DNA from: an uncultured virus (IMG/VR IMGVR_UViG_3300024999_000052)
Lineage: Duplodnaviria; Heunggongvirae; Uroviricota; Caudoviricetes
Length of the DNA: 64,000 bases
Virus record (IMG/VR): IMGVR_UViG_3300024999_000052
Strand: one strand, 5' to 3'
Shown: piece by piece, positions 1-64,000 of the stretch
How the letters are laid out: each line of letters opens with the position of its first letter
How positions within the stretch are numbered: position 1 is the stretch's first letter
Notes under the pieces: generated by a model
What the model saw: the letters and a program-made list of their open reading frames with translations, nothing else
Database searches by the model: none
Told to the model about the DNA's origin: nothing
Program-made: the position numbers and the translations under genes

Positions 1-93
1 ATGTTCTTCCCAACGTCTTTCTATGTTATTACTTTCACCAATATAGATTAGATTGTTTGTCTCGTTTATGATTCCATATATTCCTATTGTCAT
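1..93 (-). CDS. GIY-YIG nuclease, N-terminal part (runs off window edge)
   Basis: Manual translation MTIGIYGIINETNNLIYIGESNNIERRWEEH has GIY..YIG..R motifs; GAGGAG RBS upstream. Confidence 0.8.
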   Translation of the reverse strand, partial: MTIGIYGIINETNNLIYIGESNNIERRWEEH

Positions 94-272
94 TTAATCT
101 TACTCCTCTATCAGTTATTATTTTATTTTTGTATTGTTAGTAATATTTATTTTGTACTTATGTAAAACCACTAGCAATAATATTAATTTGTAATTGTAAT
201 AGAAAATGTAATATAATTATCAATACAATTATTCTCCTTTCTGAATTTATTTCATAGTTATCCACTCAGATA

Positions 273-301
273 AGTATACCATACAATAATAATCATGTCA
301 A
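273..301 (-). promoter_or_regulatory. SigA-type promoter
   Basis: Reverse complement TTGACA-17-TATACT with TG extension. Confidence 0.65.
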
Positions 302-346
302 CATATTTTATTTATATATTTATAAAATAATTTAAATAAAATACTC

Positions 347-1018
347 TTACATCATCTCAATAAATGGTATTAATATTCTAGGCGATGCAATACCAGTATT
401 TGATATAGTATGTGTTGCTCCAGTAATTCCAAATCTTTTACTTTGCTCTTCTCCAAAATAAGTACAACTATGAGTTTCTAGCCAACCATATTGCTTTGTC
501 TTTACTTCTATGTCATATTTCTTTACATGATAACCTAAATCTAATTTAGTAACATCTACAACTCTAAATTCAATATTATGTTTATCCAAGAATGATGTGG
601 CATTACTAAGTAACAACTCAAATTTTTCTTTCCAATCATAATCATTACAGAAACAAAATTGCTCAAGTTTAACAAATTCTTTACATCTTTTTAATCCTTC
701 ATAACCATAATTCTCATGTCTGAAACATTGATTTTTAGAATAAATAAGTTGTGGTTCAACTATGGAATCTGAAAAGTATTGCAGAATACCTTGTTCTGCT
801 GAACCTGATAAATTATGTACATGATCTACAGAAAGAGATTTAACAATATCTTCAATTCCTTGTCTTTCAAAACTATTCCATCTTGTTAAACTTGGGATTG
901 ATAAATATCTAAACCCCTTGGTGTCTAACATATCTTCAAATTCACGAAAAAGTTTCTTCTCTAATAGAGATAATTCATAATTGAGATTGTAAATACCATT
1001 TTCTATTGTGTATTTCAT
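347..1018 (-). CDS. Seryl-tRNA synthetase-like class II catalytic domain only (no N-terminal tRNA-binding coiled coil)
   Basis: GSAEQ (TxE-like), CFRHE..GLKRCKEFVKLEQF (motif 2), KYDIEV..WLETHSCT, HTISNTGIASPRILIP (motif 3); only 223 aa. Confidence 0.85.
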   Translation of the reverse strand: MKYTIENGIYNLNYELSLLEKKLFREFEDMLDTKGFRYLSIPSLTRWNSFERQGIEDIVKSLSVDHVHNLSGSAEQGILQYFSDSIVEPQLIYSKNQCFRHENYGYEGLKRCKEFVKLEQFCFCNDYDWKEKFELLLSNATSFLDKHNIEFRVVDVTKLDLGYHVKKYDIEVKTKQYGWLETHSCTYFGEEQSKRFGITGATHTISNTGIASPRILIPFIEMM

Positions 1019-1037
1019 TCTGTATTCTTCCTTTCTT

Positions 1038-1829
1038 TTAATAAATTATTTTATTACCATACCATACTAGATTATGAATAGTTTTATCTTTGTTGTAGTT
1101 TTTGTTACTAAACATTGATATTTGTTTTCCATTGTGATCCCAAATATGATTATTAAATTTATATCCTAGATATTTAAAGTGATTATTCATAATGAACTCA
1201 ATAATATCTATATTTGTATAAGTTTCTCCATTTGCTAATACCCATTTTGTATATTCATCTTCATGGTTTTCTTGAGAATCTAATATTTTTAAAGCAACCG
1301 TTTCAATGTTTTTATATTTATTTAAGTATTCTAGAATATCAATACCTACAACGAAACATAATCCTTTTAATAACACATAGTTTAATCTAATTCTTGCATT
1401 GTGGAAATTTTTGGTTAAAGTATAATCATTTTTATAATGTAATACTGAACTATCAACATCATAATATTCACTTACTCTTGTTATTTCTATAAGCCAATCT
1501 TTAAATAAGTAAAATAATTTATCATTGTGAAATAATCTACCAGATGTTTGAATTCTATAATCTTCAAATATTCCTGAGTTAGTTACAATTGATACAATTT
1601 CTTTTAGAAATTCATATGTATAGTAAGATGGTTCACCGTTGCCACTTAATACAAAATATTTAAATCTTGCTTTATCTTGGATAAGTTTATCAATTTGATT
1701 TTTGAATTGAATTAGGTCTTCTTTTATTTCAGGTAATCTCTCTATTTTAGCTATACAATAAGGACAATTTTTATTGCATTTATAGGATGATAAAATCATA
1801 ATAAAATCTTTATAATCCAAATTATTCAT
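1038..1829 (-). CDS. Radical SAM protein
   Basis: CNKNCPYC (CxxxCxxC) and LSGNGEP motif. Confidence 0.85.
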   Translation of the reverse strand: MNNLDYKDFIMILSSYKCNKNCPYCIAKIERLPEIKEDLIQFKNQIDKLIQDKARFKYFVLSGNGEPSYYTYEFLKEIVSIVTNSGIFEDYRIQTSGRLFHNDKLFYLFKDWLIEITRVSEYYDVDSSVLHYKNDYTLTKNFHNARIRLNYVLLKGLCFVVGIDILEYLNKYKNIETVALKILDSQENHEDEYTKWVLANGETYTNIDIIEFIMNNHFKYLGYKFNNHIWDHNGKQISMFSNKNYNKDKTIHNLVWYGNKIIY

Positions 1830-2027
1830 TCTCCTCTTCTATTGCTACTTTACTTCTGAGTTTTGCAAATGCTATTAATTGTTCTAATGTAAAACCATAT
1901 TTCTTAGATACTCCCTCTACTGCACCAATAATATCTGATAGTTCTATTAGAAGCATTAAGTCTTGGTTTTGAGACTCTGCGTCATATGCTTCTTCTAGTT
2001 CTTCTTTAATTTTTTATATTTATCCAT
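1822..2027 (-). pseudogene. MazG-like all-alpha NTP pyrophosphatase, frameshifted or N-truncated
   Basis: Frame KIKEELEEAYDAESQNQDLMLLIELSDIIGAVEG has an EExxE..ELxD pattern; the ATG at 2027 is out of frame across an A6 run. Confidence 0.55.
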
Positions 2028-2033
2028 ATACTA

Positions 2034-2063
2034 ATTGTAACACAGCAGATAGTTAAATGTCAA
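2034..2063 (-). promoter_or_regulatory. SigA-type promoter for the leftward MazG-like/rSAM/SerRS-like operon
   Basis: Reverse complement TTGACA...TG-t-TACAAT. Confidence 0.6.
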
Positions 2064-4190
2064 ATAAATTTTATTTTAGCATTTATTATTACATACTTTA
2101 TAATAATAAATTTTTACCAGAGGAATTATTTCTTAAATCCTTGAAAGTATTGTTAGAGTAGTGTTACAAGGATTTGTTCGGATGAAGTGTATTATTAGTA
2201 TAGCACTTTGTCCGAGTGATTTGGTGTAATAGTTGTAAGAGTAGGGATAGAGGGATTATTAGATTTGGGGTGGTGTGGTAAATTTTTGTTTGTATTGAAT
2301 TTTGAGATATTTATTTGATATGGATTGTTAAAAAGGATTGTTAAAAATATTTTTCATCAAATTTTAGATGGTCGTATATGGGAGATAATTGTATCGACTT
2401 ATAATGTAAACATATGCCCCCATAGTAGAAGTAATTTGTTTTAGAGATTATTAATTGGGCTGTAAGTGTTATGGTATAAAGGTTTTATAGAATTCCCAAG
2501 TGTGGGAATTTATTATCTTATAATTATGCATTTATTAAAATTGAGATTGAGATATTTTGTTCGATGGAATTGTGATTGATTTATAAAATGAATAGTAAAT
2601 TGGATTTGATTTTATAGATTGCAGGATGATATTTTATGAAATTATTGTACCAGAGAAATGTTGTGAGAGTGGGGTTTGTAGTGGTTTTTATTGTTATGGA
2701 TTATGTGAGATTTTTATTAAATTATTATGATTTATTTGTGAAATTTACTTGACTTTTAGATTTTATTTAGATTTGTTTTTGATTGATGTTGGGTTAGAAA
2801 TTGTTGTGTTGATTATGTTTTTGCGAAGAAAATACGAAGGTGATTTTATGATATATCTTAGATTTTAATTTTTAGTTTTATGACAATTCGATTTTCAACT
2901 TTTCGATGTGACAAGAAGTACTGTGTCGAATACTGTCGAAATAAAAAGTTGGGTTTTTGTAATCCTGCGCCCCATGTTGGCATGGTTTTTGAAAGTGAAT
3001 ATAGAAGCAGGTTTTTGCTATAGGCTGAGCCTATGACAAACTGAAAATAGCATGGGTCGGATATGGTGCGAACCCGCAAAGCCTTGATATAAGCCGATTT
3101 GTGCTCAAATATGAATGTGACACAATGGGAATGTGTAACATTCGGTGAGAATGGAGGGTAGAATTATATCGGTCGGATGATTTGGAGAGCTTAGAAGGGC
3201 TGTTTTGTGTTAGAAAATGATAAGAGGATAATGTCCTGGCGTTGTATCGGCCGCAGCGGGGAATGATTTGTCGAATTGATTTGATTGGGCTGAAGTATGA
3301 TGAATGAGTATATTATTGGGTCTTTGATGTTATTTGCTGCTGTTATTATTCTAAAGTGAATGATCATTCATTTATAGTCGATTTGCATAACATAGGCGAA
3401 ATCTTTGAAGTATTACAAATGTAAACACAACTACAAATGTAAACAATATATTGTTACAGTATACAAATGATACATAGTATATAAAAGATACCAACTATAT
3501 AAAGTATACTAATGAACAATTATATACACATAATATATCAAATGCTCAATGCCATTAAGTTAATCACATTACATGATCACAATGATCATATTAACTCTAA
3601 TATACTACTCAAACAGTTGGTATTAATACCTACTAAAGCTGCTATATTATAAATTAATTTATAACCTATTACTCTACTTGGTATTAATACCAACTAAACT
3701 ACTCAACATTAATGTATAGTAAACTACTATGATTTAATATATACCATATCACTTGGTATTTATATCATACCATATTACTATACATTAATAACGACTAAAT
3801 TACTATACTATAAATCCATATCATTCCACTATACTATACTATACCATAATAAATTAGTACACAACATAAAAATATAACCTGTTCTATATCACTATACCCA
3901 CAAGGGGGTATACTCAACCATAAAATCTACCATACCCTAGTAGGGTACTATATTACACATATCGTAATAACCCTAAAATAAAATTAACTATACTCACATA
4001 TACCTCAATACTCCAAACGTCTTAAAAAGCCAATTCTGTCGCTCTCACACAATATATTATTTCTTGCTTCAACTCATCTTATCCATCCATATTTCACACT
4101 GGCATAAGTTTTGATTACAATAATTATAACTAATTTTATCCTGACATATTTCTATTATATGAAAATTATAATACAATCATCAATATAAAC
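2064..4190. other. Long non-coding divergent region with G/T-to-A/C skew inversion, repeats and palindromes (candidate origin or genome terminus)
   Basis: G/T-rich up to ~3400, A/C-rich after; TACAAATGTAAACA at 3414 and 3432; palindromes TGAATGATCATTCA at 3357 and GGTATTAATACC at 3619 and 3680. Confidence 0.5.
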
Positions 4191-4290
4191 AATGATAAAA
4201 TTCTCTAAATATATAAATAAAATAAAGGTATATCAATACTCTCTATCGAATATAATACTAATAAGAAGAATTGAATGGAGAGTGTTGAAC

Positions 4291-4923
4291 ATGATGTATC
4301 AAGAATTCCAAACCCTCACTAATCTCTCAATATCCTTTGAAGAGTACACCAACACCATTGAACCTAAATACATGACTAGCAATCTAGACAAACAATCTTT
4401 TTGCAAGCGATATCTAAACAGTCAAACTACTAAACCCTTACCAAAAGAACTAAAGGAAATCAAAGAAACCATAAAGGACTTTAAAGGTAATCGAAGTTTT
4501 GCTAAAAGAGAAGAGAAAAAACTTATTGAACGTCATAATGAAAGAATGAAAGATTATAACTCTAATAATTGGGTAGATCAAAATTTTATAAAAACTCTAG
4601 AAAACAGATTGCAAAAAGACATCTACAACCTATACGAAATGTATGGCAACGACACAACAATCCAAATTATCTACACTGACGGGACAGAATGCAACGTGAC
4701 AGGAGCAGAAATAGTTACAGGAGAAATAACTCCTAGACTACAACAAATCGCTTATGCAAGCTATCAAGATGGATATACGATCTTCGATACCTTATCAGGC
4801 AACATGGATACCAAATGGGATATAGAAATAGAAGGAGAAATAGAAACTGACTGGGATGCAAGGGACGAATACTTTAATCAAGTAGAAATCAAATTCAATA
4901 CTAAATGGGGAATGACTCATTAA
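4291..4923 (+). CDS. Hypothetical early phage protein
   Basis: ORF with GGAG RBS before ATG 4291, followed by a terminator. Confidence 0.7.
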   Translation: MMYQEFQTLTNLSISFEEYTNTIEPKYMTSNLDKQSFCKRYLNSQTTKPLPKELKEIKETIKDFKGNRSFAKREEKKLIERHNERMKDYNSNNWVDQNFIKTLENRLQKDIYNLYEMYGNDTTIQIIYTDGTECNVTGAEIVTGEITPRLQQIAYASYQDGYTIFDTLSGNMDTKWDIEIEGEIETDWDARDEYFNQVEIKFNTKWGMTH

Positions 4924-4950
4924 AGCAGGATTAAAACCTGCTTTTTCTTT
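4924..4950 (+). terminator. Intrinsic terminator
   Basis: AAGCAGG-loop-CCTGCTT plus T-tract. Confidence 0.8.
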
Positions 4951-5180
4951 TACCCTAACAGCCTATCCATGTCAACTATTGAACCTTTTATAATCCATTC
5001 TAGACGTTATCACAGCATATTACAACCTCAATCCCTCTACACACTTATTAACCTATATAGTAAAAGCAATAAATTCACAATCCAAATCACAACTATATAA
5101 ATAAATATTTTTTCCTATTGATTATGTGCTATAATGTATACAATAGATCAAATAAATTAAACAAAAGGAGATGCTTACAT

Positions 5181-5438
5181 ATGACTTTAAAAGAAATTTA
5201 TACAGCATATCAACAGATGAATAATAGCTTAAAACTATTAGGATTCGAAGAGAAAACAATAAAATTCTTTGAGGACTATAGAACAAAATGTGAAGCAAAA
5301 ACTTACAAAGAATTTATAAAATTTGCTAAAAAACAATGGATACCTGAATTTTATGAAATAGTTTTGAACGCTGAATTTATCCGTATGGAATATGGTTTCG
5401 AAAATAAAGAATATAAATTGTTGGTAGAAATATTTTAA
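5181..5438 (+). CDS. Hypothetical protein
   Basis: AAGGAG RBS, extended -10 TGCTATAAT upstream, terminator downstream. Confidence 0.7.
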   Translation: MTLKEIYTAYQQMNNSLKLLGFEEKTIKFFEDYRTKCEAKTYKEFIKFAKKQWIPEFYEIVLNAEFIRMEYGFENKEYKLLVEIF

Positions 5439-5467
5439 GGACTTGAAACAAAGTCCTTTTTCTTTTT
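5437..5467 (+). terminator. Intrinsic terminator
   Basis: AAGGACTT-loop-AAGTCCTT plus T-tract. Confidence 0.75.
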
Positions 5468-5530
5468 GACTTTATTGTATTAATCATGATAAGATATAAA
5501 TAATAATATTTGAAAGGAGGACTAAACAAA

Positions 5531-5725
5531 GTGAAAGAGCTACCACTAAAACGTATATTATCTGAAGAAACTAGATTAGGTACTATAACCATTAAAGGTC
5601 AATGTTATGATTTACATGAAGGAATAGGAGATGATAGCACAAATTACTATATAACCAAACATGCAGAAGGATCTATAATATATGCAGTATTTACAAAAGA
5701 ATTATATGAAGCAATGTTTGACTAA
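5531..5725 (+). CDS. Hypothetical protein
   Basis: AAGGAGG RBS, GTG start, terminator at 5726-5760. Confidence 0.65.
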   Translation: MKELPLKRILSEETRLGTITIKGQCYDLHEGIGDDSTNYYITKHAEGSIIYAVFTKELYEAMFD

Positions 5726-5907
5726 AAGGACTTAATAATAATATAAGTCCTTTCTTTTTTCATAAACCATAAATTCAAATATAAAATAATTCCTTGACAT
5801 ACCTTCAAATCTGTTTATACTTATATTTATACCTCAACTAAAAATAATCTAAATCAAATACATATCAAACCTCAACCAAACAAAAAATAAAAGGAGCGTG
5901 TACCAAA

Positions 5908-6414
5908 ATGAACAAATTCAAATTTTTCTCTACCTGCAAAACTATCCAAGAACTAAAAACAACTTTCCGCGAACTCGTAAAACTCCATCATCCAGACAAA
6001 CCAACTGGAAACCTTGAGACCATGAAAGCACTCAACCTAGAGTACGAAAAAGCATTTAAATATATCAAAAATAACCCAATAAACGAGCAAGAAAAGAAAT
6101 CCTCCTTCTATGCAAACGTAAACGATGGTTTCCGCGAAACACTAGAAAAAATCATCTTCATTCCTGAAATTTTTATTGAGATATGCGGTTCCTGGATTTG
6201 GGTCACTGGTGAGACAAAACCTGTCAAAGATATCCTGAGCAATGCAGGTCTATGGTATGCAGGAAACAAAAAAGCATGGTATTTTAAACCTGCTGACTAT
6301 AAAGCTAAAAAACATAAAGCATTCAGCATGGAAGACATTAGAGGAAAATATGGTAGCGAAACAGTCGAGAAGAAGGAAAGGACTAAAGTAGATAATCCTC
6401 AAGCAGCACGCTAA
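5908..6414 (+). CDS. J-domain (DnaJ-like) protein
   Basis: ELKTTFRELVKLHHPDK..MKALNLEYE J-domain with HPD motif; own promoter (5794-5821) and terminator (6440-6466). Confidence 0.85.
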   Translation: MNKFKFFSTCKTIQELKTTFRELVKLHHPDKPTGNLETMKALNLEYEKAFKYIKNNPINEQEKKSSFYANVNDGFRETLEKIIFIPEIFIEICGSWIWVTGETKPVKDILSNAGLWYAGNKKAWYFKPADYKAKKHKAFSMEDIRGKYGSETVEKKERTKVDNPQAAR

Positions 6415-7140
6415 ACACAAACCACAAAATAAAATCCCTAAGAGGCTCTTAACGAGTCTCTTTTCTATTCCCCTTATAATCCCTAACCTAATCCTATAAA
6501 CCATCTTACAATCAATCCTAGCGCATATAATCCATACATTCTAAACAATCTCAAATCCTAAAATCCTAATAATTATCTATTATCCTTATCAACTCCCATA
6601 TCCTCGATCACAACAAAAAAACAAACCATAAAATAAATGTTGACATATAATATTCATTCATGCTATAATTATTTTTACCCAATTATACAAAATATTAAAA
6701 TAAAAAGGAGTTGAGCGAACCATACTAACCACTACTATTACTATTACTATTTATAGATCCGGCTATGTGTAGCACTCTATCTATTGTTTATTGTCCAAAT
6801 ATCCTTTAACCATGATATGCTTCTTTTAAAATATCCGTAAATTTTGATACTTTTGCTTTTGTTGTTTTCATTTTGTTTATACCTCTTTCATAATTTATTT
6901 TTGTATTTTATGCTTATTGCTGTGATTTCATCATCTAAAAATCTAAGTAGATGAAAAAATTCTTCATCTTTAAATTTTCCATTTTTTATTGTGTATGGTA
7001 TTTGTAAAGTTGATCCCGTTTGAACCAATTACAATAATCTCCACTACAAAAACTAAATTAATAGTAGAAATTACTAATCAAGGTGCTTGCAATATGTTAA
7101 AACATTTTAATGAAGCTTTAGAAGAAGGAGTTAAGTAAAT

Positions 7141-7854
7141 ATGAAAATAAATAAACTAACAAAAGGAATGACCTTTAAAAACTATAAGGAACTATGTATC
7201 TTTCTAGATATGCCAATAAGAAGCGGAACCAGTGGTAAGAGATCACAATTTAAAGAATTAGAAAGATATTGTACATACATAAAACAAGGTCAAAAGATTA
7301 TTATTACTGAGATATTTGATATTCCTTTAGAAAAAACTGACCTTAGAGGAACAGGCAACAATAGAAAAGTATTCCCAAATTTTCTAATATCTAAAGAGGA
7401 TGAGTATAAAATTGGAATATATAAAATAGTTCTAAATAAAAATAATGATATCTATATAGGTTCAACAACTACAAGTTTTAGACAAAGGTATATCCAACAT
7501 AGGAAATTTAATTCCGGATTCCCTTTAATCTCTAAAATGCTTAAGGAAGGAGCTACCTTTGATATATTAGAAATTTGTGAAGAACTTACTGAACCACAAA
7601 TAAGAGAATTGGAAAATGACTACATAAAGGAATACAGAAATTATCCCAACTGGAATGTTGTTAATACTAATTATGCATGGAGTCACGCACCATCGAATAA
7701 ACCTAAGAAACCAAAAAGTAAAAGAAGAATTCCAAAACAGAAAGTATTCAAACAAAAGTATAGAAATATTAAATTCAAGGTAAAAGCTGAAGACTATACT
7801 AAAACAATTACATTCTTAAAAGAAAATAATTTAATTAATGAAGGAGTAAAATAA
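7141..7854 (+). CDS. GIY-YIG endonuclease fused to an N-terminal domain shared with the next gene
   Basis: GIYKIV..IYIGST..FRQRY..E..N motifs; N-terminus FKNYKELC.. resembles 7855. Confidence 0.8.
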   Translation: MKINKLTKGMTFKNYKELCIFLDMPIRSGTSGKRSQFKELERYCTYIKQGQKIIITEIFDIPLEKTDLRGTGNNRKVFPNFLISKEDEYKIGIYKIVLNKNNDIYIGSTTTSFRQRYIQHRKFNSGFPLISKMLKEGATFDILEICEELTEPQIRELENDYIKEYRNYPNWNVVNTNYAWSHAPSNKPKKPKSKRRIPKQKVFKQKYRNIKFKVKAEDYTKTITFLKENNLINEGVK

Positions 7855-9114
7855 TTGAATATTGATAAATTAAGAGAATATATCAAAACAACTAATTCAA
7901 TTAAAAACTATAAATTTCTTTGTGCTATCTTAGGGATACCAGTAAAAGCAAGTACAAACAGTAAACAAGCACAGTATAAGGAAATGGATAGATTCTTTAA
8001 ATATCACAAGGAAGGTAATAAATTTATTATTGATGAAATTTATGATACACCTTTAGACAAAATTGATAATAGAATATTTAATAAAGGAGGAGCAAACAAC
8101 GTCACGGAATACACAAAATACATAGAAAACTTAATATTAGATTTATTAGTGCAAGGAGGAAGTAAAAAACAAGGTTTTGGGAGAGTATTCTTATCTAAAA
8201 ATCAATTATTCAAAGAATTCCATATGATTAATGATAATTACGTTTTCTGCAAGCGCAGAATATTAAAACTATCTAAGTTTATGAATATTAGTAAAGAGAC
8301 TGTAGAAGAATGGTATGATCTAAACGATGATATGCTAGAAAGAAATTTGAATCAAGCACTTAAAAGTCTAGAAAACCAATCATTAATATTATGGTCAAGG
8401 GAGTTAACCGTGGCTGAAGCAATAGTAATGGCAGAAGTGACAAAGGATGGAACTGAAATAGTAAAAAGAAAATATATAGACAAATATGATGAGGAACAAA
8501 TTGATTATAAATATCGTGCCGATGATGAAATACAATTGAACTATAGAGAAGGTACTGATAAGGAAAAGACGTTTATCTTAGAAACTGAAAAGGATATAAT
8601 GAAAGAATTAGGATGTGATAGTAAGCAGAAGGTTATTAAGTTTGGAATGTGGGAAACCTTTAAAAATAAAGTTGATGATATAGTATTGAAAAAATTGAAT
8701 ATTGCTTTTTATTATAAAAGCTACAAAATTCTCTTTAACGAGAAACATATCAAAGAAGCAATAGATGATATTTATGGCAAATGCGAACTGGTAGAAGATG
8801 AGAAGATAAGCAGTAAATATCTTATTAATACCGATGTAATGGATAGAACTATCACAAATGCAGGAAATAGACATGAAAAAGCATTAGAAGAAAAGTCTAA
8901 AATCATTGGTAGAATGAAAAATGATAAAGAAGGTAAAAGAACTAAAAGAAGGGCTGAAGAAAACTATATAGATGATAATATTGAATTAGGAAATAGTTTA
9001 ATATTTATAAATGCTACAAATATTAAAGATTCAGTCAAGAAAACCAAATTGGATGTTATTGCTGATATAAATATGGATGAAATATTAGACAAATTATTAG
9101 ATGAATTAGAATAA
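7855..9114 (+). CDS. Hypothetical phage protein (putative DNA-binding/replication-related)
   Basis: 419-aa ORF; N-terminus paralogous to 7141; followed by an inverted repeat. Confidence 0.65.
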   Translation: MNIDKLREYIKTTNSIKNYKFLCAILGIPVKASTNSKQAQYKEMDRFFKYHKEGNKFIIDEIYDTPLDKIDNRIFNKGGANNVTEYTKYIENLILDLLVQGGSKKQGFGRVFLSKNQLFKEFHMINDNYVFCKRRILKLSKFMNISKETVEEWYDLNDDMLERNLNQALKSLENQSLILWSRELTVAEAIVMAEVTKDGTEIVKRKYIDKYDEEQIDYKYRADDEIQLNYREGTDKEKTFILETEKDIMKELGCDSKQKVIKFGMWETFKNKVDDIVLKKLNIAFYYKSYKILFNEKHIKEAIDDIYGKCELVEDEKISSKYLINTDVMDRTITNAGNRHEKALEEKSKIIGRMKNDKEGKRTKRRAEENYIDDNIELGNSLIFINATNIKDSVKKTKLDVIADINMDEILDKLLDELE

Positions 9115-9118
9115 AAAT

Positions 9119-9187
9119 AAAATCGACCAAAATTGGCATGCCCTTTATACTATAGTTATTATGGGGACTTCAATTATGGTCGATTTT
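9119..9187. repeat. Inverted repeat downstream of 7855..9114
   Basis: AAAATCGACCAAAATTG / CAATTATGGTCGATTTT arms. Confidence 0.75.
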
Positions 9188-9522
9188 TATAATTTACTTT
9201 TCTCATTAGCTTGCAGTAGCCTTTCAATTTTGAAACAAGTTCAAAATAGCATTTATCAACTCTAATTAGATTTATTATAATAATCTTTAATATTATAATT
9301 CCTCTAAATACAGTGATCTAAGCCCGTATGTCAGCATTTCGCAAGCGTGCTCAATGGCTGAATTTATATTTCTAATAATTTTTTCTTCAAATCCATAAAC
9401 ACAAATATAAAAGTTTTCCACGTAGAACAATTGAAGTAGAAAATAAAATCTTGCCATAATACATTTATTTTGCTATACTATCAATATCAAATCTATTCAA
9501 TATCTAAAGGAGGTTAACCTAA

Positions 9523-9951
9523 ATGGCAAAGCGCAGAACTAAACAAGACATGCAAAAAGCAGCAAATACATGTCGCTTATTTCTCTTAGCAGACAATAAT
9601 CCTCATACAGCTTACGAGCAATACATAAAAGACCATATGATGTCTGGTAATCCTTTCCCTTGTTACATTGCAGGTATTAAGGATTTTATCACAGCATCAA
9701 AACTTCTTGAATCTGATATCCTGGCAATCAGAAAAGAAAAAGAACGCTCAGAGAATCAATTAGCAGAAAAACAGTCTGATATGGATCTTATCAAATCATT
9801 AGACATTAAATTAGTAATGCAAGCTTATAAAACTTCATCGGGAACCGCTAAATTAGAATTATGTAATTTAGCAAATATGGTACACGCTAAAGACTTTACT
9901 GGTATTACTCAATCAGAGATTTATACTGCAAAGGAATTCCAATTAATTTAA
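9523..9951 (+). CDS. Hypothetical protein
   Basis: Promoter TTGCCA-17-TATACT (9451-9479); AAGGAGG RBS. Confidence 0.75.
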   Translation: MAKRRTKQDMQKAANTCRLFLLADNNPHTAYEQYIKDHMMSGNPFPCYIAGIKDFITASKLLESDILAIRKEKERSENQLAEKQSDMDLIKSLDIKLVMQAYKTSSGTAKLELCNLANMVHAKDFTGITQSEIYTAKEFQLI

Positions 9952-9972
9952 TTAAAGAAAGAAGGCTACAAA

Positions 9973-10290
9973 ATGAAAAAATTAATATCTATCCTAACTC
10001 TTTCCCTCACTCTCCTAACATCATCAATCCTAACAACTTCCGCAGCACCCTCTATACAACCCAACTCCGATACATCCTACACAATGATAGCATTTGCCAC
10101 AAATAGTACCTACAATCCATCAGATTCCGTCTATCATACAACTCTACAAAATGAAAATGGAAATACCTTTATAGTCCTTACCTCAGACAATGTTTCCGGC
10201 CAATGGTTCGAATGTTCAGTGGACAGTAATAATACACCGGAAATTATCACTGATGATAAAATAATTGATTTGGGATTATTGGAGGACTAA
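9973..10290 (+). CDS. Secreted hypothetical protein
   Basis: Signal peptide MKKLISILTLSLTLLTSSILTTSAA. Confidence 0.7.
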   Translation: MKKLISILTLSLTLLTSSILTTSAAPSIQPNSDTSYTMIAFATNSTYNPSDSVYHTTLQNENGNTFIVLTSDNVSGQWFECSVDSNNTPEIITDDKIIDLGLLED

Positions 10291-10416
10291 AGTTAAAAAT
10301 AAAATATATTGTTGCAAATCAATTCAACCTATGCTATATTTATGGCATAGGTTTTTTATTGTAATTTATCAATATTACTAATCAAATCAATTAAAAACTA
10401 AAAGGAGTGACTGCTA

Positions 10417-10695
10417 ATGTCTATATCAGCAGAACGTATTGCCTATTGGGATAATATTCACAATCAAATCCAAGCAGAAAAACAATTGATCAAAAACAAA
10501 ATATCAGAAATCGAACTATACTGTAAAAACAATTTACCATCCAGCCGTGGTTTAGTTTATACCAGACTAGAGGATGAAGTAAAAAGAAATCAATTTTTAA
10601 TCTGGATTGAACAAGGAATACATATTACCCATAGATATATAAAGTTTGCTGAAGCGGGTATAAATCCAGTTGAAGGATTAAATTATTTAGCATAA
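10417..10695 (+). CDS. Hypothetical protein
   Basis: Promoter 10312-10340, RBS, terminator ~10704-10730. Confidence 0.7.
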   Translation: MSISAERIAYWDNIHNQIQAEKQLIKNKISEIELYCKNNLPSSRGLVYTRLEDEVKRNQFLIWIEQGIHITHRYIKFAEAGINPVEGLNYLA

Positions 10696-10879
10696 GGTCA
10701 CTAGAAGAAGGCTAACAACCTTCTTTTTCTTTGTTCTGGTGCAAAATACACCATGCATTACTTTTAACCGCTTAGAAGTCATTTATGGCCCTTGAAGGTA
10801 AATATAATTATTGCATACGGTACTATTCTGTGATAATATAAATCACAATCATTTTTAGGGAATTGAAAGGGGAATACAT

Positions 10880-11419
10880 ATGAGCAAGAATATTACTGTT
10901 AGGGATCTACTCAAAAACGTTAACGAAGTTCTGGCAACAAACTTTGCAAAGGAAATTATCAAAACTGGTTATGATAAATATGACACTGAAAATGGTCGAG
11001 ACGTAATCAGTTTATGGGATCTTCAGCGAATAATACAGGATGAATCGGGAGCCAACTTTTCAGCAGAAAGAAATGATTTGGTAATGTGGGGTAATGCGCT
11101 AACCATTAAAACTAAGCGCAAAAAGTCCGGCATCTTAAATAACTGGAAACATACAGACCAATTGACTGTTACTGAAATCTATACAGAAAATGAAATGGTA
11201 TTAGATAAAACTTTTGAAGAACTAAATACAGAAAGAGAGCAAGCGCAAAAAGATGATGAGCAAGAAGACAAAGAGCGAACTGAGCGCAGGAAACAAAAAA
11301 TAGTTAAAACCTTAAAAGACCACAACATGACATTAGATCAATTCGAGCAATTAATGTTTTCTTATGAAAAATTGGGATATAGAGACAAAGAGAGTTTAAA
11401 AGAAATGATGACGAACTAA
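10880..11419 (+). CDS. Hypothetical protein, paralog of 15952..16515
   Basis: Shared GYxKYDTENGRxVI and KTKRKKSG..HTDQLTV. Confidence 0.75.
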   Translation: MSKNITVRDLLKNVNEVLATNFAKEIIKTGYDKYDTENGRDVISLWDLQRIIQDESGANFSAERNDLVMWGNALTIKTKRKKSGILNNWKHTDQLTVTEIYTENEMVLDKTFEELNTEREQAQKDDEQEDKERTERRKQKIVKTLKDHNMTLDQFEQLMFSYEKLGYRDKESLKEMMTN

Positions 11420-11642
11420 GAACTAAGCAATTAGTTCTTTTTCTTTTGTCTTAAAATCATCCTACACGCTCACAGATTGCCTGTAATCGTTTATAATCTA
11501 ATATCCTATATAATCCTACCACTAGCAAACTATAACCCTTTAAACCTCAGTAAACATAAAAATAATTTTATTAAACATGACTATTTTTATTGATTCTGTG
11601 CTATAATAATAGAAATGGTACATATTAAAGGAGGTTCTTCAA

Positions 11643-12812
11643 ATGGCTGAATTTAAAATCTATGATGTAAACATGGAAGCACTTGAGGCCAAACTTGCTA
11701 AACTAAATAAAAAGGCTGTAAAACTGAATTGCGAACCCTTTGTACTAAACATTCTTAGCACTGAAATAGTCCGTAACGAGGAAGAAAAAACAGTCAATAA
11801 AGTCTATACCTTAGAACTTATCGGAAACCCTCCACAAATCGCAGGTTGGCAGTTTATTGGATCAATCGAACCCCATGATAACGCGAACTTGATCAAGGTT
11901 ATTAAAGGGGAAACCTATCCTGAAAATTATCGCACTCATGGAAACTATTGTGAACATTGCAAATCTACTAGAAAACGGAAAATGTTATATCTTGTTAAAA
12001 ACACTGAATCCGGCGAATATAAAGCAGTGGGTAAAACTTGCTTAAAGGATTTTACAGGACATAATAATCCTGAAGCGTACGCTAGTTTGTTGGAAATGTA
12101 CCTTGATTCTTCTTGGTTGGATGAATTTACCGGAATTCCTGAAGGTTCTGGATTAACTAAACAATATGACCTAGAAGAGTATTTAACCTATGTATCAGCT
12201 TGTATTCGTGATTCTGGATGGATGAGCAGAACTAAAGCACAAGAGGAAGAAAAACAAGCTACAGCAGATTATGCAGTCGATGTTCTGACAGCTTCGCCAG
12301 AAGAAAGAAAAAGATATGAATATCCTGAACCATCAGACCAGGACAGAGAACTTGCTCAAAAATCTATAGTATGGGCAAAAGAATTAGAAACGACAAATGA
12401 TTATCTAAACAATATTAATATTATTGCACTGGATGAGTTCACAAGTTATAAAAACATGGGATTTGCAGCGAGCATTGTTTCCAGTTTTACACGCCACATG
12501 GAAAGAGAAATTGAAAAGGAAATAAAAGTAACCGCAAAGAAACAAGAACTAATTTCCAACTACATCGGCACAATAGGCGAAAAGATTCAAACTGAATTAA
12601 CCTATATAAATTCATTTTCCTTTGAAACACAATGGGGAGCAGGACACATACACAAATTTTTAGATACAGAAGGAAACGTTTTTATCTGGAAATCCTCAAA
12701 TCCTGTAAGAGTCGATCAAGGCCAATTAGTAAAAATCAAAGGTACAATAAAAGATCACAGCGAATACGCAGGAGCAAAACAAACAATTTTAACTAGATGC
12801 AAAATAGCTTGA
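11643..12812 (+). CDS. Phage protein with Zn-binding CxxC/C motif and C-terminal OB-fold-like region
   Basis: CEHC..RKR..VGKTCLKDF; C-terminus IKGTIKDHSEY..KQTILTRC; own promoter and terminator. Confidence 0.7.
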   Translation: MAEFKIYDVNMEALEAKLAKLNKKAVKLNCEPFVLNILSTEIVRNEEEKTVNKVYTLELIGNPPQIAGWQFIGSIEPHDNANLIKVIKGETYPENYRTHGNYCEHCKSTRKRKMLYLVKNTESGEYKAVGKTCLKDFTGHNNPEAYASLLEMYLDSSWLDEFTGIPEGSGLTKQYDLEEYLTYVSACIRDSGWMSRTKAQEEEKQATADYAVDVLTASPEERKRYEYPEPSDQDRELAQKSIVWAKELETTNDYLNNINIIALDEFTSYKNMGFAASIVSSFTRHMEREIEKEIKVTAKKQELISNYIGTIGEKIQTELTYINSFSFETQWGAGHIHKFLDTEGNVFIWKSSNPVRVDQGQLVKIKGTIKDHSEYAGAKQTILTRCKIA

Positions 12813-13102
12813 AGGGATCTTAAAGACTAGGCCACAAACCTAGTCTTTCCTTTTGCCTATAAATATAAATTATATAAAAATCCTCCTTCCGGTTGTCACT
12901 GGCCCAAACACAACGCACAGAATGTCACCTATAAGCAATTAGAATTCATATCCCTATACAATCCTATATCTAACACGTTTTAAACTTATTAGAATCAAAA
13001 TACAGGTATACGGCCCATGAATGTTAAAATAATATTGACACGCTGACACAATTGTATATAATATAATTAATACATAAACTAGATAAAAAGGGAGGTGGCT
13101 AA

Positions 13103-13267
13103 ATGAAAGTATATGTAGTTTTACAAATTACAAATTATTCTAGTAACGAATTTTGTGGAGTTTTCAGAACATGGGATAAAGCACATTTAAAAATCAAAGA
13201 TATAATTTATGAATATGGAATTAAACAAGATAAATTATACATTCAAGAAAAAGATTTAGAAGGCTAA
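13103..13267 (+). CDS. Small hypothetical protein (54 aa, not in ORF track)
   Basis: TTGACA promoter at 13035, GGAGG RBS, MKVYVVLQ..CGVF, terminator at end. Confidence 0.65.
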   Translation: MKVYVVLQITNYSSNEFCGVFRTWDKAHLKIKDIIYEYGIKQDKLYIQEKDLEG

Positions 13268-13407
13268 TAGTCTTCTTTTTTCTTTGTCCAGCACCCTTTA
13301 AAAATCCATTTTTATAGGTTAAAATAGTAAAATAATATATTGACATATTAAAAAATGAGCGTATAATTATAGATAGTTACACAACTTAATAAAGGAGTTG
13401 ACCGCGA

Positions 13408-13626
13408 ATGACTTATACTGAAAAGTCTGAAAAATGGGCTAAAAAGTTGGGTTATGAATCATTTAATGCTTTATGGATGGCATCAGAAGAGGTTAGGGAC
13501 ATGGATAATAATCTCTCTTATGTTACTCCATATAGTGGAAAATTTATTACATATGATTATAACCTACGCAAAAAGGATATCCAAACCTTCAACACGCTCA
13601 AAGAGGCATATCAGAGTTTATTCTAA
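13408..13626 (+). CDS. Hypothetical protein
   Basis: Promoter TTGACA-17-TATAAT (13340-13368), RBS, terminator. Confidence 0.7.
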   Translation: MTYTEKSEKWAKKLGYESFNALWMASEEVRDMDNNLSYVTPYSGKFITYDYNLRKKDIQTFNTLKEAYQSLF

Positions 13627-13699
13627 AAACTAGAGCAAAAACTCTAGTTTTTCTTTTTAATTTAAGCAATACTAAAATTAAATAGGGGAGTGACAGCGC

Positions 13700-13900
13700 A
13701 TGGAAAAATTAACGAATGAGCAATACGCAGTAAACAATTTTAAGCAAAAATTATGGAATGAGTTGGAGCCTAATTTTTTAGAATTTATAAATCAAACAGT
13801 ATCAGAACAAGACATGAAAACAGACAATGAAAAAATCATGTTCTGGCGATTGCAGCAAATCTTAGAAATACTGAAGGAAAACGGAATAGATAAATTTTAG
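13700..13900 (+). CDS. Hypothetical protein
   Basis: RBS and terminator 13899-13926. Confidence 0.65.
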   Translation: MEKLTNEQYAVNNFKQKLWNELEPNFLEFINQTVSEQDMKTDNEKIMFWRLQQILEILKENGIDKF

Positions 13901-14705
13901 ACTAGATATTATCTAGTCTTTTTTTGTTTGCTTTACTTAATTACAAGCCGGATATATCCAATTTATCATTTCAAACTCTATCAGTATATAAAATACCTGC
14001 CACAAAAACACTGTTACAAGCGATTTAAAACCTAATCTATATACAATCACACTAGAGATAGATCACAAACGCTTAAAACAGTATCACAGAGTCTTAAAAT
14101 TGATTATGGCCTATTCTGACCTAAAATATAGTGTTAAGATCCGATGTAAATATAAAAATAATATTAAAATAATTAGTAATACAGCGCAATCAATAGCTAT
14201 ATATACGTAATGTCATATAAACAACTGTAAACAGGTTAAAACGAGGTTAAATGAGAGTATCTTTATTTATCAATATAGTTTAAAATAGGGATTAATCAAG
14301 GCAATGACAACACAAACAGCACTCGCCTTGAAAACTCAGTCAGTGATAAACTCAAAAATAATTTTCTTGAACTACTTGCAATCGAATCGTTTTTAGTTTA
14401 AAATTGACCTAACACCAAAAACAGTCAAACAGGAGGTTTTGCTAATCACAGACATTTAACATCAGTCCTACATACACCTAAAAGCATATCCTTAGAAGCA
14501 TCCCTCATGTATCGCCATAATAAACCATGTAAGATTTAGCCGAAAAACTCCTATCTTGACTTTGCCTCTAATAAAGGCCAGCTATACGAGTTTAGTAGAC
14601 GAATATCCTCTTCATTCAGTTTTATGGGCCTGGTAGGTGGATAGTGGGTTTCAATGATAGGATAGATCAAAGTTTAACCCTAAAATTTTTTTACACTAGT
14701 ATGCA

Positions 14706-14734
14706 TTGACGCGACAGAGTAAAAAGAGTAAGGT
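14706..14734 (+). promoter_or_regulatory. SigA-type promoter starting the structured transcript
   Basis: TTGACG-17-TAAGGT; predicted start ~14741, immediately before the first long stem arm. Confidence 0.55.
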
Positions 14735-14833
14735 TTAAGCCGCAAATTATCCCTTACAAAAAACTTGCTAAATTCTTGTCTTAATTTCTGCTCTCTTAAT
14801 CAAAAAATAAAATTAAGAAAGTGGGAAATAAAA

Positions 14834-15094
14834 ATGTCACAAACTCAAAAAGATTCTTTTCTAAAACTTGCTAAAGGTTCATGGCAGTATCAAATCCTGA
14901 AAGACCTGCTATCCAATTCAACTATAACAAATCCTTTAAAATCTCTTAAAGGAAAAGCTCGAAGCTACTCTTCAAAATATCAAACATCATTTTTCGCCTT
15001 ATTGCTCAGAATCGAAAAAGCAGGATATTCTATAACAATTAAATCTGGCCCAATGGGAGGCCAATGGGGATCTACATATACTTTGTCAGTATAA
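14834..15094 (+). CDS. Small basic hypothetical protein enclosed by an inverted repeat
   Basis: ORF; arms 14747-14796 and 15126-15172. Confidence 0.7.
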   Translation: MSQTQKDSFLKLAKGSWQYQILKDLLSNSTITNPLKSLKGKARSYSSKYQTSFFALLLRIEKAGYSITIKSGPMGGQWGSTYTLSV

Positions 15095-15235
15095 AGTTAA
15101 AAATAAATATTCTAATCTCGGAAAAAGAGAGTGGAAATTAAGACAGGAAGCGAGTATAATTGTAAGGGGTAAAGAGACAATTTAGTTTAGCTTAGAGCAT
15201 AGCAACATACTTAAAATTTAAGGAGTTGTTGAATC

Positions 15236-15403
15236 ATGGAAAACTATAACATGTTTGTAAATATTCATCCCGAAAATTACCAAATTATCACGGTTATCTT
15301 TAGTGATGACACAAAAGTTGAAAATGTGGAATTTAATCAAAAATTTTTATACAAAGATGGAAAATGTTTAGGTAGTTGCGCTATAGCAAAATATTGGATT
15401 TAG
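15236..15403 (+). CDS. Small hypothetical protein (55 aa) enclosed by an inverted repeat
   Basis: AAGGAG RBS; arms 15174-15204 and 15422-15452. Confidence 0.65.
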   Translation: MENYNMFVNIHPENYQIITVIFSDDTKVENVEFNQKFLYKDGKCLGSCAIAKYWI

Positions 15404-15517
15404 TCTTTTAACAATAACAAATGCTATGTTCTAAGCTAGGCTGAATTGTCTTAAAACCTCTCTTTCAAGCTATCTTGTTCCTGTATTTGCCCTCTTAATT
15501 AAGAGGAGGAAAATTAA

Positions 15518-15628
15518 ATGAAGCAAAGTATCCAAATCGAAAAACAAGGTTGTACATTAAACCAGTTTAGACCATGTTGGGAATGTCTCAGTTGGACAGA
15601 AGAAGGCGGTTGCCCATATAGAAAGTAA
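15518..15628 (+). CDS. Cys-rich micro-protein (36 aa) enclosed by an inverted repeat
   Basis: GAGGAGG RBS; MKQSIQIEKQGCTLNQFRPCWECLSWTEEGGCPYRK; arms 15459-15495 and 15675-15712. Confidence 0.6.
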   Translation: MKQSIQIEKQGCTLNQFRPCWECLSWTEEGGCPYRK

Positions 15629-15951
15629 AGTAAATTAACAAGTTGTCGAATATCCAATAACAAATACCCACACTAGAGGGTAAACACAAGAACAAGAGAA
15701 GCAAAAAAGAGAGAATTAACCAAAAACATTCTATAAATCCCTTCAGTTTATTCATTATTACAATTTAATCATAACAATTGCTTTAAACTTGCATAACAAA
15801 ATTAAAATGTAGGTTGCTTGCGATTTAATGATAAATTGTATAAACTTAGGCTGAAGGGATTGGATTTTCCGCAAGGTGTAAACTTATAATATATAGAAGT
15901 TTATGAGTTTAGACCTTGGGTAAAAATTTAAAGAATGAAAGAGATTATAAA

Positions 15952-16515
15952 ATGGAAAGAATTTTAACCATCGAAGAAAAGAACTTGACCCTTAGAGAAT
16001 TAATTCAAAAAGTCAATGAAGAGCTAACAGCCAATTTTGTAAAAGATGTTATTTCAAAAGGTTATAACAAATACGACACCGAAAATGGTAGAAAGGTTAT
16101 AGATATTAGTGACGTTCGCAGAATAATTGAAAGGTCAGCGAATGGGAATTACAGCTTTTATACTCAAAAGTTTGATATTGAAATGTATGAAACTAACATC
16201 CTATTCAAAACTAAGCGCAAAAAATCTGGTATGATTGGTTATAATCATACGGATCAATTAACAGTGGTTGAAATATTCACTGAAAGCACTGATTTATTAG
16301 ATATCTCACTTGAAACTATCTATAACGATGCCATTGAAGGTAAAAAGAAACGAGAACAACGCAAGGTAGAAAAGAAAGAGGAAGGAAAACAAATAATCAT
16401 CGACACGCTGAAAAATGCCAACTTATCTTTTAAACAATTTAAATCTTTAATGAACTTATACTCTAATTTAGATTGGGGTCAAAAGCAGGAAATTGAAGAT
16501 TTGATGAGCGAATAA
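15952..16515 (+). CDS. Hypothetical protein, paralog of 10880..11419
   Basis: Sequence similarity by eye. Confidence 0.75.
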   Translation: MERILTIEEKNLTLRELIQKVNEELTANFVKDVISKGYNKYDTENGRKVIDISDVRRIIERSANGNYSFYTQKFDIEMYETNILFKTKRKKSGMIGYNHTDQLTVVEIFTESTDLLDISLETIYNDAIEGKKKREQRKVEKKEEGKQIIIDTLKNANLSFKQFKSLMNLYSNLDWGQKQEIEDLMSE

Positions 16516-16527
16516 CCCTACCACATA

Positions 16528-16557
16528 AAAAAGACATTTCAACGGAGTGTCTTTTTT
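16528..16557 (+). terminator. Intrinsic terminator overlapping an alternative hairpin
   Basis: AAAAAGACATTT-CAAC-GGAGTGTCTTTTTT. Confidence 0.7.
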
Positions 16558-16658
16558 GAACTAAAGCGAACGTGTGTATGAATGGAGTAATTTCCCCTGC
16601 TGTAATTCGTCGCTTAGTTCAAAAAGGACATTTATTAAGTCCTTTAAATTAAAGGAGA

Positions 16659-16859
16659 GTGCTAAAAATGACAAACAATGATCAAAACATCCTAAATGAA
16701 ATGCACAGGAAATTTAGTGAGCTTGCCGGATTGCAGAGCGAATTATCACAAGACGCTCAACAAACTATTTTAACAATGCATGGAGAACATTACACGGTTG
16801 CCCATTGTGTAAGGTGGGGAGAAATTGCAATTTCTGAAGTTATAGACGAAAATAATTAA
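16659..16859 (+). CDS. Hypothetical protein
   Basis: ORF with AAGGAG RBS. Confidence 0.65.
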   Translation: MLKMTNNDQNILNEMHRKFSELAGLQSELSQDAQQTILTMHGEHYTVAHCVRWGEIAISEVIDENN

Positions 16860-16952
16860 TTCTTAAAGTTGATTGTAAGTGTACGCAAGCTAAACATATT
16901 ATAACAAAAGCTTGCGTATAGTTGGGAATCAATTATTAAGGAGTGGTATTAA

Positions 16953-18272
16953 ATGAAAGAAATGCTAGTAAAAACTTTTGGAATTGTGGGTTTAGTTGGT
17001 CAATTAAAATCAGGTCAAATTAACCGTGATGCTGAAATGCAACGTTCATTCGTGTGGGGTAACAAAGAGCAAACAGACCTAATTGACTCTGTATTTCAAG
17101 CTTTAACGACTTATATTCCACCTATAATTGGTGCTGAAACTGAGGTCGAAATTGAGATAAAAGGTAAATTAGAGAAAGTCATTGATCTTTTGGACGGAAA
17201 ACAGCGCAGTACCACACTTGAAAGATTCTTAAACGATGAAATAAAATTAGGCCATAACATTCGGCCTGTTGTCATTGAGAATGAAGATGAAACAGTAGAA
17301 ACATACATAGTCGCAGGTAAAAAATGGAGCGAATTACCGGACAGAGCAAAGCAAGTTTTCAAGAACTGTAAAATTCAAATGGTCTATTTCAAAGACATGA
17401 CACAACAGGAAAGAGAATTGCAGTTTATCAAACTCCAAGGAGGAAAGAAGTTAAGTAATGCCGAAGTTAACAAGGTTCGCATTGGTGATGAGGTTAGAAC
17501 ATTTATCTACAAGCAATTAGCAACAGATTTATGGACTAAATTCATTAATGTTTCAGCGAACCGAGAAGTAAAATTTGAGACTATGCAACAGGTTCTAATG
17601 GTTATGACTAATTCATTTGATCTTTCCGGCAAATCATTGCAAGAATTTTCGGAGGATTCTATCATGGTCGATGCTGAAACCATGGCACAAGTCGAAAGAG
17701 TCACAGAATATCTCAATGAAGTTGTAAAATTCATTAAAAAATTCTCTTTACCTGCAGAACTTCAAAAACTTGAAGAATCTGAAGTAATAGCAAAACTCGA
17801 ACCTAAAGAACTTAAGAAGTATCAGAAACCTATTGAATATCTCAAGAAGGTTCATGTCTCAGTTATCTATAACACGGCACTCAAGGCCATTCTGAACGAT
17901 ATCAGCGCAAAGGGTTTTGCTAAATTTGTTGCTAAATTCTTCTTTGATGTTCCTGCTAGATACAAAAGGTATACAGAGTCTGATACCTCTAGCGCATCAA
18001 GTGGAAAAATTAGAATTGAGGAAATGGATAAGGCACTGGTCAATGAGTTCAAAATTGTTGCAAAGGTTGCTGAAGTAAAAGTTGAAGAGGTTGAACAGAT
18101 TCAAGAAGTTGAGCCAGTAATTGAGCAAGAGGAACAATGGGAACAATCTTTACAAGTTGAAAACCTCGAATCTATCATAACAGATGAACCTGAAGAGTTC
18201 GGCAATAACGAAGAAGATAAGCAAGACGCTCAGTTAATCATTGACATTACAAATAATGCCAATGTTGCTTAA
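16953..18272 (+). CDS. DUF262 (ParB/Srx-fold, GmrSD N-terminal-like) protein with acidic tail
   Basis: QRSFVW, LIDSV..IPPI, LLDGKQRSTT, FIKLQGGKKLSNAE. Confidence 0.8.
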   Translation: MKEMLVKTFGIVGLVGQLKSGQINRDAEMQRSFVWGNKEQTDLIDSVFQALTTYIPPIIGAETEVEIEIKGKLEKVIDLLDGKQRSTTLERFLNDEIKLGHNIRPVVIENEDETVETYIVAGKKWSELPDRAKQVFKNCKIQMVYFKDMTQQERELQFIKLQGGKKLSNAEVNKVRIGDEVRTFIYKQLATDLWTKFINVSANREVKFETMQQVLMVMTNSFDLSGKSLQEFSEDSIMVDAETMAQVERVTEYLNEVVKFIKKFSLPAELQKLEESEVIAKLEPKELKKYQKPIEYLKKVHVSVIYNTALKAILNDISAKGFAKFVAKFFFDVPARYKRYTESDTSSASSGKIRIEEMDKALVNEFKIVAKVAEVKVEEVEQIQEVEPVIEQEEQWEQSLQVENLESIITDEPEEFGNNEEDKQDAQLIIDITNNANVA

Positions 18273-18432
18273 TAATCTTTAGTAGTTTTGAGCCTATGCG
18301 TTAAGATAATAACAAAGGCTTAACGCATTGTCGGAAAAACTTAAAAGGAAATTTATTTAAGGATGTGATGAATATTGATTGTATTTATTTAATTTAAAAT
18401 CTAAATTATAAAATGAAAGAAGGAATATTTAA

Positions 18433-19185
18433 TTGACAAAAGTTAAAACCGAAAATAGACTTGGAGAATTTTCTAAAAATAGACACGGAAGTATTATGCA
18501 AATAGTTAAATATAACAATTCGGAGAATGTGGAAATAAAATTTGATAATGGGTATATTACAAATTGTTGCTATAGAGTATTTAAAAAAGGAGAAATATCT
18601 AATCCTCTTGATAAAGTGTATTATAATGTTGGTTACTTAGGAATTGGTGAATACAAACAAAACATTAGATCATATTCTATCTGGCAAGATATGTTTAAAA
18701 GATGTTATAGTGAAAAATATTTAGTAAAGTACCCTACATATATAGGGTGTACTGTCTGCAAAGAGTGGTATAACTTCCAAGTTTTTGCTAAGTGGTATGA
18801 TGAAAACTATTACATAATACAAGGTAAAAGAATGGAACTTGATAAGGATATACTAATAAAAGGGAATAAGGTATATTCTCCTGAAACATGCGTATTTGTT
18901 CCACAAGACATAAATTATTTGTTTGTAAAATCTAATAAGTCAAGAGGAAAATATCCAATAGGCGTATATTTACATAGTGACAAGGATAAATTTGTGGCAC
19001 AGTGTCATGATATTAATAAGAAAATGGTGTATTTAGGTAGGAGTAATACTCCAAACGAAGCTTTCAAGGTGTATAAGGATTATAAAGAAAAACTTATAAA
19101 GGATATTGCTGATATGTATCGAGAACTAATACCGGAAAAATTATATAAAGCTATGTATTCATATATAGTAGAAATTACAGATTGA
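18433..19185 (+). CDS. Phage HNH-type homing endonuclease-like protein
   Basis: WQDMFKRCY..YPTYIGCTVCKEW..ELDKDIL..YSPETCVFVP; C-terminal AP2-like PIGV..YLG. Confidence 0.75.
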   Translation: MTKVKTENRLGEFSKNRHGSIMQIVKYNNSENVEIKFDNGYITNCCYRVFKKGEISNPLDKVYYNVGYLGIGEYKQNIRSYSIWQDMFKRCYSEKYLVKYPTYIGCTVCKEWYNFQVFAKWYDENYYIIQGKRMELDKDILIKGNKVYSPETCVFVPQDINYLFVKSNKSRGKYPIGVYLHSDKDKFVAQCHDINKKMVYLGRSNTPNEAFKVYKDYKEKLIKDIADMYRELIPEKLYKAMYSYIVEITD

Positions 19186-19295
19186 CTTAATAATTCTTAA
19201 ATAATTGTATCTGTAATCTAGACAATAACAATTGTTAACTTGTTATTGTCTAGTATTCGAGGTAAAGTTATTAAAACTAAAGGAGTGAAGTTAAA

Positions 19296-19529
19296 ATGAA
19301 AAGATATGCAAAGGAAATTGAGGGTTATATATTTGTTGGCAATACACCAAGCGAAGGAGACTTACCAGAACTGAAGAATGTTAAATATCAAATTGGTGAA
19401 CTTGCTCTAGATATTCATGGAAAAGTAATTGACAAAAACCATATGCTTCCATTATTTGTGGCAAAAGAAAGTTATGATGAATACAACAGAATCATGATGG
19501 CACAGTTGAGCGCAATCAGGAATAGTTAA
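19296..19529 (+). CDS. Hypothetical protein
   Basis: ORF with RBS. Confidence 0.65.
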   Translation: MKRYAKEIEGYIFVGNTPSEGDLPELKNVKYQIGELALDIHGKVIDKNHMLPLFVAKESYDEYNRIMMAQLSAIRNS

Positions 19530-19749
19530 ATCATATTTTCAAAATACTATGAGAAACCCATGCAAAATTGTAAAATAATTATTTAGGGAATTAGCCTTAA
19601 TTCCCTTCTAAGTTCATACTAAAAGTGATATAATATATATCATAAGATTATGAGTTTAAAAGGCAATTGTGGATAATACTTATAACAATTGGCCTAGAAT
19701 AAATCAAAGGAGTAAAGTTTCGAAATTAAGAAAGGAAAGGAGTCTTAAA

Positions 19750-19968
19750 ATGAATGAAAAAGTTATGGCAATGAGCGACGAAGACTTAAAAACTGCATTT
19801 GAAGAATTTAGTGCTCACGAAAGAACACAAGTCCTTCAGGATGGAATCATTAAAAATCTAGCAGAAGAAGCGAGTAAAGAGGATGAATTTACAAATTATG
19901 GAATGTTAATTATGAATGTAGAATATGTGCTTCTAAAAGAAATGGCAAGAAGATTTTACATGTCTTAA
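19750..19968 (+). CDS. Hypothetical protein (family with 38998 and 62663)
   Basis: MSDEDLK..LLKEMARRFY resembles the ExAKR-ending paralogs. Confidence 0.65.
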   Translation: MNEKVMAMSDEDLKTAFEEFSAHERTQVLQDGIIKNLAEEASKEDEFTNYGMLIMNVEYVLLKEMARRFYMS

Positions 19969-20083
19969 AGTCCCTTTGATGGTGCTTTTACTTCAATTGA
20001 AAAATTACAATCTTTTCAAATTGAAAATCCAATTAGTTCATATGAGTCGTGGGAAATCGAAGAATTTAAAATTATAGGATAAA

Positions 20084-20150
20084 GGTCGATACTAGCACCA
20101 AATTCAACAACAGTGCTAGTATACACGTTAAGCGTGTACTGATGATGACC
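20084..20150 (+). ncRNA. Hammerhead ribozyme, type II, variant core (GAUA instead of GAAA; extra U after CUGAUGA)
   Basis: GGUC-GAUA-CUAGCAC..GUGCUAG-UA-UACACG/CGUGUA-CUGAUGA-U-GACC; predicted cut after A20121. Confidence 0.75.
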
Positions 20151-20176
20151 AAAAAATTAAGAAAGAAGGAATACAT

Positions 20177-20566
20177 ATGAAAAAGGAATTATTAGCAATC
20201 AGAGTGGAGACCACTAACAAATTGACACTGAGAGTTATTGACTCACTTCTTGACCGTGAAGAAAACGAAATCGAGGGATATATTGAAGACTTAATGCAAC
20301 ATGGTTGCCAATCTGGTATGGTTTCAGAGCTTATTTATTACCATGACACTGTAAAGTTCTATGAGGAATTTAAAACTGAAATTAAAGCAATGTTCAAAGA
20401 ATCTCTAGAAGAAACTGGTTTTAAATCTCCTAAAGAATTGTTTGGAGATAAATGGGATGACGAGGACTTTTTTGCAGAAGAGGATTTAAACAAAAATTTA
20501 CTAGCGTGGTTCGCTTATGAAGAGACAGTAAAAAACATTGCTTATCAATTGGAAATGGATGTTTAG
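20177..20566 (+). CDS. Acidic phage protein (HGCxSG..LIYY family; possible DNA mimic)
   Basis: HGCQSGMVSELIYYHDTVKFY; D/E rich. Confidence 0.7.
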   Translation: MKKELLAIRVETTNKLTLRVIDSLLDREENEIEGYIEDLMQHGCQSGMVSELIYYHDTVKFYEEFKTEIKAMFKESLEETGFKSPKELFGDKWDDEDFFAEEDLNKNLLAWFAYEETVKNIAYQLEMDV

Positions 20567-20567
20567 A

Positions 20568-20639
20568 GCCATACTGAGGAGCCTTAAATTAGGCGAAACT
20601 AGCATAAATTCTATAACAGAGTTAATGCTAGTCTATGGC
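20568..20639 (+). ncRNA. Hammerhead ribozyme, type I
   Basis: GCCAUA-CUGAGGA-GCCU/AGGC-GAAA-CUAGCAU..AUGCUAG-UC-UAUGGC; all three stems pair; cut after C20633. Confidence 0.93.
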
Positions 20640-20669
20640 AAATAAGGCCAATTAAATTAATGAAAGAGG

Positions 20670-21257
20670 TTGTTTGAAATGACAAAAACTGTAAATGTAA
20701 ATTCATCCAAGAATCAAGATATTAAAGGTAAATTTGTTTCTCGCGAAGTCCTTTCCTGTGTTACTGGAATGGTGGAATACATAATTAAACAAGGGTTCGA
20801 GGACAGAGAAGCACCATTTAGTCTTGATGATTGCTCCAATTACTACACGGATAATTCAGGTAAAATTGAGGAGTTAACAGAAAAGAAAGAGCAATTAGAG
20901 GAAGAAATTCAAGACATTGAAAATAGTATTGAAGAACTAGAAGACGAAGATGGAAACAAAGATGAAGAAATACAAACAAAAGAGAATGAAAAAAATAAAC
21001 TTGAAGAAAAAATTTCTTCAATTGAAAACAAAATTGAAGAATTGGAAGAGGAACAGGGCGAAGTCAATGAACCTTATGAGTGGTGGATTGTTTCAAGTTG
21101 GTTATGTGACAAACTAAAAGAAAAAGGTGAAGTTGTTTTGGAAGATGAAAATATATGGGGCAGACAAACTTCAGGCCAAGCGATTCTCTTGGATAGCGTA
21201 ATTTCTGAAATATGCTCAGATATGGGAATCTTAGAAGGTCAAGAACACGAATGGTAA
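20670..21257 (+). CDS. Acidic phage protein with coiled-coil insert
   Basis: EPYEWWIVSSWL..WGRQTSGQAILLD; E-rich heptads. Confidence 0.7.
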   Translation: MFEMTKTVNVNSSKNQDIKGKFVSREVLSCVTGMVEYIIKQGFEDREAPFSLDDCSNYYTDNSGKIEELTEKKEQLEEEIQDIENSIEELEDEDGNKDEEIQTKENEKNKLEEKISSIENKIEELEEEQGEVNEPYEWWIVSSWLCDKLKEKGEVVLEDENIWGRQTSGQAILLDSVISEICSDMGILEGQEHEW

Positions 21258-21260
21258 AAA

Positions 21261-21327
21261 GTCACACTGACGAGTTCTAAATGAACGAAACTAACCTGAA
21301 ATACTATATAACAGGTTAGTATGTGGC
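21261..21327 (+). ncRNA. Hammerhead ribozyme, type I
   Basis: GUCACA-CUGACGA-GUUC/GAAC-GAAA-CUAACCUG..CAGGUUAG-UA-UGUGGC; cut after A21321. Confidence 0.92.
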
Positions 21328-21362
21328 ATTGAAGCTTTAAAATGAAGGAGTGTATATTTATT

Positions 21363-21758
21363 ATGACCAATACAATTAATTCTAATGAATTTCATGTTGC
21401 TTTTACTTTATCTAAAACAAAGGTTTTCAACGTAAGTTACTATACATTAGGAAGTAATAAATCACCATATTTTAGCACTTCAGCAGAAGTATTCAATAGA
21501 CCAAAAACTGATTGGAGTCAATGCGGTCAATGTCAAGGGGAAGTTTTAAAAGGATACAGGATTGCAATGAGTTTTTATAGAAAATGGGACGAATTACACT
21601 TAAAAGAATTGTCCGAAGATCAATACCAAGAATTACTTGAAAACCTTGAAGAACTATTTTTAAAATATCCTTATTTACTAGAAGAAGATAAGGGAATTGG
21701 ATTAAGAGATATTTCTTTTAGTAGAGTAAAAGATTTTTCAATGACAGTGTATAGATAA
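21363..21758 (+). CDS. Hypothetical protein
   Basis: AAGGAG RBS before ATG 21363. Confidence 0.7.
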   Translation: MTNTINSNEFHVAFTLSKTKVFNVSYYTLGSNKSPYFSTSAEVFNRPKTDWSQCGQCQGEVLKGYRIAMSFYRKWDELHLKELSEDQYQELLENLEELFLKYPYLLEEDKGIGLRDISFSRVKDFSMTVYR

Positions 21759-21891
21759 TTACCTCAGAAGCAATAAATAATTATTTTGATAATGCCTAAA
21801 CTCCTGCAAACTGTATAACAGCCATAACAATAGATTGCAGGGGTTTGGAGTTTATCAAGAAATTATGATAGACTGAAGGAGGAAGCACACA

Positions 21892-22083
21892 ATGGATATT
21901 TTAAAAGATGGTACTAAGGTTAAAGTTTATGATCTTTTAGGTGAATTTGTTGAAGGAATTATTCAAGGTAATGATGAATCAGAGTGCGAAGGTAATCTAA
22001 AAGATTTGAATTATTATGTTGTAGTCGATGGAAATTTTGACAATGAAATTATGATACATTGGACGGAAATTGAATTGATTTAA
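21892..22083 (+). CDS. Small acidic hypothetical protein
   Basis: GGAGG RBS. Confidence 0.65.
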   Translation: MDILKDGTKVKVYDLLGEFVEGIIQGNDESECEGNLKDLNYYVVVDGNFDNEIMIHWTEIELI

Positions 22084-22161
22084 ATTTTCCCAGAAAACTT
22101 ACAATTTATGGTATTAAATGGCATAATTAGTATAACAGCAAGCCAAATTTAGTTCATGGGT

Positions 22162-22190
22162 TTTACATACGCACGCACGTATGTTATACT
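22162..22190 (+). promoter_or_regulatory. Promoter with operator-like spacer
   Basis: TTTACA-TACGCACGCACGTATGT-TATACT. Confidence 0.6.
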
Positions 22191-22233
22191 TACATTATCT
22201 TACTACATCACTACATCAAAGGAGGTTACAAAA

Positions 22234-22377
22234 ATGCAAGTATCTCTAAACACTCGAATTGAATTAGAATTACGTCAACGCTTAGACATCTATGTTAAAA
22301 AAACTAATAAATCAATAGCTCAAATTACTGCTGAAGCAATTGAAAAATATTTAGATGAAAAGGAGAAAAAAGAGTAA
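22234..22377 (+). CDS. Ribbon-helix-helix (CopG/Arc-like) regulator
   Basis: VSLNTRIELELRQRLD..KSIAQITAEAIEKYL pattern; AAGGAGG RBS. Confidence 0.75.
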   Translation: MQVSLNTRIELELRQRLDIYVKKTNKSIAQITAEAIEKYLDEKEKKE

Positions 22378-22384
22378 ATTTTTA

Positions 22385-22413
22385 TTGACGTATGCGTGCA
22401 AGCGTGATATGAT
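22385..22413 (+). promoter_or_regulatory. Promoter with related operator-like spacer
   Basis: TTGACG-TATGCGTGCAAGCGTGA-TATGAT. Confidence 0.6.
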
Positions 22414-22466
22414 GTTATTAATCAAGTAAATATTATTTATTAATTTATGAAAGAAGTGATTTAAAA

Positions 22467-22733
22467 ATGTTTAGCAATGAAGAGGAAGAAGTCATGGGAA
22501 CCAGAATCCAAAAAGTCAAAAGCACTATCGATAAAATATTAAAAGATTGTGTAAATGAACTACCAGAAGTCCAATTTGGTTGGAGTGGATCTACTATTGA
22601 GGTTTATTTGTCTGGCGGTAATTATCAAACCAGAAATGTCATTGAGAACCATTTTGTACACAGCAAGAAATATAGAGGAGTTGAGGTGTCAAATAACGAT
22701 ACCCAAAAACATATAAGTTTTACTCTTACGTAA
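22467..22733 (+). CDS. Hypothetical protein
   Basis: ORF downstream of promoter. Confidence 0.6.
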   Translation: MFSNEEEEVMGTRIQKVKSTIDKILKDCVNELPEVQFGWSGSTIEVYLSGGNYQTRNVIENHFVHSKKYRGVEVSNNDTQKHISFTLT

Positions 22734-22762
22734 AAACTTAGAATAAAAAGGAGTGTTTCAAA

Positions 22763-22972
22763 ATGGAATATGACAAAGAAGATTTTAAGGAAATGATTAA
22801 AGACTGGAAGGCAGACAATTCTCCAGAAATGGATGATCTAGAAGTTATTGAAATAGAATTTCTTGAAGATACTCAAGAATGGGTTGCTGTCGCGGAAGAT
22901 GATAAAAGTTCATATTCATTAACCGATGATGGATTGGGAAATATTGTTATCAATTATTCAGGTACTCGTTAA
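22763..22972 (+). CDS. Very acidic small protein
   Basis: D/E-rich 69 aa, AAGGAG RBS. Confidence 0.7.
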   Translation: MEYDKEDFKEMIKDWKADNSPEMDDLEVIEIEFLEDTQEWVAVAEDDKSSYSLTDDGLGNIVINYSGTR

Positions 22973-23031
22973 CAGAGGACTACAGCTTAAAAACTGTAGT
23001 AATGTGCAAGGCATTGTTCCAAGTTATGCCT
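22972..23031 (+). ncRNA. Twister ribozyme, circularly permuted (type-P5-like)
   Basis: ACA-GA-GGA, P1 CUACAG/CUGUAG, UAA-UGU-GC, P4 AGGCAU/AUGCCU with loop UGUUCCAAGUU; UCC/GGA pseudoknot; predicted cut U23000/A23001. Confidence 0.72.
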
Positions 23032-23080
23032 AAACTAAACCTGTTAGCTCTAAGGGAGCAAGGTCAAAGGAGTTTTAAAA

Positions 23081-23323
23081 ATGAGAACATTAACAAAAAC
23101 TGAATGGAAAAGTATTAAAATTGGTAAACTTGATAACCCCTTATCTATTGAAGAGTTCAAAGGACTTTATGGAATTTCTGACGAAGAGTATTATAAGGCA
23201 GAAAGGCAAGGATCTTGTTTAAATGAATATGGAAATTTAGAGATTACTTTTAACGATGATGAAAACGATATGCTTACAGTAGAAATTTATCGCGAACAAA
23301 TTACCCATATTTATACTAATTAA
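23081..23323 (+). CDS. Acidic hypothetical protein
   Basis: AAGGAG RBS. Confidence 0.65.
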   Translation: MRTLTKTEWKSIKIGKLDNPLSIEEFKGLYGISDEEYYKAERQGSCLNEYGNLEITFNDDENDMLTVEIYREQITHIYTN

Positions 23324-23425
23324 TTTAATTGACAATAGTATTGGCTGAAGGTTGCACACCAATAATTCTATAACAATTTGGCGTGTGACATTGAACCAAA
23401 ATATTGTTGAAAGAGGGAATATGTC

Positions 23426-23914
23426 ATGTTAACAATCAAAAAACTTCAAGATGCCAAAAAGGAATTATTAAAACGTGGTGGAGCAATTTATGTTGTGTAC
23501 TCTGCTGAAAAGGTTGAAGTTTGGGTTAATTCTGGAGGTTACAGTGCGGTGTCAATGGGAACTAATGTAATTCAAATTCTTGACGAAGGACAAATTAAAT
23601 ATGATAATGTGTTCTATCAAAGTAAAAATCAAGAGATGAGTTTGCAGGAATTTTGTGATATGGTAAATAATGAATATTTTCAAGATGAAATTAAAATGGA
23701 AGATGCTACGCTTATTAAGTCTTATAATATTGGTGGAAAAACTACAGAACTACGTTTCACTCCAAAAGCCAATACTCAAACATGGCCCGGATATGACGAT
23801 TCATTATCTTTGCGTTACACTGGTTATTGGTATGGGACTTATGATCATCATGAACATATCGGAAAGACTAAGAAGGAAGCACTGGAATATCTTGCAGGAA
23901 ACTATGGGATTTAG
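23426..23914 (+). CDS. Hypothetical protein
   Basis: ORF with RBS. Confidence 0.65.
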   Translation: MLTIKKLQDAKKELLKRGGAIYVVYSAEKVEVWVNSGGYSAVSMGTNVIQILDEGQIKYDNVFYQSKNQEMSLQEFCDMVNNEYFQDEIKMEDATLIKSYNIGGKTTELRFTPKANTQTWPGYDDSLSLRYTGYWYGTYDHHEHIGKTKKEALEYLAGNYGI

Positions 23915-24000
23915 TTTATTGAATTGAATTTGAATTCAATGCACCATGAATCTACAATCTCTATAACAATCATGGGGTATCGGTTCGAGGTAAAATTAAT

Positions 24001-24264
24001 TTGAAAGTGGGAATTAAAATGTCTAATGATAAAACTCCTAAAAAATGGAATGATGAAAATTACCTTGTAAAATTATATGATGTAACATGGGAAGTTCCTA
24101 GAATTGAAGTTTATTTAAATGACAATTGCATTACTATTATCCACAATCCTAGTGAGTTAGTAGAAAACCAAAACGGAGATTCAAGATTCTATTATATCTT
24201 ACCTGAGATTGTGGAACGAGTAGTTAGTAAATTTTTAGACGAGTTAAAACCTAGTAAACAATAA
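24001..24264 (+). CDS. Hypothetical protein
   Basis: ORF track; probable start ATG 24019. Confidence 0.6.
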   Translation: MKVGIKMSNDKTPKKWNDENYLVKLYDVTWEVPRIEVYLNDNCITIIHNPSELVENQNGDSRFYYILPEIVERVVSKFLDELKPSKQ

Positions 24265-24289
24265 TTTTAATTGAAAAGGAGTTTTAAAA

Positions 24290-24574
24290 ATGCATCAAAT
24301 GGAGCAAGTAAAATTAGCTAACAAATTAATGGAAGGGGAGAAAGAATTCAATAAGTCATTACCTTGCAAAGAAATAACTATGACCGCAGAGCAAGCCAAA
24401 ATTTATATCAGTAAATATGTCATTCCTCAATGCAACAAAGGAAATGAAGCAATTCTAAGAGAGTTAATATTTTCATTGTCTAATGTTGATTGGAGCAAAG
24501 CAGGGAACATTATTATCCATGAACATCCTGAATTGATTCAGGAACGAATTGACAGGGATTTAATAAGCAAATAG
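24290..24574 (+). CDS. Hypothetical protein
   Basis: AAGGAG RBS. Confidence 0.65.
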   Translation: MHQMEQVKLANKLMEGEKEFNKSLPCKEITMTAEQAKIYISKYVIPQCNKGNEAILRELIFSLSNVDWSKAGNIIIHEHPELIQERIDRDLISK

Positions 24575-24669
24575 GGCAATCAAAGCCCTTTTAAAACCTC
24601 CAAACTAGCAATAACAGCATAACATCATAATTGCAGAGCTTGGAGAGTTTAAAAGACTTTGATTAAATT

Positions 24670-25137
24670 TTGAAGCAAATGAAAGGTGGAATACATATTA
24701 TGAGCAAAACTGTAAGTCAAGTTAAAGAATGGTTCACAACATTAGAGGTTAATGCAGAAATTAAATTCAACGGAAAAACACTTTCTATCAATGGAACTAA
24801 TTTTAGAATACCTAGAACTGAAAATCTTGATACTAGAATTAATTTTGATGCAAAGGTCGATTCTTTCATACGGAGTCTATTCCCTGAAAGTATGGAAATT
24901 GAGTTGACTGAGAAATATGCTCAACTTTCCAACGAGTTAAAATTGCAACAAATTAGCATTGACTTTTCACGAATTAATTACAGTTCATACTGCTCTAGAA
25001 ATATCAAGCGTAGCATAGAAGATGCTAAAAAATTACTAGAATTTGTTTCTACTTATCCTGAATTTTATTCAATCATCGAAAAATATTCTGCTTATAGGAG
25101 TCTGATTGAAATGGGATGGGATGATATTATTGAATAA
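24670..25137 (+). CDS. Hypothetical protein
   Basis: ORF track; probable start ATG 24700. Confidence 0.65.
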   Translation: MKQMKGGIHIMSKTVSQVKEWFTTLEVNAEIKFNGKTLSINGTNFRIPRTENLDTRINFDAKVDSFIRSLFPESMEIELTEKYAQLSNELKLQQISIDFSRINYSSYCSRNIKRSIEDAKKLLEFVSTYPEFYSIIEKYSAYRSLIEMGWDDIIE

Positions 25138-25370
25138 AATATTAAGGTGAGTTCTTAGAATCTTAAAATAAAATAAAAGGAGGTAATAATAATGGCAGGA
25201 GTTAACTTAAAACTACTCAAAGAATTCAGAACTTTTTGTGAAGCATATCCTCAAGTGCCATTTACAATGGATGCGTTCGATAAATTTATTGCTCATATTT
25301 CTAAGTAATCTTACATACACTAAAGCAAACCAATACCATAAAATAAAATTAATGAAAGAAGGTTAATCAA

Positions 25371-25661
25371 ATGCAAAGACCTAAAAATATCAAAAACTTA
25401 ACCCATTCTGCTTCCATGCTTAACTCCCTATACTTAGGCAAAGAAATTGTTTACACTGGCACAGGACATTCCCTAAGACCTTACAGGGGAGAAATTATTA
25501 ATATTGCATATTATTCAGACTTAGATCCTATTCCATATGCAGAAATTAAATTAAAATTATGGAATAACCGGACAGTAACTAAAATTCTCCCATTGTCAGA
25601 AATTATTCTAGTATCTTCTTTGAAGAAAACTAAAACTAAAAAATCTAAGGTTGCAGCATAA
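25371..25661 (+). CDS. Hypothetical basic protein
   Basis: ORF with RBS. Confidence 0.6.
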   Translation: MQRPKNIKNLTHSASMLNSLYLGKEIVYTGTGHSLRPYRGEIINIAYYSDLDPIPYAEIKLKLWNNRTVTKILPLSEIILVSSLKKTKTKKSKVAA

Positions 25662-25814
25662 TTTGTATTACTTATGGATACATGGTATAATACTTAAAAT
25701 GCAAATATAATTATTGCAAATTGTATTATACCATGTAAAAATTAAGGGATACAAATTGGTAAGTAAATATCTCATTTTCTCTATAACAATGAAGGTTAGG
25801 AGGTTAGAGCCATA

Positions 25815-26075
25815 ATGTCAAACATAAATATACTAAAATCTAATCATGATATTATTCTTAGGGAAGCAAGTCAAAAAGGATTTAATTATACTGGAGATAA
25901 TTTATTCACATTTATTCAATGGAAATCAAAAGGTTATATGATTACAAGAGGTCAGAAGGCTTTCATTATGCTTTATCTCTGGAATCAAGGCGAGAACAGA
26001 AGGAAGGTACTAACTGGACTCTTTACATCAGATCAAGTACAGAAAAGTCGATGTAATCAATTAGTTGTGGTATAA
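25815..26075 (+). CDS. Hypothetical protein (ArdC N-terminal-like TFxQWxxxGxxxxKG motif)
   Basis: LFTFIQWKSKGYMITRGQKA..LF..DQV. Confidence 0.55.
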   Translation: MSNINILKSNHDIILREASQKGFNYTGDNLFTFIQWKSKGYMITRGQKAFIMLYLWNQGENRRKVLTGLFTSDQVQKSRCNQLVVV

Positions 26076-26142
26076 TCTGTATAACACGGACGTTACAGAG
26101 ATTCTGGATCATTTTGTAAATTAATTAATTGGAGGTTTTAAA

Positions 26143-26340
26143 ATGAATGAAGAAATTGACATCCAAATTAGTTTTACTCCTCATCCTTGGGATAATCAAA
26201 AAGAGCCTTATTTCTGGATTATTCTAAAAGGTAATGATTCTAAACATAATGCAGGATGTGGATGGGCAGAAAGTCCTCAGAAAGCATGGAAGAAAGCTAA
26301 CGAATATTATGAGAAGCATGTTAAAAATGTAATGTCATAG
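26143..26340 (+). CDS. Hypothetical protein
   Basis: GGAGG RBS. Confidence 0.65.
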   Translation: MNEEIDIQISFTPHPWDNQKEPYFWIILKGNDSKHNAGCGWAESPQKAWKKANEYYEKHVKNVMS

Positions 26341-26416
26341 AACTATTATTTCATGCAGAATACCATAACCGCAAACCCTTATAATAGTAGGGTTTCAGGG
26401 GTTGACGATTTAGAAA

Positions 26417-26761
26417 ATGAAAGAAGGTAATTTAATGTTAAAAACAAAAATTTCCATAACAAAATGGATTAGAGAAAATTTTATTAATGGAGAACTCCTT
26501 GCTGAGTTTATAGAATTTACGAATTTGCATGAGTTTATTTTAGAAGGAAGAACATTAAAACCAGAATATATGGAAAAATACGAGACTTGGAGAGAAAAGT
26601 ATTTATCAGTTTTTAACAGCATTAAAGACTACCCTGAAATAGAAATAGTCGAACGGTTTGGAAATGAAACTCATAAGACAATGAGAACACCTTTGAATTA
26701 TATGTGGTATATGTATGCAAATGATGCTAAAAAGAGAAATAAACTGTTTAAAACAGCTTAA
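26417..26761 (+). CDS. Hypothetical protein
   Basis: ORF track. Confidence 0.6.
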   Translation: MKEGNLMLKTKISITKWIRENFINGELLAEFIEFTNLHEFILEGRTLKPEYMEKYETWREKYLSVFNSIKDYPEIEIVERFGNETHKTMRTPLNYMWYMYANDAKKRNKLFKTA

Positions 26762-26892
26762 AAAGCAAGGGTTAATAGAGTGAAAATAATTTATTTGTTT
26801 TTATTCTTAGAGTACATTATAATAATTAGTGTATTCTATAGAGTGAAAACTCTAAAATTATAAAAAGAGGAGGGTAGAAAGAAACTTAAATA

Positions 26893-27822
26893 GTGATAAA
26901 TAAAAAGGAGAGATTAAATAATTTGGCAAGTCTAAAACAATTAGAAGCGATAGAAAGATTAAAAAAGGCTAAACTAGAACGTGAACATAAATTAGTTGAT
27001 GGAATAGATTATAAATTCTGTAGTATACATCACACCCATTTCCCAGGTGAAGACATATGGTTTCCTGCTACAACAGAATATTTTTATTACCATAGTAAAA
27101 ATAAGTCAGACTATTTATACCCTTATTGTAAAAGATGTGCAAGTAAAAAAGGAGTACAACAATGGAGAGACGATCCGATTAAACATAGGGAAGCACATAG
27201 AAGATATGAAAAAACTAAAAAATTTAAAATATGGATGCGAAAAAACCAAATGGAATCTGTTGATTATATGGTTCAATATAGAAAAGATAACCCTGAAAAA
27301 ATGAGAGGATATACAAAAAATCATAGAATTCATGATATTACTGAGGCAGAATGGAGAAGATGTTTAAAGATATTTGATTATAGGTGTGCATACTGTGGAA
27401 TAACTCAAGAGGAAAGTTTAAGAATACATAAACAAAAATTGCATAAAGATCATGTAGATTATGAAGGTTATAATGACTTAAGAAATGCTGTGCCAGCATG
27501 TAGGAGTTGTAATAGTAAAAAACATCAATATAATATGGAAACATGGTTCAAGGAAGAAGAATATTTTAATGAAGAAAGTTTGTCTTTTATTTATTGGTGG
27601 ATAATTGAAGGATATAAGGATTATATAGAAGATAAACCTCCTTACAGAATAATTAAAGAAAAGAACAAAGATAATGATAAATTCCATTGGAATTTATGGA
27701 CAGTAAATGAATATAGAAATACCATTGAAATAGTTATTACAAAGAATAAAAAGAAAGAAATAACAATAGAAATAGAGAGAGGGATTTTAAATGAAATATT
27801 AACACTTGAAGTAGCAAAATAA
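26893..27822 (+). CDS. HNH endonuclease (paralog of 59041..59940)
   Basis: CAYCG..HKDHVD..DLRNAVPACRSCNSKK. Confidence 0.85.
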   Translation: MINKKERLNNLASLKQLEAIERLKKAKLEREHKLVDGIDYKFCSIHHTHFPGEDIWFPATTEYFYYHSKNKSDYLYPYCKRCASKKGVQQWRDDPIKHREAHRRYEKTKKFKIWMRKNQMESVDYMVQYRKDNPEKMRGYTKNHRIHDITEAEWRRCLKIFDYRCAYCGITQEESLRIHKQKLHKDHVDYEGYNDLRNAVPACRSCNSKKHQYNMETWFKEEEYFNEESLSFIYWWIIEGYKDYIEDKPPYRIIKEKNKDNDKFHWNLWTVNEYRNTIEIVITKNKKKEITIEIERGILNEILTLEVAK

Positions 27823-27941
27823 TATTAGTTATAAACCTAGACTATTTGTAAAGACTATGATAGTCTAGGTTTATCTTTAAGTTAGCAGGGTTTATAACAA
27901 TCATGCTAGGTGGTATAACAAATAACAGGAGGATGATAAAA

Positions 27942-28400
27942 ATGTCTAAAATAACTTATAAGGACAAATTAACTATAACTCTTGATAAAAATGATATGGT
28001 TCAATCAATTGAATGCACTCTTCCTATTTTGGGAGAAGGTATGGACAGAATAGTATACGAGTTATCAAATGAAAGAGTATTAAAAGTTGCTAAGTCAATC
28101 AGAGCGTCTTGTATTAATTGGGATGAAATTACAATTTTCGAAAATATAAAAGGAAAGGAATGTATTGTTCATTTCCCAATTGTTTATGAGTATGAAGAAA
28201 GTTATGGGTTCTGGTATGTATGCGAAAGGATTACTATGTCTTCTCAAGCTATGACGGAGGTTTTAAAGTTCGTTCCTTGTTTAGACTGCTCAGATAATGC
28301 AGGTTATAACAAAGAGGGTAAATTAACTATTGTAGATGCAGACAGATTAAATTGGACTTGGTTTGTTAGAAGTGAAAATCCATATGCTAAGAATGAATAA
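27942..28400 (+). CDS. Protein-kinase-like fold protein
   Basis: LGEGMDRIVY..VLKVAK..N..E..NAG..IVD. Confidence 0.55.
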   Translation: MSKITYKDKLTITLDKNDMVQSIECTLPILGEGMDRIVYELSNERVLKVAKSIRASCINWDEITIFENIKGKECIVHFPIVYEYEESYGFWYVCERITMSSQAMTEVLKFVPCLDCSDNAGYNKEGKLTIVDADRLNWTWFVRSENPYAKNE

Positions 28401-29448
28401 GTCCTATCAAAAGTAAAGTTTATTGTATTTAAGAAAGGGGTGAACAATATGAATTTAGAATTAACTCAGAAAGAAAATGAAGTTCTTTATAACTTTTTAG
28501 GTAGTCTTAATTATTATGAGATTATGGCTATATTGTGCAAGTCTTATCCTGAGAAAGAATTAGAAGAGGTAAGTGCTATCTTGACTAAGATTACAAGAAA
28601 AGTAGAAATCTAATCTATTTAAAGAAAGGAATGATTTATTATGGCATCTAGACAAATAGCAGAAATCAAAGCATATGAATATGACACTAAAGAAGAAATG
28701 GAAAGAGAAATTTATGCCTTACGTGATTCTAAAGAATGGAAAGTGCAAAATACTTATGAATTGAATGAAAAATGGAGAGCAGAATATTTTAAGATTAATC
28801 TGTGATGTAATTTAAGTTCATATTCGCCATAACAGAGAGTATATAACAGCAAGGGGTATGGCGTTGTGGGCTTATATTATAGCATCGGTTGCTAAAATAA
28901 ATATTAGGAGGAAATTATTATGAAAATACCAAAAGACAATCAATTCACTTATAAAATAAGTGACGGAATGATTAAAGGATATTTTAACATTTATCAAGGT
29001 AGAGGTGGTAAGATATGTTTAAGTATGGGTGAAGCAGTAACTCCTTTATCCAAGGAACAAATTCAAGAATTACACATAGATTGCTATTCTCTTATTGATT
29101 TTGATCATGAATTATATATGAAAGCTTATTTGTAACTTAAAATGTTATTTTTATGTGGGGATAGAAAGGAGAATAAAAATGAAAATCAAACATTCTTGTT
29201 GGTGTTGCCTCCTGCTTAATGCGGATAAAGTTGAATCTAAATTCTGTGTCAAAGGTCACAAACTTAAATTTATCTTCAATATTAATGAATGCTCAGACTG
29301 GGATGGTTAACCACAAAATATCAATAACAGAACTGCCATAACAAATCGACCATTATTTTGGCAGTGAATTATAGAATTTTTATTTATTTTAGCATTGTAT
29401 TGACTTACTTTGTATTTTATTGTATACTGATAATACGGTAGAAAGGAG

Positions 29449-29727
29449 GTGAAAATAAAAATGACAGTAATTGACCAAAGCAACTTATTCAATCTGATTT
29501 CTCAATATAATAAAATTGATTCTACCACTATAAAGAGAAATATAATTAGATTGATTGATGATTCTCAGTACCATAAAAACATACCCGTATTAGCCAGAAG
29601 ACTTGACGTAAATGTAAATACCGTATACGGATGGAGACAACCACAGCGAAAATTAAATGTTGGATTTGAAGCAGCATTAAAATTATCTCATGCTTTAGGA
29701 GTTAGTATAACAGAATTAATGAAATAA
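29449..29727 (+). CDS. XRE-type HTH regulator (paralog of 34320)
   Basis: LARRLDVNVNTVYGW..ALKLSHALGVSITELM. Confidence 0.8.
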   Translation: MKIKMTVIDQSNLFNLISQYNKIDSTTIKRNIIRLIDDSQYHKNIPVLARRLDVNVNTVYGWRQPQRKLNVGFEAALKLSHALGVSITELMK

Positions 29728-29760
29728 AAAATCAAATTAGAAAGAAGGATAAAATACATA

Positions 29761-30666
29761 ATGAGAAGAAAAGTAACATCCTCAAGAGCAGAACATAAAA
29801 ATGCAATAGTGAAAATGGTAAAGGAAAAGAGAATGATTTTAATTGCAGATTTAGCTAGAGTAATGAATAATAAAAATATCAAGAGTGCTGTAGAAACTTT
29901 AGTGAAAGATGGTAAAATTAAAAGACAAAAGATAAAAGTGAGAGGGCAGGTTGGCAATATGACTAATCAATGGTTAGTTTACGAAAATACAGTTACGCAA
30001 AATGAAATTTTAGATTTTGAAAGAGAAACTATAAATCGAACTTTCCAATCCCCATTAGTGGAAAATCATTGTTACAAAAGTCCTGAAGCACCAATTGAAC
30101 AAACATTAAAAATTAATAATTTAACTGAGAGTGCAAGCAAAATGATAGAATACTTTCATAAATCGGATTCTAAAATTTTAGAAAACGACCAAACACCTTT
30201 AACCATCATAACCAACGAAGTTATACCAATATACAGCAACAACAATAAAAGAATGGTTAATGCTAGAGAATTACATGATTTCTTACAAGTAAAATCAAAA
30301 TTTGCAGATTGGGTAAAAAATAAAATTAGGAAATATGACTTTAAGGAAAATGAAGAATTTATAACGGTTTCTAATATTTTAGAAAACGGTGGTAAAAGTA
30401 TAGAATACTACTTCAATGTAAATATGGCTAAGGAATTAGCAATGGTGGAAAATAATGAACGTGGAAAATATATACGAAAATACTTTATCGAAACTGAAGA
30501 GGCATATGCCAATCAAAATTCTCTTCAGCAAATAAATAACATACAATCTCTTGATGACATATATAACTTTATGAAAGTGTTTGCCACTGGTGTTACAAAT
30601 TTAAATGATAGGGTTAAATCACTGGAGGGTACAATTGAGTCTATGAAGAAAGCAATCATGGCATAA
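29761..30666 (+). CDS. AntA/AntB-domain antirepressor
   Basis: VNARELHDFLQVKSKFADW..MAKELAMVENNERGKYIRKYFIE. Confidence 0.85.
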   Translation: MRRKVTSSRAEHKNAIVKMVKEKRMILIADLARVMNNKNIKSAVETLVKDGKIKRQKIKVRGQVGNMTNQWLVYENTVTQNEILDFERETINRTFQSPLVENHCYKSPEAPIEQTLKINNLTESASKMIEYFHKSDSKILENDQTPLTIITNEVIPIYSNNNKRMVNARELHDFLQVKSKFADWVKNKIRKYDFKENEEFITVSNILENGGKSIEYYFNVNMAKELAMVENNERGKYIRKYFIETEEAYANQNSLQQINNIQSLDDIYNFMKVFATGVTNLNDRVKSLEGTIESMKKAIMA

Positions 30667-30798
30667 GGTAAAATTAAATATAGAATAGGACTCTACATCC
30701 TGAATATATTTTTCAATATTATGTAAATGGTATTGCAATACAAGTAAATATGTGGTATTCTAAATTAAGAAATAAAAATATTAAGGAGTGATACATAA

Positions 30799-31047
30799 AT
30801 GTTTAAATTAGAATTCACCAACACGGTTCATAACTCAATAAGAGTATGGATGTATTTTGATCCAAAAGATTGGCAAGAAGTTCAAGCGTCAAAAGAGTAT
30901 CAATTATTTCAACTTCTATCAATATGGGGAGGCATCGACAAGAGACAAGATGATTTATATTCTTGGGAGTTGCCAATATCTTTAATGAAATATATTAGAG
31001 AAAAGTTTGCTTATTATTCTAATTGTGAGATAATTTTGGTAGGTTAA
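30799..31047 (+). CDS. Hypothetical protein
   Basis: Promoter 30733-30761 and RBS. Confidence 0.65.
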   Translation: MFKLEFTNTVHNSIRVWMYFDPKDWQEVQASKEYQLFQLLSIWGGIDKRQDDLYSWELPISLMKYIREKFAYYSNCEIILVG

Positions 31048-33156
31048 AGTAAATGAAAAGTAAGATTTCCTAGTATTTTAATTAAATTTGAAGGGATGGA
31101 TTATAATGAAATCATATTTAATTCAAAGATGTACGACAAAACCCTTTACACAGAAGCAATTCAATTCTATTGATGAGATGCTTGACTATGACTATATGGG
31201 AAGTTCAGAATATGAGTGGGAAGCACTGCCTGCATTAAAGATGCAAACTAAAATTTATCAAGAAGGTATTAAAAAAGGAATATGCAATGTTTACATGAGC
31301 ATTTGTGAATAAATACATTTCTTAAATTAAAACAAATTAAGAAAGAAGGAAGATTAAATATGAAAACTATTGATGAACTAAGCGAAGAATATCGTAGAGC
31401 ATGTAAGCAGGAAATGATGAATGATTTAGTCAAGGAATTCAATCTATTATTAGTTAATGAAAATGTTTCTGGAGAAAAGATAAGTTTGACTTTTCAAATG
31501 TTGATGGATACTATTAAAATTTCTCAGATACAATAAAAACAGTCTTTGAACGTATTATAAATTAAGAAAGAGGATTGAACGAAATGAAAAGAATTCCTTA
31601 CTCATTTAGCAAACGAGGAGATATAATTAACTATCCTAGCATAAATCAAATTGTTTGGTATCGTGACGATGCCAAGCCTGATATGAGATTAGTGATTATC
31701 AATAAGATAAATCGCAATTATTACAGCGATGGAGGAGATCAATGGGAATGGCAAGAAGTATTTAAGGATGGCACTTTAGGAAGAGAAGAAAGTGGAAGAG
31801 ATAATTTTTATTTATATTATGGTGGATATAAGGTTTTCAAAACTGTAGAATTTAATTAATATTAAGAGAGGATTTGATATTAATGTACAAAGAAAACGAT
31901 AAAGTTATGGTTACATGTAAAGAGATTAGCAATAAAGATGAGTTGGCCTATATTGCTTCTAAAACTCCTTATGGTGCTTATGAAGTAACACTATTGATGG
32001 ATCATAAGCCTAGCAGTGGATTTGATCCTGTTAGAGTTTTTGGCATAGAACAAATGCGTTTCGCTACTGAACAGGAAGTAATAAATAACGTAAAAGAATG
32101 GGAAGAAAAACATAATTATAAATTAGGAGGAATGATATAAGATGGCACATTGTTACACAAAACATGTTGAATGTCCAGATATTAGTTGTTCTGAATGTGA
32201 TATTAAAGTAAGAAAGGAAATGATTAATATAGATACTGAATCAATTGACGATTTGCAGGGATTTAAGAAATGGGGAGATAACTATGTTTGGTTTAGTAAG
32301 AAAACAAAAAATACTTAATCAGATTGCCTATATTGATTGTAACATTGACAAATGGAAAGATATTTGGAAAGATGCTAAAGATGAAAATGTTAGGGTCACA
32401 GTATTAAACACACTAGACAATATTCATAACTTAGTTTTAGAAACTGCAAGATATATAGATAAGGCTTAAATTTATAAACCTATTATAAAAAGTATTTTGA
32501 AGGAGGATTTTAAAATGAAAACATTTTACGCAATGATTATTGTTTTGTATTTAGGTGTTAGTTTGTTTATGTTTTCTATGTATCAATTTGTTCATCAGGT
32601 ATTTGGATATCATGGTTATATTCATCTTATTATATTTACGGTGTATACTTTAGTAAACATAGTTATTTTAATTGGATATACAATGGGAGTAAAAAGGGAT
32701 ATACAAACACCTATGAATTAATAATACTTGAAGTTAAATAAAGGAGGAAATAATTATGAATGATTGTTTTACTTGCGAATATGCAGATAGGGATAAGCAT
32801 AATAGATTTATTGACAGATGTTCTGGATTTGGTAACTGTAGTTATGTAGAATTTAAAGGAGAAATTAAACCTACATTAGCAGAAATTATTAAAAATCTTA
32901 GTAAAAATTTAAACAAAACTAATAAAGATTATACTCAAGGTTTTAATGATGCATTGGAATTTATTAAAACTTGGGACGAAGATGAATAAATTGAAAGGAT
33001 GTGTGACAATGAGCAAACTAAAAGAAATCAATATAGATTTAAATAAAATTATTAATATTAAGTTAAGGATGTGGTGATATACATGATTGTGAGATATTAA
33101 GGTTAATTTACATAAATAATAATAAAATAAAAATAATAAAGGATGGTAATGTATTA

Positions 33157-34118
33157 ATGAGTAATGATTTAACAGTACAAAATAAACTATTTAATTTTCA
33201 AGGAACTAATTTCACAGTAGTAATAATCGATGATAAACCTCATTGGGTAGCCAAAGAAATCTGTGAATATTTAGAGATAAGAAATCCTTCGGATGCGGTA
33301 TTGAAATTAAAAGAAAATACCCAAAAAGTTAAACTATCTTATGATCAATGTAAGCAAATAGGTTTAACCGATTTGAAAGACTTGCAAATCGGAACAAAAG
33401 GATTGATTATTTTGAAGGAGTCTGGAGTATATAAGCTAGCTTTTAAGTCAGAGAAACCTAATGCTGAAGATTTTACAGATTGGCTTAGTGAAACAGTAAT
33501 TCCTTCTATTAGGAGAACAGGCAAATTTGACTCTACAGAAAATAATATCATGCTAATAGAAGATGAAACAGAAAGAAATCTTACTCTAACAATATATAAT
33601 CTGAAACAAACTTTAACTAATAATCCTAATGATATGCTCATGCAATTTGCTTATAATTCTAAGGTAACTGACTTAACTACATATAAGCAATCAAGAGAAT
33701 TAAAGTTAATACAAGGTAAAATAGATGATTATATGAGTCAGTATCCACTGTACAAGCCGATACAGAACTAATTAAGGGACAACAAATGTTTGTCTGTGAT
33801 CGCACCAATTTCTCGGAAAAGATGAAAATCCTAACAAACAAATTTTTTGGAAGGGACTCATCAAAAGCTTATAACGCACTATTTAGCAAAATGAAAACAT
33901 TGGGAAGTTTTGATGTTTACGCTAGACGTAAAAATGAATGGGATAAAATTAATGAAGAAAGAGTTGCAGAAGGTAAAGATCCATATAAGGAAAGTACATT
34001 GAAAGGTAAGGTTAATTATTTAGATGTTATAAACAAACATGACAAATGGGAGCTATGTTCTGAAGCATATAAAACAATTGAAACAGAGGAGTATACAGGA
34101 GCGTTACATGTTGTTTAA
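33157..34118 (+). pseudogene. BRO-N domain protein split by a frameshift near 33730
   Basis: Bro-N motifs (WVAKEIC..ESGVYKL..FTDWLSETVIPSIRRTG); alternate frame ESVSTVQADTELIKGQQ reads into ORF 33786. Confidence 0.7.
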
Positions 34119-34319
34119 ATAAAATAATTACATAAAAAGCAGGACTTAAAACCTCCTGCTTTATTTCCACAAACTCCCATAAAAACGCAAATTGATTATA
34201 AAATCAAATATAATATTTTTATTTTACCTCATTTAGTATTGCATTACTAAATCCCAGATGATATAATATATCCAAGAGGTAAAAACAAACCAGTAGAAAG
34301 CAGGTGAACATATCAAACT

Positions 34320-34586
34320 ATGAACTTCATAACGCAGAAGGATCTAGAAAACCTCATCACAAAATTCAACAGCACAGATTCTTCGGTCATTAAGAAAAAC
34401 TTAATCAGGATTATTGATAACTCTCAATACAACCGAAGTAATCAAATGTTGGCAGATAAAGTAGGAGTAAGTGTTCAGACAATTTATTTGTATCGACAAG
34501 TTCAAAAGAAAAGCAATATCAATTTTGAAGTTATTCTTAAATTGGCAAATGCTTTAGGGGTTAGTGTAGAAGATTTAATGGGTTAG
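34320..34586 (+). CDS. XRE-type HTH regulator (paralog of 29449)
   Basis: LADKVGVSVQTIY..LKLANALGVSVEDLM; promoter 34239-34267. Confidence 0.8.
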   Translation: MNFITQKDLENLITKFNSTDSSVIKKNLIRIIDNSQYNRSNQMLADKVGVSVQTIYLYRQVQKKSNINFEVILKLANALGVSVEDLMG

Positions 34587-36823
34587 AAAGGATGATTGAG
34601 ATGAGAAATCTAATTATTGGCGATAATGTTAAAATTACTTTGGATTCATTTGATGGATTACTTTTAAAAAATACAGGAGTCTATAAAGGCAAAAATGACA
34701 AATTTAACGGAATGGGCAATGTGGAAATTGACGGCCAGATTTTTAATATTCCATTAGGAAACCTTACTTTAATGAACAACACAACTCTTGATGAATTAAT
34801 TGAAGCAATGGAGGAAAGTGAGGAGTTTAAAAACAATGTTGAAAAACTACTCAGGGGTTATCAAGCGTATAAGAAAGTATATCTAAAGTGATGAATTGAA
34901 AGGAAGATTAAAATGTTAAATCCAATTCAAACATTAAGAGAAGGAACTGAAGAAATTCTTCTTCAGCAGATGAGCTGAAATCTATAATCAGAAAATACAT
35001 GTCTGATATGACTCGTAAAATGTATAGGTGTGTTGATTCTCAAAAACTTATTGATTATATATGCAAGAGAACCGAAAGTTTAGTAACTAAAGGTGATATA
35101 TTTTTTACACTAATTAATTTAGAGGAATTGAAAGGAGCAATTTAGAATGCGTAGTGATTATTTAGAAAAGAAATTACTGAAAAACATAGAGGATCGTCTC
35201 GCTATTTTAAAGATTAAGCTAAATAATGATACTGATACCGTATTAAGTAATTTTGGAGATATTGCTCATGAATTCAGTAGACTTGAATCTACTATATCTA
35301 GTTATGAATCTGAAAAGAGATTAAAAGTTCATGAAAGAATACATGAATTAAGCAAATAGCTTAAAAGTCTAAATTCATATAGTGTGTGAAAGGATGATGA
35401 AAAATGTTATTCAAAGAATATACCGCAAAACAAAAGGTATTTTGGATTGGATTTTGGATAATTAGTCTTGGAATTGGGGTCGTTATTGGTAAATTGACTT
35501 AATCAAAATTAGGTAATTGACTTGACAAAGGGCAAGCAATTTAAAGGAGTAAAATTATGAAACCTATTCAAATGCAAACTGTTAGATCATTGGTTTTTAA
35601 ATCGGAAGAAACTATTGACACTCATTCCCTTGAAATTACCGCTATATTTAATGAGACAAAAATCAAAGTTAAAACCAATAAAGGTGAATATATTGGAGAA
35701 GTTATTAAAAATCTAATGTATGGACATGGATTTGGTTTTAAAACTGAATTTGGTAAACTAGATATTCTCTTTGAAGACATTGAAGAAATATTCTATTATG
35801 TAGGTTAACAAATGAAAGGATGGTTTTAATTAATGAAAAGTTATTCTGTAGAGATTAAATTTGAAAAAGAAAAACATTGTTTAAGATGTCCACTGAGAGA
35901 TTATGTAACTGATATGTGCGATCTTCAAAAGGATGGAGATAATTGTTATATTGAATTTAAAGATTGGGAAGAGCAAATGAAAAATTGTCCATTGATAGAA
36001 TTATATTAAGTTTAAATACCATGATTTTAAAGAAATAGGTAAAAGGAGTTTGATTTTATTATGGAAAAGATCAAAGAAATTACTCAAGAACAATTAGATT
36101 TATTTAGGGTATCTAAAAATCAGAGAAAAATGTTTAAGGAAATAATTGGCCTTGATATCAAAGCAAAATATGAAGTAGGGGACACAGTAGTTAAAATTGA
36201 TAAACCAAAGTCTCTAGATGTTTATAAAAATACATGGAATAATATAGACATTTATTATATTGTAATTGAATCTATTGTTGAAGATTTAGCATTAGTTTAT
36301 AGTTTATATCCAGTGAATTAAAATTGGTACGATCAAAATACTATTGTATGATATTTGAAAGGAGTGAACTTTTTGACTAATAAAGATAAACCTATAAAAA
36401 TACAGTGGAATGAATATGCAAGAGGATTTTACTGTCCGAGTTGTTTTACAGGTACAGCAAGCGAGCGATACAGAACAATGTAAATATTGCGGTCAAAAAT
36501 TATTACCAATGTATAATTTCAAATAACTAGATTAAACCTAAATTTACAGGACAGAAGGAGTTGGCGATATGCGTAAAGAAGACTTAGAAAAATTGTTAAA
36601 TGGAGAATCAGTGAAAGTTGGTAAAAATCAAATATATTTAGATGGTGATGATTACTTTATAGTTGAGAAATATGACCACACTGAAAACAAAGTAGAATTT
36701 TTTAATGTATTCGAAGGTTATAGAAGTATTGAACTTGCAATTAAAATAGCAAAAGAGATTTGAAATTCGAACCTAAAATCTAAAATTTATTTAAGCTCTA
36801 AGGAGCAGAAAGAGGTTGTAATA

Positions 36824-37144
36824 ATGAATAAATTAAGAGTATGGCACATCCCACAAGTTGGTCATAATGCAATGCTATACGTCCCAGTTGAATCGGCAGA
36901 AGAAGGTAAGAAAATTATGGATATTCTTACTTGTTATGATTTATTTCAGTTGGAGAATAGAATTAAACCAGACTACTGTAACATATCTGGACTTCAAGTA
37001 TTCAACGAAGAAGAAAAAGAATGGGAAGATTGGGTTCTTCAGACAGAAGATAATTATTTTGATAATGTTGATGAATATTTTGAAGATGATGAAAAGATTC
37101 AAGCATTTGACAAAGAATTATTTGGACAACTAAAAAGGAATTAA
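36824..37144 (+). CDS. P22 gp17-like superinfection-exclusion-related protein
   Basis: KLRVWHIPQV..YDLFQLENRIKPDYCN..GL..WEDW family signature (recalled). Confidence 0.65.
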   Translation: MNKLRVWHIPQVGHNAMLYVPVESAEEGKKIMDILTCYDLFQLENRIKPDYCNISGLQVFNEEEKEWEDWVLQTEDNYFDNVDEYFEDDEKIQAFDKELFGQLKRN

Positions 37145-37179
37145 AAATCATTTACTAGGAATAAAAAGGAGGAAGAATT

Positions 37180-37788
37180 ATGAAAGATAAATTATTAAAC
37201 ACCTTTTCAACTGAAAGCAATGGTGAAATTATTAGAGTTAATATTCTAGAGACTGATAAAGGAATTGTCTTTGATATTGTAGGTCAGTCAATGGATGTTT
37301 TTATCAATGGAGAAGAATTCTATAGTAAATATGATAAAGAAGAATACAAATTCATTCCATCTCATTTGAGAAGTTTTGTGGAAGAAAACTTGTGTTCCTG
37401 CGGAGATGGATTAAGAAAAGAAGGGTCAGAAGTTAAATGTGATTTAGATTTAGAAGGAAGAGAGTATTTTTTAACTATTTCAACCAAACGAGCAAAGAAA
37501 AACAATCTTACATTAACGGACTGGCTTATTGATTATAAGGTGTTATCCGATGATGTTAAAATGTTAGATAAAGAAAAAGAGAGTATTATATACGAAGAGT
37601 TTTTAAGCAATGTAAATACTTATGGATATCAAATGAAAGTGAGTCATGTCGGAAATGATTATGATAATTGGTTCAATTTAGCAGTACCTATTAATGATTT
37701 TAACTTAGAAAAAGTTAAGGTATGTTTGAAATTGTGGCAGGATTACAACCAATATTTAATTGATACTTATTTGGATGGTAAATATTAA
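37180..37788 (+). CDS. Hypothetical protein
   Basis: AGGAGG RBS, 202 aa. Confidence 0.7.
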   Translation: MKDKLLNTFSTESNGEIIRVNILETDKGIVFDIVGQSMDVFINGEEFYSKYDKEEYKFIPSHLRSFVEENLCSCGDGLRKEGSEVKCDLDLEGREYFLTISTKRAKKNNLTLTDWLIDYKVLSDDVKMLDKEKESIIYEEFLSNVNTYGYQMKVSHVGNDYDNWFNLAVPINDFNLEKVKVCLKLWQDYNQYLIDTYLDGKY

Positions 37789-37869
37789 ACCAATACCATC
37801 AAAGCACGATTTTAAAGTATCGTAGACTGACTCAACAGAGGGTGAGCAGTTAAAAAGGAGTTAATTCAA

Positions 37870-38370
37870 ATGGGAATAAGTACATGCGGAGCATTAAAAA
37901 GAGAAGTAACAGCTAAAGAAGTTTTTTATTTTGTTACAACAAATTTTGATCAAAATGCCAAATTAAAACAAAATTCAACCAATTCTCATCACATTAATTT
38001 GAATTATCTAGGCGAAACTAGATCACTTCATGTTTACTATGGTAATGATTACAGAGAAGAGACAGATGGATATAGTGCAAATAACGAAATTACTGAGATT
38101 AGTGTTAATAAATGGGGGCACGCTGAACAAATTATTGAACCAATTGTAAAACATTTTGGAGGTTGGTATATGGCTGATGATTGCATTAGTAATCGTGAAG
38201 AACATGTTATCTTTTATGAGTTTAATGTAAATCCTGACATAATTACAACTACGCCAATTGAAAGATATGTTTTTGATAAGTTAGAAGAAGATAAAGATTG
38301 GAAATCAAAAATTAAATTGGCACAATTTATTAAAGACAATTTGGACGAGATTAAAACCTTCAAAAGATAG
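37870..38370 (+). CDS. Hypothetical protein
   Basis: AAGGAG RBS, 166 aa. Confidence 0.7.
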   Translation: MGISTCGALKREVTAKEVFYFVTTNFDQNAKLKQNSTNSHHINLNYLGETRSLHVYYGNDYREETDGYSANNEITEISVNKWGHAEQIIEPIVKHFGGWYMADDCISNREEHVIFYEFNVNPDIITTTPIERYVFDKLEEDKDWKSKIKLAQFIKDNLDEIKTFKR

Positions 38371-39541
38371 AATTGAATGGATTTTTATGAAGGAGGCAAA
38401 CATAAATGTTTGAAAATGGTCAAAGAGTAATGTTAAAAACCTATGAGGAGTTAGCCGAACAATTTGGAGTTGGTGGAGAGGATGATTTATATGACATAAT
38501 GACAGATCCACCGATACCCGTTGAAATGGACATTTATCTAGGTACAGAGGTAACTATCAGAGAGAAAAGCGAAAATTATGATGCTTATCTTATTGAAGAA
38601 GACGAAGAGGGATGGGCGTTTCCATCAGTAGCATTTGTAAATGAAGAATAGAAATTTTTAGGAGGAAATTGTAATGAAAGAAGGATTAGAAAGATTTATC
38701 AAGGATAATCATCCAAATATATTAAGAGAATATCAACAATTTTTAAGAAAGGATGTTATTCCTAAAGTTGGTACTACTGTTGAATTAAGGAAAAAAGGAC
38801 ATTGTGGACGATCTATCGGAAGCGTAGTCAAGATAAGAGAAGTTATCTTGACTGGTTGGAACCATATTGTGCTTGATAGCGATTATGGTAAAGGTTTAGG
38901 GTCTGGTGTGCCAATTGAAGGTTGGTGGAAAGAGATATTTATCGTTCATGAAATACTTTGAAACAGGAATTTCAAAAAAGTTAGACAATTGTAAAATTTG
39001 ATAGGAAGTGTGATTATGAAAAGAATAATACCGTTTAAAAATATGCCCAATGATATATTGGAAAAATGTTATCATCAATATATACAAATGGAAATCAAAA
39101 GAGATATTCAGAACATTGAACAAGAACCATTATTATCAACATTAGTGCATTACAAAAAAGATATTGGAGAAAAATGGGCTTATGCAATAATGACACAAGA
39201 ATTATTAATGGAAATAGCTAAAAGATGGATTAATAGAGACAAGATGTTTGAATTTTAAATGGTATATTTGTATATCGAAGTCGCTTGAAAGACTCATTTG
39301 ATGTTATAAGAAAGGAGATTATTAAATGAGATTTTATGAATTTGAACAAAAGAAACCAAAAAATAACAAGGATGTTCTAATTCAATTTAAAGAATATGGT
39401 TGGGGAACTGGTAACACTCTTGATACAGTCTGTGCTAAATTCATAAATGATAAATGCTTTATATTTCCTACTATTTTAGAGATAGAAATGTCTTTAGATA
39501 GAATAGTTCGATGGAGTTATATTTAGAAAGGATGATTTAAA

Positions 39542-39877
39542 ATGTCTAAATGTTTAAGATGTGGACACTGTTGTAAAGGTTACTTATGTTTTGTGCCGAA
39601 ATATGAAATCAGTAACTTATCTCCTGATTTTATAGAAACCATAAATAAAGATCATTTAGATTATTATATAAACGTAAATATTGAAGAACAAGGAGATATT
39701 TGTAAATGGTTAGTTGTAGATGGGCGAGGGCTACATGGTTGTTCTGCTTATGAGAGAAGATCAAGCATGTGCAGAGATCACAATTCTTTGATTGGAATAT
39801 GCAGAATCGGTCAGGCATATTGGAATGACAAAGAGGATATTCCTGAAGAAATTAAAATTATGTTAGGAGGATTATAA
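39542..39877 (+). CDS. YkgJ-like CxxCxxCC Zn/Fe-binding protein
   Basis: CLRCGHCC..CKWL..CSAYERRSSMCR. Confidence 0.75.
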   Translation: MSKCLRCGHCCKGYLCFVPKYEISNLSPDFIETINKDHLDYYINVNIEEQGDICKWLVVDGRGLHGCSAYERRSSMCRDHNSLIGICRIGQAYWNDKEDIPEEIKIMLGGL

Positions 39878-40206
39878 AATGGATATAAGTAAGTATGGAG
39901 TACATCGAACTCATTGCTGTGTTCTACATGGTTGTAAATATGGATACGAAGACTGTCCTGTAGTAAATAGTGAGATTAAGCAAGACTATACTTGTGAATC
40001 ATGTGACATGGATGGTATCAAAAATATTAGTGAAATTCACAATTTATTAGTATTTAGGAATGTATCCGACAAAGACCTTCTGGATGATCTTATATGTCTA
40101 TGCCTTAAACATAGTAATTTGGCATATGTTATTCCACGAAAAGAATTAGACGAAAGAAACAAATTAGAAAATGAAGTTTTAAGAAGAATGGATATAAGAT
40201 ATTAAA

Positions 40207-40791
40207 TTGGAAAGAAGGATTAATAAAATGAAACTAATCGACATTGCAAACAAAATTGACAAATCTCAAAAGAATGAATCCTATGTTGACATAGAGGATT
40301 TTAGTTCTGAATTTGATTTTGACTTTGGATTTAACCTACAACAAGATAAGATTAAAGCTTACTGGATTGGTAACTGGTATTGTACAGATTCCTATGTAGG
40401 ATATAGAATGTATTTTCTGGACGATGAACCTGTAGCAGTTTCTATGCAAACAGGTAGAAAAAGTAATGAAACATTTGAATGGTTTAGTAAAGAATTGGCT
40501 TTGAAAGTTAAGGATTATTTAATTTCTCTCATGCAAAAAGATGATGAATTAAACATTAAAATATGCGATATTAATAGAGATATTGGTGATAGTTTTAAGA
40601 TTTCATTCAATGGTGAAATATTAAATCCTAAAAACGCCACATATAATGGTGAATCAATTGAAATATTGGAAAGAATAAAGGATACTCCTGATTGGGGAAT
40701 TGATGAAATGTTGAAGATAAAATTGGGTAATGGTGAAGAAAAGATTTTAAATGTGCGTGATTTAGATTTTAAGTTTAATTTAGTTGATTAG
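40207..40791 (+). CDS. Hypothetical phage protein
   Basis: WYCTDSYVG..YFLDDEPVA..GRK. Confidence 0.65.
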   Translation: MERRINKMKLIDIANKIDKSQKNESYVDIEDFSSEFDFDFGFNLQQDKIKAYWIGNWYCTDSYVGYRMYFLDDEPVAVSMQTGRKSNETFEWFSKELALKVKDYLISLMQKDDELNIKICDINRDIGDSFKISFNGEILNPKNATYNGESIEILERIKDTPDWGIDEMLKIKLGNGEEKILNVRDLDFKFNLVD

Positions 40792-43286
40792 AAAGGATGT
40801 TAATTAATTGAATATGTCTTGCTTTTTTGGATTTCATGATTGGAAATATGATACTTATGGATGTGTCAGTAACGGAAGCGAAGTATATAAACTTTATCGC
40901 TGTACAAAATGTCCAATGGTAAAAGAAGTTGATACTAGGCCAGGGTTAACAAATGGATCATACAAAACATATCATAAAAATAAACCAAGATAGAATACTT
41001 ATTTCCTAGTATTTATAAAACGAGAAAGAAGGAATTAAAAATGAAAATTAATTATGTGTTTGAAGGAAATAAAGTTATTAAGACTATTGAAACTGAACTT
41101 GGTGAAAAAGAAATTAATTTACTAAGAGAAATATACCATAGAAACAAAGTTGACATTACATGTTGTCCCAGAACCGATGAGGAAAGGGAATTAGATATAA
41201 GTGTTTCTATCCTTAAGAAATGTGATTTAGTAAAAGACCAATTTGGGATAGATGAATACACTATGACCGACTTAGGTGCTAAATTTATTGAGAAATACGA
41301 TAATATCACATGGGATTTCCTCCCAAACAAATAACAATTCTATTAGAAAGGAGAATCTAAATGAAAATTAGATACACTTCAGATGAATCAGGTTGTTTTG
41401 GAGAAACTAATGAAGTAGTAAACATCCCTAATGAATTATTAACTGATAAAACCCAAGATGGAATTAATCAAATTCTAAAACATTTTATTTCTAGTTTTGG
41501 CTGTAGTCAATGTGTTGATTATGAGAAAGTGAGCGAAGAAACTATTACGACAATGGAAAGTTATTATGACGATATGTGGGGAGAAATTTTAATCAGTTTG
41601 AATCCTAAGAATTAACTATTATATTAAGAAAGTGAGTAAAATTAAAATGATTCATACATCAAGTATGATTGAAGTTTTCCAAGAATCCGAAGGAGAATGG
41701 GTAGCAAAAACCCATATTACATTTTTTAGTTTAAAAGGTAAACAAAATGAAGTATGTGGAGACGTATCAACTTATTGCTCTTTTAATACAATCACAAAAG
41801 CAATAGATACATTATTTGAAACTTTAAATGAATCAGGAGTAATATTAAGGGATAAATTTACTTTAGCTTATACTTATATGGGAATTAAAGATCAAAATAA
41901 TCCACCTGTGAGTAAAAATTGGAAAGAAATTATTATTAGTGAAACTGAGTCTAGAGGTTGGGAAGCCTTTGTAGAGGAATAAAAATATGAAAAGAGGAAT
42001 TTATATTGAAAGACAAATATGATAAACAAGATTGGATTTTGGAGTATTTAAAAAGCAACAATCATGTAGATATCTTAAATGTAAAATTTGTTGATGCATA
42101 TATAGAAAAATTTAACGTAAAATATGCTATTCAACCATATGGAGCAAACTCTTGTAAAGAGTTAGGAATACTATTAAGTCAAATGTATCACTGTAATTTA
42201 TTAGAAAGGTTTAGAATTGGATTACGAGGTTGTGATGTTAGTATGCCAAAATGGTGTTATTGTTATGAATTGAAAAAGTATTGATTTGAATGAGATTACA
42301 ATATAACATGAAAATTGCATTTTAATTGAATGGTTAAATTTAAAATAAAGAAAGAAGGATTAAATTATGTATAATTACGGAGAATTATTAATCAAAGCAA
42401 AAGAAAGTAATATGTATTCAAAAGAAGAATGGTTTAAAATATTTGGTGCATTACTAAATGTTAAAAACAAAGAACAATTTGACATGGATTGGGAATATTC
42501 TAAATGTAAAATGTCTAAAGAATTGAAATTAAAAACAAATAGGGAAATTATTTTAGATTATTGTGCTAATGTTCAAACTGGTGACATAGATCATCTTCAA
42601 AAATGTATTGATGCTCATGATGCTCTAAATAACACTAGTTTAGATCATAAAGAACTTTCAAATCGTTTAGATGGTTCTTGCCCTTCTTCTATGGGTTTAG
42701 ATAATCATATTGGTCTTTGTTATGGAACCGCAAATAATAATCTTTCGAATCAAAATAAATATGATTTGTGCAAGAGATGTTGGGAAGATGCCCTAAAGAT
42801 AAATCATGAAGATTAAAGTAATCCGCAATTGCAAATCATGTTTATATCATTACTGGAAAGAACTTGAAGATGATCAATGCTATGAAAAAGGTGGTTGTCT
42901 TCAATTTTCTCCAGTAGGATTAAGATTAGAAGATGTAGAAGTTATCATAGAAACTTTGTCAGATAAACCCAAACATTCACTTGCAATAATATATGATCTG
43001 TGATATATTAAATACAGAAATAAATTTATATCAGGAGGTACATAAAAATGGCATCAACCGCCAGAGGATTACACATTTCCGCTATCAATGCACTTTTAGT
43101 AAAACATGGTGCAACTCTTGACAAATATGGTATGTATCATATTGGAAATTACAAATTTGATACTAGAGCAGTAAATTTAAAAATCCATCATGGTAAAATT
43201 AAAATCAAATCAGTTCCAATGATGAAAGTTACTTTAGAATCATTAGAAAGATCATTAAAAATTTATGTAAAGGAGAGTGAAAGCTG

Positions 43287-43808
43287 ATGATTCAAATAAT
43301 ATCTAAATATAATGGTTTAACATTCAATGATTCAATTGCAAGAAAATTCTCAAGAAGAGAAAATAATAATTGTTACACATACGCCATTAATCAACTTAAT
43401 AATCCATACACTAATAAACCTTACAGAGATTATGATTATTGTCAACCAGGATACTTAGGAGGGAAAGGTACGGAATCTTGGAGAGATTACGAAGATATAG
43501 AAATAACAAGCAAAGAGATACTTAATTCTGTAAGGAGAGATTTAAGACGTTTGGGATATAAACTTCTTAAAACAACATATGAAAAATATATTGCAGATAA
43601 TGATTGTTGGAAAGTCGCATTTTGTATGGCAGATGATGATTATCACTGGTATAGACAAAATGATGATGGAACATGGTCACATAAAGTAGGCCCATATGGT
43701 GTAACAAATAAAGACAGGAGTAGGAAAGTAATACATAATCCAAAGGAGTGTAATAGAGGTAAATACACAACATTTGTAGGATTTTATTTAATTAAGAAGA
43801 TTGCTTAA
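43287..43808 (+). CDS. Papain-like Cys-His fold protein (putative peptidase/amidase)
   Basis: NNCYTYA..QPG..DYHWYRQNDDGTWSHKVG. Confidence 0.55.
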   Translation: MIQIISKYNGLTFNDSIARKFSRRENNNCYTYAINQLNNPYTNKPYRDYDYCQPGYLGGKGTESWRDYEDIEITSKEILNSVRRDLRRLGYKLLKTTYEKYIADNDCWKVAFCMADDDYHWYRQNDDGTWSHKVGPYGVTNKDRSRKVIHNPKECNRGKYTTFVGFYLIKKIA

Positions 43809-44002
43809 ACTTTAAAATAAATTAAGAAAGAGGTAGTATAATGAAATCATATGCAGATGATGAGCCATTTCTTTGTCCTTGTTGCGGAGCAATGATTAGC
43901 ACATCAGATGACTGCCCTAATTGTGGAGAATTAGTAAATGTAGATGAGGATAAAATTTGGGAAGAAGCATGGAGAAATAATGAGCAAGGAGAGTAAAGAA
44001 CA

Positions 44003-44875
44003 ATGAAAAAGAGATTAATGAAAAAGCACAATAAATCAAGACTAGAAAATATCTTAACCCAAGTTTCAGAGAAATTTACTATAACCAAAAAAGAATTTGG
44101 TAATGGATATTTCATATTTTCATTTGGGAAAAATACAGTGTGTCATTTCACATTAAAAGAAACCCCATTATGGAGATATGGAATATGGTTAACGAAAAAA
44201 GGATTCCAGATTTTTGGTGAACACGAATGGCTTATCGACAAATTCAAACCAAGTAGAACTTATTTAAGCCTTGAAAATAATATTGACTTATTTCTAGCGA
44301 AAGTAAAGGTAATTAACGAAAATTCCAAGGTATTCTTTGTTGACTCATATACTGATGGAAATGCTTTAGTTGCCTATGAAAGAGTAGATTGGGGAGATGG
44401 AGAGTTTTACTACAAGGGTTATCAATGTATTAGAGAATTCAATGAAGAAACCCAACTTTATAATCAATTTAGAAGAGATGAGTCTATAACCCAACAGGAC
44501 TACGTTGAAAAGCAATGGAATGAATTTATTGAAATGAGAAGACAAACTGAAGAGAACCACGAATTTGACAGATTATTTGCTTTTAATTTCTTTAAAGAAT
44601 TGCCAAATATGTTTTTACAAATAAAAATGGTAGGGATACGTGATGAGAATAAGGATGGATGTTGGTGTAGTCCACGATACAATATTAAGGTATTGGTAGA
44701 TCAAAATATTTCCCAAGAGGCATTGGATGATTTATATGAAGAATTAGGTAACTTGGTTCATAGTAAAAATTATTCAGAAGAAAGGAAGTCGCATGAACAT
44801 CAATTTTCATTAATTGGTTGTTATGACCATGTTAAGGATATTAGGGATTGTAATTATAAGTATTATAAAAATTAA
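44003..44875 (+). CDS. Hypothetical protein
   Basis: 290-aa ORF with RBS. Confidence 0.7.
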   Translation: MKKRLMKKHNKSRLENILTQVSEKFTITKKEFGNGYFIFSFGKNTVCHFTLKETPLWRYGIWLTKKGFQIFGEHEWLIDKFKPSRTYLSLENNIDLFLAKVKVINENSKVFFVDSYTDGNALVAYERVDWGDGEFYYKGYQCIREFNEETQLYNQFRRDESITQQDYVEKQWNEFIEMRRQTEENHEFDRLFAFNFFKELPNMFLQIKMVGIRDENKDGCWCSPRYNIKVLVDQNISQEALDDLYEELGNLVHSKNYSEERKSHEHQFSLIGCYDHVKDIRDCNYKYYKN

Positions 44876-45133
44876 AATGAAAATATAAGGAGTGAAAATA
44901 AAATGGATTTATCACAAACTCAAATTCATTGGAAATCTTCTTCTGAAGAAATTGAAGCAATGACTTATGAACAAGCAATTGAATTGTTAGAGAATCAAAT
45001 TAAAATGGGTAAAAGTACAAATCCTCAAGCACTAGGGCCACGAAAACATATGGTTAAAGCTTATGAATTGGCGATTGAGGCATTGAAGAAATTAATTAAT
45101 CAACAAAATGAGAAAGGAGGTGGATAATTATAA

Positions 45134-45361
45134 ATGAGGATGAAAGGATACACATTAAAAGAAATGTCACAAATTCTAACACAGCATGGATGGAAACCAT
45201 CTCATAGAAAAAGTTCCCACATAACTTTTCAAAATGATGATTCAAATAATCACATTACCTTACCGGATCATGGTAAATCAAAAGAAATTTGCAGACCGCT
45301 GGCAAAGAAGATACTCAAGCAAGCAGGATTATTAGAATTTGCTTATGGTTGTGAATGTTAA
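45134..45361 (+). CDS. hicA: HicA-family mRNA interferase (no adjacent HicB)
   Basis: GWKPSHRKSSHITF..ITLPDHG..EI..KKILKQAG. Confidence 0.75.
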   Translation: MRMKGYTLKEMSQILTQHGWKPSHRKSSHITFQNDDSNNHITLPDHGKSKEICRPLAKKILKQAGLLEFAYGCEC

Positions 45362-45472
45362 TACATAAGATACAAATAAAGAAATAAAATATATTGACCA
45401 TGCATTATTTGTTCAAAACTTAATATATTTAATTATATGTAAATTACATGGTTAAATAAAGGAGTGATAATT

Positions 45473-45601
45473 ATGAAAAACATGAAAAGAAAACTCTTAA
45501 TCGCTCTTCTAATCGTCTTATCTGTTGTGGTGTACGTTAGTGTCAATGATGATAGTAAAGAAGCTTACAGGTCAAATACGGGGCTTACAGTGAAGATTTA
45601 A
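45473..45601 (+). CDS. Small secreted/membrane peptide (42 aa)
   Basis: AAGGAG RBS; MKNMKRKLLIALLIVLSVVVYVSVNDDSKEAYRSNTGLTVKI. Confidence 0.6.
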   Translation: MKNMKRKLLIALLIVLSVVVYVSVNDDSKEAYRSNTGLTVKI

Positions 45602-45609
45602 AGGAAGGG

Positions 45610-46185
45610 ATGGTGATTGTTTTGGAATTAGTTCAACCAATACGTAGCAAAGAAAAAATTGAACAAATGAAGAAATATCTAAAATCAAAATCTCTTAGAG
45701 ATTGGGCTTTATTCACATTGGGTATTAATTCAGGATTAAGAATTAGTGATTTGCTTAAACTTAATATATCAGATGTAGTAGACGCAAATGGAAAAGTTAG
45801 AGACAGAATAACGGTTCGAGAAAAGAAAACTTCCAAACCAAAAACATTTCCTTTTAGTGCAAAAGTAATAGAATCTTTAACAGAATATATTGCTTCTCTA
45901 GATCCATCTCAGACAGTTTTATTTGGGTCTAGGATAGGTGATAAAGCAGTCACAAGGCAACATATACACAGAATACTTAGTGAGGCTGGTAAAGAGGTAG
46001 GTATAAAAGAATCCATAGCTTCGCATTCCCTCAGAAAAACTTTTGGATTCATGGCATATGAAGCTGGAGTAGACATCACCAGAATTCAGCAATTGCTTAA
46101 TCACTCTTCACCAAAGGAAACTTTAAGATATATCGGAGTCACACAAGATGAGTTAGATAATGTGTATTTAGAATTGAATTTGTAA
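45610..46185 (+). CDS. Tyrosine recombinase (catalytic domain only)
   Basis: GLRISDLL, EKKT, HSLRKTFG, LLNHSS..TLRYIG: intact R-K-H-R-H-Y. Confidence 0.92.
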   Translation: MVIVLELVQPIRSKEKIEQMKKYLKSKSLRDWALFTLGINSGLRISDLLKLNISDVVDANGKVRDRITVREKKTSKPKTFPFSAKVIESLTEYIASLDPSQTVLFGSRIGDKAVTRQHIHRILSEAGKEVGIKESIASHSLRKTFGFMAYEAGVDITRIQQLLNHSSPKETLRYIGVTQDELDNVYLELNL

Positions 46186-46267
46186 GAAAGGATAATTATT
46201 ATGAAGCAATTAACAAAACGTGAAAAGATTATTAAAGTATTAATCGAATGGAAGGATGAAATAAATA

Positions 46268-46666
46268 ATGAATGTAGTTCCATTAATCAAAACAATTCTT
46301 GAATCTTTTGAAACTTTAAAATATGAAATGGATTCTATAAATCAAAAAATTAGAGATATCCATTCAGAGCAAGATGATCTTTTACATGAAGTAGAACTTA
46401 CAAAATTCAATGCTTGTGAAGGTTATCAATTATCTAAAGAACTACAACTACTTAGACACAAGAGGAGACATTATAAAGACCAAGAAGAGCAAATGGATAT
46501 GATAAGAGGGGTTATAAATAAATATAAATGGGTTATCAATGATCTAAAACCTTTAGTTAAATTACTTGAAGAAAAGGAAAACCATCAGATACATAGACAA
46601 TACACACCAAAAATCAGGACTAATTTAAAATTAGTTAAATTAAAAGAGTTGCAAACTGCAAAGTAA
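46268..46666 (+). CDS. Coiled-coil phage protein
   Basis: DLLHEVEL..FNACEGY..RHKRRHYKD..YTPK. Confidence 0.65.
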   Translation: MNVVPLIKTILESFETLKYEMDSINQKIRDIHSEQDDLLHEVELTKFNACEGYQLSKELQLLRHKRRHYKDQEEQMDMIRGVINKYKWVINDLKPLVKLLEEKENHQIHRQYTPKIRTNLKLVKLKELQTAK

Positions 46667-46856
46667 AGGAGCGTGTTAATTATGATAGAGAACAAAAAAG
46701 AATTCATACAACAAAGGAGAAAAGAAATTGCTAAAAGATATGGTTCTAACCCCCATATCTATAGTAGCGGAAAAGTTATTGATGTCGAACAGGAGTTTCC
46801 TCAAAATCTAAGAATAAATATTGACAAAAAGGTAGTGGAAACTATGAAAAATAAAA

Positions 46857-47132
46857 TTGAAGGAGGAAATAATAATGAAAAAGATATTATTAACATCAAT
46901 TATTATAATTTTTACTTTAACTGGTTGCGGATATGAAAAGGGAGAAGTATTGTTAGGAAATAATTTTACAGTTAAGGAGGTGTTGGTTAATAACAGTAAA
47001 TATGAGAATATTTGTATTGTAGTAGATAAAAAATCAGGAGTAAATTATTATTGGATTACTTCAGGTCAAGGTAGATCATTGACATCTATTTATGACAAAG
47101 AAGGTAAAGTTGTGATTGATAAAGTTGATTAA
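46857..47132 (+). CDS. Lipoprotein
   Basis: Lipobox LTGC; VDKKSGVNY..LTSIYDKEGK. Confidence 0.7.
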   Translation: MKEEIIMKKILLTSIIIIFTLTGCGYEKGEVLLGNNFTVKEVLVNNSKYENICIVVDKKSGVNYYWITSGQGRSLTSIYDKEGKVVIDKVD

Positions 47133-49139
47133 AACCTGTACCAGAAAATGTTGATTTTATTTGAGAAGAAAGAAGTTGATATATAAATGATTTCCAAAGA
47201 AGAGTTTTTAAAGAATTGGGATGCTAAAATTAATGAGGATGGAATTATACTTCCAAAAGATACTTGTTTTGTATTCCTTGCTTCAGAATATTGTAATAAC
47301 CTTAAATTAGATATTGACAATAAGGAAAGAGAATCAATTCAAAACTTTGGTTATTGGCTTGAAGGAATGTTTGAAGTTTGTGACGGAGCAAAAGGGCGAT
47401 CAAATTATAGTTGTCAAGATAGGACATAAGAAGGAGAGATATTAATGAAAGATATTATTATTGGAATTAAGAAAAGTAAAAGTTGTTCCGCAGTAGTTTA
47501 TTATCAATATTCAGAAGTTCAAAATATTATAAGTCACAATTCTGAATTATATTGGTGTCGTGAAAATTTTACTGGAACAACAATATTTATTCTCAAAAAT
47601 ACAAATGAAGGGGAAGCATTAACCGCATTACTCCATTGTAAAAGTCCTGTTGAGTGTATAGAAAATTTTCTACTTAATATTACATTAAATAATATGAATA
47701 TTTCTGACTTAAGGGATTTGATGGAGAATTTAAGTGAAAAGTATTTTGAACGTGGAGTAAGATTTAATCAACAACAATTAAGAATGGTTATGGGATATTA
47801 ATCCTAGCAAACTTAGCGTTTATCTTATATAAAGGAGGAATGATTTTATGGTTTCAGAAGGATTTATAGTAGGAATTGACTGCAAGGTGAAAGAATTATC
47901 AGAAAAAATTGAAGAAATTTTATTCATATGTGAAAAAAGATTGAAAGATTTAGGATGCAAAGATAAAGAGGATTTAATTTTCCCTTCTAATATTTATTAT
48001 AGAAATGATGAATTATATGCTATTTGTGATATTTGGATTAAAAAATATTGGGATGAAATAAATTATATGGAGGAAACTAATAATGTTAAGTGAAAATCAA
48101 TCACACCAATGCAATGATTATACTATATATTTTAGTCTTTCAAGAGGTTGGGAACTATATAATATTTACAATGATTTTGTGATGAGAAATATTAGTTATT
48201 GTCCGTTTTGTGGTGAAAAGTTATAAAAGATTATTTAGGAAGAAGGTAATTAAAATGATTAAAATTGAAAAGATTACAGAAGATAATTTTGAGATTCTTG
48301 TTTGTGAAAAGTTAAAAGGTATTTTAGACAGAGATGAACTATTAACATTAATGAGGGACATAGCTTATGAATTAGATTATGAGGTAAGGAGTAAGTGGTA
48401 ATTATGATTAAATGTGAAAGATTTATAGTCTTTAGAAATAATGTAAAATCAATTATTGCAGTATATATTAAATGTAATTTATTTACAAGAATATTTTACC
48501 TTGACAAAGAAGTTGAATGGGTTGCAGGGCCAGTTTATGATAATGAATTGAATAAAAGAAAAGTTGAGATGAAATTGTTTAATGATGATACAAAATATGA
48601 GTTTCTAATGGATGCAGTAGAGTGGGAAGAAGTTAAAACTTATAAAGATCAGATCAATGAGTTTTTGAAAGGATGATTGATTAAATTATGCGTGAACTAG
48701 ATAATCTTATCAACCTAATCACTGAAATCAATAGTGATCTATATTTATCTTATCAAGAGAGAAAAGAAAAATTAAAAGAACTTAATTTAACTTATGAAGA
48801 AATGGAATCTATTTTAATGTCTGCATGTGAAGTATGGATTAGTATAAAGGAGGAAAATTAAATGTTTTATGTATATAATATTTGTATGAAAAATAGCAAA
48901 GAATATAAAACTGAACTTACAATAAAACTTGATGAATTAATTAAAGAACTTATGCCAAAAGATCCATACGAAATAAAAATATTTCACCTTAATATATTTG
49001 ATGGAAATGGTCAAAGTGCAGCTATAGTTGGTAGCGAAGTATCGAGTGTTGAATACTTTGTTGAAACAAGACCTAACTCTTGGGATTAAATATTTATCCA
49101 ACCAAACTGCGATTTTAAATTAAAAAGGAGTAATGAAAA

Positions 49140-49730
49140 ATGTTTGATAAAATTGAAAGTCTAAATACCATTGTTAATCTAAATTTAAATCTACACAAAT
49201 TTTATATACCAGATACTTATGAAGAATATCGCAATTTGGTATATAAATTTGAATTATGTACCATTAGAACAGACCATAAATTCATATCAGAAGATTTGCC
49301 ATTTTACATATTTAATAAACAAAAGGATAGTGAAGAATATTTAGATTTAATATGGAACGAATCACAAGGGAAACAATATAAACTTATCGTAAGTGATGGT
49401 ATTAAGTATGATAACATTCAGAAATATAATATAGTCACTAAAATACAAAAGAATGGAGATTTTATATTCGAAGCATCAGATTTAAAAATACCACTTAGGC
49501 ATATGTATAGACATCCTTCCTCATTATTGTCATGTACTGGAAATTTATCAGAGGGTATTCACCTATGGCATATGCTTAATAAAAGATACGGAATAAACAA
49601 ACTGATAATTAGAAGGGACTTGTTAACTTTATACAACTTTAGGTTATTTGATAAGTGGTTAGAGGTTACAAAATATCCTATTCCAGTGGGCGTTAAAGGT
49701 GAAAATATAGTGTTTTGGCAAATAAAGTAG
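49140..49730 (+). CDS. Hypothetical protein
   Basis: 196-aa ORF flanked by junction motifs at 49102 and 49740. Confidence 0.7.
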   Translation: MFDKIESLNTIVNLNLNLHKFYIPDTYEEYRNLVYKFELCTIRTDHKFISEDLPFYIFNKQKDSEEYLDLIWNESQGKQYKLIVSDGIKYDNIQKYNIVTKIQKNGDFIFEASDLKIPLRHMYRHPSSLLSCTGNLSEGIHLWHMLNKRYGINKLIIRRDLLTLYNFRLFDKWLEVTKYPIPVGVKGENIVFWQIK

Positions 49731-51223
49731 AGTGTACCATCAAACAGCAATTTTAAATGAGGAAAGGAGAAAATAAATGCAATTAATATCTAAAACTGAA
49801 GACAATGAGAAAACAATTAAATTCACAGTTGATGAATATGAACATTTATTAAAAATCTTAGACCTATGTACTCCTCCAGAACATCGTAATTATTTGTTTA
49901 AAGTTATGGCAGAAATGTTTAATGATTTATATGATATGGATTTATTATAATTGAAAGGAGATATTAAATGATATATCAACTAAAAGCATATTATGGTGCG
50001 TCAATAAACGGGAAGGTTATATATTCTGCTGAATTAACTTTTAATGATTGTACAAAACTATTAACTAAACCTTTAGACAGTAATTCGCTCAAAGATCATA
50101 TAACTAATAAAATTATTGCCGATAGATTTAATCCTGATAATTTTATTTTCGGTTGGCTTACTAAAGAACAGTATGAGAATAAAATTGAATCAAAAGTGGA
50201 TGAGAAAATAGAAGTAAAGGGTAATTAAAAAGTCAGTTTGATGGGAGGATTTTAAAACAATGACTGAAACAGAATTATTAATCCAAGAAACTATCATTTA
50301 TCTACTAGATTTTTCATTTAGTTTTAGACATTGCGAGAAAAGCTATCAGGGAATTAAAATGGTTGCAATTTAGATCAAAATTAGTTACTTGTAAGGAAAG
50401 GAAGAGATAAAATGATAGCTGTAAAAATGAAAATATCAAGACATCAAATTAGTCATGTTTATTATGTTGGAGATGCCGAGAAGTTTATTAATTCACCTAT
50501 TGTTATTAATGGCAATGCAGTAGGAGTTATAACCAAGGCAACAGATAGCGATGAAGAATATTACATTGATGTTGAGGGATATTTATGGATGGCATGAGCA
50601 AGTTACTTGCAAGATGGTAATGAATTAATACCTGCCGATATCACAATTAAGTAACTACTAGCAAATCCACTTTGAAAGGATATGATTTTTGTGGAAGATT
50701 TAGAAACAAAAGTACAAAAAAGAATTGATGATATAAATTTTGACATGTTTTGTGATATAATTGACAAATTACAAGTCTATGGAGTTAATTTATATAATGG
50801 TAAAGGCGAATGGGATTTTAATCAGTTTAGAAATAGTTGTAAAAAGACTTTTGGACTATTGTTTAAAAATGATGAACCACATCCAGAAACAGGTATTAAA
50901 TATCAATTATGTGATTTTATGAGTGCAGTTCAGGCAATTGTAGGAATAAGAAATATTACAGAATTTATGTATAGATGAATGAAATCTTATGTTAGGTATT
51001 TAAGAAAGAAATTATATAAAATAATCATAATTTAACATAAATACAAAATATACCAACCCTACAACCCTACTCCCATGCGACTTTCAAAACCATAATTTCC
51101 CATAAAATTTACATTTTAATGGATGCGGGGGATATTTTTATAAACTGTAAAATAAATGTTTGCAATTTTATTTAGTGTATGGTATAATTAACACAAAGTA
51201 ATAAAAAGAAAGAGGTTTTAATT

Positions 51224-51724
51224 ATGAATAAAAGATTATACATTAACTTTGAACTAAATCAAGATATTCCAGAAAAAATTATCAAAGATCAAAATGTACA
51301 TACCAGTGAAATTGGTTTTATCATTGTGAAATCAGAATACAAAAAGAAATTCGAAAAGAAATATGACATTCCACTGATAAACTTCTCAGAATGGTTTACT
51401 GATAAATATAGCCAAGCTCATATAATCAGTGAATTAATTTATGAAATAGTTGAATCTGAACCACTATTACAAATTACACAAAAAGACAATATTTTAAATG
51501 TTAATTTAATTACTACAATGATTAAATCAACTCTCGATAAATTATCACTCTTACAAGATGATAAAATCATTGAATATGTTCTAAATTATAAATTAGAAGA
51601 AATTTTGAAAATTGTCATAAAACCATTTGTAATGAGTGAGATAATGAAAAATTATCAAGACTATCTTAGAGATTTAGAAGTACAATATCGTATTGATTGG
51701 GTTAGACAAATTACAGATGTTTAA
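51224..51724 (+). CDS. Hypothetical protein
   Basis: Promoter TTGCAA..TGGTATAAT 51160-51188. Confidence 0.65.
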   Translation: MNKRLYINFELNQDIPEKIIKDQNVHTSEIGFIIVKSEYKKKFEKKYDIPLINFSEWFTDKYSQAHIISELIYEIVESEPLLQITQKDNILNVNLITTMIKSTLDKLSLLQDDKIIEYVLNYKLEEILKIVIKPFVMSEIMKNYQDYLRDLEVQYRIDWVRQITDV

Positions 51725-52345
51725 GGAGGAAGATACATAAATGGACAATATACAAACTACTCAAGCATTAGTATTTGTTTCTGGTATATTAATAATGATT
51801 TTAGGTATGGGGCTTGGTGTTCTTATTGGATTAGAAATTAGTAGTAATAAGAAGATGTGTGAACCGATGTATGACAGAAAGGGAAACTTTGTTGGAACTA
51901 TTGGAAGTAAATGCGATTCGAAGGAGATGATAGTTTAGGTAAAATTGTGTGAAATTAATTTTACAAATATATAAATAATATTTGTTGACACGCGATTAAT
52001 TAAATGTTATAATTAAGTGTGGTAGAAATATAGGTGAGAGGAAGTGAATACATATGTGTTTCGTAGAAGTTGATATTGATGCAATCATTGAAGAAAAATG
52101 TAAAGATCCTGAATTTAAAAGAGAATATGAAAAAGTTATGGATAGATATGGCAAAAAGAATATTGGCAAAAAAAGATATAGAGCAATTGATAGAGTAAGA
52201 ATGATGAAGAAGTAGGAGTGGAAAGGAGTAGGTGAAAAACATTAGCAAGAAAATGATTATGTGTTGGTTTACTTAGGTAATATATAAAATTTAATACAAA
52301 CTACAATTGATGTGAAAAATGATAAACAAATGGAGTTGATTTTGA

Positions 52346-52831
52346 ATGTGGAATTCAACAGAAGGTATAGTAATTATAAACCCTAAAACAAAAGATATAA
52401 TCTATGATGTAAGTAAAAAAGAAATAATTAATTGTGATATATCTAAGATTATTGAACTTATAAATCATATGGAAAACGTTATTGGTTTTGTCAAAAGCAA
52501 TGAAAAACTTAATATATGTTTTAGCGGTTATGATGAAGATCCTAGAGAAATCTATAATATACCTGAGATTAGAATATATATGAATAAATTAGTAAATGAA
52601 AAACCATATCTACCTTATTTCCTTACAAAAGATAAAAATACTAGAGTTTTGGTAATGAGTTGTGTATGCGATGTGGAAATACTAAAAACAGAAAATAATA
52701 TAAATAATTTAAGTATAAGGATGCCTAAAGATATTTCATTAGTTATCATTACTGGACTTACATTAGTTGCTAAAAAATATGGAATACCTATTCCAAAAAT
52801 GCAAGAAAGTATGAGGGATATGCCGTTTTAA
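52346..52831 (+). CDS. DUF1817/CRR6-like protein
   Basis: FSGYDEDPREIYNIPEIRIY..PYLPYFL. Confidence 0.55.
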   Translation: MWNSTEGIVIINPKTKDIIYDVSKKEIINCDISKIIELINHMENVIGFVKSNEKLNICFSGYDEDPREIYNIPEIRIYMNKLVNEKPYLPYFLTKDKNTRVLVMSCVCDVEILKTENNINNLSIRMPKDISLVIITGLTLVAKKYGIPIPKMQESMRDMPF

Positions 52832-52869
52832 AAACTGCAATTCTATGAAGGGAAAAGTGAATAATAAAT

Positions 52870-54390
52870 ATGCTAAGAGTTTCTGATGTTATAACTCCTG
52901 ATAAAATAGAGTCTTGGGTTCCAGGCGATCTTATAACTATTAAATCAGGGACAGGAGGTGGTAAGAGTTATATGATTAAAAATGTACTTTATCCAATTGC
53001 AAAAGATAACGGTGATAAAATATTAATGTTAATACATAGAAGCAATTGTTTAGATCAATTTAAAGAGGAACTTGAAAGAGATGATAAACTAGATGTAATA
53101 AAAATAATGACATATCAAAAACTTGAATATATGTACTTAAAGAAAAATCCTAAAGACTTAGATGAATATCAATACATAGTCTGTGATGAATTTCATTACT
53201 TTATGAGTGATGCAGCATTCTCTAAAACAACTGATATATCTTTAAACTTGATATTAAACCAGTCATTTGCAACAAGAATTTTTATGTCTGCAACTGGGGA
53301 TCATATGAAAACATATTTAAATGATATTAAAGGCAAAGAATCAATAGATTATGAATTACCAATTACATATGACCATATTAATAGTTTAGCATTCTTTTAT
53401 AATGATGATACATTTGATGAACTTATTGAAGAAGCAATTGAGAAAAATCAAAAAGTAATGTTATTTATCCAATCAGCAAGAAAAGCATATGATTTATATA
53501 AGAAATTTAAAAAATATTGTTTATTTAACTGTAGCAAAAACAACAAAGAATATTACAAGTATGTTAATAAACCAAAAATAAAAGATATGTTAGAAAATGA
53601 AAAATTTGAGGAATTAATCCTTATTACAACGACTTGTATGGATGCAGGGGTTAATATCATTGATTTAGATTTGAATCATATAATATGTGATGTTGAAGAC
53701 ACAGGAACATTAATACAATGTATTGGTAGAAAAAGAATCCAGAACGATAAAGATAAAGTTGATCTTTACATAAAAACAATAAGCAATAAGTCATTAGGTG
53801 GAAAAACAACACAAATAAATAAAAAATTAAAAATGGCTGAGTTTTTAAAAACACATACTGTGCAAGAGTTCATTAATGAATATCAACGAGAATATGATAC
53901 TAGTAATATGGTTTATGATGCTATTGTAAGAGAAAAGAATAGAGGAACTAAAAAGGTTAATGAATTAATGTTTTTTAAATGTAATACTGATAAAGAAGAA
54001 ATTTTAAAAATATTAGAATTTGGCAGAGTTGGATACTATGAATATATAAAAGAACTATTCGGAATGGAGGAGTATAGAATTTTAGAAGAAGATTTTAAAA
54101 CAGACGAATTAGTTAAATATCTAGATAGGATAATTAATCAAAAGTTATACAAACCTGAGCAAAAAGATTTAATTGAAAATATAGATATAAAAGATAAAAG
54201 AGGAAGAATACAAAAATCAATATCAATATTTAATGCTTATTTTGATGAAAATAAATTACCTTATATAATAAAATCTAATACAAATAATATTAAAAAATTA
54301 GAAGATGGTACAACTAATCCTTATTATAGAAAGGTTTATTGGGTAGTATATAAATTTTTAGAAGAAATTAATACAGAAATATTGGATTAA
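52870..54390 (+). CDS. Superfamily 2 (DExH) helicase
   Basis: GTGGGKS, CDEFH, MSAT, TTCMDAGVNI, QCIGRKR. Confidence 0.88.
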   Translation: MLRVSDVITPDKIESWVPGDLITIKSGTGGGKSYMIKNVLYPIAKDNGDKILMLIHRSNCLDQFKEELERDDKLDVIKIMTYQKLEYMYLKKNPKDLDEYQYIVCDEFHYFMSDAAFSKTTDISLNLILNQSFATRIFMSATGDHMKTYLNDIKGKESIDYELPITYDHINSLAFFYNDDTFDELIEEAIEKNQKVMLFIQSARKAYDLYKKFKKYCLFNCSKNNKEYYKYVNKPKIKDMLENEKFEELILITTTCMDAGVNIIDLDLNHIICDVEDTGTLIQCIGRKRIQNDKDKVDLYIKTISNKSLGGKTTQINKKLKMAEFLKTHTVQEFINEYQREYDTSNMVYDAIVREKNRGTKKVNELMFFKCNTDKEEILKILEFGRVGYYEYIKELFGMEEYRILEEDFKTDELVKYLDRIINQKLYKPEQKDLIENIDIKDKRGRIQKSISIFNAYFDENKLPYIIKSNTNNIKKLEDGTTNPYYRKVYWVVYKFLEEINTEILD

Positions 54391-54596
54391 GCTTCTTAAA
54401 GAACTTATTCCATATTTTCTGTATTAAAATAAAAAATAATCATAATAATATATCCATGGAAGGAATTTTGTGACAACAAAATTACTGGAATGAAAAGCTT
54501 CCTGCAAGGACTATAAGGAAAGAGGTGCAACGAAAGCAATGTATCGGACAAAGCGTTGTCCTCTTTCCAAACATTCGCTATCGCTCAGTTTGGGAT
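54368..54596. other. Inverted repeat plus GC-richer stem-loop cluster downstream of the helicase
   Basis: Arms 54368-54387/54409-54427; GGAAAGAGG/CCTCTTTCC; CCAAAC-ATTCGCTATCGCTCA-GTTTGG. Confidence 0.55.
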
Positions 54597-56487
54597 TTAT
54601 TCTTTAATTAATTTTTTCTATATAAAATAAATAAAGGAGGAGATTAAATGTTAGGAATTAAAAGAAAATATATAAACATTAAATGGTCTGTAATGCAAAT
54701 TACTAACAATGAAATAAATGCTAGTCATGTATATTGTATGAAAGAAAAATGGGATATATTTAGGAGTGATTGGGGTCAGGGATTTGACTCAGACTGTTTT
54801 GGTCATTGTAGTGAATTTAATAAATGTAGAGACGCTTTCTATGATAAAAAATATCATGGAGAGAATCATATGAAATTAATTATTGTTCCATTTGATAAAG
54901 TTGATTGGCATGATGATGAGATTAGGATTGTGGAGGATAAATAAATGACCAAAAACATACAATCATACACAAGAAAACAATATATCAAAAACATAATCGA
55001 CAAAATTATTACCAAAACACTAGACATAATTCTCTATCCATTACGCCTAGCTTATTCAAAATATGATGGCTCAAATTTACAAAAGAAAAGATTAATTAAA
55101 ACAATATATAAGAAAATAATGAGTAATATTTATAATGAATTATTATGTGAAGATGAAATTTATATAACTGATTTTAAAGTAGATCAAGGTTATATGCGTT
55201 CGAATATTATATCTATGGGACAGGGAACATATCAATTGCAATATCATACAAATAAATCTGCTGAGATAATATTTAATGAAATAAAGGATATTTTAAGGGC
55301 AGATGATAGTTTAGTGGTTGAGAGTATTGGTGTTAGAGATGTGTTTAAGTATGGATGTCATAAGGAAGATGGTAGAGTCATTAAGGTTTATATTGTTGAT
55401 AAGGAGATAAATAAATAAATGAAAACAATAATCAAAGGTAAAAACATGAAAAATAAATATGAACGCGATAATAATGATCATTTTTATCTTGTTAGAAATT
55501 TTCTTAGGGAATCAGATCCAATTACAGATACTCAAGAAAAGTTACATCATCTTAGTTTTACTAACATAAAAGCAATACCTGAATTTATTTCTTATGAGAC
55601 ATACGCTACTTTGCAAGATGTTGGTTATAGATTAAATATTGGAGAGGAATATGAGGGAAACGTTATTGAAAATGTTGAAGGGACTGAGGATGGAGATATT
55701 GTTTATTATACTGATAAAATTATAAATGTTGATGAGAATTTAGAAGAAAAGAAAGAATTTAGTGATAGGTTAAATGAAACTATCCAATATTATGATAATG
55801 AATTAAAGAAATTAATAGAAGAGATGGATAAAAAGAAATGGTATCAATTTTGGAAGTGAATAACATTGAATGGTATTTTTTAAACGAAATTCACAGGTTG
55901 AAAATAGGAGTGATATTTTGAGTTACATATATGACGAAAAAGAAATAAAAACAAAAGAAGATGCAATTAACTCATTAGAAGAAATTAATGCTTATCGTTA
56001 ACTTGAGGGAATTTCATTTGATTTTGGAAATGGGTTAATTCAAAATGAATTATCTTATGGCACAGAAGAAGCATATTGGGAAATGGATATTCAAGATTTA
56101 GAAGATATAATTGAAGATTGGGAAGAAGATATTGAATGGGAAAACTGGTTGAAATCTCAATCAAAAAATAAACATAAGAAGAAAAGACCAAATAGGTATT
56201 ATAGAAAAACAATTGATAAGAGAAAATTGGAGAAATTAGCTAAAATTTTATGGTGGACAGTAGGATACAATGACGGAGAAAAAAGATATATTCGTTATTA
56301 TATTAGTGGAAGAAAAGGTTTTGCAAAATGGTGTTCTAGGCGAGCTGTAAGGAATAGAAAAGATTTTTCATTAATAGGAACTGGCTATAGGAAATGTTTT
56401 AATTATTGGTATACTGTGTTTTAGAATTACCCTAGCAAATGTATGTTTTGATGTTATATGAAAGAAAATTAAGAGGAGGTAGTTAAA

Positions 56488-56841
56488 ATGCAAGAAATAA
56501 AATTTAGGGCCTATTTTGAAAATAAATTCTGGTATTTTACCTTAAACGAAGTTATGGAAAGAGCAACTACATATCATGGAGATTGGGATATTCAAGCTTT
56601 AAGAGCAGAAAAACAGCAATTTTCAGGATTAAAAGATCAAAGCGACAAGAAGAATGAAGTATATGAAGGTGATATTATTGAGGAAATTGGTTGGCAGGGT
56701 TATTATTATATTGTTGAATTTTTAGATTGTGCATTTTATAGACATGTTCCTATTGGTTTTCGTACAAAGCATGTTAAATTAGATGAATTGATGGATATTC
56801 AGGTTGTTGGGAATAAGTTTGATAATTTAGATTTGTTATGA
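56488..56841 (+). CDS. YopX family protein
   Basis: EIKFRAY..QFSGLKD..EVYEGDII..VVGNKFDNLDLL. Confidence 0.85.
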   Translation: MQEIKFRAYFENKFWYFTLNEVMERATTYHGDWDIQALRAEKQQFSGLKDQSDKKNEVYEGDIIEEIGWQGYYYIVEFLDCAFYRHVPIGFRTKHVKLDELMDIQVVGNKFDNLDLL

Positions 56842-56881
56842 GAATAATTACGTACTATGAATATCAAAATTAATTAAATAT

Positions 56882-57373
56882 TTGGAAGGATATATAGATA
56901 CTGAAGATTTACCTATGTTAATAGAATTGGATTATCATTGGAGCTTAATGTGGAATGTTCATTCTCAAAATTGGTATGCAAGAACACTAGAATATTATGT
57001 AGATGAACACGGAAAACGTAAAACTAGACTTCATTCTTTACATAGAGAAATAATGCAAGTGTTTGATAAACTTTTAGTTGTAGACCATATAGAACATAAA
57101 AATACTGGTACACTAAATAATAGGAAATCAAATTTAAGAGTTGCAAGTGATGGTCAGAATAGCAAAAATCGTAAAAGTAAAAATGTTAATAATAAAAGTG
57201 GATTTAGGAATGTATTTTGGGATTCAAAAGACAAAAGATGGTTAGTAATGTTGCAGGTAAATAAAAAACAAACCTGTTTTGGCAGATTTAAGCTTGAAGA
57301 TTTAGAAAAAGCAGGGGCGAGAGCAGAGGAAGCAAGACAAGAAATTTATAAAGAGTTCGCAGGAAAAAGTTAA
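56882..57373 (+). CDS. HNH-AP2 endonuclease (possibly N-truncated)
   Basis: LHREIM..VDHI..LNNRKSNLR..N; SGFRNV..W AP2-like domain. Confidence 0.8.
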   Translation: MEGYIDTEDLPMLIELDYHWSLMWNVHSQNWYARTLEYYVDEHGKRKTRLHSLHREIMQVFDKLLVVDHIEHKNTGTLNNRKSNLRVASDGQNSKNRKSKNVNNKSGFRNVFWDSKDKRWLVMLQVNKKQTCFGRFKLEDLEKAGARAEEARQEIYKEFAGKS

Positions 57374-58587
57374 ATACATAAATAATATATAATTATTGAC
57401 ACTGAGGCTGATTAGTTATATAATGTGGTTAATCAGTTCTCAGTAATAATCCCATAAATGAATCGTTTGAAAGGAGTGTTGTTAATGGATAAATGGGAAG
57501 TACTTAAAGAACAGTTGGAGAAAATCGGTAGAACTCAAACCGTATTCGTTGGTCATGTCTTAATGATGATGGAAGTTTTAGAGAAGAATCCAGATTGGGA
57601 TTTAAAACGTGATGGTATGAAAGCGGAGATGTTTGAGCAATAATGAAAAGAAGCATCGAATGGCAGAATACTCGAAATGCTAATTATATCTATATTCGTA
57701 ACCGAATATCAAATATTTCTCCAGGAATTGTAAGTAAATTAGGATACAATGAATCAGATAGGGTAATTATAGGATTCTCAGATGATAGAAAATTATTATA
57801 TATCAAGAAACAAGATAATGGTTTGAAACTGTCTGTAATCCATAAAAATTGTTATGGAAGAACTTTTAGCTCTATTGCTCTTATTAAGAATTTTGGTGAT
57901 ATTATTGGTACTTATGAATTTGATAGTATTGATGATGAGGGTGTAGTTATATTAAGGAAAGTATGAGGAGTGAAAGTTTAAAATGACAAGAGAAGATTCT
58001 TTAAGAATTTTAGATAAATGTATCGAAGAATTAAATAATATGAGTCAAAAGGAATTTGATAAAAGAATGTTACAACAAGGTTCATTTTTTGATGAATATT
58101 CATATGAAGATAATGGTTTTTGCTTGGTATTGTCTGATGGTAGGCGCATATGATTTATCAAATTAGTTGGATAGAACATGCTATTGTGCGTCTTAGAGAA
58201 GACAATGAGAAGGTTAGTAGTGTAAATGGTGATATGACTATTGAGGATTTTATTAGAGAGTTTTGTGGTGAAGAATTGTATAAGGTAATTAAATACTAGA
58301 GAATGATGAATTAGATAACAAGTGAATTATTTGAAGTAAATGTATTTTGTGATATAGTTGAATGTATAAGAATAGAAAGGTAGGTTTTTAACAATGACTA
58401 ACAATGAAGCTCAATCTTATGCTGATGTAGCACTATACAATTTAATTAAAGTAGGAGTAGTTAAAGTTAAAAACAAGAAGGAAATTTTAAATAAACTAGA
58501 CAGAGAAATGTATTACTTAATGGACAATTATTCAGAAGATGAAATAGTTGAGAAAATGGAAAGAATTATGATTAAGGAGGAAGAATA

Positions 58588-59008
58588 ATGAATTTAGAAC
58601 AAGCAATTTCAATAGCATCATTAGCTCATGAGGGACAAGTAGACAAAGGTGGAGAATCTTATATTTTACATCCAATTAGGGTTATGATGAAACTTAAAGA
58701 TGAGAAACAAAGAATTGTTGCTGTATTGCACGATGTTATTGAAGATACGGATTTGACTGATGTTGATTTGGAAGTTGAGGGGTTGGATATTGAATTAGCA
58801 ATTAAGTAAAAGCAGAGATGAAAGTTATGATGAGTATATTGACCGTATAAGCAAAGATGAATTTGCTATACAAGTAAAATTAGCAGATTTAGAAGACAAT
58901 ATGGATATGTCGAGACTTAAAAATCCAACAGGTAAAGATTATGAACGCGTAGTCAAGTATGGTAAAGCTAGAGAGAAGTTAATGAATGCTTTAGTTGATA
59001 TGCAATAA
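58588..59008 (+). pseudogene. HD-domain (Mesh1/SpoT-hydrolase-like) protein, frameshifted near 58800
   Basis: AHEGQVDKGG..YILHP..AVLHDVIED; continues in another frame ESYDEYIDRI..VKLADLEDN. Confidence 0.8.
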
Positions 59009-59040
59009 ATAAAAAATAATAGAAAGGAAAGATTTTAAAT

Positions 59041-59940
59041 TTGACAAGAGCAGAATATACCCAAATGTTGTGGGAGAAATATCATAAATTGAATAAAGAT
59101 AATATAGTAGAAAGGAGGTGTACTGCTTGTTATAAATGGTTAGAAGAAAATACTGATAATTTTTATTTGAAAAATAAATCATATCCAGAATTGGGATTTT
59201 CGCCTGAATGTAGAAAATGTACTATAAAAAGAACTGATAAAAATAGAAGTGAAAAATATGATGATTATTATCGTGATTATAATAAACAATTATATTTAAA
59301 AGATCCAGAAAAATTTAAAGAGCATGATAAAATAAATGTTAGAAGTAAACCAGAACAATACAAACAAAAGAAAAAAGAATGGAGACAAGATCATCCTGAA
59401 AAGTGTAGAGATTATTCTAAACTACATAGGGTACATGATATCACAGAGGTAGAATGGAGATCATGCTTAAAAGTATTCGAAAACACATGTGCTTATTGTG
59501 GATCACCTCTCGAAAAACACATTGCAATGAGAAATGGCAGATATATAATTATGAATTTCCACAAAGAGCATGTAGATGATAAAGGATACAATGACCTGAG
59601 AAACGCTGTACCTGCTTGTCAACATTGTAATAGTAGTAAGCGTCAATACTCAATCGAAGAATGGTATTTTAAGCAAAAATTCTTTTCAATAGATAAATAT
59701 ATAAAAATTCTTTGGTGGATTAATGAAGAATATAAAGATTATATTGAAGATAAACCGCCCTATAGAATTGTTAGAAAACAAAATGAAGACAAGAAAAGTT
59801 TTCATTGGCAATTATGGGTTGTTGACGAATACAGAAATATGATAGAATATATACATATAGGAGACAAGAAAAAAGATATACAAAAATGGATTGAAGTTAA
59901 TAAAACTAAATTAGAAGAGGAATTTGACTGGAAATTATAA
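59041..59940 (+). CDS. HNH endonuclease (paralog of 26893..27822)
   Basis: CAYCG..HKEHVDD..DLRNAVPACQHCNSSK. Confidence 0.85.
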   Translation: MTRAEYTQMLWEKYHKLNKDNIVERRCTACYKWLEENTDNFYLKNKSYPELGFSPECRKCTIKRTDKNRSEKYDDYYRDYNKQLYLKDPEKFKEHDKINVRSKPEQYKQKKKEWRQDHPEKCRDYSKLHRVHDITEVEWRSCLKVFENTCAYCGSPLEKHIAMRNGRYIIMNFHKEHVDDKGYNDLRNAVPACQHCNSSKRQYSIEEWYFKQKFFSIDKYIKILWWINEEYKDYIEDKPPYRIVRKQNEDKKSFHWQLWVVDEYRNMIEYIHIGDKKKDIQKWIEVNKTKLEEEFDWKL

Positions 59941-60795
59941 AGCAATTTCCTATAAGTCAAAAGATTTAATGGATGAGAAAGGTGAGTTTTGGTGAAGAAA
60001 ATACCTGAGACTCAAGAAGAATGGATTAAATATGGGAATATTAAAGCCGGAGCAAAGAAAAGAATAATTCCAGTAGTTGAAATTCCATTAGAAGATATTG
60101 CTATAATGTGGAGTTATGAGTATCAAGCAAAGTATATTGATGTAAATGATGGAATATTGCAATGTATATTAGCTTCTAATTCATTAATCAGTCTTAAAAA
60201 AGAAGTGAAAAGGAGAAAATGGGTTTTAGCTTGGTTGACTACATCTAATGGAGCATTTTCGTATGGGCAAGAAGTGGTGGATGAATATCCTTATTGCCCT
60301 AAATACAGATAGTTTGAAAGTAGAGACTTATGGGAAAGGAGGATCTAAATGATAAAGAAAATAAATGAACTATGTGAAGCATTAGGATTAGAAAAAGTAC
60401 AAACTACCTGTCCTAAATGTGCTAATAGTTATATTAGTCTATATAAGTTAGTTGACGAAACTTGTCATACAAAACTTATTGCATGTTACTGTAATAAATG
60501 TAATTATGAATGGGTTGCTGAAGATTTACGATAATTTTAAGGTTTTAAACTAATGGAGGTGTTTTTAAGATGGAAAAATATAATATCAATATGACAATTG
60601 AAGTTAATGACGGAATAGAATTTGATAAAAAGTTTATTGAATTTCTTGAAACCAATACTAAAAATTATGAATTAGAATTAAAGAGAATTTATACTAAAGA
60701 AGAAGAAGAAATTATTAAAGGTTTAATTAGTATAGCAATTATAAAATAATTCCGTGGAAATAGATATTAGATGGGAATTTGAAAGGATGATTAAA

Positions 60796-61338
60796 ATGCG
60801 AGGTAGTGACAAAGATATCAGTATATTTGTAAGTTTAATATTGAGGCATAAACCAGAGGTAATTGGATTGAAGTTAGATACTTATGGGTATATCAATGTA
60901 AACGAATTGTTAGAGGGTATAAATAAAACTGGTCGATTTATAGATATTAAGCTATTACAAAAGATAGTGACAGAAGACAATAAACAACGATATAAATTTA
61001 ATGAGGATTGTACAAAAATTAGAGCCAATCAAGGTCATTCAATAAAAGTGAATTTAGAATTAGAAGATAAAATTCCACCAGATGTATTGTATCATGGTAC
61101 AGCATCAAGGTTTACAGGTAAAATACTTAGAGAAGGTATTTTAAAACAATCTAGGGAGTATGTTCATCTATCTAGTAATATTGACACAGCTATTTCAGTC
61201 GGAAAGAGACATGGAAATCCAATAATATTAAAAGTAAATGCCAAACAAATGAATACAGATGGTTTCAAATTCAAATTATCGGATAATAATGTATGGCTTA
61301 CAGATATTGTTCCAATTAAATATATTGTAATAATGTAA
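60796..61338 (+). CDS. kptA: RNA 2'-phosphotransferase Tpt1/KptA
   Basis: SLILRHKP, KQRY, IRANQGHS, LYHGT, REYVHLS, VGKRHG, NNVWLT. Confidence 0.93.
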   Translation: MRGSDKDISIFVSLILRHKPEVIGLKLDTYGYINVNELLEGINKTGRFIDIKLLQKIVTEDNKQRYKFNEDCTKIRANQGHSIKVNLELEDKIPPDVLYHGTASRFTGKILREGILKQSREYVHLSSNIDTAISVGKRHGNPIILKVNAKQMNTDGFKFKLSDNNVWLTDIVPIKYIVIM

Positions 61339-61387
61339 AATTAACATAGTTATTCAAACACGCAATTTAAAGAAAGGTGGATACAAA

Positions 61388-61777
61388 ATGAATTTATATA
61401 TAGTTGAATTTAAACACTATTCTCCAAAGGATAGTGAAAAAGGTATTAAGGGTTATATAGTAGCTAAGGATGATGAGGAAGTTTATGAATTTATAAAATC
61501 AGAACCAGAAATGCATGGAGAAACAATGTATAATTCTTACGCAGATAAAGAAAATGATGGAGAAGAAACTGATATCTATGATGACGATGATAATGTAATT
61601 GGAACGGAGACGTTTAAAGATAGAATTATAGGATGTCATGGTGATATGTATGATGAATATTCAGAAGTCAGTGACTTATATTATGGTGCTACTCAATATG
61701 GATGGACTTGTGTAATTAAAGATATTACAAGTAAAGATGCAGAAGGACTAAGATATTTGGGAATTTTACAAAATTAA
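61388..61777 (+). CDS. Acidic hypothetical protein
   Basis: HYSPKDS..DLYYGATQYGW; flanked by junction motifs. Confidence 0.65.
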   Translation: MNLYIVEFKHYSPKDSEKGIKGYIVAKDDEEVYEFIKSEPEMHGETMYNSYADKENDGEETDIYDDDDNVIGTETFKDRIIGCHGDMYDEYSEVSDLYYGATQYGWTCVIKDITSKDAEGLRYLGILQN

Positions 61778-62662
61778 TATAATCACTTCAATCAATCATT
61801 TAAAATTATGAAAGAAGGAATTAATTATGATATGTTTAAAGAAAAAACAATTGATTGCTAATATGAAAAAATCTACTCATAGAACTTGATTATAAAATTT
61901 CTAAGATGAAGGATAGATTAGTATTTTCCTATATGTTTAATACGGCATGGAATAAAGATGCTATTAAAAAACAAGAAACTGAATTAGAAGATTTAGAAGA
62001 CAAAAGACGTAGATTAATAAAAATTTAATCATCTTTTCACTGGTAAAACCTAGTATTTTTAGATATAATGGAGCATGAGAGATGTTAACGAGGTGAAAAT
62101 CATGCAAGATATTATTAATACAATTAAAATATCAACTAATCCCAATGAAGTAAAACAAATCCTAAAACCATTGAAAATCAAGGATGTGATCAATGTTGCA
62201 AAAGCTTTGGATGTTTATATCAGAGGGAATGAGAACAAAACTGAGATTATTGGTAATATTATTTTAGGGATTATAAAATATAAGAGGAGTGATTAAAATG
62301 GGAGTACAACGCAAAGGTTGCTACATGTTAATTAATTCAAAATGTACTAGAATTAATGGTTGTTGGATGCAGAAAGGATTTGGTGAATATTAATGCAGAC
62401 AGAAGTAAAAGTTCTTCTCACAAATGAATCTGGTCAATGGTTATGGGTGGTGCAGGATCTTGAGACAAAAGAATTATTAAAAGAATTTTATACTTATCCA
62501 GAGGCAGAAAAATATTGTAATGACAATGGATATGAGATTAAACTTTTTGGTAAGAAAACTGTGTACACTAAACGTAAAAATAAAATTTATTAAAGTAGTT
62601 GACGTATAGAACATAGATATGATAGAATATGGTAGAGGAAATTTGAGAGGTGCGGAGATAAA

Positions 62663-62890
62663 ATGGATTTAAATACAATCAGTAATCTAATGGATGAAGA
62701 ATTAAAAATATGTTTTGATGAAATAGTTGATTATAGGAAGAAAGGAATTATGTCGGTGAATACTTTGACGAGAAAAGTAAGAAGTAATCTCGCAAAAGAA
62801 ATTGGAAAAATAGATTGGGATCTAGGATGTGACTCAACTAGCAATTATATTATGTTTGAAATTGCTAAAAGACATTACGGAGCATCTTAG
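62663..62890 (+). CDS. Hypothetical protein (family with 19750 and 38998)
   Basis: DEELKICFDE..IMFEIAKRHY; promoter at 62599. Confidence 0.65.
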   Translation: MDLNTISNLMDEELKICFDEIVDYRKKGIMSVNTLTRKVRSNLAKEIGKIDWDLGCDSTSNYIMFEIAKRHYGAS

Positions 62891-62904
62891 AATTAAATAT
62901 CAGA

Positions 62905-63057
62905 TTTGCCCAAATTACCTGTGCTGAGATGCGAAAGGTAAGCTAATCTTATAAGTGACTAATATAAGATAGTTGAAGTGTAATGGCAAACGTCCTAATT
63001 TGGCAACTGGGTTAGGATGAAGACGCTCCTTCCCCAAGGAAATGAACTTAGGGGATT
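62905..63057 (+). ncRNA. Candidate structured RNA / cis-regulatory element
   Basis: TTTGCC/GGCAAA, TTACCT/AGGTAA, ATCTTATA/TATAAGAT, CGTCCTAAT/GTTAGGATG, TCCCC/GGGGA stems in a GC-richer intergenic region. Confidence 0.45.
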
Positions 63058-63085
63058 TTATTGAAAATTTGAAAGGATGATTTAA

Positions 63086-63442
63086 ATGAAAGTTTTAGCA
63101 TTAAAACGTATTGGAGAAGATTCACATGGTAATGGAAAATATACTCTTGAATATCAAGAAAATAATACAAAAAATGAAAACAATTATGTTGAAAATCAAG
63201 TAGATGGTTATCCTGTTTATTTTAATTATAAAGGATTTACATTTGATGATCCAATTATTACGGAAGCTTTAACTAATTATTTTGATAAACAATCTCATAG
63301 TGATGATATTATTTCTTTTGAAAAACTTAAGGAAATGTTTGATGTGCATATGGAATTAAGGGATACTAATACAATTACTAAAATTAAGCGTATTTGTATT
63401 GAATACGCCATCCAAAAGTTAAAAGAAATTGATTTTGAGTAA
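63086..63442 (+). CDS. Hypothetical protein
   Basis: AAGGA RBS, 118 aa. Confidence 0.65.
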   Translation: MKVLALKRIGEDSHGNGKYTLEYQENNTKNENNYVENQVDGYPVYFNYKGFTFDDPIITEALTNYFDKQSHSDDIISFEKLKEMFDVHMELRDTNTITKIKRICIEYAIQKLKEIDFE

Positions 63443-63797
63443 AACTGCAAATCCTGAAACCATTGCTATATAAGGGTTTCAGGATACATAATATGGTTTA
63501 AAAGACGTATTTTATAAGGAGAGGATGGAAAATTAAAATTAAAAATGAAACATCTAAACAGACACATTTATGTTGTATTTCTTGTTTATGTAATTCATGT
63601 TCTATTATACATTGTATTGATTGTCCATGTGGAGAATGTGAGAGAATTCCAAATGAGTTCTGTAAATTTCATAGAACAGGAAAAGAGATTACATTCCATT
63701 CTAAGAATTAGTTAAGGGATAAGTTGTTTTACGCCATTAATTAAGTTAAACGATAAAAATTAAGATTCGAATGCTTTTAGAAAGAAGGATGAATAAA

Positions 63798-64000
63798 ATG
63801 GATGATCGTACAACTATTGAACATGAAAGCTTTGCAATGTTAGGTATCACAAGGAGTTCATGTAGTTTTAGTCAAAATTTATTTGGAAGCTCAATCCAAC
63901 ATAGTCATACTATAAGACTTAAAATTGCCCCTGCTAAAATTGATCGAATGTTGAATAGAGATTGGTTCCGCGCTAATACAAAATCATATATTGAAGTGGA
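63798..64000 (+). CDS. Hypothetical protein (runs off window edge)
   Basis: MDDRTTIEHESFAMLGITRSS..LFGSSIQHSHTIRL; RBS. Confidence 0.6.
   Translation, partial: MDDRTTIEHESFAMLGITRSSCSFSQNLFGSSIQHSHTIRLKIAPAKIDRMLNRDWFRANTKSYIEV

Follow-up and report, generated by a model that had tools for sequence, protein, structure and literature searches.

A hexamer dense on one strand of an early block and avoided on that strand elsewhere suggests an undescribed one-way signal in SPbeta-like phages

Only a handful of polar genome words have been described, among them Chi, KOPS/SRS, Ter and cosQ, and each of them has pointed to a DNA machine. Many short oriented sites in early genes are also familiar from the stoperators of mycobacteriophage L5 and the sites of MazF (UACAU) and T4 RegB (GGAG), all of which follow the direction of transcription; the hexamer described here, ATAACA, resembles them in number and placement but follows the genome strand across divergent arms. 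The stems that accompany it share with the early RNA stems of T7 and SP82/SPO1 the form of long imperfect intergenic duplexes that lack U-tracts and end at the next Shine–Dalgarno sequence. However, those RNase III sites are not known to carry a strict loop hexamer, and cleavage of the present stems is a prediction from their shape.

Chi is, like ATAACA, a short polar word independent of gene context; RecBCD or AddAB reads it on one strand while moving (PMC10250240, available text). ATAACA differs in showing no leading-strand excess in the host-type DNA sampled, which may not come from true hosts, and in being avoided outside one block. The nick sites of T5, phiKMV-like phages and tf are likewise asymmetric one-strand words, denser toward the left end and of unknown function. 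They are, however, at least 9-mers, are missing from the other strand and are not described as avoided elsewhere in the available part of the source (PMC3517423), whereas nicks at ATAACA are hypothetical. Escape from Type III restriction-modification or MANTIS systems, as far as the available text describes it, also depletes an asymmetric hexamer on one strand across the genome (10.64898/2026.09.23.753747); here one block is strongly enriched in the very orientation that is otherwise depleted, so that inverted pairs are created. Finally, it has been proposed that clustered prophage hammerheads divide polycistrons into RNAs of gene length (Perreault et al., 2011; PMC3088659). As here, several hammerheads, type II included, flank single small early genes, but the accessible part of that report describes neither a shared loop word nor genome polarity, and most slots in the present locus hold non-catalytic stems.

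The window—the whole 64,000-nucleotide stretch analysed (IMG/VR record IMGVR_UViG_3300024999_000052)—belongs to a group of SPbeta-like temperate phages. The hallmark genes lie outside it, and the assignment is made via a close relative (G001, DUF262 protein 95% identical), which has a YonO-type polymerase, YonE/F/G-type portal and terminase, and divergent late and early arms. A megablast search found no close cultured relative, and no tRNA genes were found in the window. Its main regions are as follows.

1830–4190, no strand: non-coding divergence region, skew flip from G-rich to C-rich near 3400; putative virion-end junction
4192–14700, + strand: pre-block rightward genes; ATAACA 0 observed, 4.4 expected
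13625 and 13899, + strand: two intrinsic-terminator-like sites inside the pre-block genes
14924–29712, + strand: early block of small genes, its top strand dense in ATAACA (26 spacer and 12 coding sites)
14924, 15032, 15246, 16064, 17254, 17869, 18177, 18512, 26456, 27760, 28306 and 29707, + strand: the 12 coding-sequence ATAACA sites
16953–18272, + strand: DUF262/GmrSD_N (ParB-like) gene, 439 aa
29713–64000, + strand: post-block rightward genes; top-strand ATAACA 7 against 11 expected, opposite orientation 16 against 20

By analogy with the 264-bp terminal repeat of the cultured phage Perkons, the divergence region may be the junction of both virion ends; the skew flip there was found in the window and nine other records examined (10/10). 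No intrinsic terminators were found on the + strand between 13.9 and 31 kb of the window.

The original prediction placed ATAACA at 25 spacer positions of the block, on the + strand, and held the word to be nearly absent from spacers outside it. All 25 positions were confirmed, and a 26th copy lies at 27922. The block spacers (31 segments, 3554 nt) hold 26 sense and 4 antisense copies, against a mean of 2.7 and a maximum of 9 in 2000 dinucleotide shuffles, while the other spacers (94 segments, 8571 nt) hold 3 sense and 4 antisense. Spacers of at least 60 nt carry the word in 18 of 25 cases within the block and in 3 of 43 elsewhere. Among all hexamers in the block spacers ATAACA ranks first, above Shine–Dalgarno words; it is strict, with no enrichment of any one-mismatch neighbour, and its consensus in the window block is H-ATAACA-R (best form H-ATAACA-G/A). 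What had been missed is that the word is also enriched in the coding sequence of the block and avoided on the top strand outside it. Because the block excess is offset by this avoidance, the count for the whole window on both strands is ordinary (89 against 90.8 expected).

Eleven records were compared, with ATAACA counted (observed/expected under a synonymous-codon null) on the top strand and in the opposite orientation.

Late leftward genes: top strand 46/158.7, opposite 225/218 (late-arm figures not inflated by the choice of borders)
Between late genes and junction: top strand 13/52.6, opposite 53/73
Pre-block: top strand 4/14.4, opposite 6/8
Block including coding sequence: top strand 251/122.8, opposite 46/57 (inflated, the block borders having been drawn after the counts were known)
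Near right: top strand 59/109, opposite 108/124 (inflated for the same reason)
Far right (rightward genes): top strand 33/114.4, opposite 132/135

The word reaches 2–4 per kb on the top strand of a 15–20 kb early hypervariable block near the left virion end, with selection against it on that strand in every other segment. It ranks first of 2715 hexamers and occurs in every possible reading frame. Right-arm mRNAs avoid AUAACA (84/221); late leftward mRNAs keep AUAACA (245/267) yet shun UGUUAU (55/188), and the avoidance therefore tracks the genome strand and not the transcript. Within the late genes ATAACAG (1/22) is more avoided than in the right arm (16/46), and top-strand ACAACA, the variant that tolerates G-U pairing, is not avoided (166/152). 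G017, a contig without the block, still gives 3/20.9 and 4/21.8. Content also follows position and not gene identity, since 30 genes within the block give 25/14.2 and their homologues outside it 12/16.2 and 4/5.3. These counts suggest an undescribed one-way signal, as opposed to a plain mRNA tag, and ATAACA is probably a polar signal of genome direction, read in one pass.

Perkons shows the same pattern as the other positives. Its block lies approximately 5–27 kb from the left end, with 29/16.4 in coding sequence and 24 spacer sites; the right arm gives 11/22.4 and the late arm 5/17.4. According to the available text, its termini are annotated as 264-bp repeats at the divergence (PMC13245101). 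The window block begins approximately 11 kb from the putative end and those of other records at 0–5 kb, so the distance is not fixed. The trait is evidently dispensable, because it is absent from eleven relatives, SPbeta included, and positives and negatives are scattered on the YonO and TerL trees. A Psychrobacillus phage and a contig from a Tissierellia assembly carry the word, which was not found in phages of C. difficile, Enterocloster or Thomasclavelia, in the DUF7222-linked loci L001–L012, or in the early regions of Sundance and EfV12-phi1, both of which have repeated promoter-like words. In the negatives, no other clustered and avoided hexamer of comparable strength turned up. Avoidance in TerL loci (28 clusters of 80 loci) was 26/94 under 32% GC against 63/76 above; a low-GC or clostridial host is nevertheless not a sufficient condition, phiCD211 (26% GC), TR-TP1 and PMBT24 being negative.

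As had been proposed, the block spacers fold into long stems (z at or below −2 in 11 of 19 spacer stretches folded), including the following.

15745–15875, + strand: long stem with sites 15771 and 15793 (z −6.6)
16860–16945, + strand: predicted long stem with loop site 16901, 3' arm reaching the Shine–Dalgarno sequence of the gene at 16953
18280–18345, + strand: predicted stem with loop site 18309
19195–19285, + strand: predicted long stem with site 19225 base-paired, an exception to loop display
21775–21865, + strand: long stem with two loop sites, 21815 and 21824 (z −6.5)
23330–23412, + strand: predicted long stem with loop site 23370
24584–24663, + strand: predicted long stem with sites 24611 and 24619
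28806–28895, + strand: predicted long stem with sites 28829 and 28843

The stems have the shape of RNase III substrates: a duplex of about two turns, small internal loops and no U-tract. The suggested sequestration of a ribosome-binding site at 16861–16941 is in keeping with the predicted fold, which extends to the AAGG of the next Shine–Dalgarno sequence; in relatives this slot is filled by unrelated looped stems. That the word lies "usually in the loop" proved partly right, with 14 of 26 spacer sites in the loops of deep stems and those at 15657, 19225 and 19682 mostly paired. Conservation of loop display in related phages was recovered, the word being kept on unrelated stems in 31 of 110 spacer families; in these phages its density is 34.6 per kb in loops against 2.8 in exterior single strands, and the top strand is the folding strand (198 G-T against 60 A-C). 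The stems also fold as DNA, the top strand slightly better in 4 of 4 pairs, and one family of nine sequences shows two-sided change in 3 of 24 pairs. In distant positives most sites lie in coding sequence or unstructured spacers, and looped spacer sites number 6/38 (G005), 7/22 (G009) and 6/26 (G010). An antisense extended −10 promoter (TGnTATAAT) was rejected, its final T (A at −3 on the + strand) occurring at only 7 of 26 window sites and the needed A at a fraction of 0.35 of 172 sites in relatives. A boxA of a nut site is a CUCUUUAACA-type word; this reading was also discarded, TTAACA being seen 6 times against 20.7 expected in the block spacers.

Hairpins and hammerheads fill equivalent intergenic slots. 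The window has three hammerhead folds, two canonical and one aberrant, all inside the block and on the + strand.

20084–20150, + strand: type II hammerhead-like fold with ACAACA in its stem III loop; predicted cut after 20121
20177–20566, + strand: DUF7222 gene, between hammerheads 1 and 2
20568–20639, + strand: type I hammerhead, canonical core, predicted cut after GUC 20633 (26.1 bits)
21261–21327, + strand: type I hammerhead, canonical core, predicted cut after GUA 21321 (27.0 bits)

Both type I copies have CUGANGA, GAAA and NUH joined by three stems. A scan at Rfam gathering thresholds returned no matches, the cut-off of RAGATH-1-hammerhead (RF03152) being 56.3 bits against 27.0 and 26.1. 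In the type II copy GAUA replaces GAAA and a further U follows CUGAUGA; judging from these core deviations, it may be slow or inactive. The motif had been placed in or at the stem III loops and was recovered there: site 20613 lies in the loop, site 21308 at the loop–stem edge, and the first copy carries ACAACA instead. In one hammerhead family the word is present inside the block (L061, L069) and absent upstream of it (L068, L081).

The explanation we prefer, though tentatively, is a stop or pause word acting in one direction during genome entry, laid over a processing layer of RNase III and hammerhead type. ATAACA would serve for stopping, pausing or cutting, since the opposite orientation, where a loading signal would carry a cost, is neutral here; the word would be read as a single strand, because of the loop display, the G-U/G-T-rich stems of the top strand and the lack of helical phasing among the sites. 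Its reader would ride a machine that passes over the entire genome a single time, starting at the left end, as the DNA enters. In the simplest form entry would be coupled to transcription, and the word would be encountered in nascent RNA of top-strand sequence, antisense RNA over the late arm included. The block would slow passage while early anti-defence genes are expressed, and the remainder would have to pass freely. As a separate layer, the long stems (RNase III-type by shape) and hammerheads would cut the early polycistron into units, and in the window's subclade their loops would be the favoured place for the word. That entry is the process concerned is possible, but somewhat doubtful. 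It is on the unlikely side that AUAACA in nascent RNA loops, ribozyme loops included, is read by one factor and brakes polymerase-driven entry of the 135–200 kb genome; RNA polymerase would then pull the genome in one way, antisense over the late arm, with a brake only on the first anti-defence genes. Against entry, dense pause sites in genes that need fast expression are counter-intuitive, the disparity in ATAACAG between late genes (1/22) and right arm (16/46) is not predicted by a uniform one-pass machine, the distance of the block from the end varies, the trait is scattered and dispensable, and distant positives show loop display only weakly.

No phage gene tracks the trait fully. The DUF262 gene is block cargo in seven positive records, but was rejected as a universal reader: it was not found in G009 or Perkons, G008 has only a weak match outside the block, and L076 has a 62% identical copy yet no sites. 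The distribution of TerL, TerS, YonO and initiator genes does not match that of the trait either; the TerL of G002 is 21–23% identical to those of other positives, the TerS of negative G012 is 68% identical to those of G001 and G005, and initiator-like genes differ among positives. A 126-aa gene beside TerS occurs in six positives and no negatives; it was not found in G002, G003, G008, G011 or Perkons, and had no informative atlas match. Of ten positive or weak records (the window apart), eight have a PhoH gene (PIN-PhoH in 7), against 0 of 8 negatives; none was found in the incomplete contigs G009 and G017 or in complete Perkons. PhoH2 is an RNA helicase-RNase, proposed in the available text to load on loops (PMC7390352). 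Phage MazF-like genes occur in both positives and negatives.

The original prediction ascribed all sites to one RNA-binding factor governing an mRNA-processing regulon. Much of its basis stood—a strict word, favoured in loops, conserved on unrelated stems, on a top strand that folds, in equivalent slots—but it is not a complete explanation. A purely RNA reading failed, since with an mRNA-binding factor AUAACA should be avoided in every non-target mRNA, yet the late mRNAs retain it (245/267). In general form, one RNA-binding protein or sequence-specific RNase (MazF-, RegB- or PIN-PhoH-like) would read AUAACA in early mRNAs and process, repress or destroy them via loops and coding sequence. The absence of enriched one-mismatch neighbours, the loop display, the avoidance in right-arm mRNAs (84/221), and the distribution of PhoH (8/10 against 0/8) with the activity ascribed to PhoH2 (PMC7390352, available text) all fit. 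Such a reader is nonetheless unlikely: late mRNAs shun UGUUAU (55/188) instead, so that sense is not followed in both arms, no PhoH was found in complete Perkons (nor in the incomplete G009 and G017), MazF-like genes do not discriminate, and ACAACA goes unavoided in late genes (166/152). One-strand avoidance and loop display would be accounted for without antisense transcription if the top strand served as lagging template or was displaced at a rightward fork or in a rolling circle, where a nuclease or pausing factor at looped ATAACA would start concatemer formation near the junction and cuts elsewhere would be harmful. The folding of the stems as DNA (top strand slightly better in 4/4 pairs) and the block's proximity to the junction are in keeping with this. 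However, the sign change of GC skew near the junction does not suggest one-way replication, initiator-like genes vary among positives, and exact-match contigs show no coverage step at 12–22 kb (weak evidence, being contigs only), and we consider it decidedly unlikely.

Packaging offers another setting, in which a terminase moving right to left is slowed or armed before its final cut, or virion DNA is nicked on one strand as in T5 and tf. Perkons has its ends defined at the divergence, and nicks in tf, by the available text, are asymmetric, lie on the top strand and become denser toward the left end (PMC3517423); but terminases do not track the trait (TerL of G002, 21–23%; TerS of negative G012, 68% to G001/G005), and the opposite strand, described there as without sites in tf, is here unaffected at 0.7–1.0 of expectation, which makes packaging quite improbable. 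It is very doubtful that the word belongs to the host, whether as a Chi-like AddAB stop at the entering end or through strand-biased escape from a Type III- or MANTIS-like system, even though Chi is polar (PMC10250240, available text) and one-strand depletion is a known signature of Type III and MANTIS escape in the text available (10.64898/2026.09.23.753747). The block creates inverted pairs instead of removing them (251/123 on the top strand, opposite near expectation). In 400 kb from two Tissierellales genomes, perhaps not true hosts, the leading strand shows no Chi-like excess of either orientation (TGTTAT 204/181, rank 347 of 3449; ATAACA 192/211), and the word's occurrence in the Psychrobacillus phage and Tissierellia-assembly contig but not in C. 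difficile, Enterocloster or Thomasclavelia phages also counts against a host word. Nor is much probability left to a terminator for the phage polymerase YonO, moving leftward through the right arm, with UGUUAU in its RNA, until the block stops it. The available account describes YonO as a processive polymerase with little pausing (PMC5467207), and ATAACAG avoidance is strongest in late genes (1/22), yet in the segments that would then be shielded the word is avoided to the same degree (pre-block 4/14.4, upstream of late genes 13/52.6) and positives and negatives intermix on the YonO tree.

In ATAACA, enrichment near one end goes together with avoidance on one strand throughout the genome, and the word is kept from groundwater phages to a cultured Psychrobacillus phage. 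SPbeta itself lacks it, which makes that phage a natural control. How SPbeta-like phages enter, replicate and form their ends has, by the available text, hardly been studied (PMC8270828), and ATAACA provides a mutable handle on all three. By themselves the hammerheads and stems are further examples of known element types; the ATAACA layer offers a context for clustered phage hammerheads.

Among contigs matched to 11–31 kb of the window, strain joints fall at spacers.

The following landmarks of the window are used throughout:
14924..29712 (+): the block, an early region of small genes
4192..14700 (+): rightward genes of the pre-block
16953 (+): start of a 439-aa DUF262/GmrSD_N gene
near 3400: the junction, where the leftward late arm and the right arm diverge

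It had been proposed that ATAACA (AUAACA as RNA) recurs on the top strand of the block's spacers, usually in hairpin loops. Every position listed for it was verified on the + strand, and the excess over shuffled sequence is clear: 31 block spacers (3554 nt, curated gene borders) carry 26 sense and 4 antisense copies, while in 2000 dinucleotide-shuffled versions the count averaged 2.7 and never exceeded 9. ATAACA ranks first among all hexamers in these spacers; the window's 94 non-block spacers (8571 nt) hold 3 sense copies. Loops of deep stems hold 14 of the 26 sites, and 11 of the 19 spacer stretches folded have z ≤ -2.

The 439-aa gene, used as a query, recovered 4 viral and 40 metagenome loci. 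Across 39 of these, many closely related (three duplicates removed; window, L072 and L045 left out), block spacers (49.8 kb) contain 301 sense and 21 antisense copies, and upstream spacers (28.4 kb) contain 0 and 16; none occurs in the spacers of L076. Among 218 representatives clustered from 331 unique spacers, terminal loops of stems of at least 10 bp hold 79 of 183 ATAACA sites versus 31 of 653 words of the same composition, and no one-mismatch neighbor is clearly enriched. Long-stem loops contain 34.6 copies per kb, compared with 2.8 for exterior single strands and 2.6 for stems; of 110 spacer families, 31 include looped copies. The slot upstream of the 439-aa gene is occupied by several unrelated stems among the relatives. 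Opposed mismatches in stems favor G-T over A-C (198 versus 60; arm composition predicts a ratio of 1.6), and covariation is modest in one nine-sequence stem family (3 of 24 pairs). For the window and its close relatives, then, the original prediction was correct in describing a strict, loop-favored word carried on unrelated stems.

Several other features were noted. TCGA turns up repeatedly in 3' stem arms (9 versus 1 of 32 families), and TGTCGAA, the Spo0A box sequence, occurs five times on the + strand and never on the - strand of the window (including 2924, 2934, 3269, 11409 and 15644). Direct reading revealed a related pair of promoter-like stretches (TATAATATAT...TATGAGTTTA) at 15881-15910 and 19629-19660. 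Within 22162-22413, a ribbon-helix-helix gene (22234-22377) is flanked on either side by a sigma-A-type promoter, both with related palindromic spacers, and is probably autoregulated. At 15230-15674, 22972-23342 and 28787-15421, contigs of co-occurring strains attach differing genes to identical spacers, which is consistent with module shuffling.

A descriptor search finds three hammerhead folds in the window, every one inside the block; the first departs twice from the core, and Rfam scores stay below threshold. In one hammerhead family, the word is present in two in-block copies, where it is mostly paired, and absent from two upstream copies. Clustered hammerheads in prophages are already known (PMC3088659). 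The early block of the cultured Psychrobacillus phage Perkons (MT325768; L389:9347-9420) also contains an unannotated type II hammerhead fold with ATAACA ahead of it.

The bias extends into genes. Against a null of synonymous codons shuffled gene by gene, ATAACA is in excess in block coding sequence, rightward non-block genes avoid it, and leftward genes avoid TGTTAT but not ATAACA. Pooled over ten records, observed over expected top-strand counts are 228/115 in the block, 55/188 in the left arm and 84/221 in the right arm, with block borders drawn after the counts were seen and the late-arm figure independent of them; the opposite orientation gives 45/54, 245/267 and 229/244. ATAACA ranks first of 2715 hexamers in this pool. 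A finer split of 11 records, Perkons among them, puts it at 0.25-0.29 of expectation for four segments (late genes, the stretch upstream of these, the pre-block and the far right arm) and at 0.54 immediately right of the block. G017, a contig without a block, gives 3/20.9 and 4/21.8. A de novo scan of 16 records ranked ATAACA first for combined clustering and avoidance in six (G001, G005, G008, G009, G010 and G013), and homologous genes carry more sites when in the block than when outside. The word is predicted by position, not by RNA module. The original prediction identified a real and conserved feature but underestimated its scale: a strong, genome-wide one-way word, reaching beyond the spacers, overlies an ordinary-looking RNA-processing layer. 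In open-licence PubMed Central and bioRxiv, neither this word nor any clustered-and-avoided polar word of SPbeta-like phages was found described; "motif" and "ribozyme" are absent from the main text of the Perkons paper (PMC13245101), as are AUAACA and ATAACA from the text of a non-coding mapping preprint (10.64898/2026.10.21.760802).

The relatives share terminase, portal and YonO-type polymerase homologs and SPbeta's divergent two-arm layout, and terminase relatives are present in Paenibacillus, Tissierellia and Clostridia assemblies. Of 24 long records surveyed, 12 are positive (the window, G001-G005, G008-G010, G013, G017 and Perkons; G004 is a near-duplicate of G002), one is weak (G011) and 11 are negative (G006, G007, G012, G014, G015, G019, SPbeta, BUCT082, PMBT24, TR-TP1 and phiCD211). 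Pooled, five negatives come to 71/75, 142/147 and 28/29; the G019 late arm, at 3/9, has little power. In distant positives, sites lie mainly in coding sequence, with few looped spacer sites. G003 has a separate tight cluster at 46.2-46.8 kb (L037), roughly 2 kb to the right of the junction, with seven top-strand sites, five of them in one spacer. YonO-like polymerase genes also occur in small Tissierellales chromosome elements (L290, G087:C10 near 203.8 kb; L296, G083:C7 near 34.4 kb), away from structural genes; the gene order of L076 looks similar.

Avoidance in one orientation alongside neutrality in the other is consistent with a word that signals a stop, a pause or a cut to something that would traverse the entire genome a single time, always in the same direction. 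Stoperators, RegB, boxA, SP82 sites and MazF UACAU are comparators. Loop display and variable site spacing without helical phase point to single-strand reading. A factor acting on mRNA is one rival and a YonO terminator another. Quick terminase and YonO trees, with long branches, intermix positives and negatives. A host recombination or restriction word was also weighed; 400 kb of host-type DNA from two Tissierellales genomes, which may not be those of the true hosts, shows no Chi-like excess. Replication, and packaging or nicking, are further rivals. According to the SPbeta review (PMC8270828), the pac site lies near yonP-yonR, where the arms diverge, and Perkons has a 264-bp terminal repeat at its divergence (PMC13245101). 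A G-to-C skew flip is seen at the junction in Perkons, the window (near 3400) and eight other records examined, and the window's virion ends may lie there.

Tentatively, we prefer entry from the left end, since transcription-coupled entry would unite polarity and RNA loops in one model, and since the block's small variable genes have anti-defence-type relatives: a weak, below-cut-off ArdC-N match in the window, annotated ArdA in the block of Perkons, and LPD29 and DUF4942 in G001. This model would require antisense transcription of the late arm, and the mechanism is directly testable in a cultured phage.

No phage gene compared across positive and negative records fully follows the trait. Of ten positive or weak records besides the window, eight have PhoH (PIN-PhoH in 7), versus 0 of 8 negatives; as a candidate reader it was not found in complete Perkons, nor in the incomplete contigs G009 and G017. 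Several SPbeta-like phages carry a PIN-PhoH (PhoH2-like) gene between HU and YonO (L020:5804-7027 (-) and homologs), its presence overlapping in part with the word's occurrence.

Other words are also biased. TACATA is enriched, in mRNA sense, in SPbeta, BUCT082, G006, G007, G008, G011, G015, G019 and Perkons (members with a higher GC content or with Bacilli hosts); the MazF site is TACAT. The coding sequence of the window and G001-G004 lacks AGATCT entirely (G001: 0 where 30 would be expected) and is strongly depleted in AGTACT, a pattern that resembles avoidance of restriction sites. In G007 and G011, top-strand avoidance of TATAAT in both arms exceeds its bottom-strand avoidance in the late arm. 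A GCGTGTG...TTACATTA element, probably a phage promoter or operator, is repeated across many early spacers of Sundance (L017). Finally, at 347-1829 the window pairs a radical-SAM-like gene with a class II tRNA-synthetase-like one, and at 60754-61338 it has an RNA 2'-phosphotransferase (KptA) gene.

Follow-up and report, generated by a model that had tools for sequence, protein, structure and literature searches.

The stretch of DNA analysed here (hereafter the window) comprises 64,000 nt of an uncultured virus (IMG/VR IMGVR_UViG_3300024999_000052) and contains, on the plus strand between positions 14834 and 30666, an array of small genes whose spacers carry the hexamer AUAACA, mostly in hairpin loops. 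Within this array an acidic ORF of 69 aa, assigned to no family (22763–22972), runs directly into a candidate twister ribozyme (22972–23031), which is followed by a conserved hairpin (23039–23064), a ribosome-binding site, AAAGGAG (23066–23072), and an ORF of 80 aa, also without family (23081–23323), that starts 80 nt past the predicted cut and lies behind the same twister in a further locus (L018); all of these features are on the plus strand. The phage gene families of the window include HNH and homing endonucleases, anti-repressors and a helicase, and the small-gene array is syntenic with two viral records of ~180 kb (G002 and G003). One array gene, of 439 aa, has 23–29% identity to phages of Brevibacillus, Alicyclobacillus and Enterocloster, matches from which the element would seem to be a phage of a low-GC Gram-positive host; no DNA similar to the window was found in cultured phages or plasmids. 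When the gene that opens the array was examined as a possible RNA-binding protein, it gave no Pfam family and its Atlas scores stayed under 0.8.

Upstream of the acidic ORF, a sigma-70-like promoter (22385–22413, plus strand; 10/12 consensus positions, with TG), conserved in G002, could drive the twister transcript, although such a match is weak by itself, since 28 sites of this kind were found against 21.8 expected. Two promoter-like sites (22160–22415) surround a 47-aa gene with a ribbon-helix-helix-like product (22234–22377; Pfam E 0.004, below the cut-off) and contain an inverted ACGCACG repeat, likely an operator pair; this arrangement is also conserved in G002. Elsewhere, a stand-alone ORF resembling the N-terminal part of ArdC (25815–26075; a weak match, Pfam E 0.002) and an array protein with a GmrSD N-terminal domain (16953–18272) are conserved in both G002 and G003, and are possibly counter-defence genes.

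Judged by its sequence, the element at 22972–23031 is a type-P5 twister fold, an assignment for which model R1 and Rfam-passing relatives (see below) also speak. The P5 permutation is present from end to end, that is, a P2 strand, GA, a T1 strand, the P1 hairpin, UAA, the second P2 strand, T2 and the P4 hairpin. P2 pairs ACA (22972–22974), whose first A is also the last base of the stop codon of the acidic ORF, with UGU (23003–23005), and the P2 strand is followed by G22975 and A22976. Pseudoknot T1 joins GGA (22977–22979) to UCC (23018–23020) by three Watson-Crick pairs, P1 is formed by CUACAG (22980–22985) and CUGUAG (22994–22999), and the UAA stands at 23000–23002. Pseudoknot T2 joins GC (23006–23007) to GU (23023–23024), i.e. 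one C-G and one G·U pair, while P4 has six good pairs between AGGCAU (23009–23014) and AUGCCU (23026–23031). Each element named in the initial annotation was thus found where it had been placed. Its description of the P4 loop stood as to the pairing with GGA and had to be changed as to the register, the Rfam P5 alignment giving an 8-nt loop, UUCCAAGU (23017–23024), with G23016·U23025 as its single closing pair and a bulged U beneath. The catalytic positions (G22975, A23001 and A23002) are intact, and so are the pseudoknot bases. From the position of the UAA in the Rfam P5 consensus, cleavage is predicted between U23000 and A23001, with A23001 as the predicted general acid and G22975, the first G past the P2 strand, matching the Rfam consensus, as the predicted general base; this G is invariant in 31/31 aligned copies of the subfamily described below, its identity having been fixed by the search pattern. 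Cut position and acid-base chemistry are taken from work on the twister class (PMC11662667).

The search with the Rfam twister-P5 model (RF02684) that had been proposed as a check gave no support: no twister was returned at the gathering score (37.6 bits, a curation cut-off), nor at E ≤ 10, on the whole window or on 401 bases. We built a covariance model, R1, from 40 Rfam-passing twisters and without any member of the window subfamily. R1 gave a single match in the window (22971–23028; 31.2 bits; E 3.6e-6, a rough value) and recovered 32/35 subfamily copies. Among 19 close relatives tested with Rfam, four scored above the cut-off and five more reached 32–36 bits. Taken with the R1 match, the four passing copies make the window twister an AU-rich outlier of RF02684. 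It shares with that family the order of the elements, the GA-GGR and the UAA cut site, both pseudoknots and, like the Rfam model, the lack of a closing P5 stem; a conserved P5 stem, considered at one point, was dropped, the upstream sequence being freely variable. It differs in being AU-rich and in having a bulged P4 closed by G·U, which would explain why it falls below Rfam's reach, and it has two features outside the model, namely a 3′ tail that is conserved and a spacer motif that overlaps P2. As the window copy shows, Rfam misses AU-rich P5 twisters. A descriptor composed with the candidate in view found only 22972–23031 in the window and no site in 30 order-2 Markov sequences of 64 kb. 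The folding energy of the region is modest (z -2.3 for 22970–23033; z -1.6 for 22960–23045). A weak match to COG3860 at 23005–23046 scored 11 bits, where 42.5 are required, and was taken to be a chance hit.

A search of metagenomes with a core-base pattern, in which neither P1 nor P4 was required, retrieved 55 loci, of which 36 have the P1 stem and form one subfamily; this was drawn from few related samples, and its counts are those of one lineage. With looser patterns, 91 distinct matches were obtained from viral and genome contigs, and P1 has at least 4 pairs in 34 of these. The T1 strands had been left free in that scan, and in these 34 matches GGA was combined with UUCC in 6 and GGG with UCCC in 27, while one was mismatched. 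Matches lacking P1 were discarded as chance in each of four scans (19/55, 57/91, 2/4 and 4/6). Rfam itself recognised 54 Twister-P5 matches in 20 of the loose-scan loci, many with a 3-bp P2, and twisters of this kind reach 63 bits in the Rfam P5 model. An alignment of 40 of these 54 had 95% of its cells paired and double changes in all five helices, and its helix score was matched by none of 500 shuffles. Pseudoknots T1 and T2 covary in the wider twister family and are invariant within the subfamily; since the subfamily core never varies, it offers no covariation of its own. P1 and P4, on the other hand, change with double substitutions while the catalytic bases and the pairs stay. A ribosome-binding site and start codon follow 28/31 loose-scan twisters at 39–81 nt past the cut, a count made without a chance control.

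The stretch common to the subfamily continues for about 50 nt past P4, as far as the ribosome-binding site. It includes the conserved tail hairpin, made of ACCU/AGGU and GCUC/GAGC with a GUUA bulge, whose helices are 100% and 99% paired in 31 copies with one-sided changes only, and the AGGAG of the ribosome-binding site is invariant in 31/31 aligned copies. Two other readings of the tail, as an integron attC site (from its UAAC...GUUA ends) and as another ribozyme class, were dropped after comparison by eye with consensus features; Rfam scans were blank. This cassette of ribozyme, tail and ribosome-binding site stands behind 16 gene families (33 loci with an upstream ORF) and before 8; it is thus a repeat that gene shuffling has distributed among related elements. 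Its usual partner gene follows in 23/24 loci, these having been chosen by the twister, and the upstream genes vary more. The junction between acidic ORF and twister is not conserved among relatives: the acidic ORF is followed by a subfamily twister in six loci and by no ribozyme in L005, G002 has the usual partner gene without a ribozyme, and in related contigs the acidic ORF is immediately followed by the next spacer (joint 22972–23342).

We favour, with a probability of roughly 0.6, the reading that the twister fronts a portable leader and cuts itself at U23000/A23001, uncoupling the downstream gene. The anatomy, the family membership and the shuffling of the flanking genes are its basis; from these we infer the cutting of this copy in the cell and the uncoupling role. 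The AU-rich twister would form the front of a leader that also includes the tail hairpin and the ribosome-binding site. The transcript would fold into two hairpins tied by two pseudoknots and cut itself, G22975 serving as the base and A23001 as the acid. The upstream piece would then end in a 2′,3′-cyclic phosphate just past the P1 hairpin and retain the UAACA, while the downstream piece would begin with a 5′-hydroxyl and P4 and carry an 80-nt leader with two hairpins and the ribosome-binding site. The likely job of such a cut would be to make the downstream gene independent, in translation and RNA decay, of its variable upstream neighbour, and uncoupling of this sort would suit an array whose genes are reshuffled between relatives; on the other side, genes occur both with and without a ribozyme among related loci. 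A ribozyme cut before a gene, leaving a 5′-hydroxyl, is known from glmS of Bacillus subtilis (PMC11780869), which differs in having an unrelated fold and in depending on a ligand, none being indicated for the window twister. RNase J1 degrades the 5′-hydroxyl product in the glmS case (PMC11780869), and the cut proposed here could either stabilise or destabilise the downstream message.

The window copy might also be a worn member of its family, slow or non-cutting, that is carried along with its gene. The AAGU end of its P4 loop, pointed out at the outset as a departure from the usual AAGC, is ordinary: AAGU was found in 10/26 distinct GGG-type twisters, the base having been left free in the scan, and in the 40 Rfam-passing twisters the T2 pair at that position is G-C in 21, A-U in 7, G·U in 6, C-G in 3 and another combination in 3. 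Among about 1900 natural twisters assayed, flaws in P2 were tolerated, as were pseudoknot G·U pairs, with which cleavage was largely unchanged (PMC11662667). The top of P4 is a different matter. Its closing pair is G-C in 25 of 31 subfamily copies, A-U in 5 and G·U only in the window copy, and at 23025, where the window has U, most sequences in each of the four related contig sets have C. No other subfamily member has so weak a P4 top, and the window copy may therefore cut slowly; flaws at the loop-closing position of P4 lower cleavage, to 0.58 compared with 0.76 (PMC11662667). Its R1 score is among the lowest of the subfamily (range 29–49 bits), Rfam misses it, and a neighbouring type-II hammerhead has decayed. 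Against wear stand the catalytic and pseudoknot bases, all intact, and the finding that about 94% of the natural twisters tested cut, most stem flaws being tolerated (PMC11662667). We thus regard a worn-out copy as unlikely and expect that the window copy quite probably cuts. A further reading is that the cassette matters mainly as DNA, that is, as a common stretch of ~110 bp for phage recombination and gene swapping, with the cutting incidental. The same cassette does lie between many gene pairs, contig depth in the cassette bin is ~6–8 times that of the preceding bin in two runs and 2.7 times in a third, many contigs depart from the window sequence at spacers, and ribozyme-free spacers are common to relatives in the same manner. 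A homology arm, however, would have no need to keep catalytic bases and pairs amid the double substitutions of P1 and P4, and comparable places in four records are taken by several ribozyme lineages unrelated to one another. We therefore find a DNA role in place of the ribozyme role distinctly improbable, the two roles being mutually compatible.

The tail raises another possibility, namely that the leader contains a switchable twister. Its CUGUUAG (23041–23047) is able to pair with UUAACAG (22969–22975), an interaction that would make the P2 strand and catalytic G inaccessible; a ribosome at the stop codon or a protein bound to UAACA would then decide whether and when the RNA is cut. This rival helix has 6–9 bp in 29/31 subfamily copies, compared with at least 6 bp in 1/54 other twisters, and is predicted to be more stable by 1.7–3.3 kcal/mol than the active fold without its pseudoknots. 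In a transcript ending at 23050 it dominates (mean probability 0.94; up to 1.0), falling to 0.14 once the remaining tail is present. The survival of the tail hairpin pairs through one-sided changes would fit a switch, as would the upstream stop codon, which lies within 10 nt of the ribozyme start in 23/33 subfamily loci with an upstream ORF. Yet the rival helix shows no covariation or double change among the subfamily copies and scores no better than shuffles, and, all copies coming from one ancestor, a single chance complement would give the same count. Furthermore, the folding program ignores pseudoknots, which stabilise the active fold, and a -10-like box directly upstream in 12/36 loci means that there may be no upstream ribosome. 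Given a rival helix devoid of covariation and a folding that leaves out the pseudoknots, we treat the switch as conjecture, with odds well below even.

The UUAACAG at 22969–22975, which overlaps the stop codon, the P2 strand and the catalytic G, is by subfamily comparison a variant of the spacer hexamer. On the plus strand, ATAACA occurs 27 times in the spacers of 14700–30800 against 4.5 expected, a 6-fold enrichment, compared with 5 on the opposite strand and 3 in the spacers of 31000–64000. It is the top spacer hexamer there, ahead of the ribosome-binding site, with the consensus H-AUAACA-R, and is similarly frequent in the spacers of relatives (G001, 22 against 7.1 expected; G002, 31 against 3.8; G003, 33 against 5.7). 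A count over 169 dereplicated sites (of 278) found the motif enclosed in a loop at 54%, compared with 29% for 200 control hexamers; the motif is often in tandem. For 18 ribozymes the search had made no use of the motif; 17 of them carry it within 45 nt on the 5′ side of the cut and none on the 3′ side. It is also on the 5′ side in both G003 ribozymes, making 19/20 other hammerheads and twisters of the phage group, the sole miss being the decayed type-II hammerhead of the window. By eye, the motif-bearing ribozymes make up about eight lineages. This placement has to be read with the caveats that these folds leave most freedom in the loops 5′ of the cut, the 3′ side being constrained, and that one of the 17 motifs is just outside its stem. 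In the twister subfamily, UAACA occurs within 45 nt 5′ of the cut in 31/32 distinct copies and the full AUAACA in 8/32, the ACA being forced by the pattern. Neither AUAACA enrichment nor a ribozyme was found in the corresponding parts of Brevibacillus phage Sundance and Alicyclobacillus phage KKP_3916. A two-part promoter was rejected as an explanation of the motif, the 169 sites having no second element at a fixed distance (at most 0.31 bits beyond the immediate flanks); AUAACA may also be a one-box promoter, and a promoter box in loops would look similar. No published description of the motif was found in open-access text. Its presence just 5′ of the cut in the twister and in neighbouring ribozymes alike is new, and hints at shared control.

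Such control could take the form of a common RNA tag of the array, AUAACA being read by a phage or host RNA-binding protein coupled to cleavage, and the subfamily would then be a protein-gated twister; we offer this only tentatively, the odds being against it. The tag would be displayed in the hairpin loop of most spacers, and since it sits just 5′ of the cuts, cleavage would leave it on the 3′-terminal hairpin of the upstream piece or on a short released 5′ piece. In the window twister the tag would overlap P2 and the tail would complement it, as expected of a natural twister gated by a protein. Several long hairpins carry the same motif. A long hairpin with an internal loop at 23341–23398, which matches no Rfam family, has AUAACA in its top loop and is the most widely common spacer among related contigs (highest depth bin). 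Two further long hairpins (21794–21851, z -4.2, and 24588–24655, z -4.7) have tandem AUAACA in the loop and could be RNase III sites in the ribozymes' role.

The presence of another ribozyme class nearby, as the initial annotation had it, was confirmed, two well-formed type-I hammerheads lying 1.6 and 2.3 kb upstream of the twister on the plus strand. The nearer (21261–21327; z -4.6; 27 bits with RAGATH-1-hammerhead against a cut-off of 56.3) is predicted to cut after 21321 and has AUAACA atop stem III; the other (20568–20639; z -5.1; 26.1 bits in Rfam), predicted to cut after 20633, has it in the stem-III loop. A type-II hammerhead-like element (20084–20151, plus strand) is probably decayed, with GAUA for GAAA, an extra U after CUGAUGA and the motif worn to ACAACA; a relative with a canonical core stands ahead of the same gene family in another locus (L056). 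In this phage-like region, then, several ribozymes (a pair of type-I hammerheads, a decayed type II and the twister) are interspersed with small genes of one orientation. The stretch between the hammerheads and the twister contains the long hairpin near 21794–21851 as well as promoter-like sites at 22162 and 22385; given these two sites, the hammerheads and the twister may belong to separate transcripts.

From the two classes it had been argued that cleavage between these genes is selected and is not the spread of one repeat. For the junction itself this alternative is drawn too sharply, as the cassette is a repeat (16 families behind which and 8 before which it stands) and the junction is unconserved; as a regional argument it stands. 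All four phage-like records examined carry 2–4 ribozymes of differing types in the gene array (two twisters each in G001 and G002, a hammerhead and a twister in G003, at positions that differ from those of the window), which makes selection for ribozymes across the whole array plausible. Two ribozyme classes at one gene family were seen in 0/13 families directly upstream and 0/14 downstream, a small sample with loci chosen by the window twister and hammerheads scanned by a simple descriptor, and 5/13 and 9/14 of these families, respectively, also occur without a ribozyme. An apparent swap of a hairpin for a hammerhead before the 439-aa gene was dismissed, the G003 hammerhead preceding another gene.

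Arguing for selection from mixed classes is not new, being already in print (PMC10085705, PMC6765202), and the co-clustering of hammerheads and twisters near phage genes has likewise been published (PMC10085705, PMC6765202, PMC8782182, PMC5737381). Roth 2014 and Weinberg 2015, as cited in PMC10085705 and PMC6765202, also found two classes adjacent and read this as meaning that the class is unimportant, whereas here no class swap is seen at the same gene and each lineage moves with its own leader. The prophage hammerhead clusters of Perreault et al. 2011 (PMC3088659) resemble the present array in that ribozymes lie between small variable phage genes; those clustered hammerheads cut native polycistronic RNA in vitro, and their proposed role was to cut long transcripts into short messages. 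The window array differs from them in mixing twisters with hammerheads and in having AUAACA 5′ of the cuts, a motif of which the part of that paper available to us makes no mention. The twister class and the phage setting are thus known, and the common motif and the complementary tail are new. What self-cleaving ribozymes do near the genes of bacteria and phages has been described as an open question (PMC6765202). If a protein binds AUAACA and alters the cut or the fate of the pieces, this would explain why unrelated classes occur in the same arrays; binding of this kind would make the window element a natural gated twister, for which the motif offers a testable handle.

Other ribozymes were noted in the course of these searches. 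Two more twister-P5 lineages occur in related phages (L159 16249–16311; L162 12323–12388 and 12888–12959); their T1 and T2 pairs differ, the P1 loop contains AUAACA, and Rfam scores them at 47–59 bits. In L162 (G002), a weak pistol match (18809–18875; 24.4 bits against 34.5) lies beside a stretch in common with 27904–27944 of the window. Arrays of a single ribozyme class were found in the GC-rich records L067, L075, L077, L078, L081, L086 and L123, each of which has 4 to 8 twister-P5 matches within 6–12 kb.

Follow-up and report, generated by a model that had tools for sequence, protein, structure and literature searches.

The window analysed here, 64,000 nucleotides of an uncultured virus (IMG/VR IMGVR_UViG_3300024999_000052), carries short dyads with a 6-bp centre, called joints below, in the early region of an SPbeta-like phage. 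This phage context is indicated by YonO RNA polymerase, YonF terminase, YonN HU and the YopQ-YopR pair, which are present outside the window in the relatives G001, G003 and G45. A tyrosine recombinase of 191 aa, consisting of the catalytic domain only, is encoded at 45610..46185 on the plus strand (PF00589, phrog_216; YoeC-like by the name one source gives it). Directly upstream in all five phages compared lies a 42-aa ORF with a hydrophobic N-terminus (45473..45601, plus strand), which matched no family in NCBIfam or PHROGs. A single 12-7-12 dyad, GAATGTGACACA-ATGGGAA-TGTGTAACATTC, is located at 3113..3143 and agrees in 23 of 24 positions with the site of the recombinase family. An accessory dyad of the CCTTGATATAAG type (3078..3100) is centred ~39 bp left of its core, with similar spacing in the family loci.

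The first-pass annotation had listed 25 16-mers as a recurring junction motif. All 25 are found where they were quoted and the motif is real, but some copies are weak or out of register, the arms are longer and the range extends left to 13299. Support was counted as the number of relatives, among 34 examined, with the same centre at a site. As many of these relatives are short contigs, a count of zero is weak evidence to the right of ~52 kb; many also stem from a small number of groundwater data sets and lack independence.

Among the quoted positions, CTATTA (26332..26359, quoted 26338) has weak arms, a syntenic match in G003 and one non-syntenic match, and an accessory dyad AAACCCT..AGGGTTT (26373..26395) is found 38.5 bp right of its core. 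AGTAAA (28401..28428) was quoted as 28408, one base off 28407; in register the score is 15.3 instead of -1.1, with a partner at G003 73090. TGTTAT (29132..29159, 29138) shares only the left flank with G001, only the right with G45 and neither with G003. At ACAGTC (31528..31555, 31534) the homology to G003 begins at the left arm and continues to the right. Rightwards follow ACGCAA (34174..34201, 34180; 2 relatives, G003 80517), GTCTAA (35356..35383, 35362; 5 relatives), GCACGA (37793..37820, 37799; 6), GACTCA (39280..39307, 39286; 8), TACTTA (40985..41012, 40991; 8, every flank unrelated) and TAACAA (41321..41348, 41327; 6). ATTGCA (42303..42330, 42309) recurs in 22 of the 34 relatives, in 20 of them with both flanks unrelated. 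Next are TGTTGA (47138..47165, 47144; 10), CTGCGA (49096..49123, 49102; 8), CAGCAA (49734..49761, 49740; 8), AGTCAG (50220..50247, 50226; 3) and TTTACA (51097..51124, 51103; 3), which has the best arm score, 24.8. Left of the TTTACA core is an accessory element (51062..51084) that also occurs at joints with other centres. CACGCA (61348..61375, 61354) has weak outer arms and matches G45 66187, with the one-mismatch centre AACGCA in G001 and G003. GACGTA (63493..63520, 63499), shared with G001, G003 and G45, has an accessory dyad AAACCATT..AAGGGTTT (63457..63479) left of its core.

Further joints were absent from the earlier list. ATCCAT (13293..13320; score 21.6) has its centre also in G003 and G45 with unrelated flanks. 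The others are AAGACA (16520..16547, core 16526; 3 relatives), CTTACA (22087..22114, core 22093) and CAATAA (24248..24275, core 24254), both in G003 and G45, TGACGA (32235..32262, core 32241) at the start of a 95%-identical block with G001, GGATGG (35807..35834, core 35813; 2 relatives), ATACTA (36327..36354, core 36333; weak arms, 5 relatives), GATAGA (38355..38382, core 38361; 5), which overlaps the stop of 37870-38370, CAGGAA (38953..38980, core 38959; 4), CTTAGC (47801..47828, core 47807; 9), CAAAAG (59947..59974, core 59953; G001 95785) and TAGATA (60750..60777, core 60756; G001 96571), both in order, and ATTAAG (63748..63775, core 63754; G001 and G003). Three sites are probable joints by their arms, with no partner among the 34 relatives: GTAAGA (31049..31076, quoted 31055; score 11.1), TGTATG (56429..56456, quoted 56436, one base off 56435; 11.9) and the newly listed GAATCG (57449..57476; 17.6).

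Anatomy and placement of the joints

The complete dyad is an 11-6-11 arrangement of approximately ATCCnWTRAAA-N6-TTTYAWnGGAT. In 218 sites representing 41 addresses, i.e. centres, the symmetry reaches 11 bp, and C at -3/-2 (57%, 63%) is mirrored by G at 20/19 (55%, 46%). Inverted 11-bp arms around a 6-bp centre correspond to core-type (dif/lox class) tyrosine-recombinase sites, an anatomy the first-pass annotation had recognised.

An arm matrix trained on relatives only, with the window left out and a cut-off of at least 11, found 17 intergenic sites and none in coding DNA at spacer 6; intergenic counts were 4 at spacer 5, 5 at spacer 7 and 0-2 elsewhere. The predicted peak at 6 was thus obtained. 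In intergenic DNA of 26-64 kb, [TG]AAAA-N-TTT[TG]A occurs 7 times at N=6 against 0.9 expected and 0-2 times at each of ten other lengths, whereas the looser AAA-N-TTT pattern is weaker (z 2.1 at spacer 6, 2.9 at spacer 7). The centres are indeed GC-richer (0.37) than the window (~0.29). The strict 16-mer alone barely exceeds control in the window's clade (7/4, 10/3, 9/8).

For 15 of the 25 quoted sites the same centre is found in at least two of the 34 relatives, which a random centre achieves in 8% of cases. Four more share it with a single relative: 31534 and 61354 at the matching place, 36532 out of synteny and 52830 with poor arms. The remaining six have it in none, namely 28408 and 56436 (one base off register), 31055 (good arms only) and the weak 36014, 36774 and 50660. 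Chance matches in AT-rich intergenic DNA would fit the GC content of ~29%, the strict 16-mer being barely above control and the weakness of ~5 of the 25 quoted sites. Against the spacer peak, the absence from genes, the address sharing and the common order, this is an extremely improbable account of the motif, and the same observations rule it out for the 31 supported sites.

A strong site is present at 22 of the 93 window gene junctions, 14 of the 31 supported sites touch or overlap a stop codon, and genomes carry 30-60 sites. Blocks between supported sites comprise 1-17 genes; a sigma-A-like promoter lies inside one block at 29400, and further ones were read by eye in some blocks. The proposal of promoterless cassettes of 1-3 genes is therefore not upheld. 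In 28-47.9 kb, promoters and terminators are about as frequent as in shuffled sequence (116 vs 128; 5 vs 4.3), the terminators listed there do not coincide with joints, and an Rfam search of the window gave no match. An accessory dyad ~38.5 bp from the joint occurs on 44 of 353 left flanks and 3 of 357 right flanks, and at a similar distance from the 3113-type recombination site.

Centres as addresses in related phages

No centre is repeated in the window, G001 or G003, and one pair is repeated in G45; since only 0.1-0.8 repeats are expected by chance, the lack of repeats alone is weak evidence. Between genomes, strong sites in six pairs share 8, 14, 10, 28, 13 and 18 exact centres, compared with 0.6-1.4 expected. 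One-mismatch pairs number 3, 8, 12, 13, 17 and 29 vs 8.6-24.7 expected, i.e. there is no one-mismatch excess, although some syntenic centres are one base apart (ACAGTC/ACAGTA, CACGCA/AACGCA). Shared centres are all collinear in the six genome pairs, and 114 of 115 matches (24 loci) follow the window order. The integron-like gain, loss and shuffling suggested earlier does not agree with this fixed order of unrepeated centres.

Of 145 partner matches, 122 have unrelated flanks on both sides, "unrelated" being an alignment-score threshold with which old homology is compatible. Thus, as the first-pass annotation had supposed, the sites mark places where gene content differs between related phages. 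In same-address pairs, per-position identity of the arms is only 30-95%. Where two sites agree over a 40-bp flank, the centre is identical as well in 83 of 102 cases on the left and 28 of 29 on the right. Neighbouring genes remain adjacent at 6 of 75 junctions with a site vs 57 of 266 without (p 0.004). The siteless junctions, too, are broken in most cases (mean 0.905), most gene turnover occurs at siteless junctions as well, and only ~22% of junctions have a site.

Breakpoints gave a divided answer. SPbeta and phi3Ts have 29 centres in common, and of the 22 ends of their exact blocks of at least 500 bp, 7 are no more than 30 bp from a site (background 2%). Past yosA they have only the TATTCC site in common; Dragos et al. 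reported their single non-homologous crossover there (10.1101/2020.05.06.055103). In close relatives, strict-identity block ends show no enrichment at sites (7 of 44 ends at gene edges vs 19% background), in a test biased toward gene edges. In the laboratory hybrids only one parent switch could be resolved (39 bp, Hyb3), and no site is present there; the others fall within identical blocks of 1.4-18 kb.

Taken together, centres are identical and follow one order across the phage clade, while arms and flanking genes vary. From this comparative pattern we consider it fairly probable that the sites are addressed crossover joints, at which related phages exchange gene blocks by matching centres. 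A dimeric protein of the tyrosine-recombinase type would bind the arms and swap strands across the 6-bp centre. The exact-match excess without a one-mismatch excess would fit a need for identical centres, in which case the only partner of a joint would be the joint with the same address in a related phage or prophage present in the same cell. A single crossover would produce a hybrid genome, and two would replace the gene block lying between a pair of addresses, in the manner of heterospecific lox sites in engineered cassette exchange. Unique centres would block self-deletion. Rare exchange between unlike centres could lose or gain a block; the one case is L165, in which GCACGA of the 37799 joint adjoins the right flank that belongs to the following joint, a precise loss of a block between two unlike centres. 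Most single-gene turnover within blocks would take other routes. If this reading is true, the sites act as labelled joints at which related phages swap blocks of genes.

Address identity and order would be explained equally well if the sites were protein-marked hot spots, where the arms are occupied by a phage protein dimer that causes nicking or stalling of the DNA, and RecA or a phage annealase completes the exchange via the 16-28 bp match; addresses would then be kept because they are the only homology present. The 39-bp siteless crossover demonstrates short-homology recombination in this phage group, SPbeta encodes a Sak4-like annealase, and no dedicated recombinase tracks the motif. Partners with differing arms and exact centres are, however, the reverse of what plain homology needs, and the fixed 6-bp spacer and an accessory dyad at recombinase-site spacing point to a tyrosine-recombinase synapse, which makes hot spots rather unlikely.

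If the joints were vertically inherited sites bound by a regulator or nucleoid protein, maintained by selection amid gene turnover of unrelated origin, they should have conserved arms and a drifting spacer, whereas exact centres, no one-mismatch excess and variable arms are seen. Their position between stop codon and RBS and the modest breakpoint enrichment would suit such a function. Moreover, homologues of the SPbeta-like recombinase-fold repressor MrpR/SroF, which binds scattered intergenic sites (the SPBRE operator) in the same phage group, are present in G001, G003 and G45. This repressor is catalytically dead, and the SroF box, to which it binds as a monomer, is a non-palindromic 26-mer (10.1101/2025.11.27.690993); MrpR gives about 9 peaks (PMC10516654) against 34 strict sites in SPbeta. 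We regard a regulatory origin as quite unlikely.

The 45610 recombinase and the joint enzyme

The 45610 protein had been proposed to act on the joints. Its residues R44 K73 H139 R142 H165 Y174 are intact, its gene position is fixed in all five long relatives, and in G45, a closed relative of 268 kb, no second intact tyrosine recombinase was found. The family site beside its homologues is GAATGTWACACA-N7-TGTGTWACATTC, unlike the joints, and occurs once in the window, at 3113, and once each in G45 (same centre), G001 and G003; it is present at 20 of 25 homologue loci checked. From these comparisons the 3113 dyad is likely the recombinase's own (resolution) site, and the protein most likely resolves genome dimers there.

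An integron-like array, in which this enzyme excises, inserts and reorders cassettes of 1-3 genes within one genome, is distinctly improbable. Although the catalytic set, the L165 block loss and the accessory dyad common to the 3113 site and some joints speak for it, the address order is unshuffled, centres are not repeated and the family site is a different dyad. SPbeta (34 strict sites), phi3Ts, Tsamsa, E3, Perkons and BUCT082 have 17-37 strict sites and no match to the 45610 protein, and FADO and phiCD211 match it only weakly (E 3e-4, 6e-5). Conversely, the protein family occurs in Lietuvens and PfEFR-4, where only 0-2 sites are present. Chromosomal loci of homologues show no joint arrays, and integron-integrase profiles stay far below their cut-offs (TIGR02249, 54.9 bits vs 265; NF011946, 31 vs 435).

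Across 12 genomes no protein family tracks the motif. A closed joint-bearing relative is without YopP and YomM, so no enzyme is assigned to the joints; Sundance has YopP-like and MrpR genes and no strict sites. The joint consensus matched 12 of 31 host-genus genomes, which is control level, and none of 10 loci has a recombinase gene nearby. Tentatively, a host recombinase or, with equal probability, an unrecognised phage protein might act on the joints; the 45610 protein working on a second site type is only half as probable as either. In keeping with a recombinase-type anatomy of the joints, XerH reads the inner 5 bp specifically and hardly touches the centre (PMC5241119), and difH and difSL arms end in GAAAA (PMC5357621).

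Comparison with known systems

Literature searches listed no description of such joints. The suggested analogy to Tn916 is limited to A/T tracts flanking a variable 6-bp crossover region: Tn1549 targets TTTT-n6-AAAA, the opposite orientation to the joints, and its integrase bypasses homology, in contrast to the matched joint centres (PMC5871717). PeSL cassettes of T4-type phages are likewise repeated intergenic elements that mediate modular exchange in hypervariable regions, but they are promoter-plus-terminator repeats that recombine with each other and form mini-circles (PMC2839356). The joints are 28-bp dyads with unique centres and do not pair a promoter with a terminator. They are also shorter than attC sites, which are long and fold. 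Integrons, including phage-borne ones, resemble the joints in having short sites in one orientation between small accessory genes (PMC9892861). The joints come with no integron integrase by NCBIfam cut-off, no reordering and multi-gene blocks with their own promoters.

The difH (XerH) and difSL (XerS) sites have similar 10-11-bp arms, ending in GAAAA with a TTTT-type partner, most information in the inner 5 bp and, in difH, a 6-bp centre, but occur once per chromosome beside the recombinase gene and serve dimer resolution (PMC5357621, PMC5241119, PMC1914069). Joints are far more numerous, have no adjacent recombinase gene and differ in the outer arms. In the pdif/dif modules of Acinetobacter plasmids (XerC/XerD), too, many recombinase-type core sites bound accessory gene modules on one mobile replicon, and sites on separate replicons have been seen to recombine; pdif sites resemble host dif, have two unlike arms and bound modules in varied contexts (PMC6449649). 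For the joints, with symmetric arms, unique centres and fixed order in place of a varied module order, no link to host Xer was found in the 31 host-genus genomes compared with the joint consensus. In recombinase-mediated cassette exchange with heterospecific lox or FRT sites, unlike centres block self-deletion and permit ordered block exchange between two molecules. That system is engineered and works with a known enzyme on two or three addresses, whereas the joints have no assigned enzyme and are natural, with >40 addresses.

Intergenic joints and their addresses

The window covers the small-gene early region of a large AT-rich phage, with genes called by a simple in-house caller. As relatives we used the virus records G001 (150 kb), G003 (181 kb), G004 and G005 together with the locus L001. 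G004 and G005 match exactly where they overlap and together form a closed circle of 268 kb, which we name G45. With 41 more metagenome loci carrying the recombinase encoded at 45610..46185 (+), and after removal of duplicates, unrelated and short loci, 34 relatives were used in total, concentrated in few data sets. Since homologues of SPbeta YonO, YonF, YonJ, YonN, YopQ and YopR/MrpR are present in the long relatives, the group is SPbeta-like. Groundwater runs gave the best sequence matches to the window, and no RNA run was among the matches listed. The nearest named homologues of the 45610 recombinase come from Desulfosporosinus and its kin, which suggests a host of that family.

The first-pass annotation had described 16-bp quasi-palindromes with a fixed 6-bp spacer between genes (26338..63514). 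All 25 quoted 16-mers lie at their reported places; 15 recur in at least two relatives and four in a single one, and six have no partner, two of these being off register by one base. Beyond them we found 13 supported sites, four lying farther left (leftmost 13299). The spacer preference holds for the strict pattern [TG]AAAA-N-TTT[TG]A, with seven intergenic matches between 26 and 64 kb at N=6 vs 0.9 in shuffles and 0-2 at other lengths; for looser patterns the enrichment is slight. With an arm matrix derived from shared sites of the relatives alone, spacer 6 yields 17 intergenic sites in the window, any other spacer no more than five, and coding DNA has none. Set against these counts, the idea that the sites are chance matches is hardly credible. 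A model-free search for shared 12-mers was abandoned as too noisy (spacer 6, the top length, in 23 of 330 islands vs 14 each at 5 and 7). No Rfam match was obtained for the window.

The conserved unit is an 11-6-11 dyad, approximately ATCCnWTRAAA-N6-TTTYAWnGGAT (218 sites, 41 addresses), in which the inner bases are strongest and C at -3/-2 is mirrored by G at 20/19. We call this unit a joint and its 6-bp centre the address. Conservation likewise extends to about 11 bp in the 34 strict sites of SPbeta, with a different outer arm. The SPbeta-related phages Sundance (L116-L122) and PMBT24 (L130-L134) lack the strict motif; their top dyads, CGAT-N6 (six copies) and TGAAA-N4 (seven), are perhaps variant joints.

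Dyad, addresses and address order are direct observations. Per phage pair, strong sites have 8, 14, 10, 28, 13 and 18 exact centres in common vs 0.6-1.4 expected, and the same pairs show no excess of centres with one mismatch. In each of the six pairs the common centres keep the same order, and 114 of 115 centre matches from 24 loci follow the window order. By an alignment-score threshold, both flanks are unrelated in 122 of 145 partner matches and one flank is shared in 22. Because both flanks usually differ, the idea that a centre travels with its downstream gene was dropped. The arms of same-address partners are 30-95% identical per position. The ATTGCA joint (42309) occurs in 22 of the 34 relatives, and the TGTTAT joint (29138) shares its left side with G001, its right side with G45 and neither with G003. 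No centre is repeated within the window, G001 or G003, and G45 has one repeated pair; since less than one repeat is expected by chance, this may count as weak evidence for unique addresses. A broader count of shared centres gave 52 of 168 vs a null of 11.0, but 15 of the 52 are off-register duplicates, leaving 37 against a null that is still that of the uncorrected count. A spacer-length control of centre sharing was confounded by register shifts of A/T runs at 5 and 7. Our conclusions therefore rest on the strong-site pairs and the comparison of 34 relatives.

Proposed exchange of gene blocks

If gene gain and loss break at the motif, as the earlier annotation held, old neighbours should be separated there. 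A pair of adjacent genes has stayed together in at least one relative at 6 of 75 site junctions vs 57 of 266 siteless ones (p 0.004), which bears out part of the claim. Siteless junctions are likewise mostly broken, and a strong site stands at only 22 of the 93 window junctions. Among close relatives, 7 of 44 ends of strict-identity blocks lie at sites, no enrichment over the 19% background. SPbeta and phi3Ts have 29 centres in common, and of the 22 ends of their long exact blocks 7 are located at sites, vs a background of 2%. In locus L165 the GCACGA centre is followed at once by the right flank that belongs to the next joint, a precise gain or loss of one block. Taken together, the joints seem partly to mark exchange.

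Laboratory material adds little detail. In the hybrids Hyb1-3 and PP526179 there is no resolvable crossover at a site; the single informative crossover (39 bp) is siteless, and two-base switches seem to be departures from the reference. Dragos et al. describe a single non-homologous crossover after yosA (10.1101/2020.05.06.055103). After yosA, SPbeta and phi3Ts have only a TATTCC site in common, at 116415 in SPbeta and 107397 in phi3Ts, and the crossover would fall in the region of this joint. Contigs from four DNA runs across 31300-51299 show many joins and loose ends; among the matches listed, few are near sites (31526, 42303, 42311, 42330) and most are not.

From these patterns we infer strand exchange at the joints, and an enzyme that performs it. 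The joints are probably centre-matched crossover sites for block swapping between related phage genomes, which would exchange gene blocks at joints with matching centres. Hot spots of homologous recombination marked by a protein are an unlikely alternative.

The short recombinase and other candidate enzymes

The 45610 recombinase (191 aa) consists of a catalytic domain with all six active-site residues, and its position is kept in five of five long relatives. Its family is the only intact tyrosine recombinase in G45, G001 and G003 according to family search, Pfam scan and six-frame HMMs of YopP-like and YomM-like proteins; the Pfam scan of G45 comprised 144 ORFs, and five ORFs of at least 170 aa across locus borders were covered by the six-frame HMM search instead. 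The protein had tentatively been proposed to serve the joints as an integron-like cassette array. Of 25 loci with close homologues that were inspected, 20 have a dyad unlike the joints, GAATGTWACACA-N7-TGTGTWACATTC, usually immediately 5' of the gene, and in chromosomal homologues this family site adjoins the gene. The window has exactly one such site (3113), and G45, G001 and G003 have one strong copy each. No match to the protein came from six phages that have 17-37 strict sites, SPbeta among them; Lietuvens and PfEFR-4 carry the family and only 0-2 sites. The assignment to the joints is thus unlikely, since the family site differs and occurs once per genome and SPbeta has joints without the protein. 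The short recombinase likely belongs to the separate single site. An integron-like array, which would have drawn on the intact recombinase, is very improbable, as the joints failed the integron tests.

The single site is of resolution type and, with its accessory dyad (together 3078-3143), occupies the gap between the two arms of divergent transcription; the gene of its likely recombinase is 42 kb away. The accessory dyad, of the AAACCCTT..AAGGGTTT type, occurs in 44 of 353 distinct left flanks of joints and only 3 of 357 right flanks, with a distance peak at 38.5 bp from the core centre (12 matches). In the window it adjoins joints 51103, 63499 and, on the right side, 26338. Because it is common to the 3113 site and some joints, a second activity of the 45610 recombinase is possible. 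One accessory-type dyad each was also seen in SPbeta (L058, SPbeta record coordinates 68512-68551), as an annotated stem-loop unlinked to a TAAAA core, and close to the genome start of E3.

Among the 144 scanned ORFs of G45 are a ParM-like and a relaxase-type gene and no serine integrase, a set that would suit a plasmid-like prophage needing dimer resolution. Relative G005 (L037:14240-19129 and L033-L034) has MazF-like and AgrB genes directly before the YopQ-YopR pair, and a ParM-like, M23, TraG-like ATPase and relaxase cluster with a second DndB-like gene, which hints at a plasmid-like prophage able to conjugate and to signal by an agr-type system. Ahead of the short recombinase, five of five phages compared have a 42-aa ORF (45473-45601 in the window) whose N-terminus is hydrophobic and signal-like and whose C-terminus is conserved; it may be the precursor of a secreted signalling peptide.

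YopP and YomM are both absent from the closed G45, which has 60 strong sites; this clade therefore needs neither of them. MrpR homologues occur in motif carriers and also in Sundance, which has no strict site, and H-x-x-R is absent from nine of nine aligned homologues. SroF is described as a monomer on a non-palindromic box (10.1101/2025.11.27.690993). That the joints are regulator sites, a role to which their position between genes and the MrpR homologues might point, is improbable beside these data and the exact centres with varying arms. No protein family specific to motif carriers emerged from 12 profiled genomes (clusters in at least six), and in host-genus genomes the consensus matched at control level with no recombinase nearby.

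It is possible, if somewhat short of probable, that SPbeta-like phages of Bacilli and Clostridia possess a natural genome-wide address system of 30-60 recombination sites with common arms and private 6-bp centres, by which co-infecting relatives would swap blocks in register without self-deletion. Because one clade lacks YopP and YomM and SPbeta lacks the short recombinase, the enzyme would come from the host or be a so far unrecognised recombinase of the phage, rather than one of the phage tyrosine recombinases proposed, possibly acting with the accessory dyad 39 bp off.

Cargo, significance and known systems

Small early phage genes are the usual place of anti-defence and host-takeover functions. 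The cargo includes a GmrSD N-terminal domain protein (16953-18272), a gp17-type superinfection exclusion gene (36824-37144), a HicA-like toxin (45134-45361) with no antitoxin family match beside it, and a Tpt1/KptA RNA 2'-phosphotransferase (60754-61338). The YoqL family of SPbeta is represented by two HNH genes (26893-27822, 59041-59940), with 2-4 paralogues at different places in relatives. A radical SAM gene lies beside a class II tRNA-synthetase-like gene (347-1829, -). Between 4192 and 16500, single genes each have, by eye, promoter-like and terminator-like sequence, the gene set resembling a host-takeover module. A second intergenic motif was seen in 16000-30000, where hairpins that follow stop codons have ATAACA within the loop or next to it (plus-strand intergenic ATAACA, 23 vs 5 and 3 in the flanking regions; z < -2.5 in 8 of 12 folded). 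These hairpins are possibly RNA-processing or RNA-binding-protein sites.

No description of the joint motif was found in the literature searched, most subscription papers being outside its coverage. New are the 28-bp form of the joint site, its accessory dyad, the clade with degenerate sites that keeps joints without YopP or YomM, and the separate single site assigned to the short recombinase. How phage mosaics come to be joined at gene edges has long been asked, and the customary answer is illegitimate recombination combined with selection. The joints offer another answer, one that is concrete and can be tested in an amenable model, SPbeta/phi3Ts with its 29 common addresses. If they are site-specific, this phage group would have an exchange system of its own for its small early genes, with dozens of natural orthogonal centres usable in engineering. 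The address system, if real, would constitute a new route to phage mosaicism and supply a ready-made library of orthogonal recombination sites.

By the membership tests of each, the joints belong neither to integrons nor to Tn916 ends nor to PeSLs. Their layout, an 11-6-11 dyad, is that of dif sites. The arms of difH and difSL end in GAAAA (PMC5357621), and XerH reads the inner 5 bp and scarcely touches the centre (PMC5241119). In their proposed working, the joints most resemble pdif modules and engineered heterospecific lox sites, although they differ from pdif modules in arm symmetry and fixed order.
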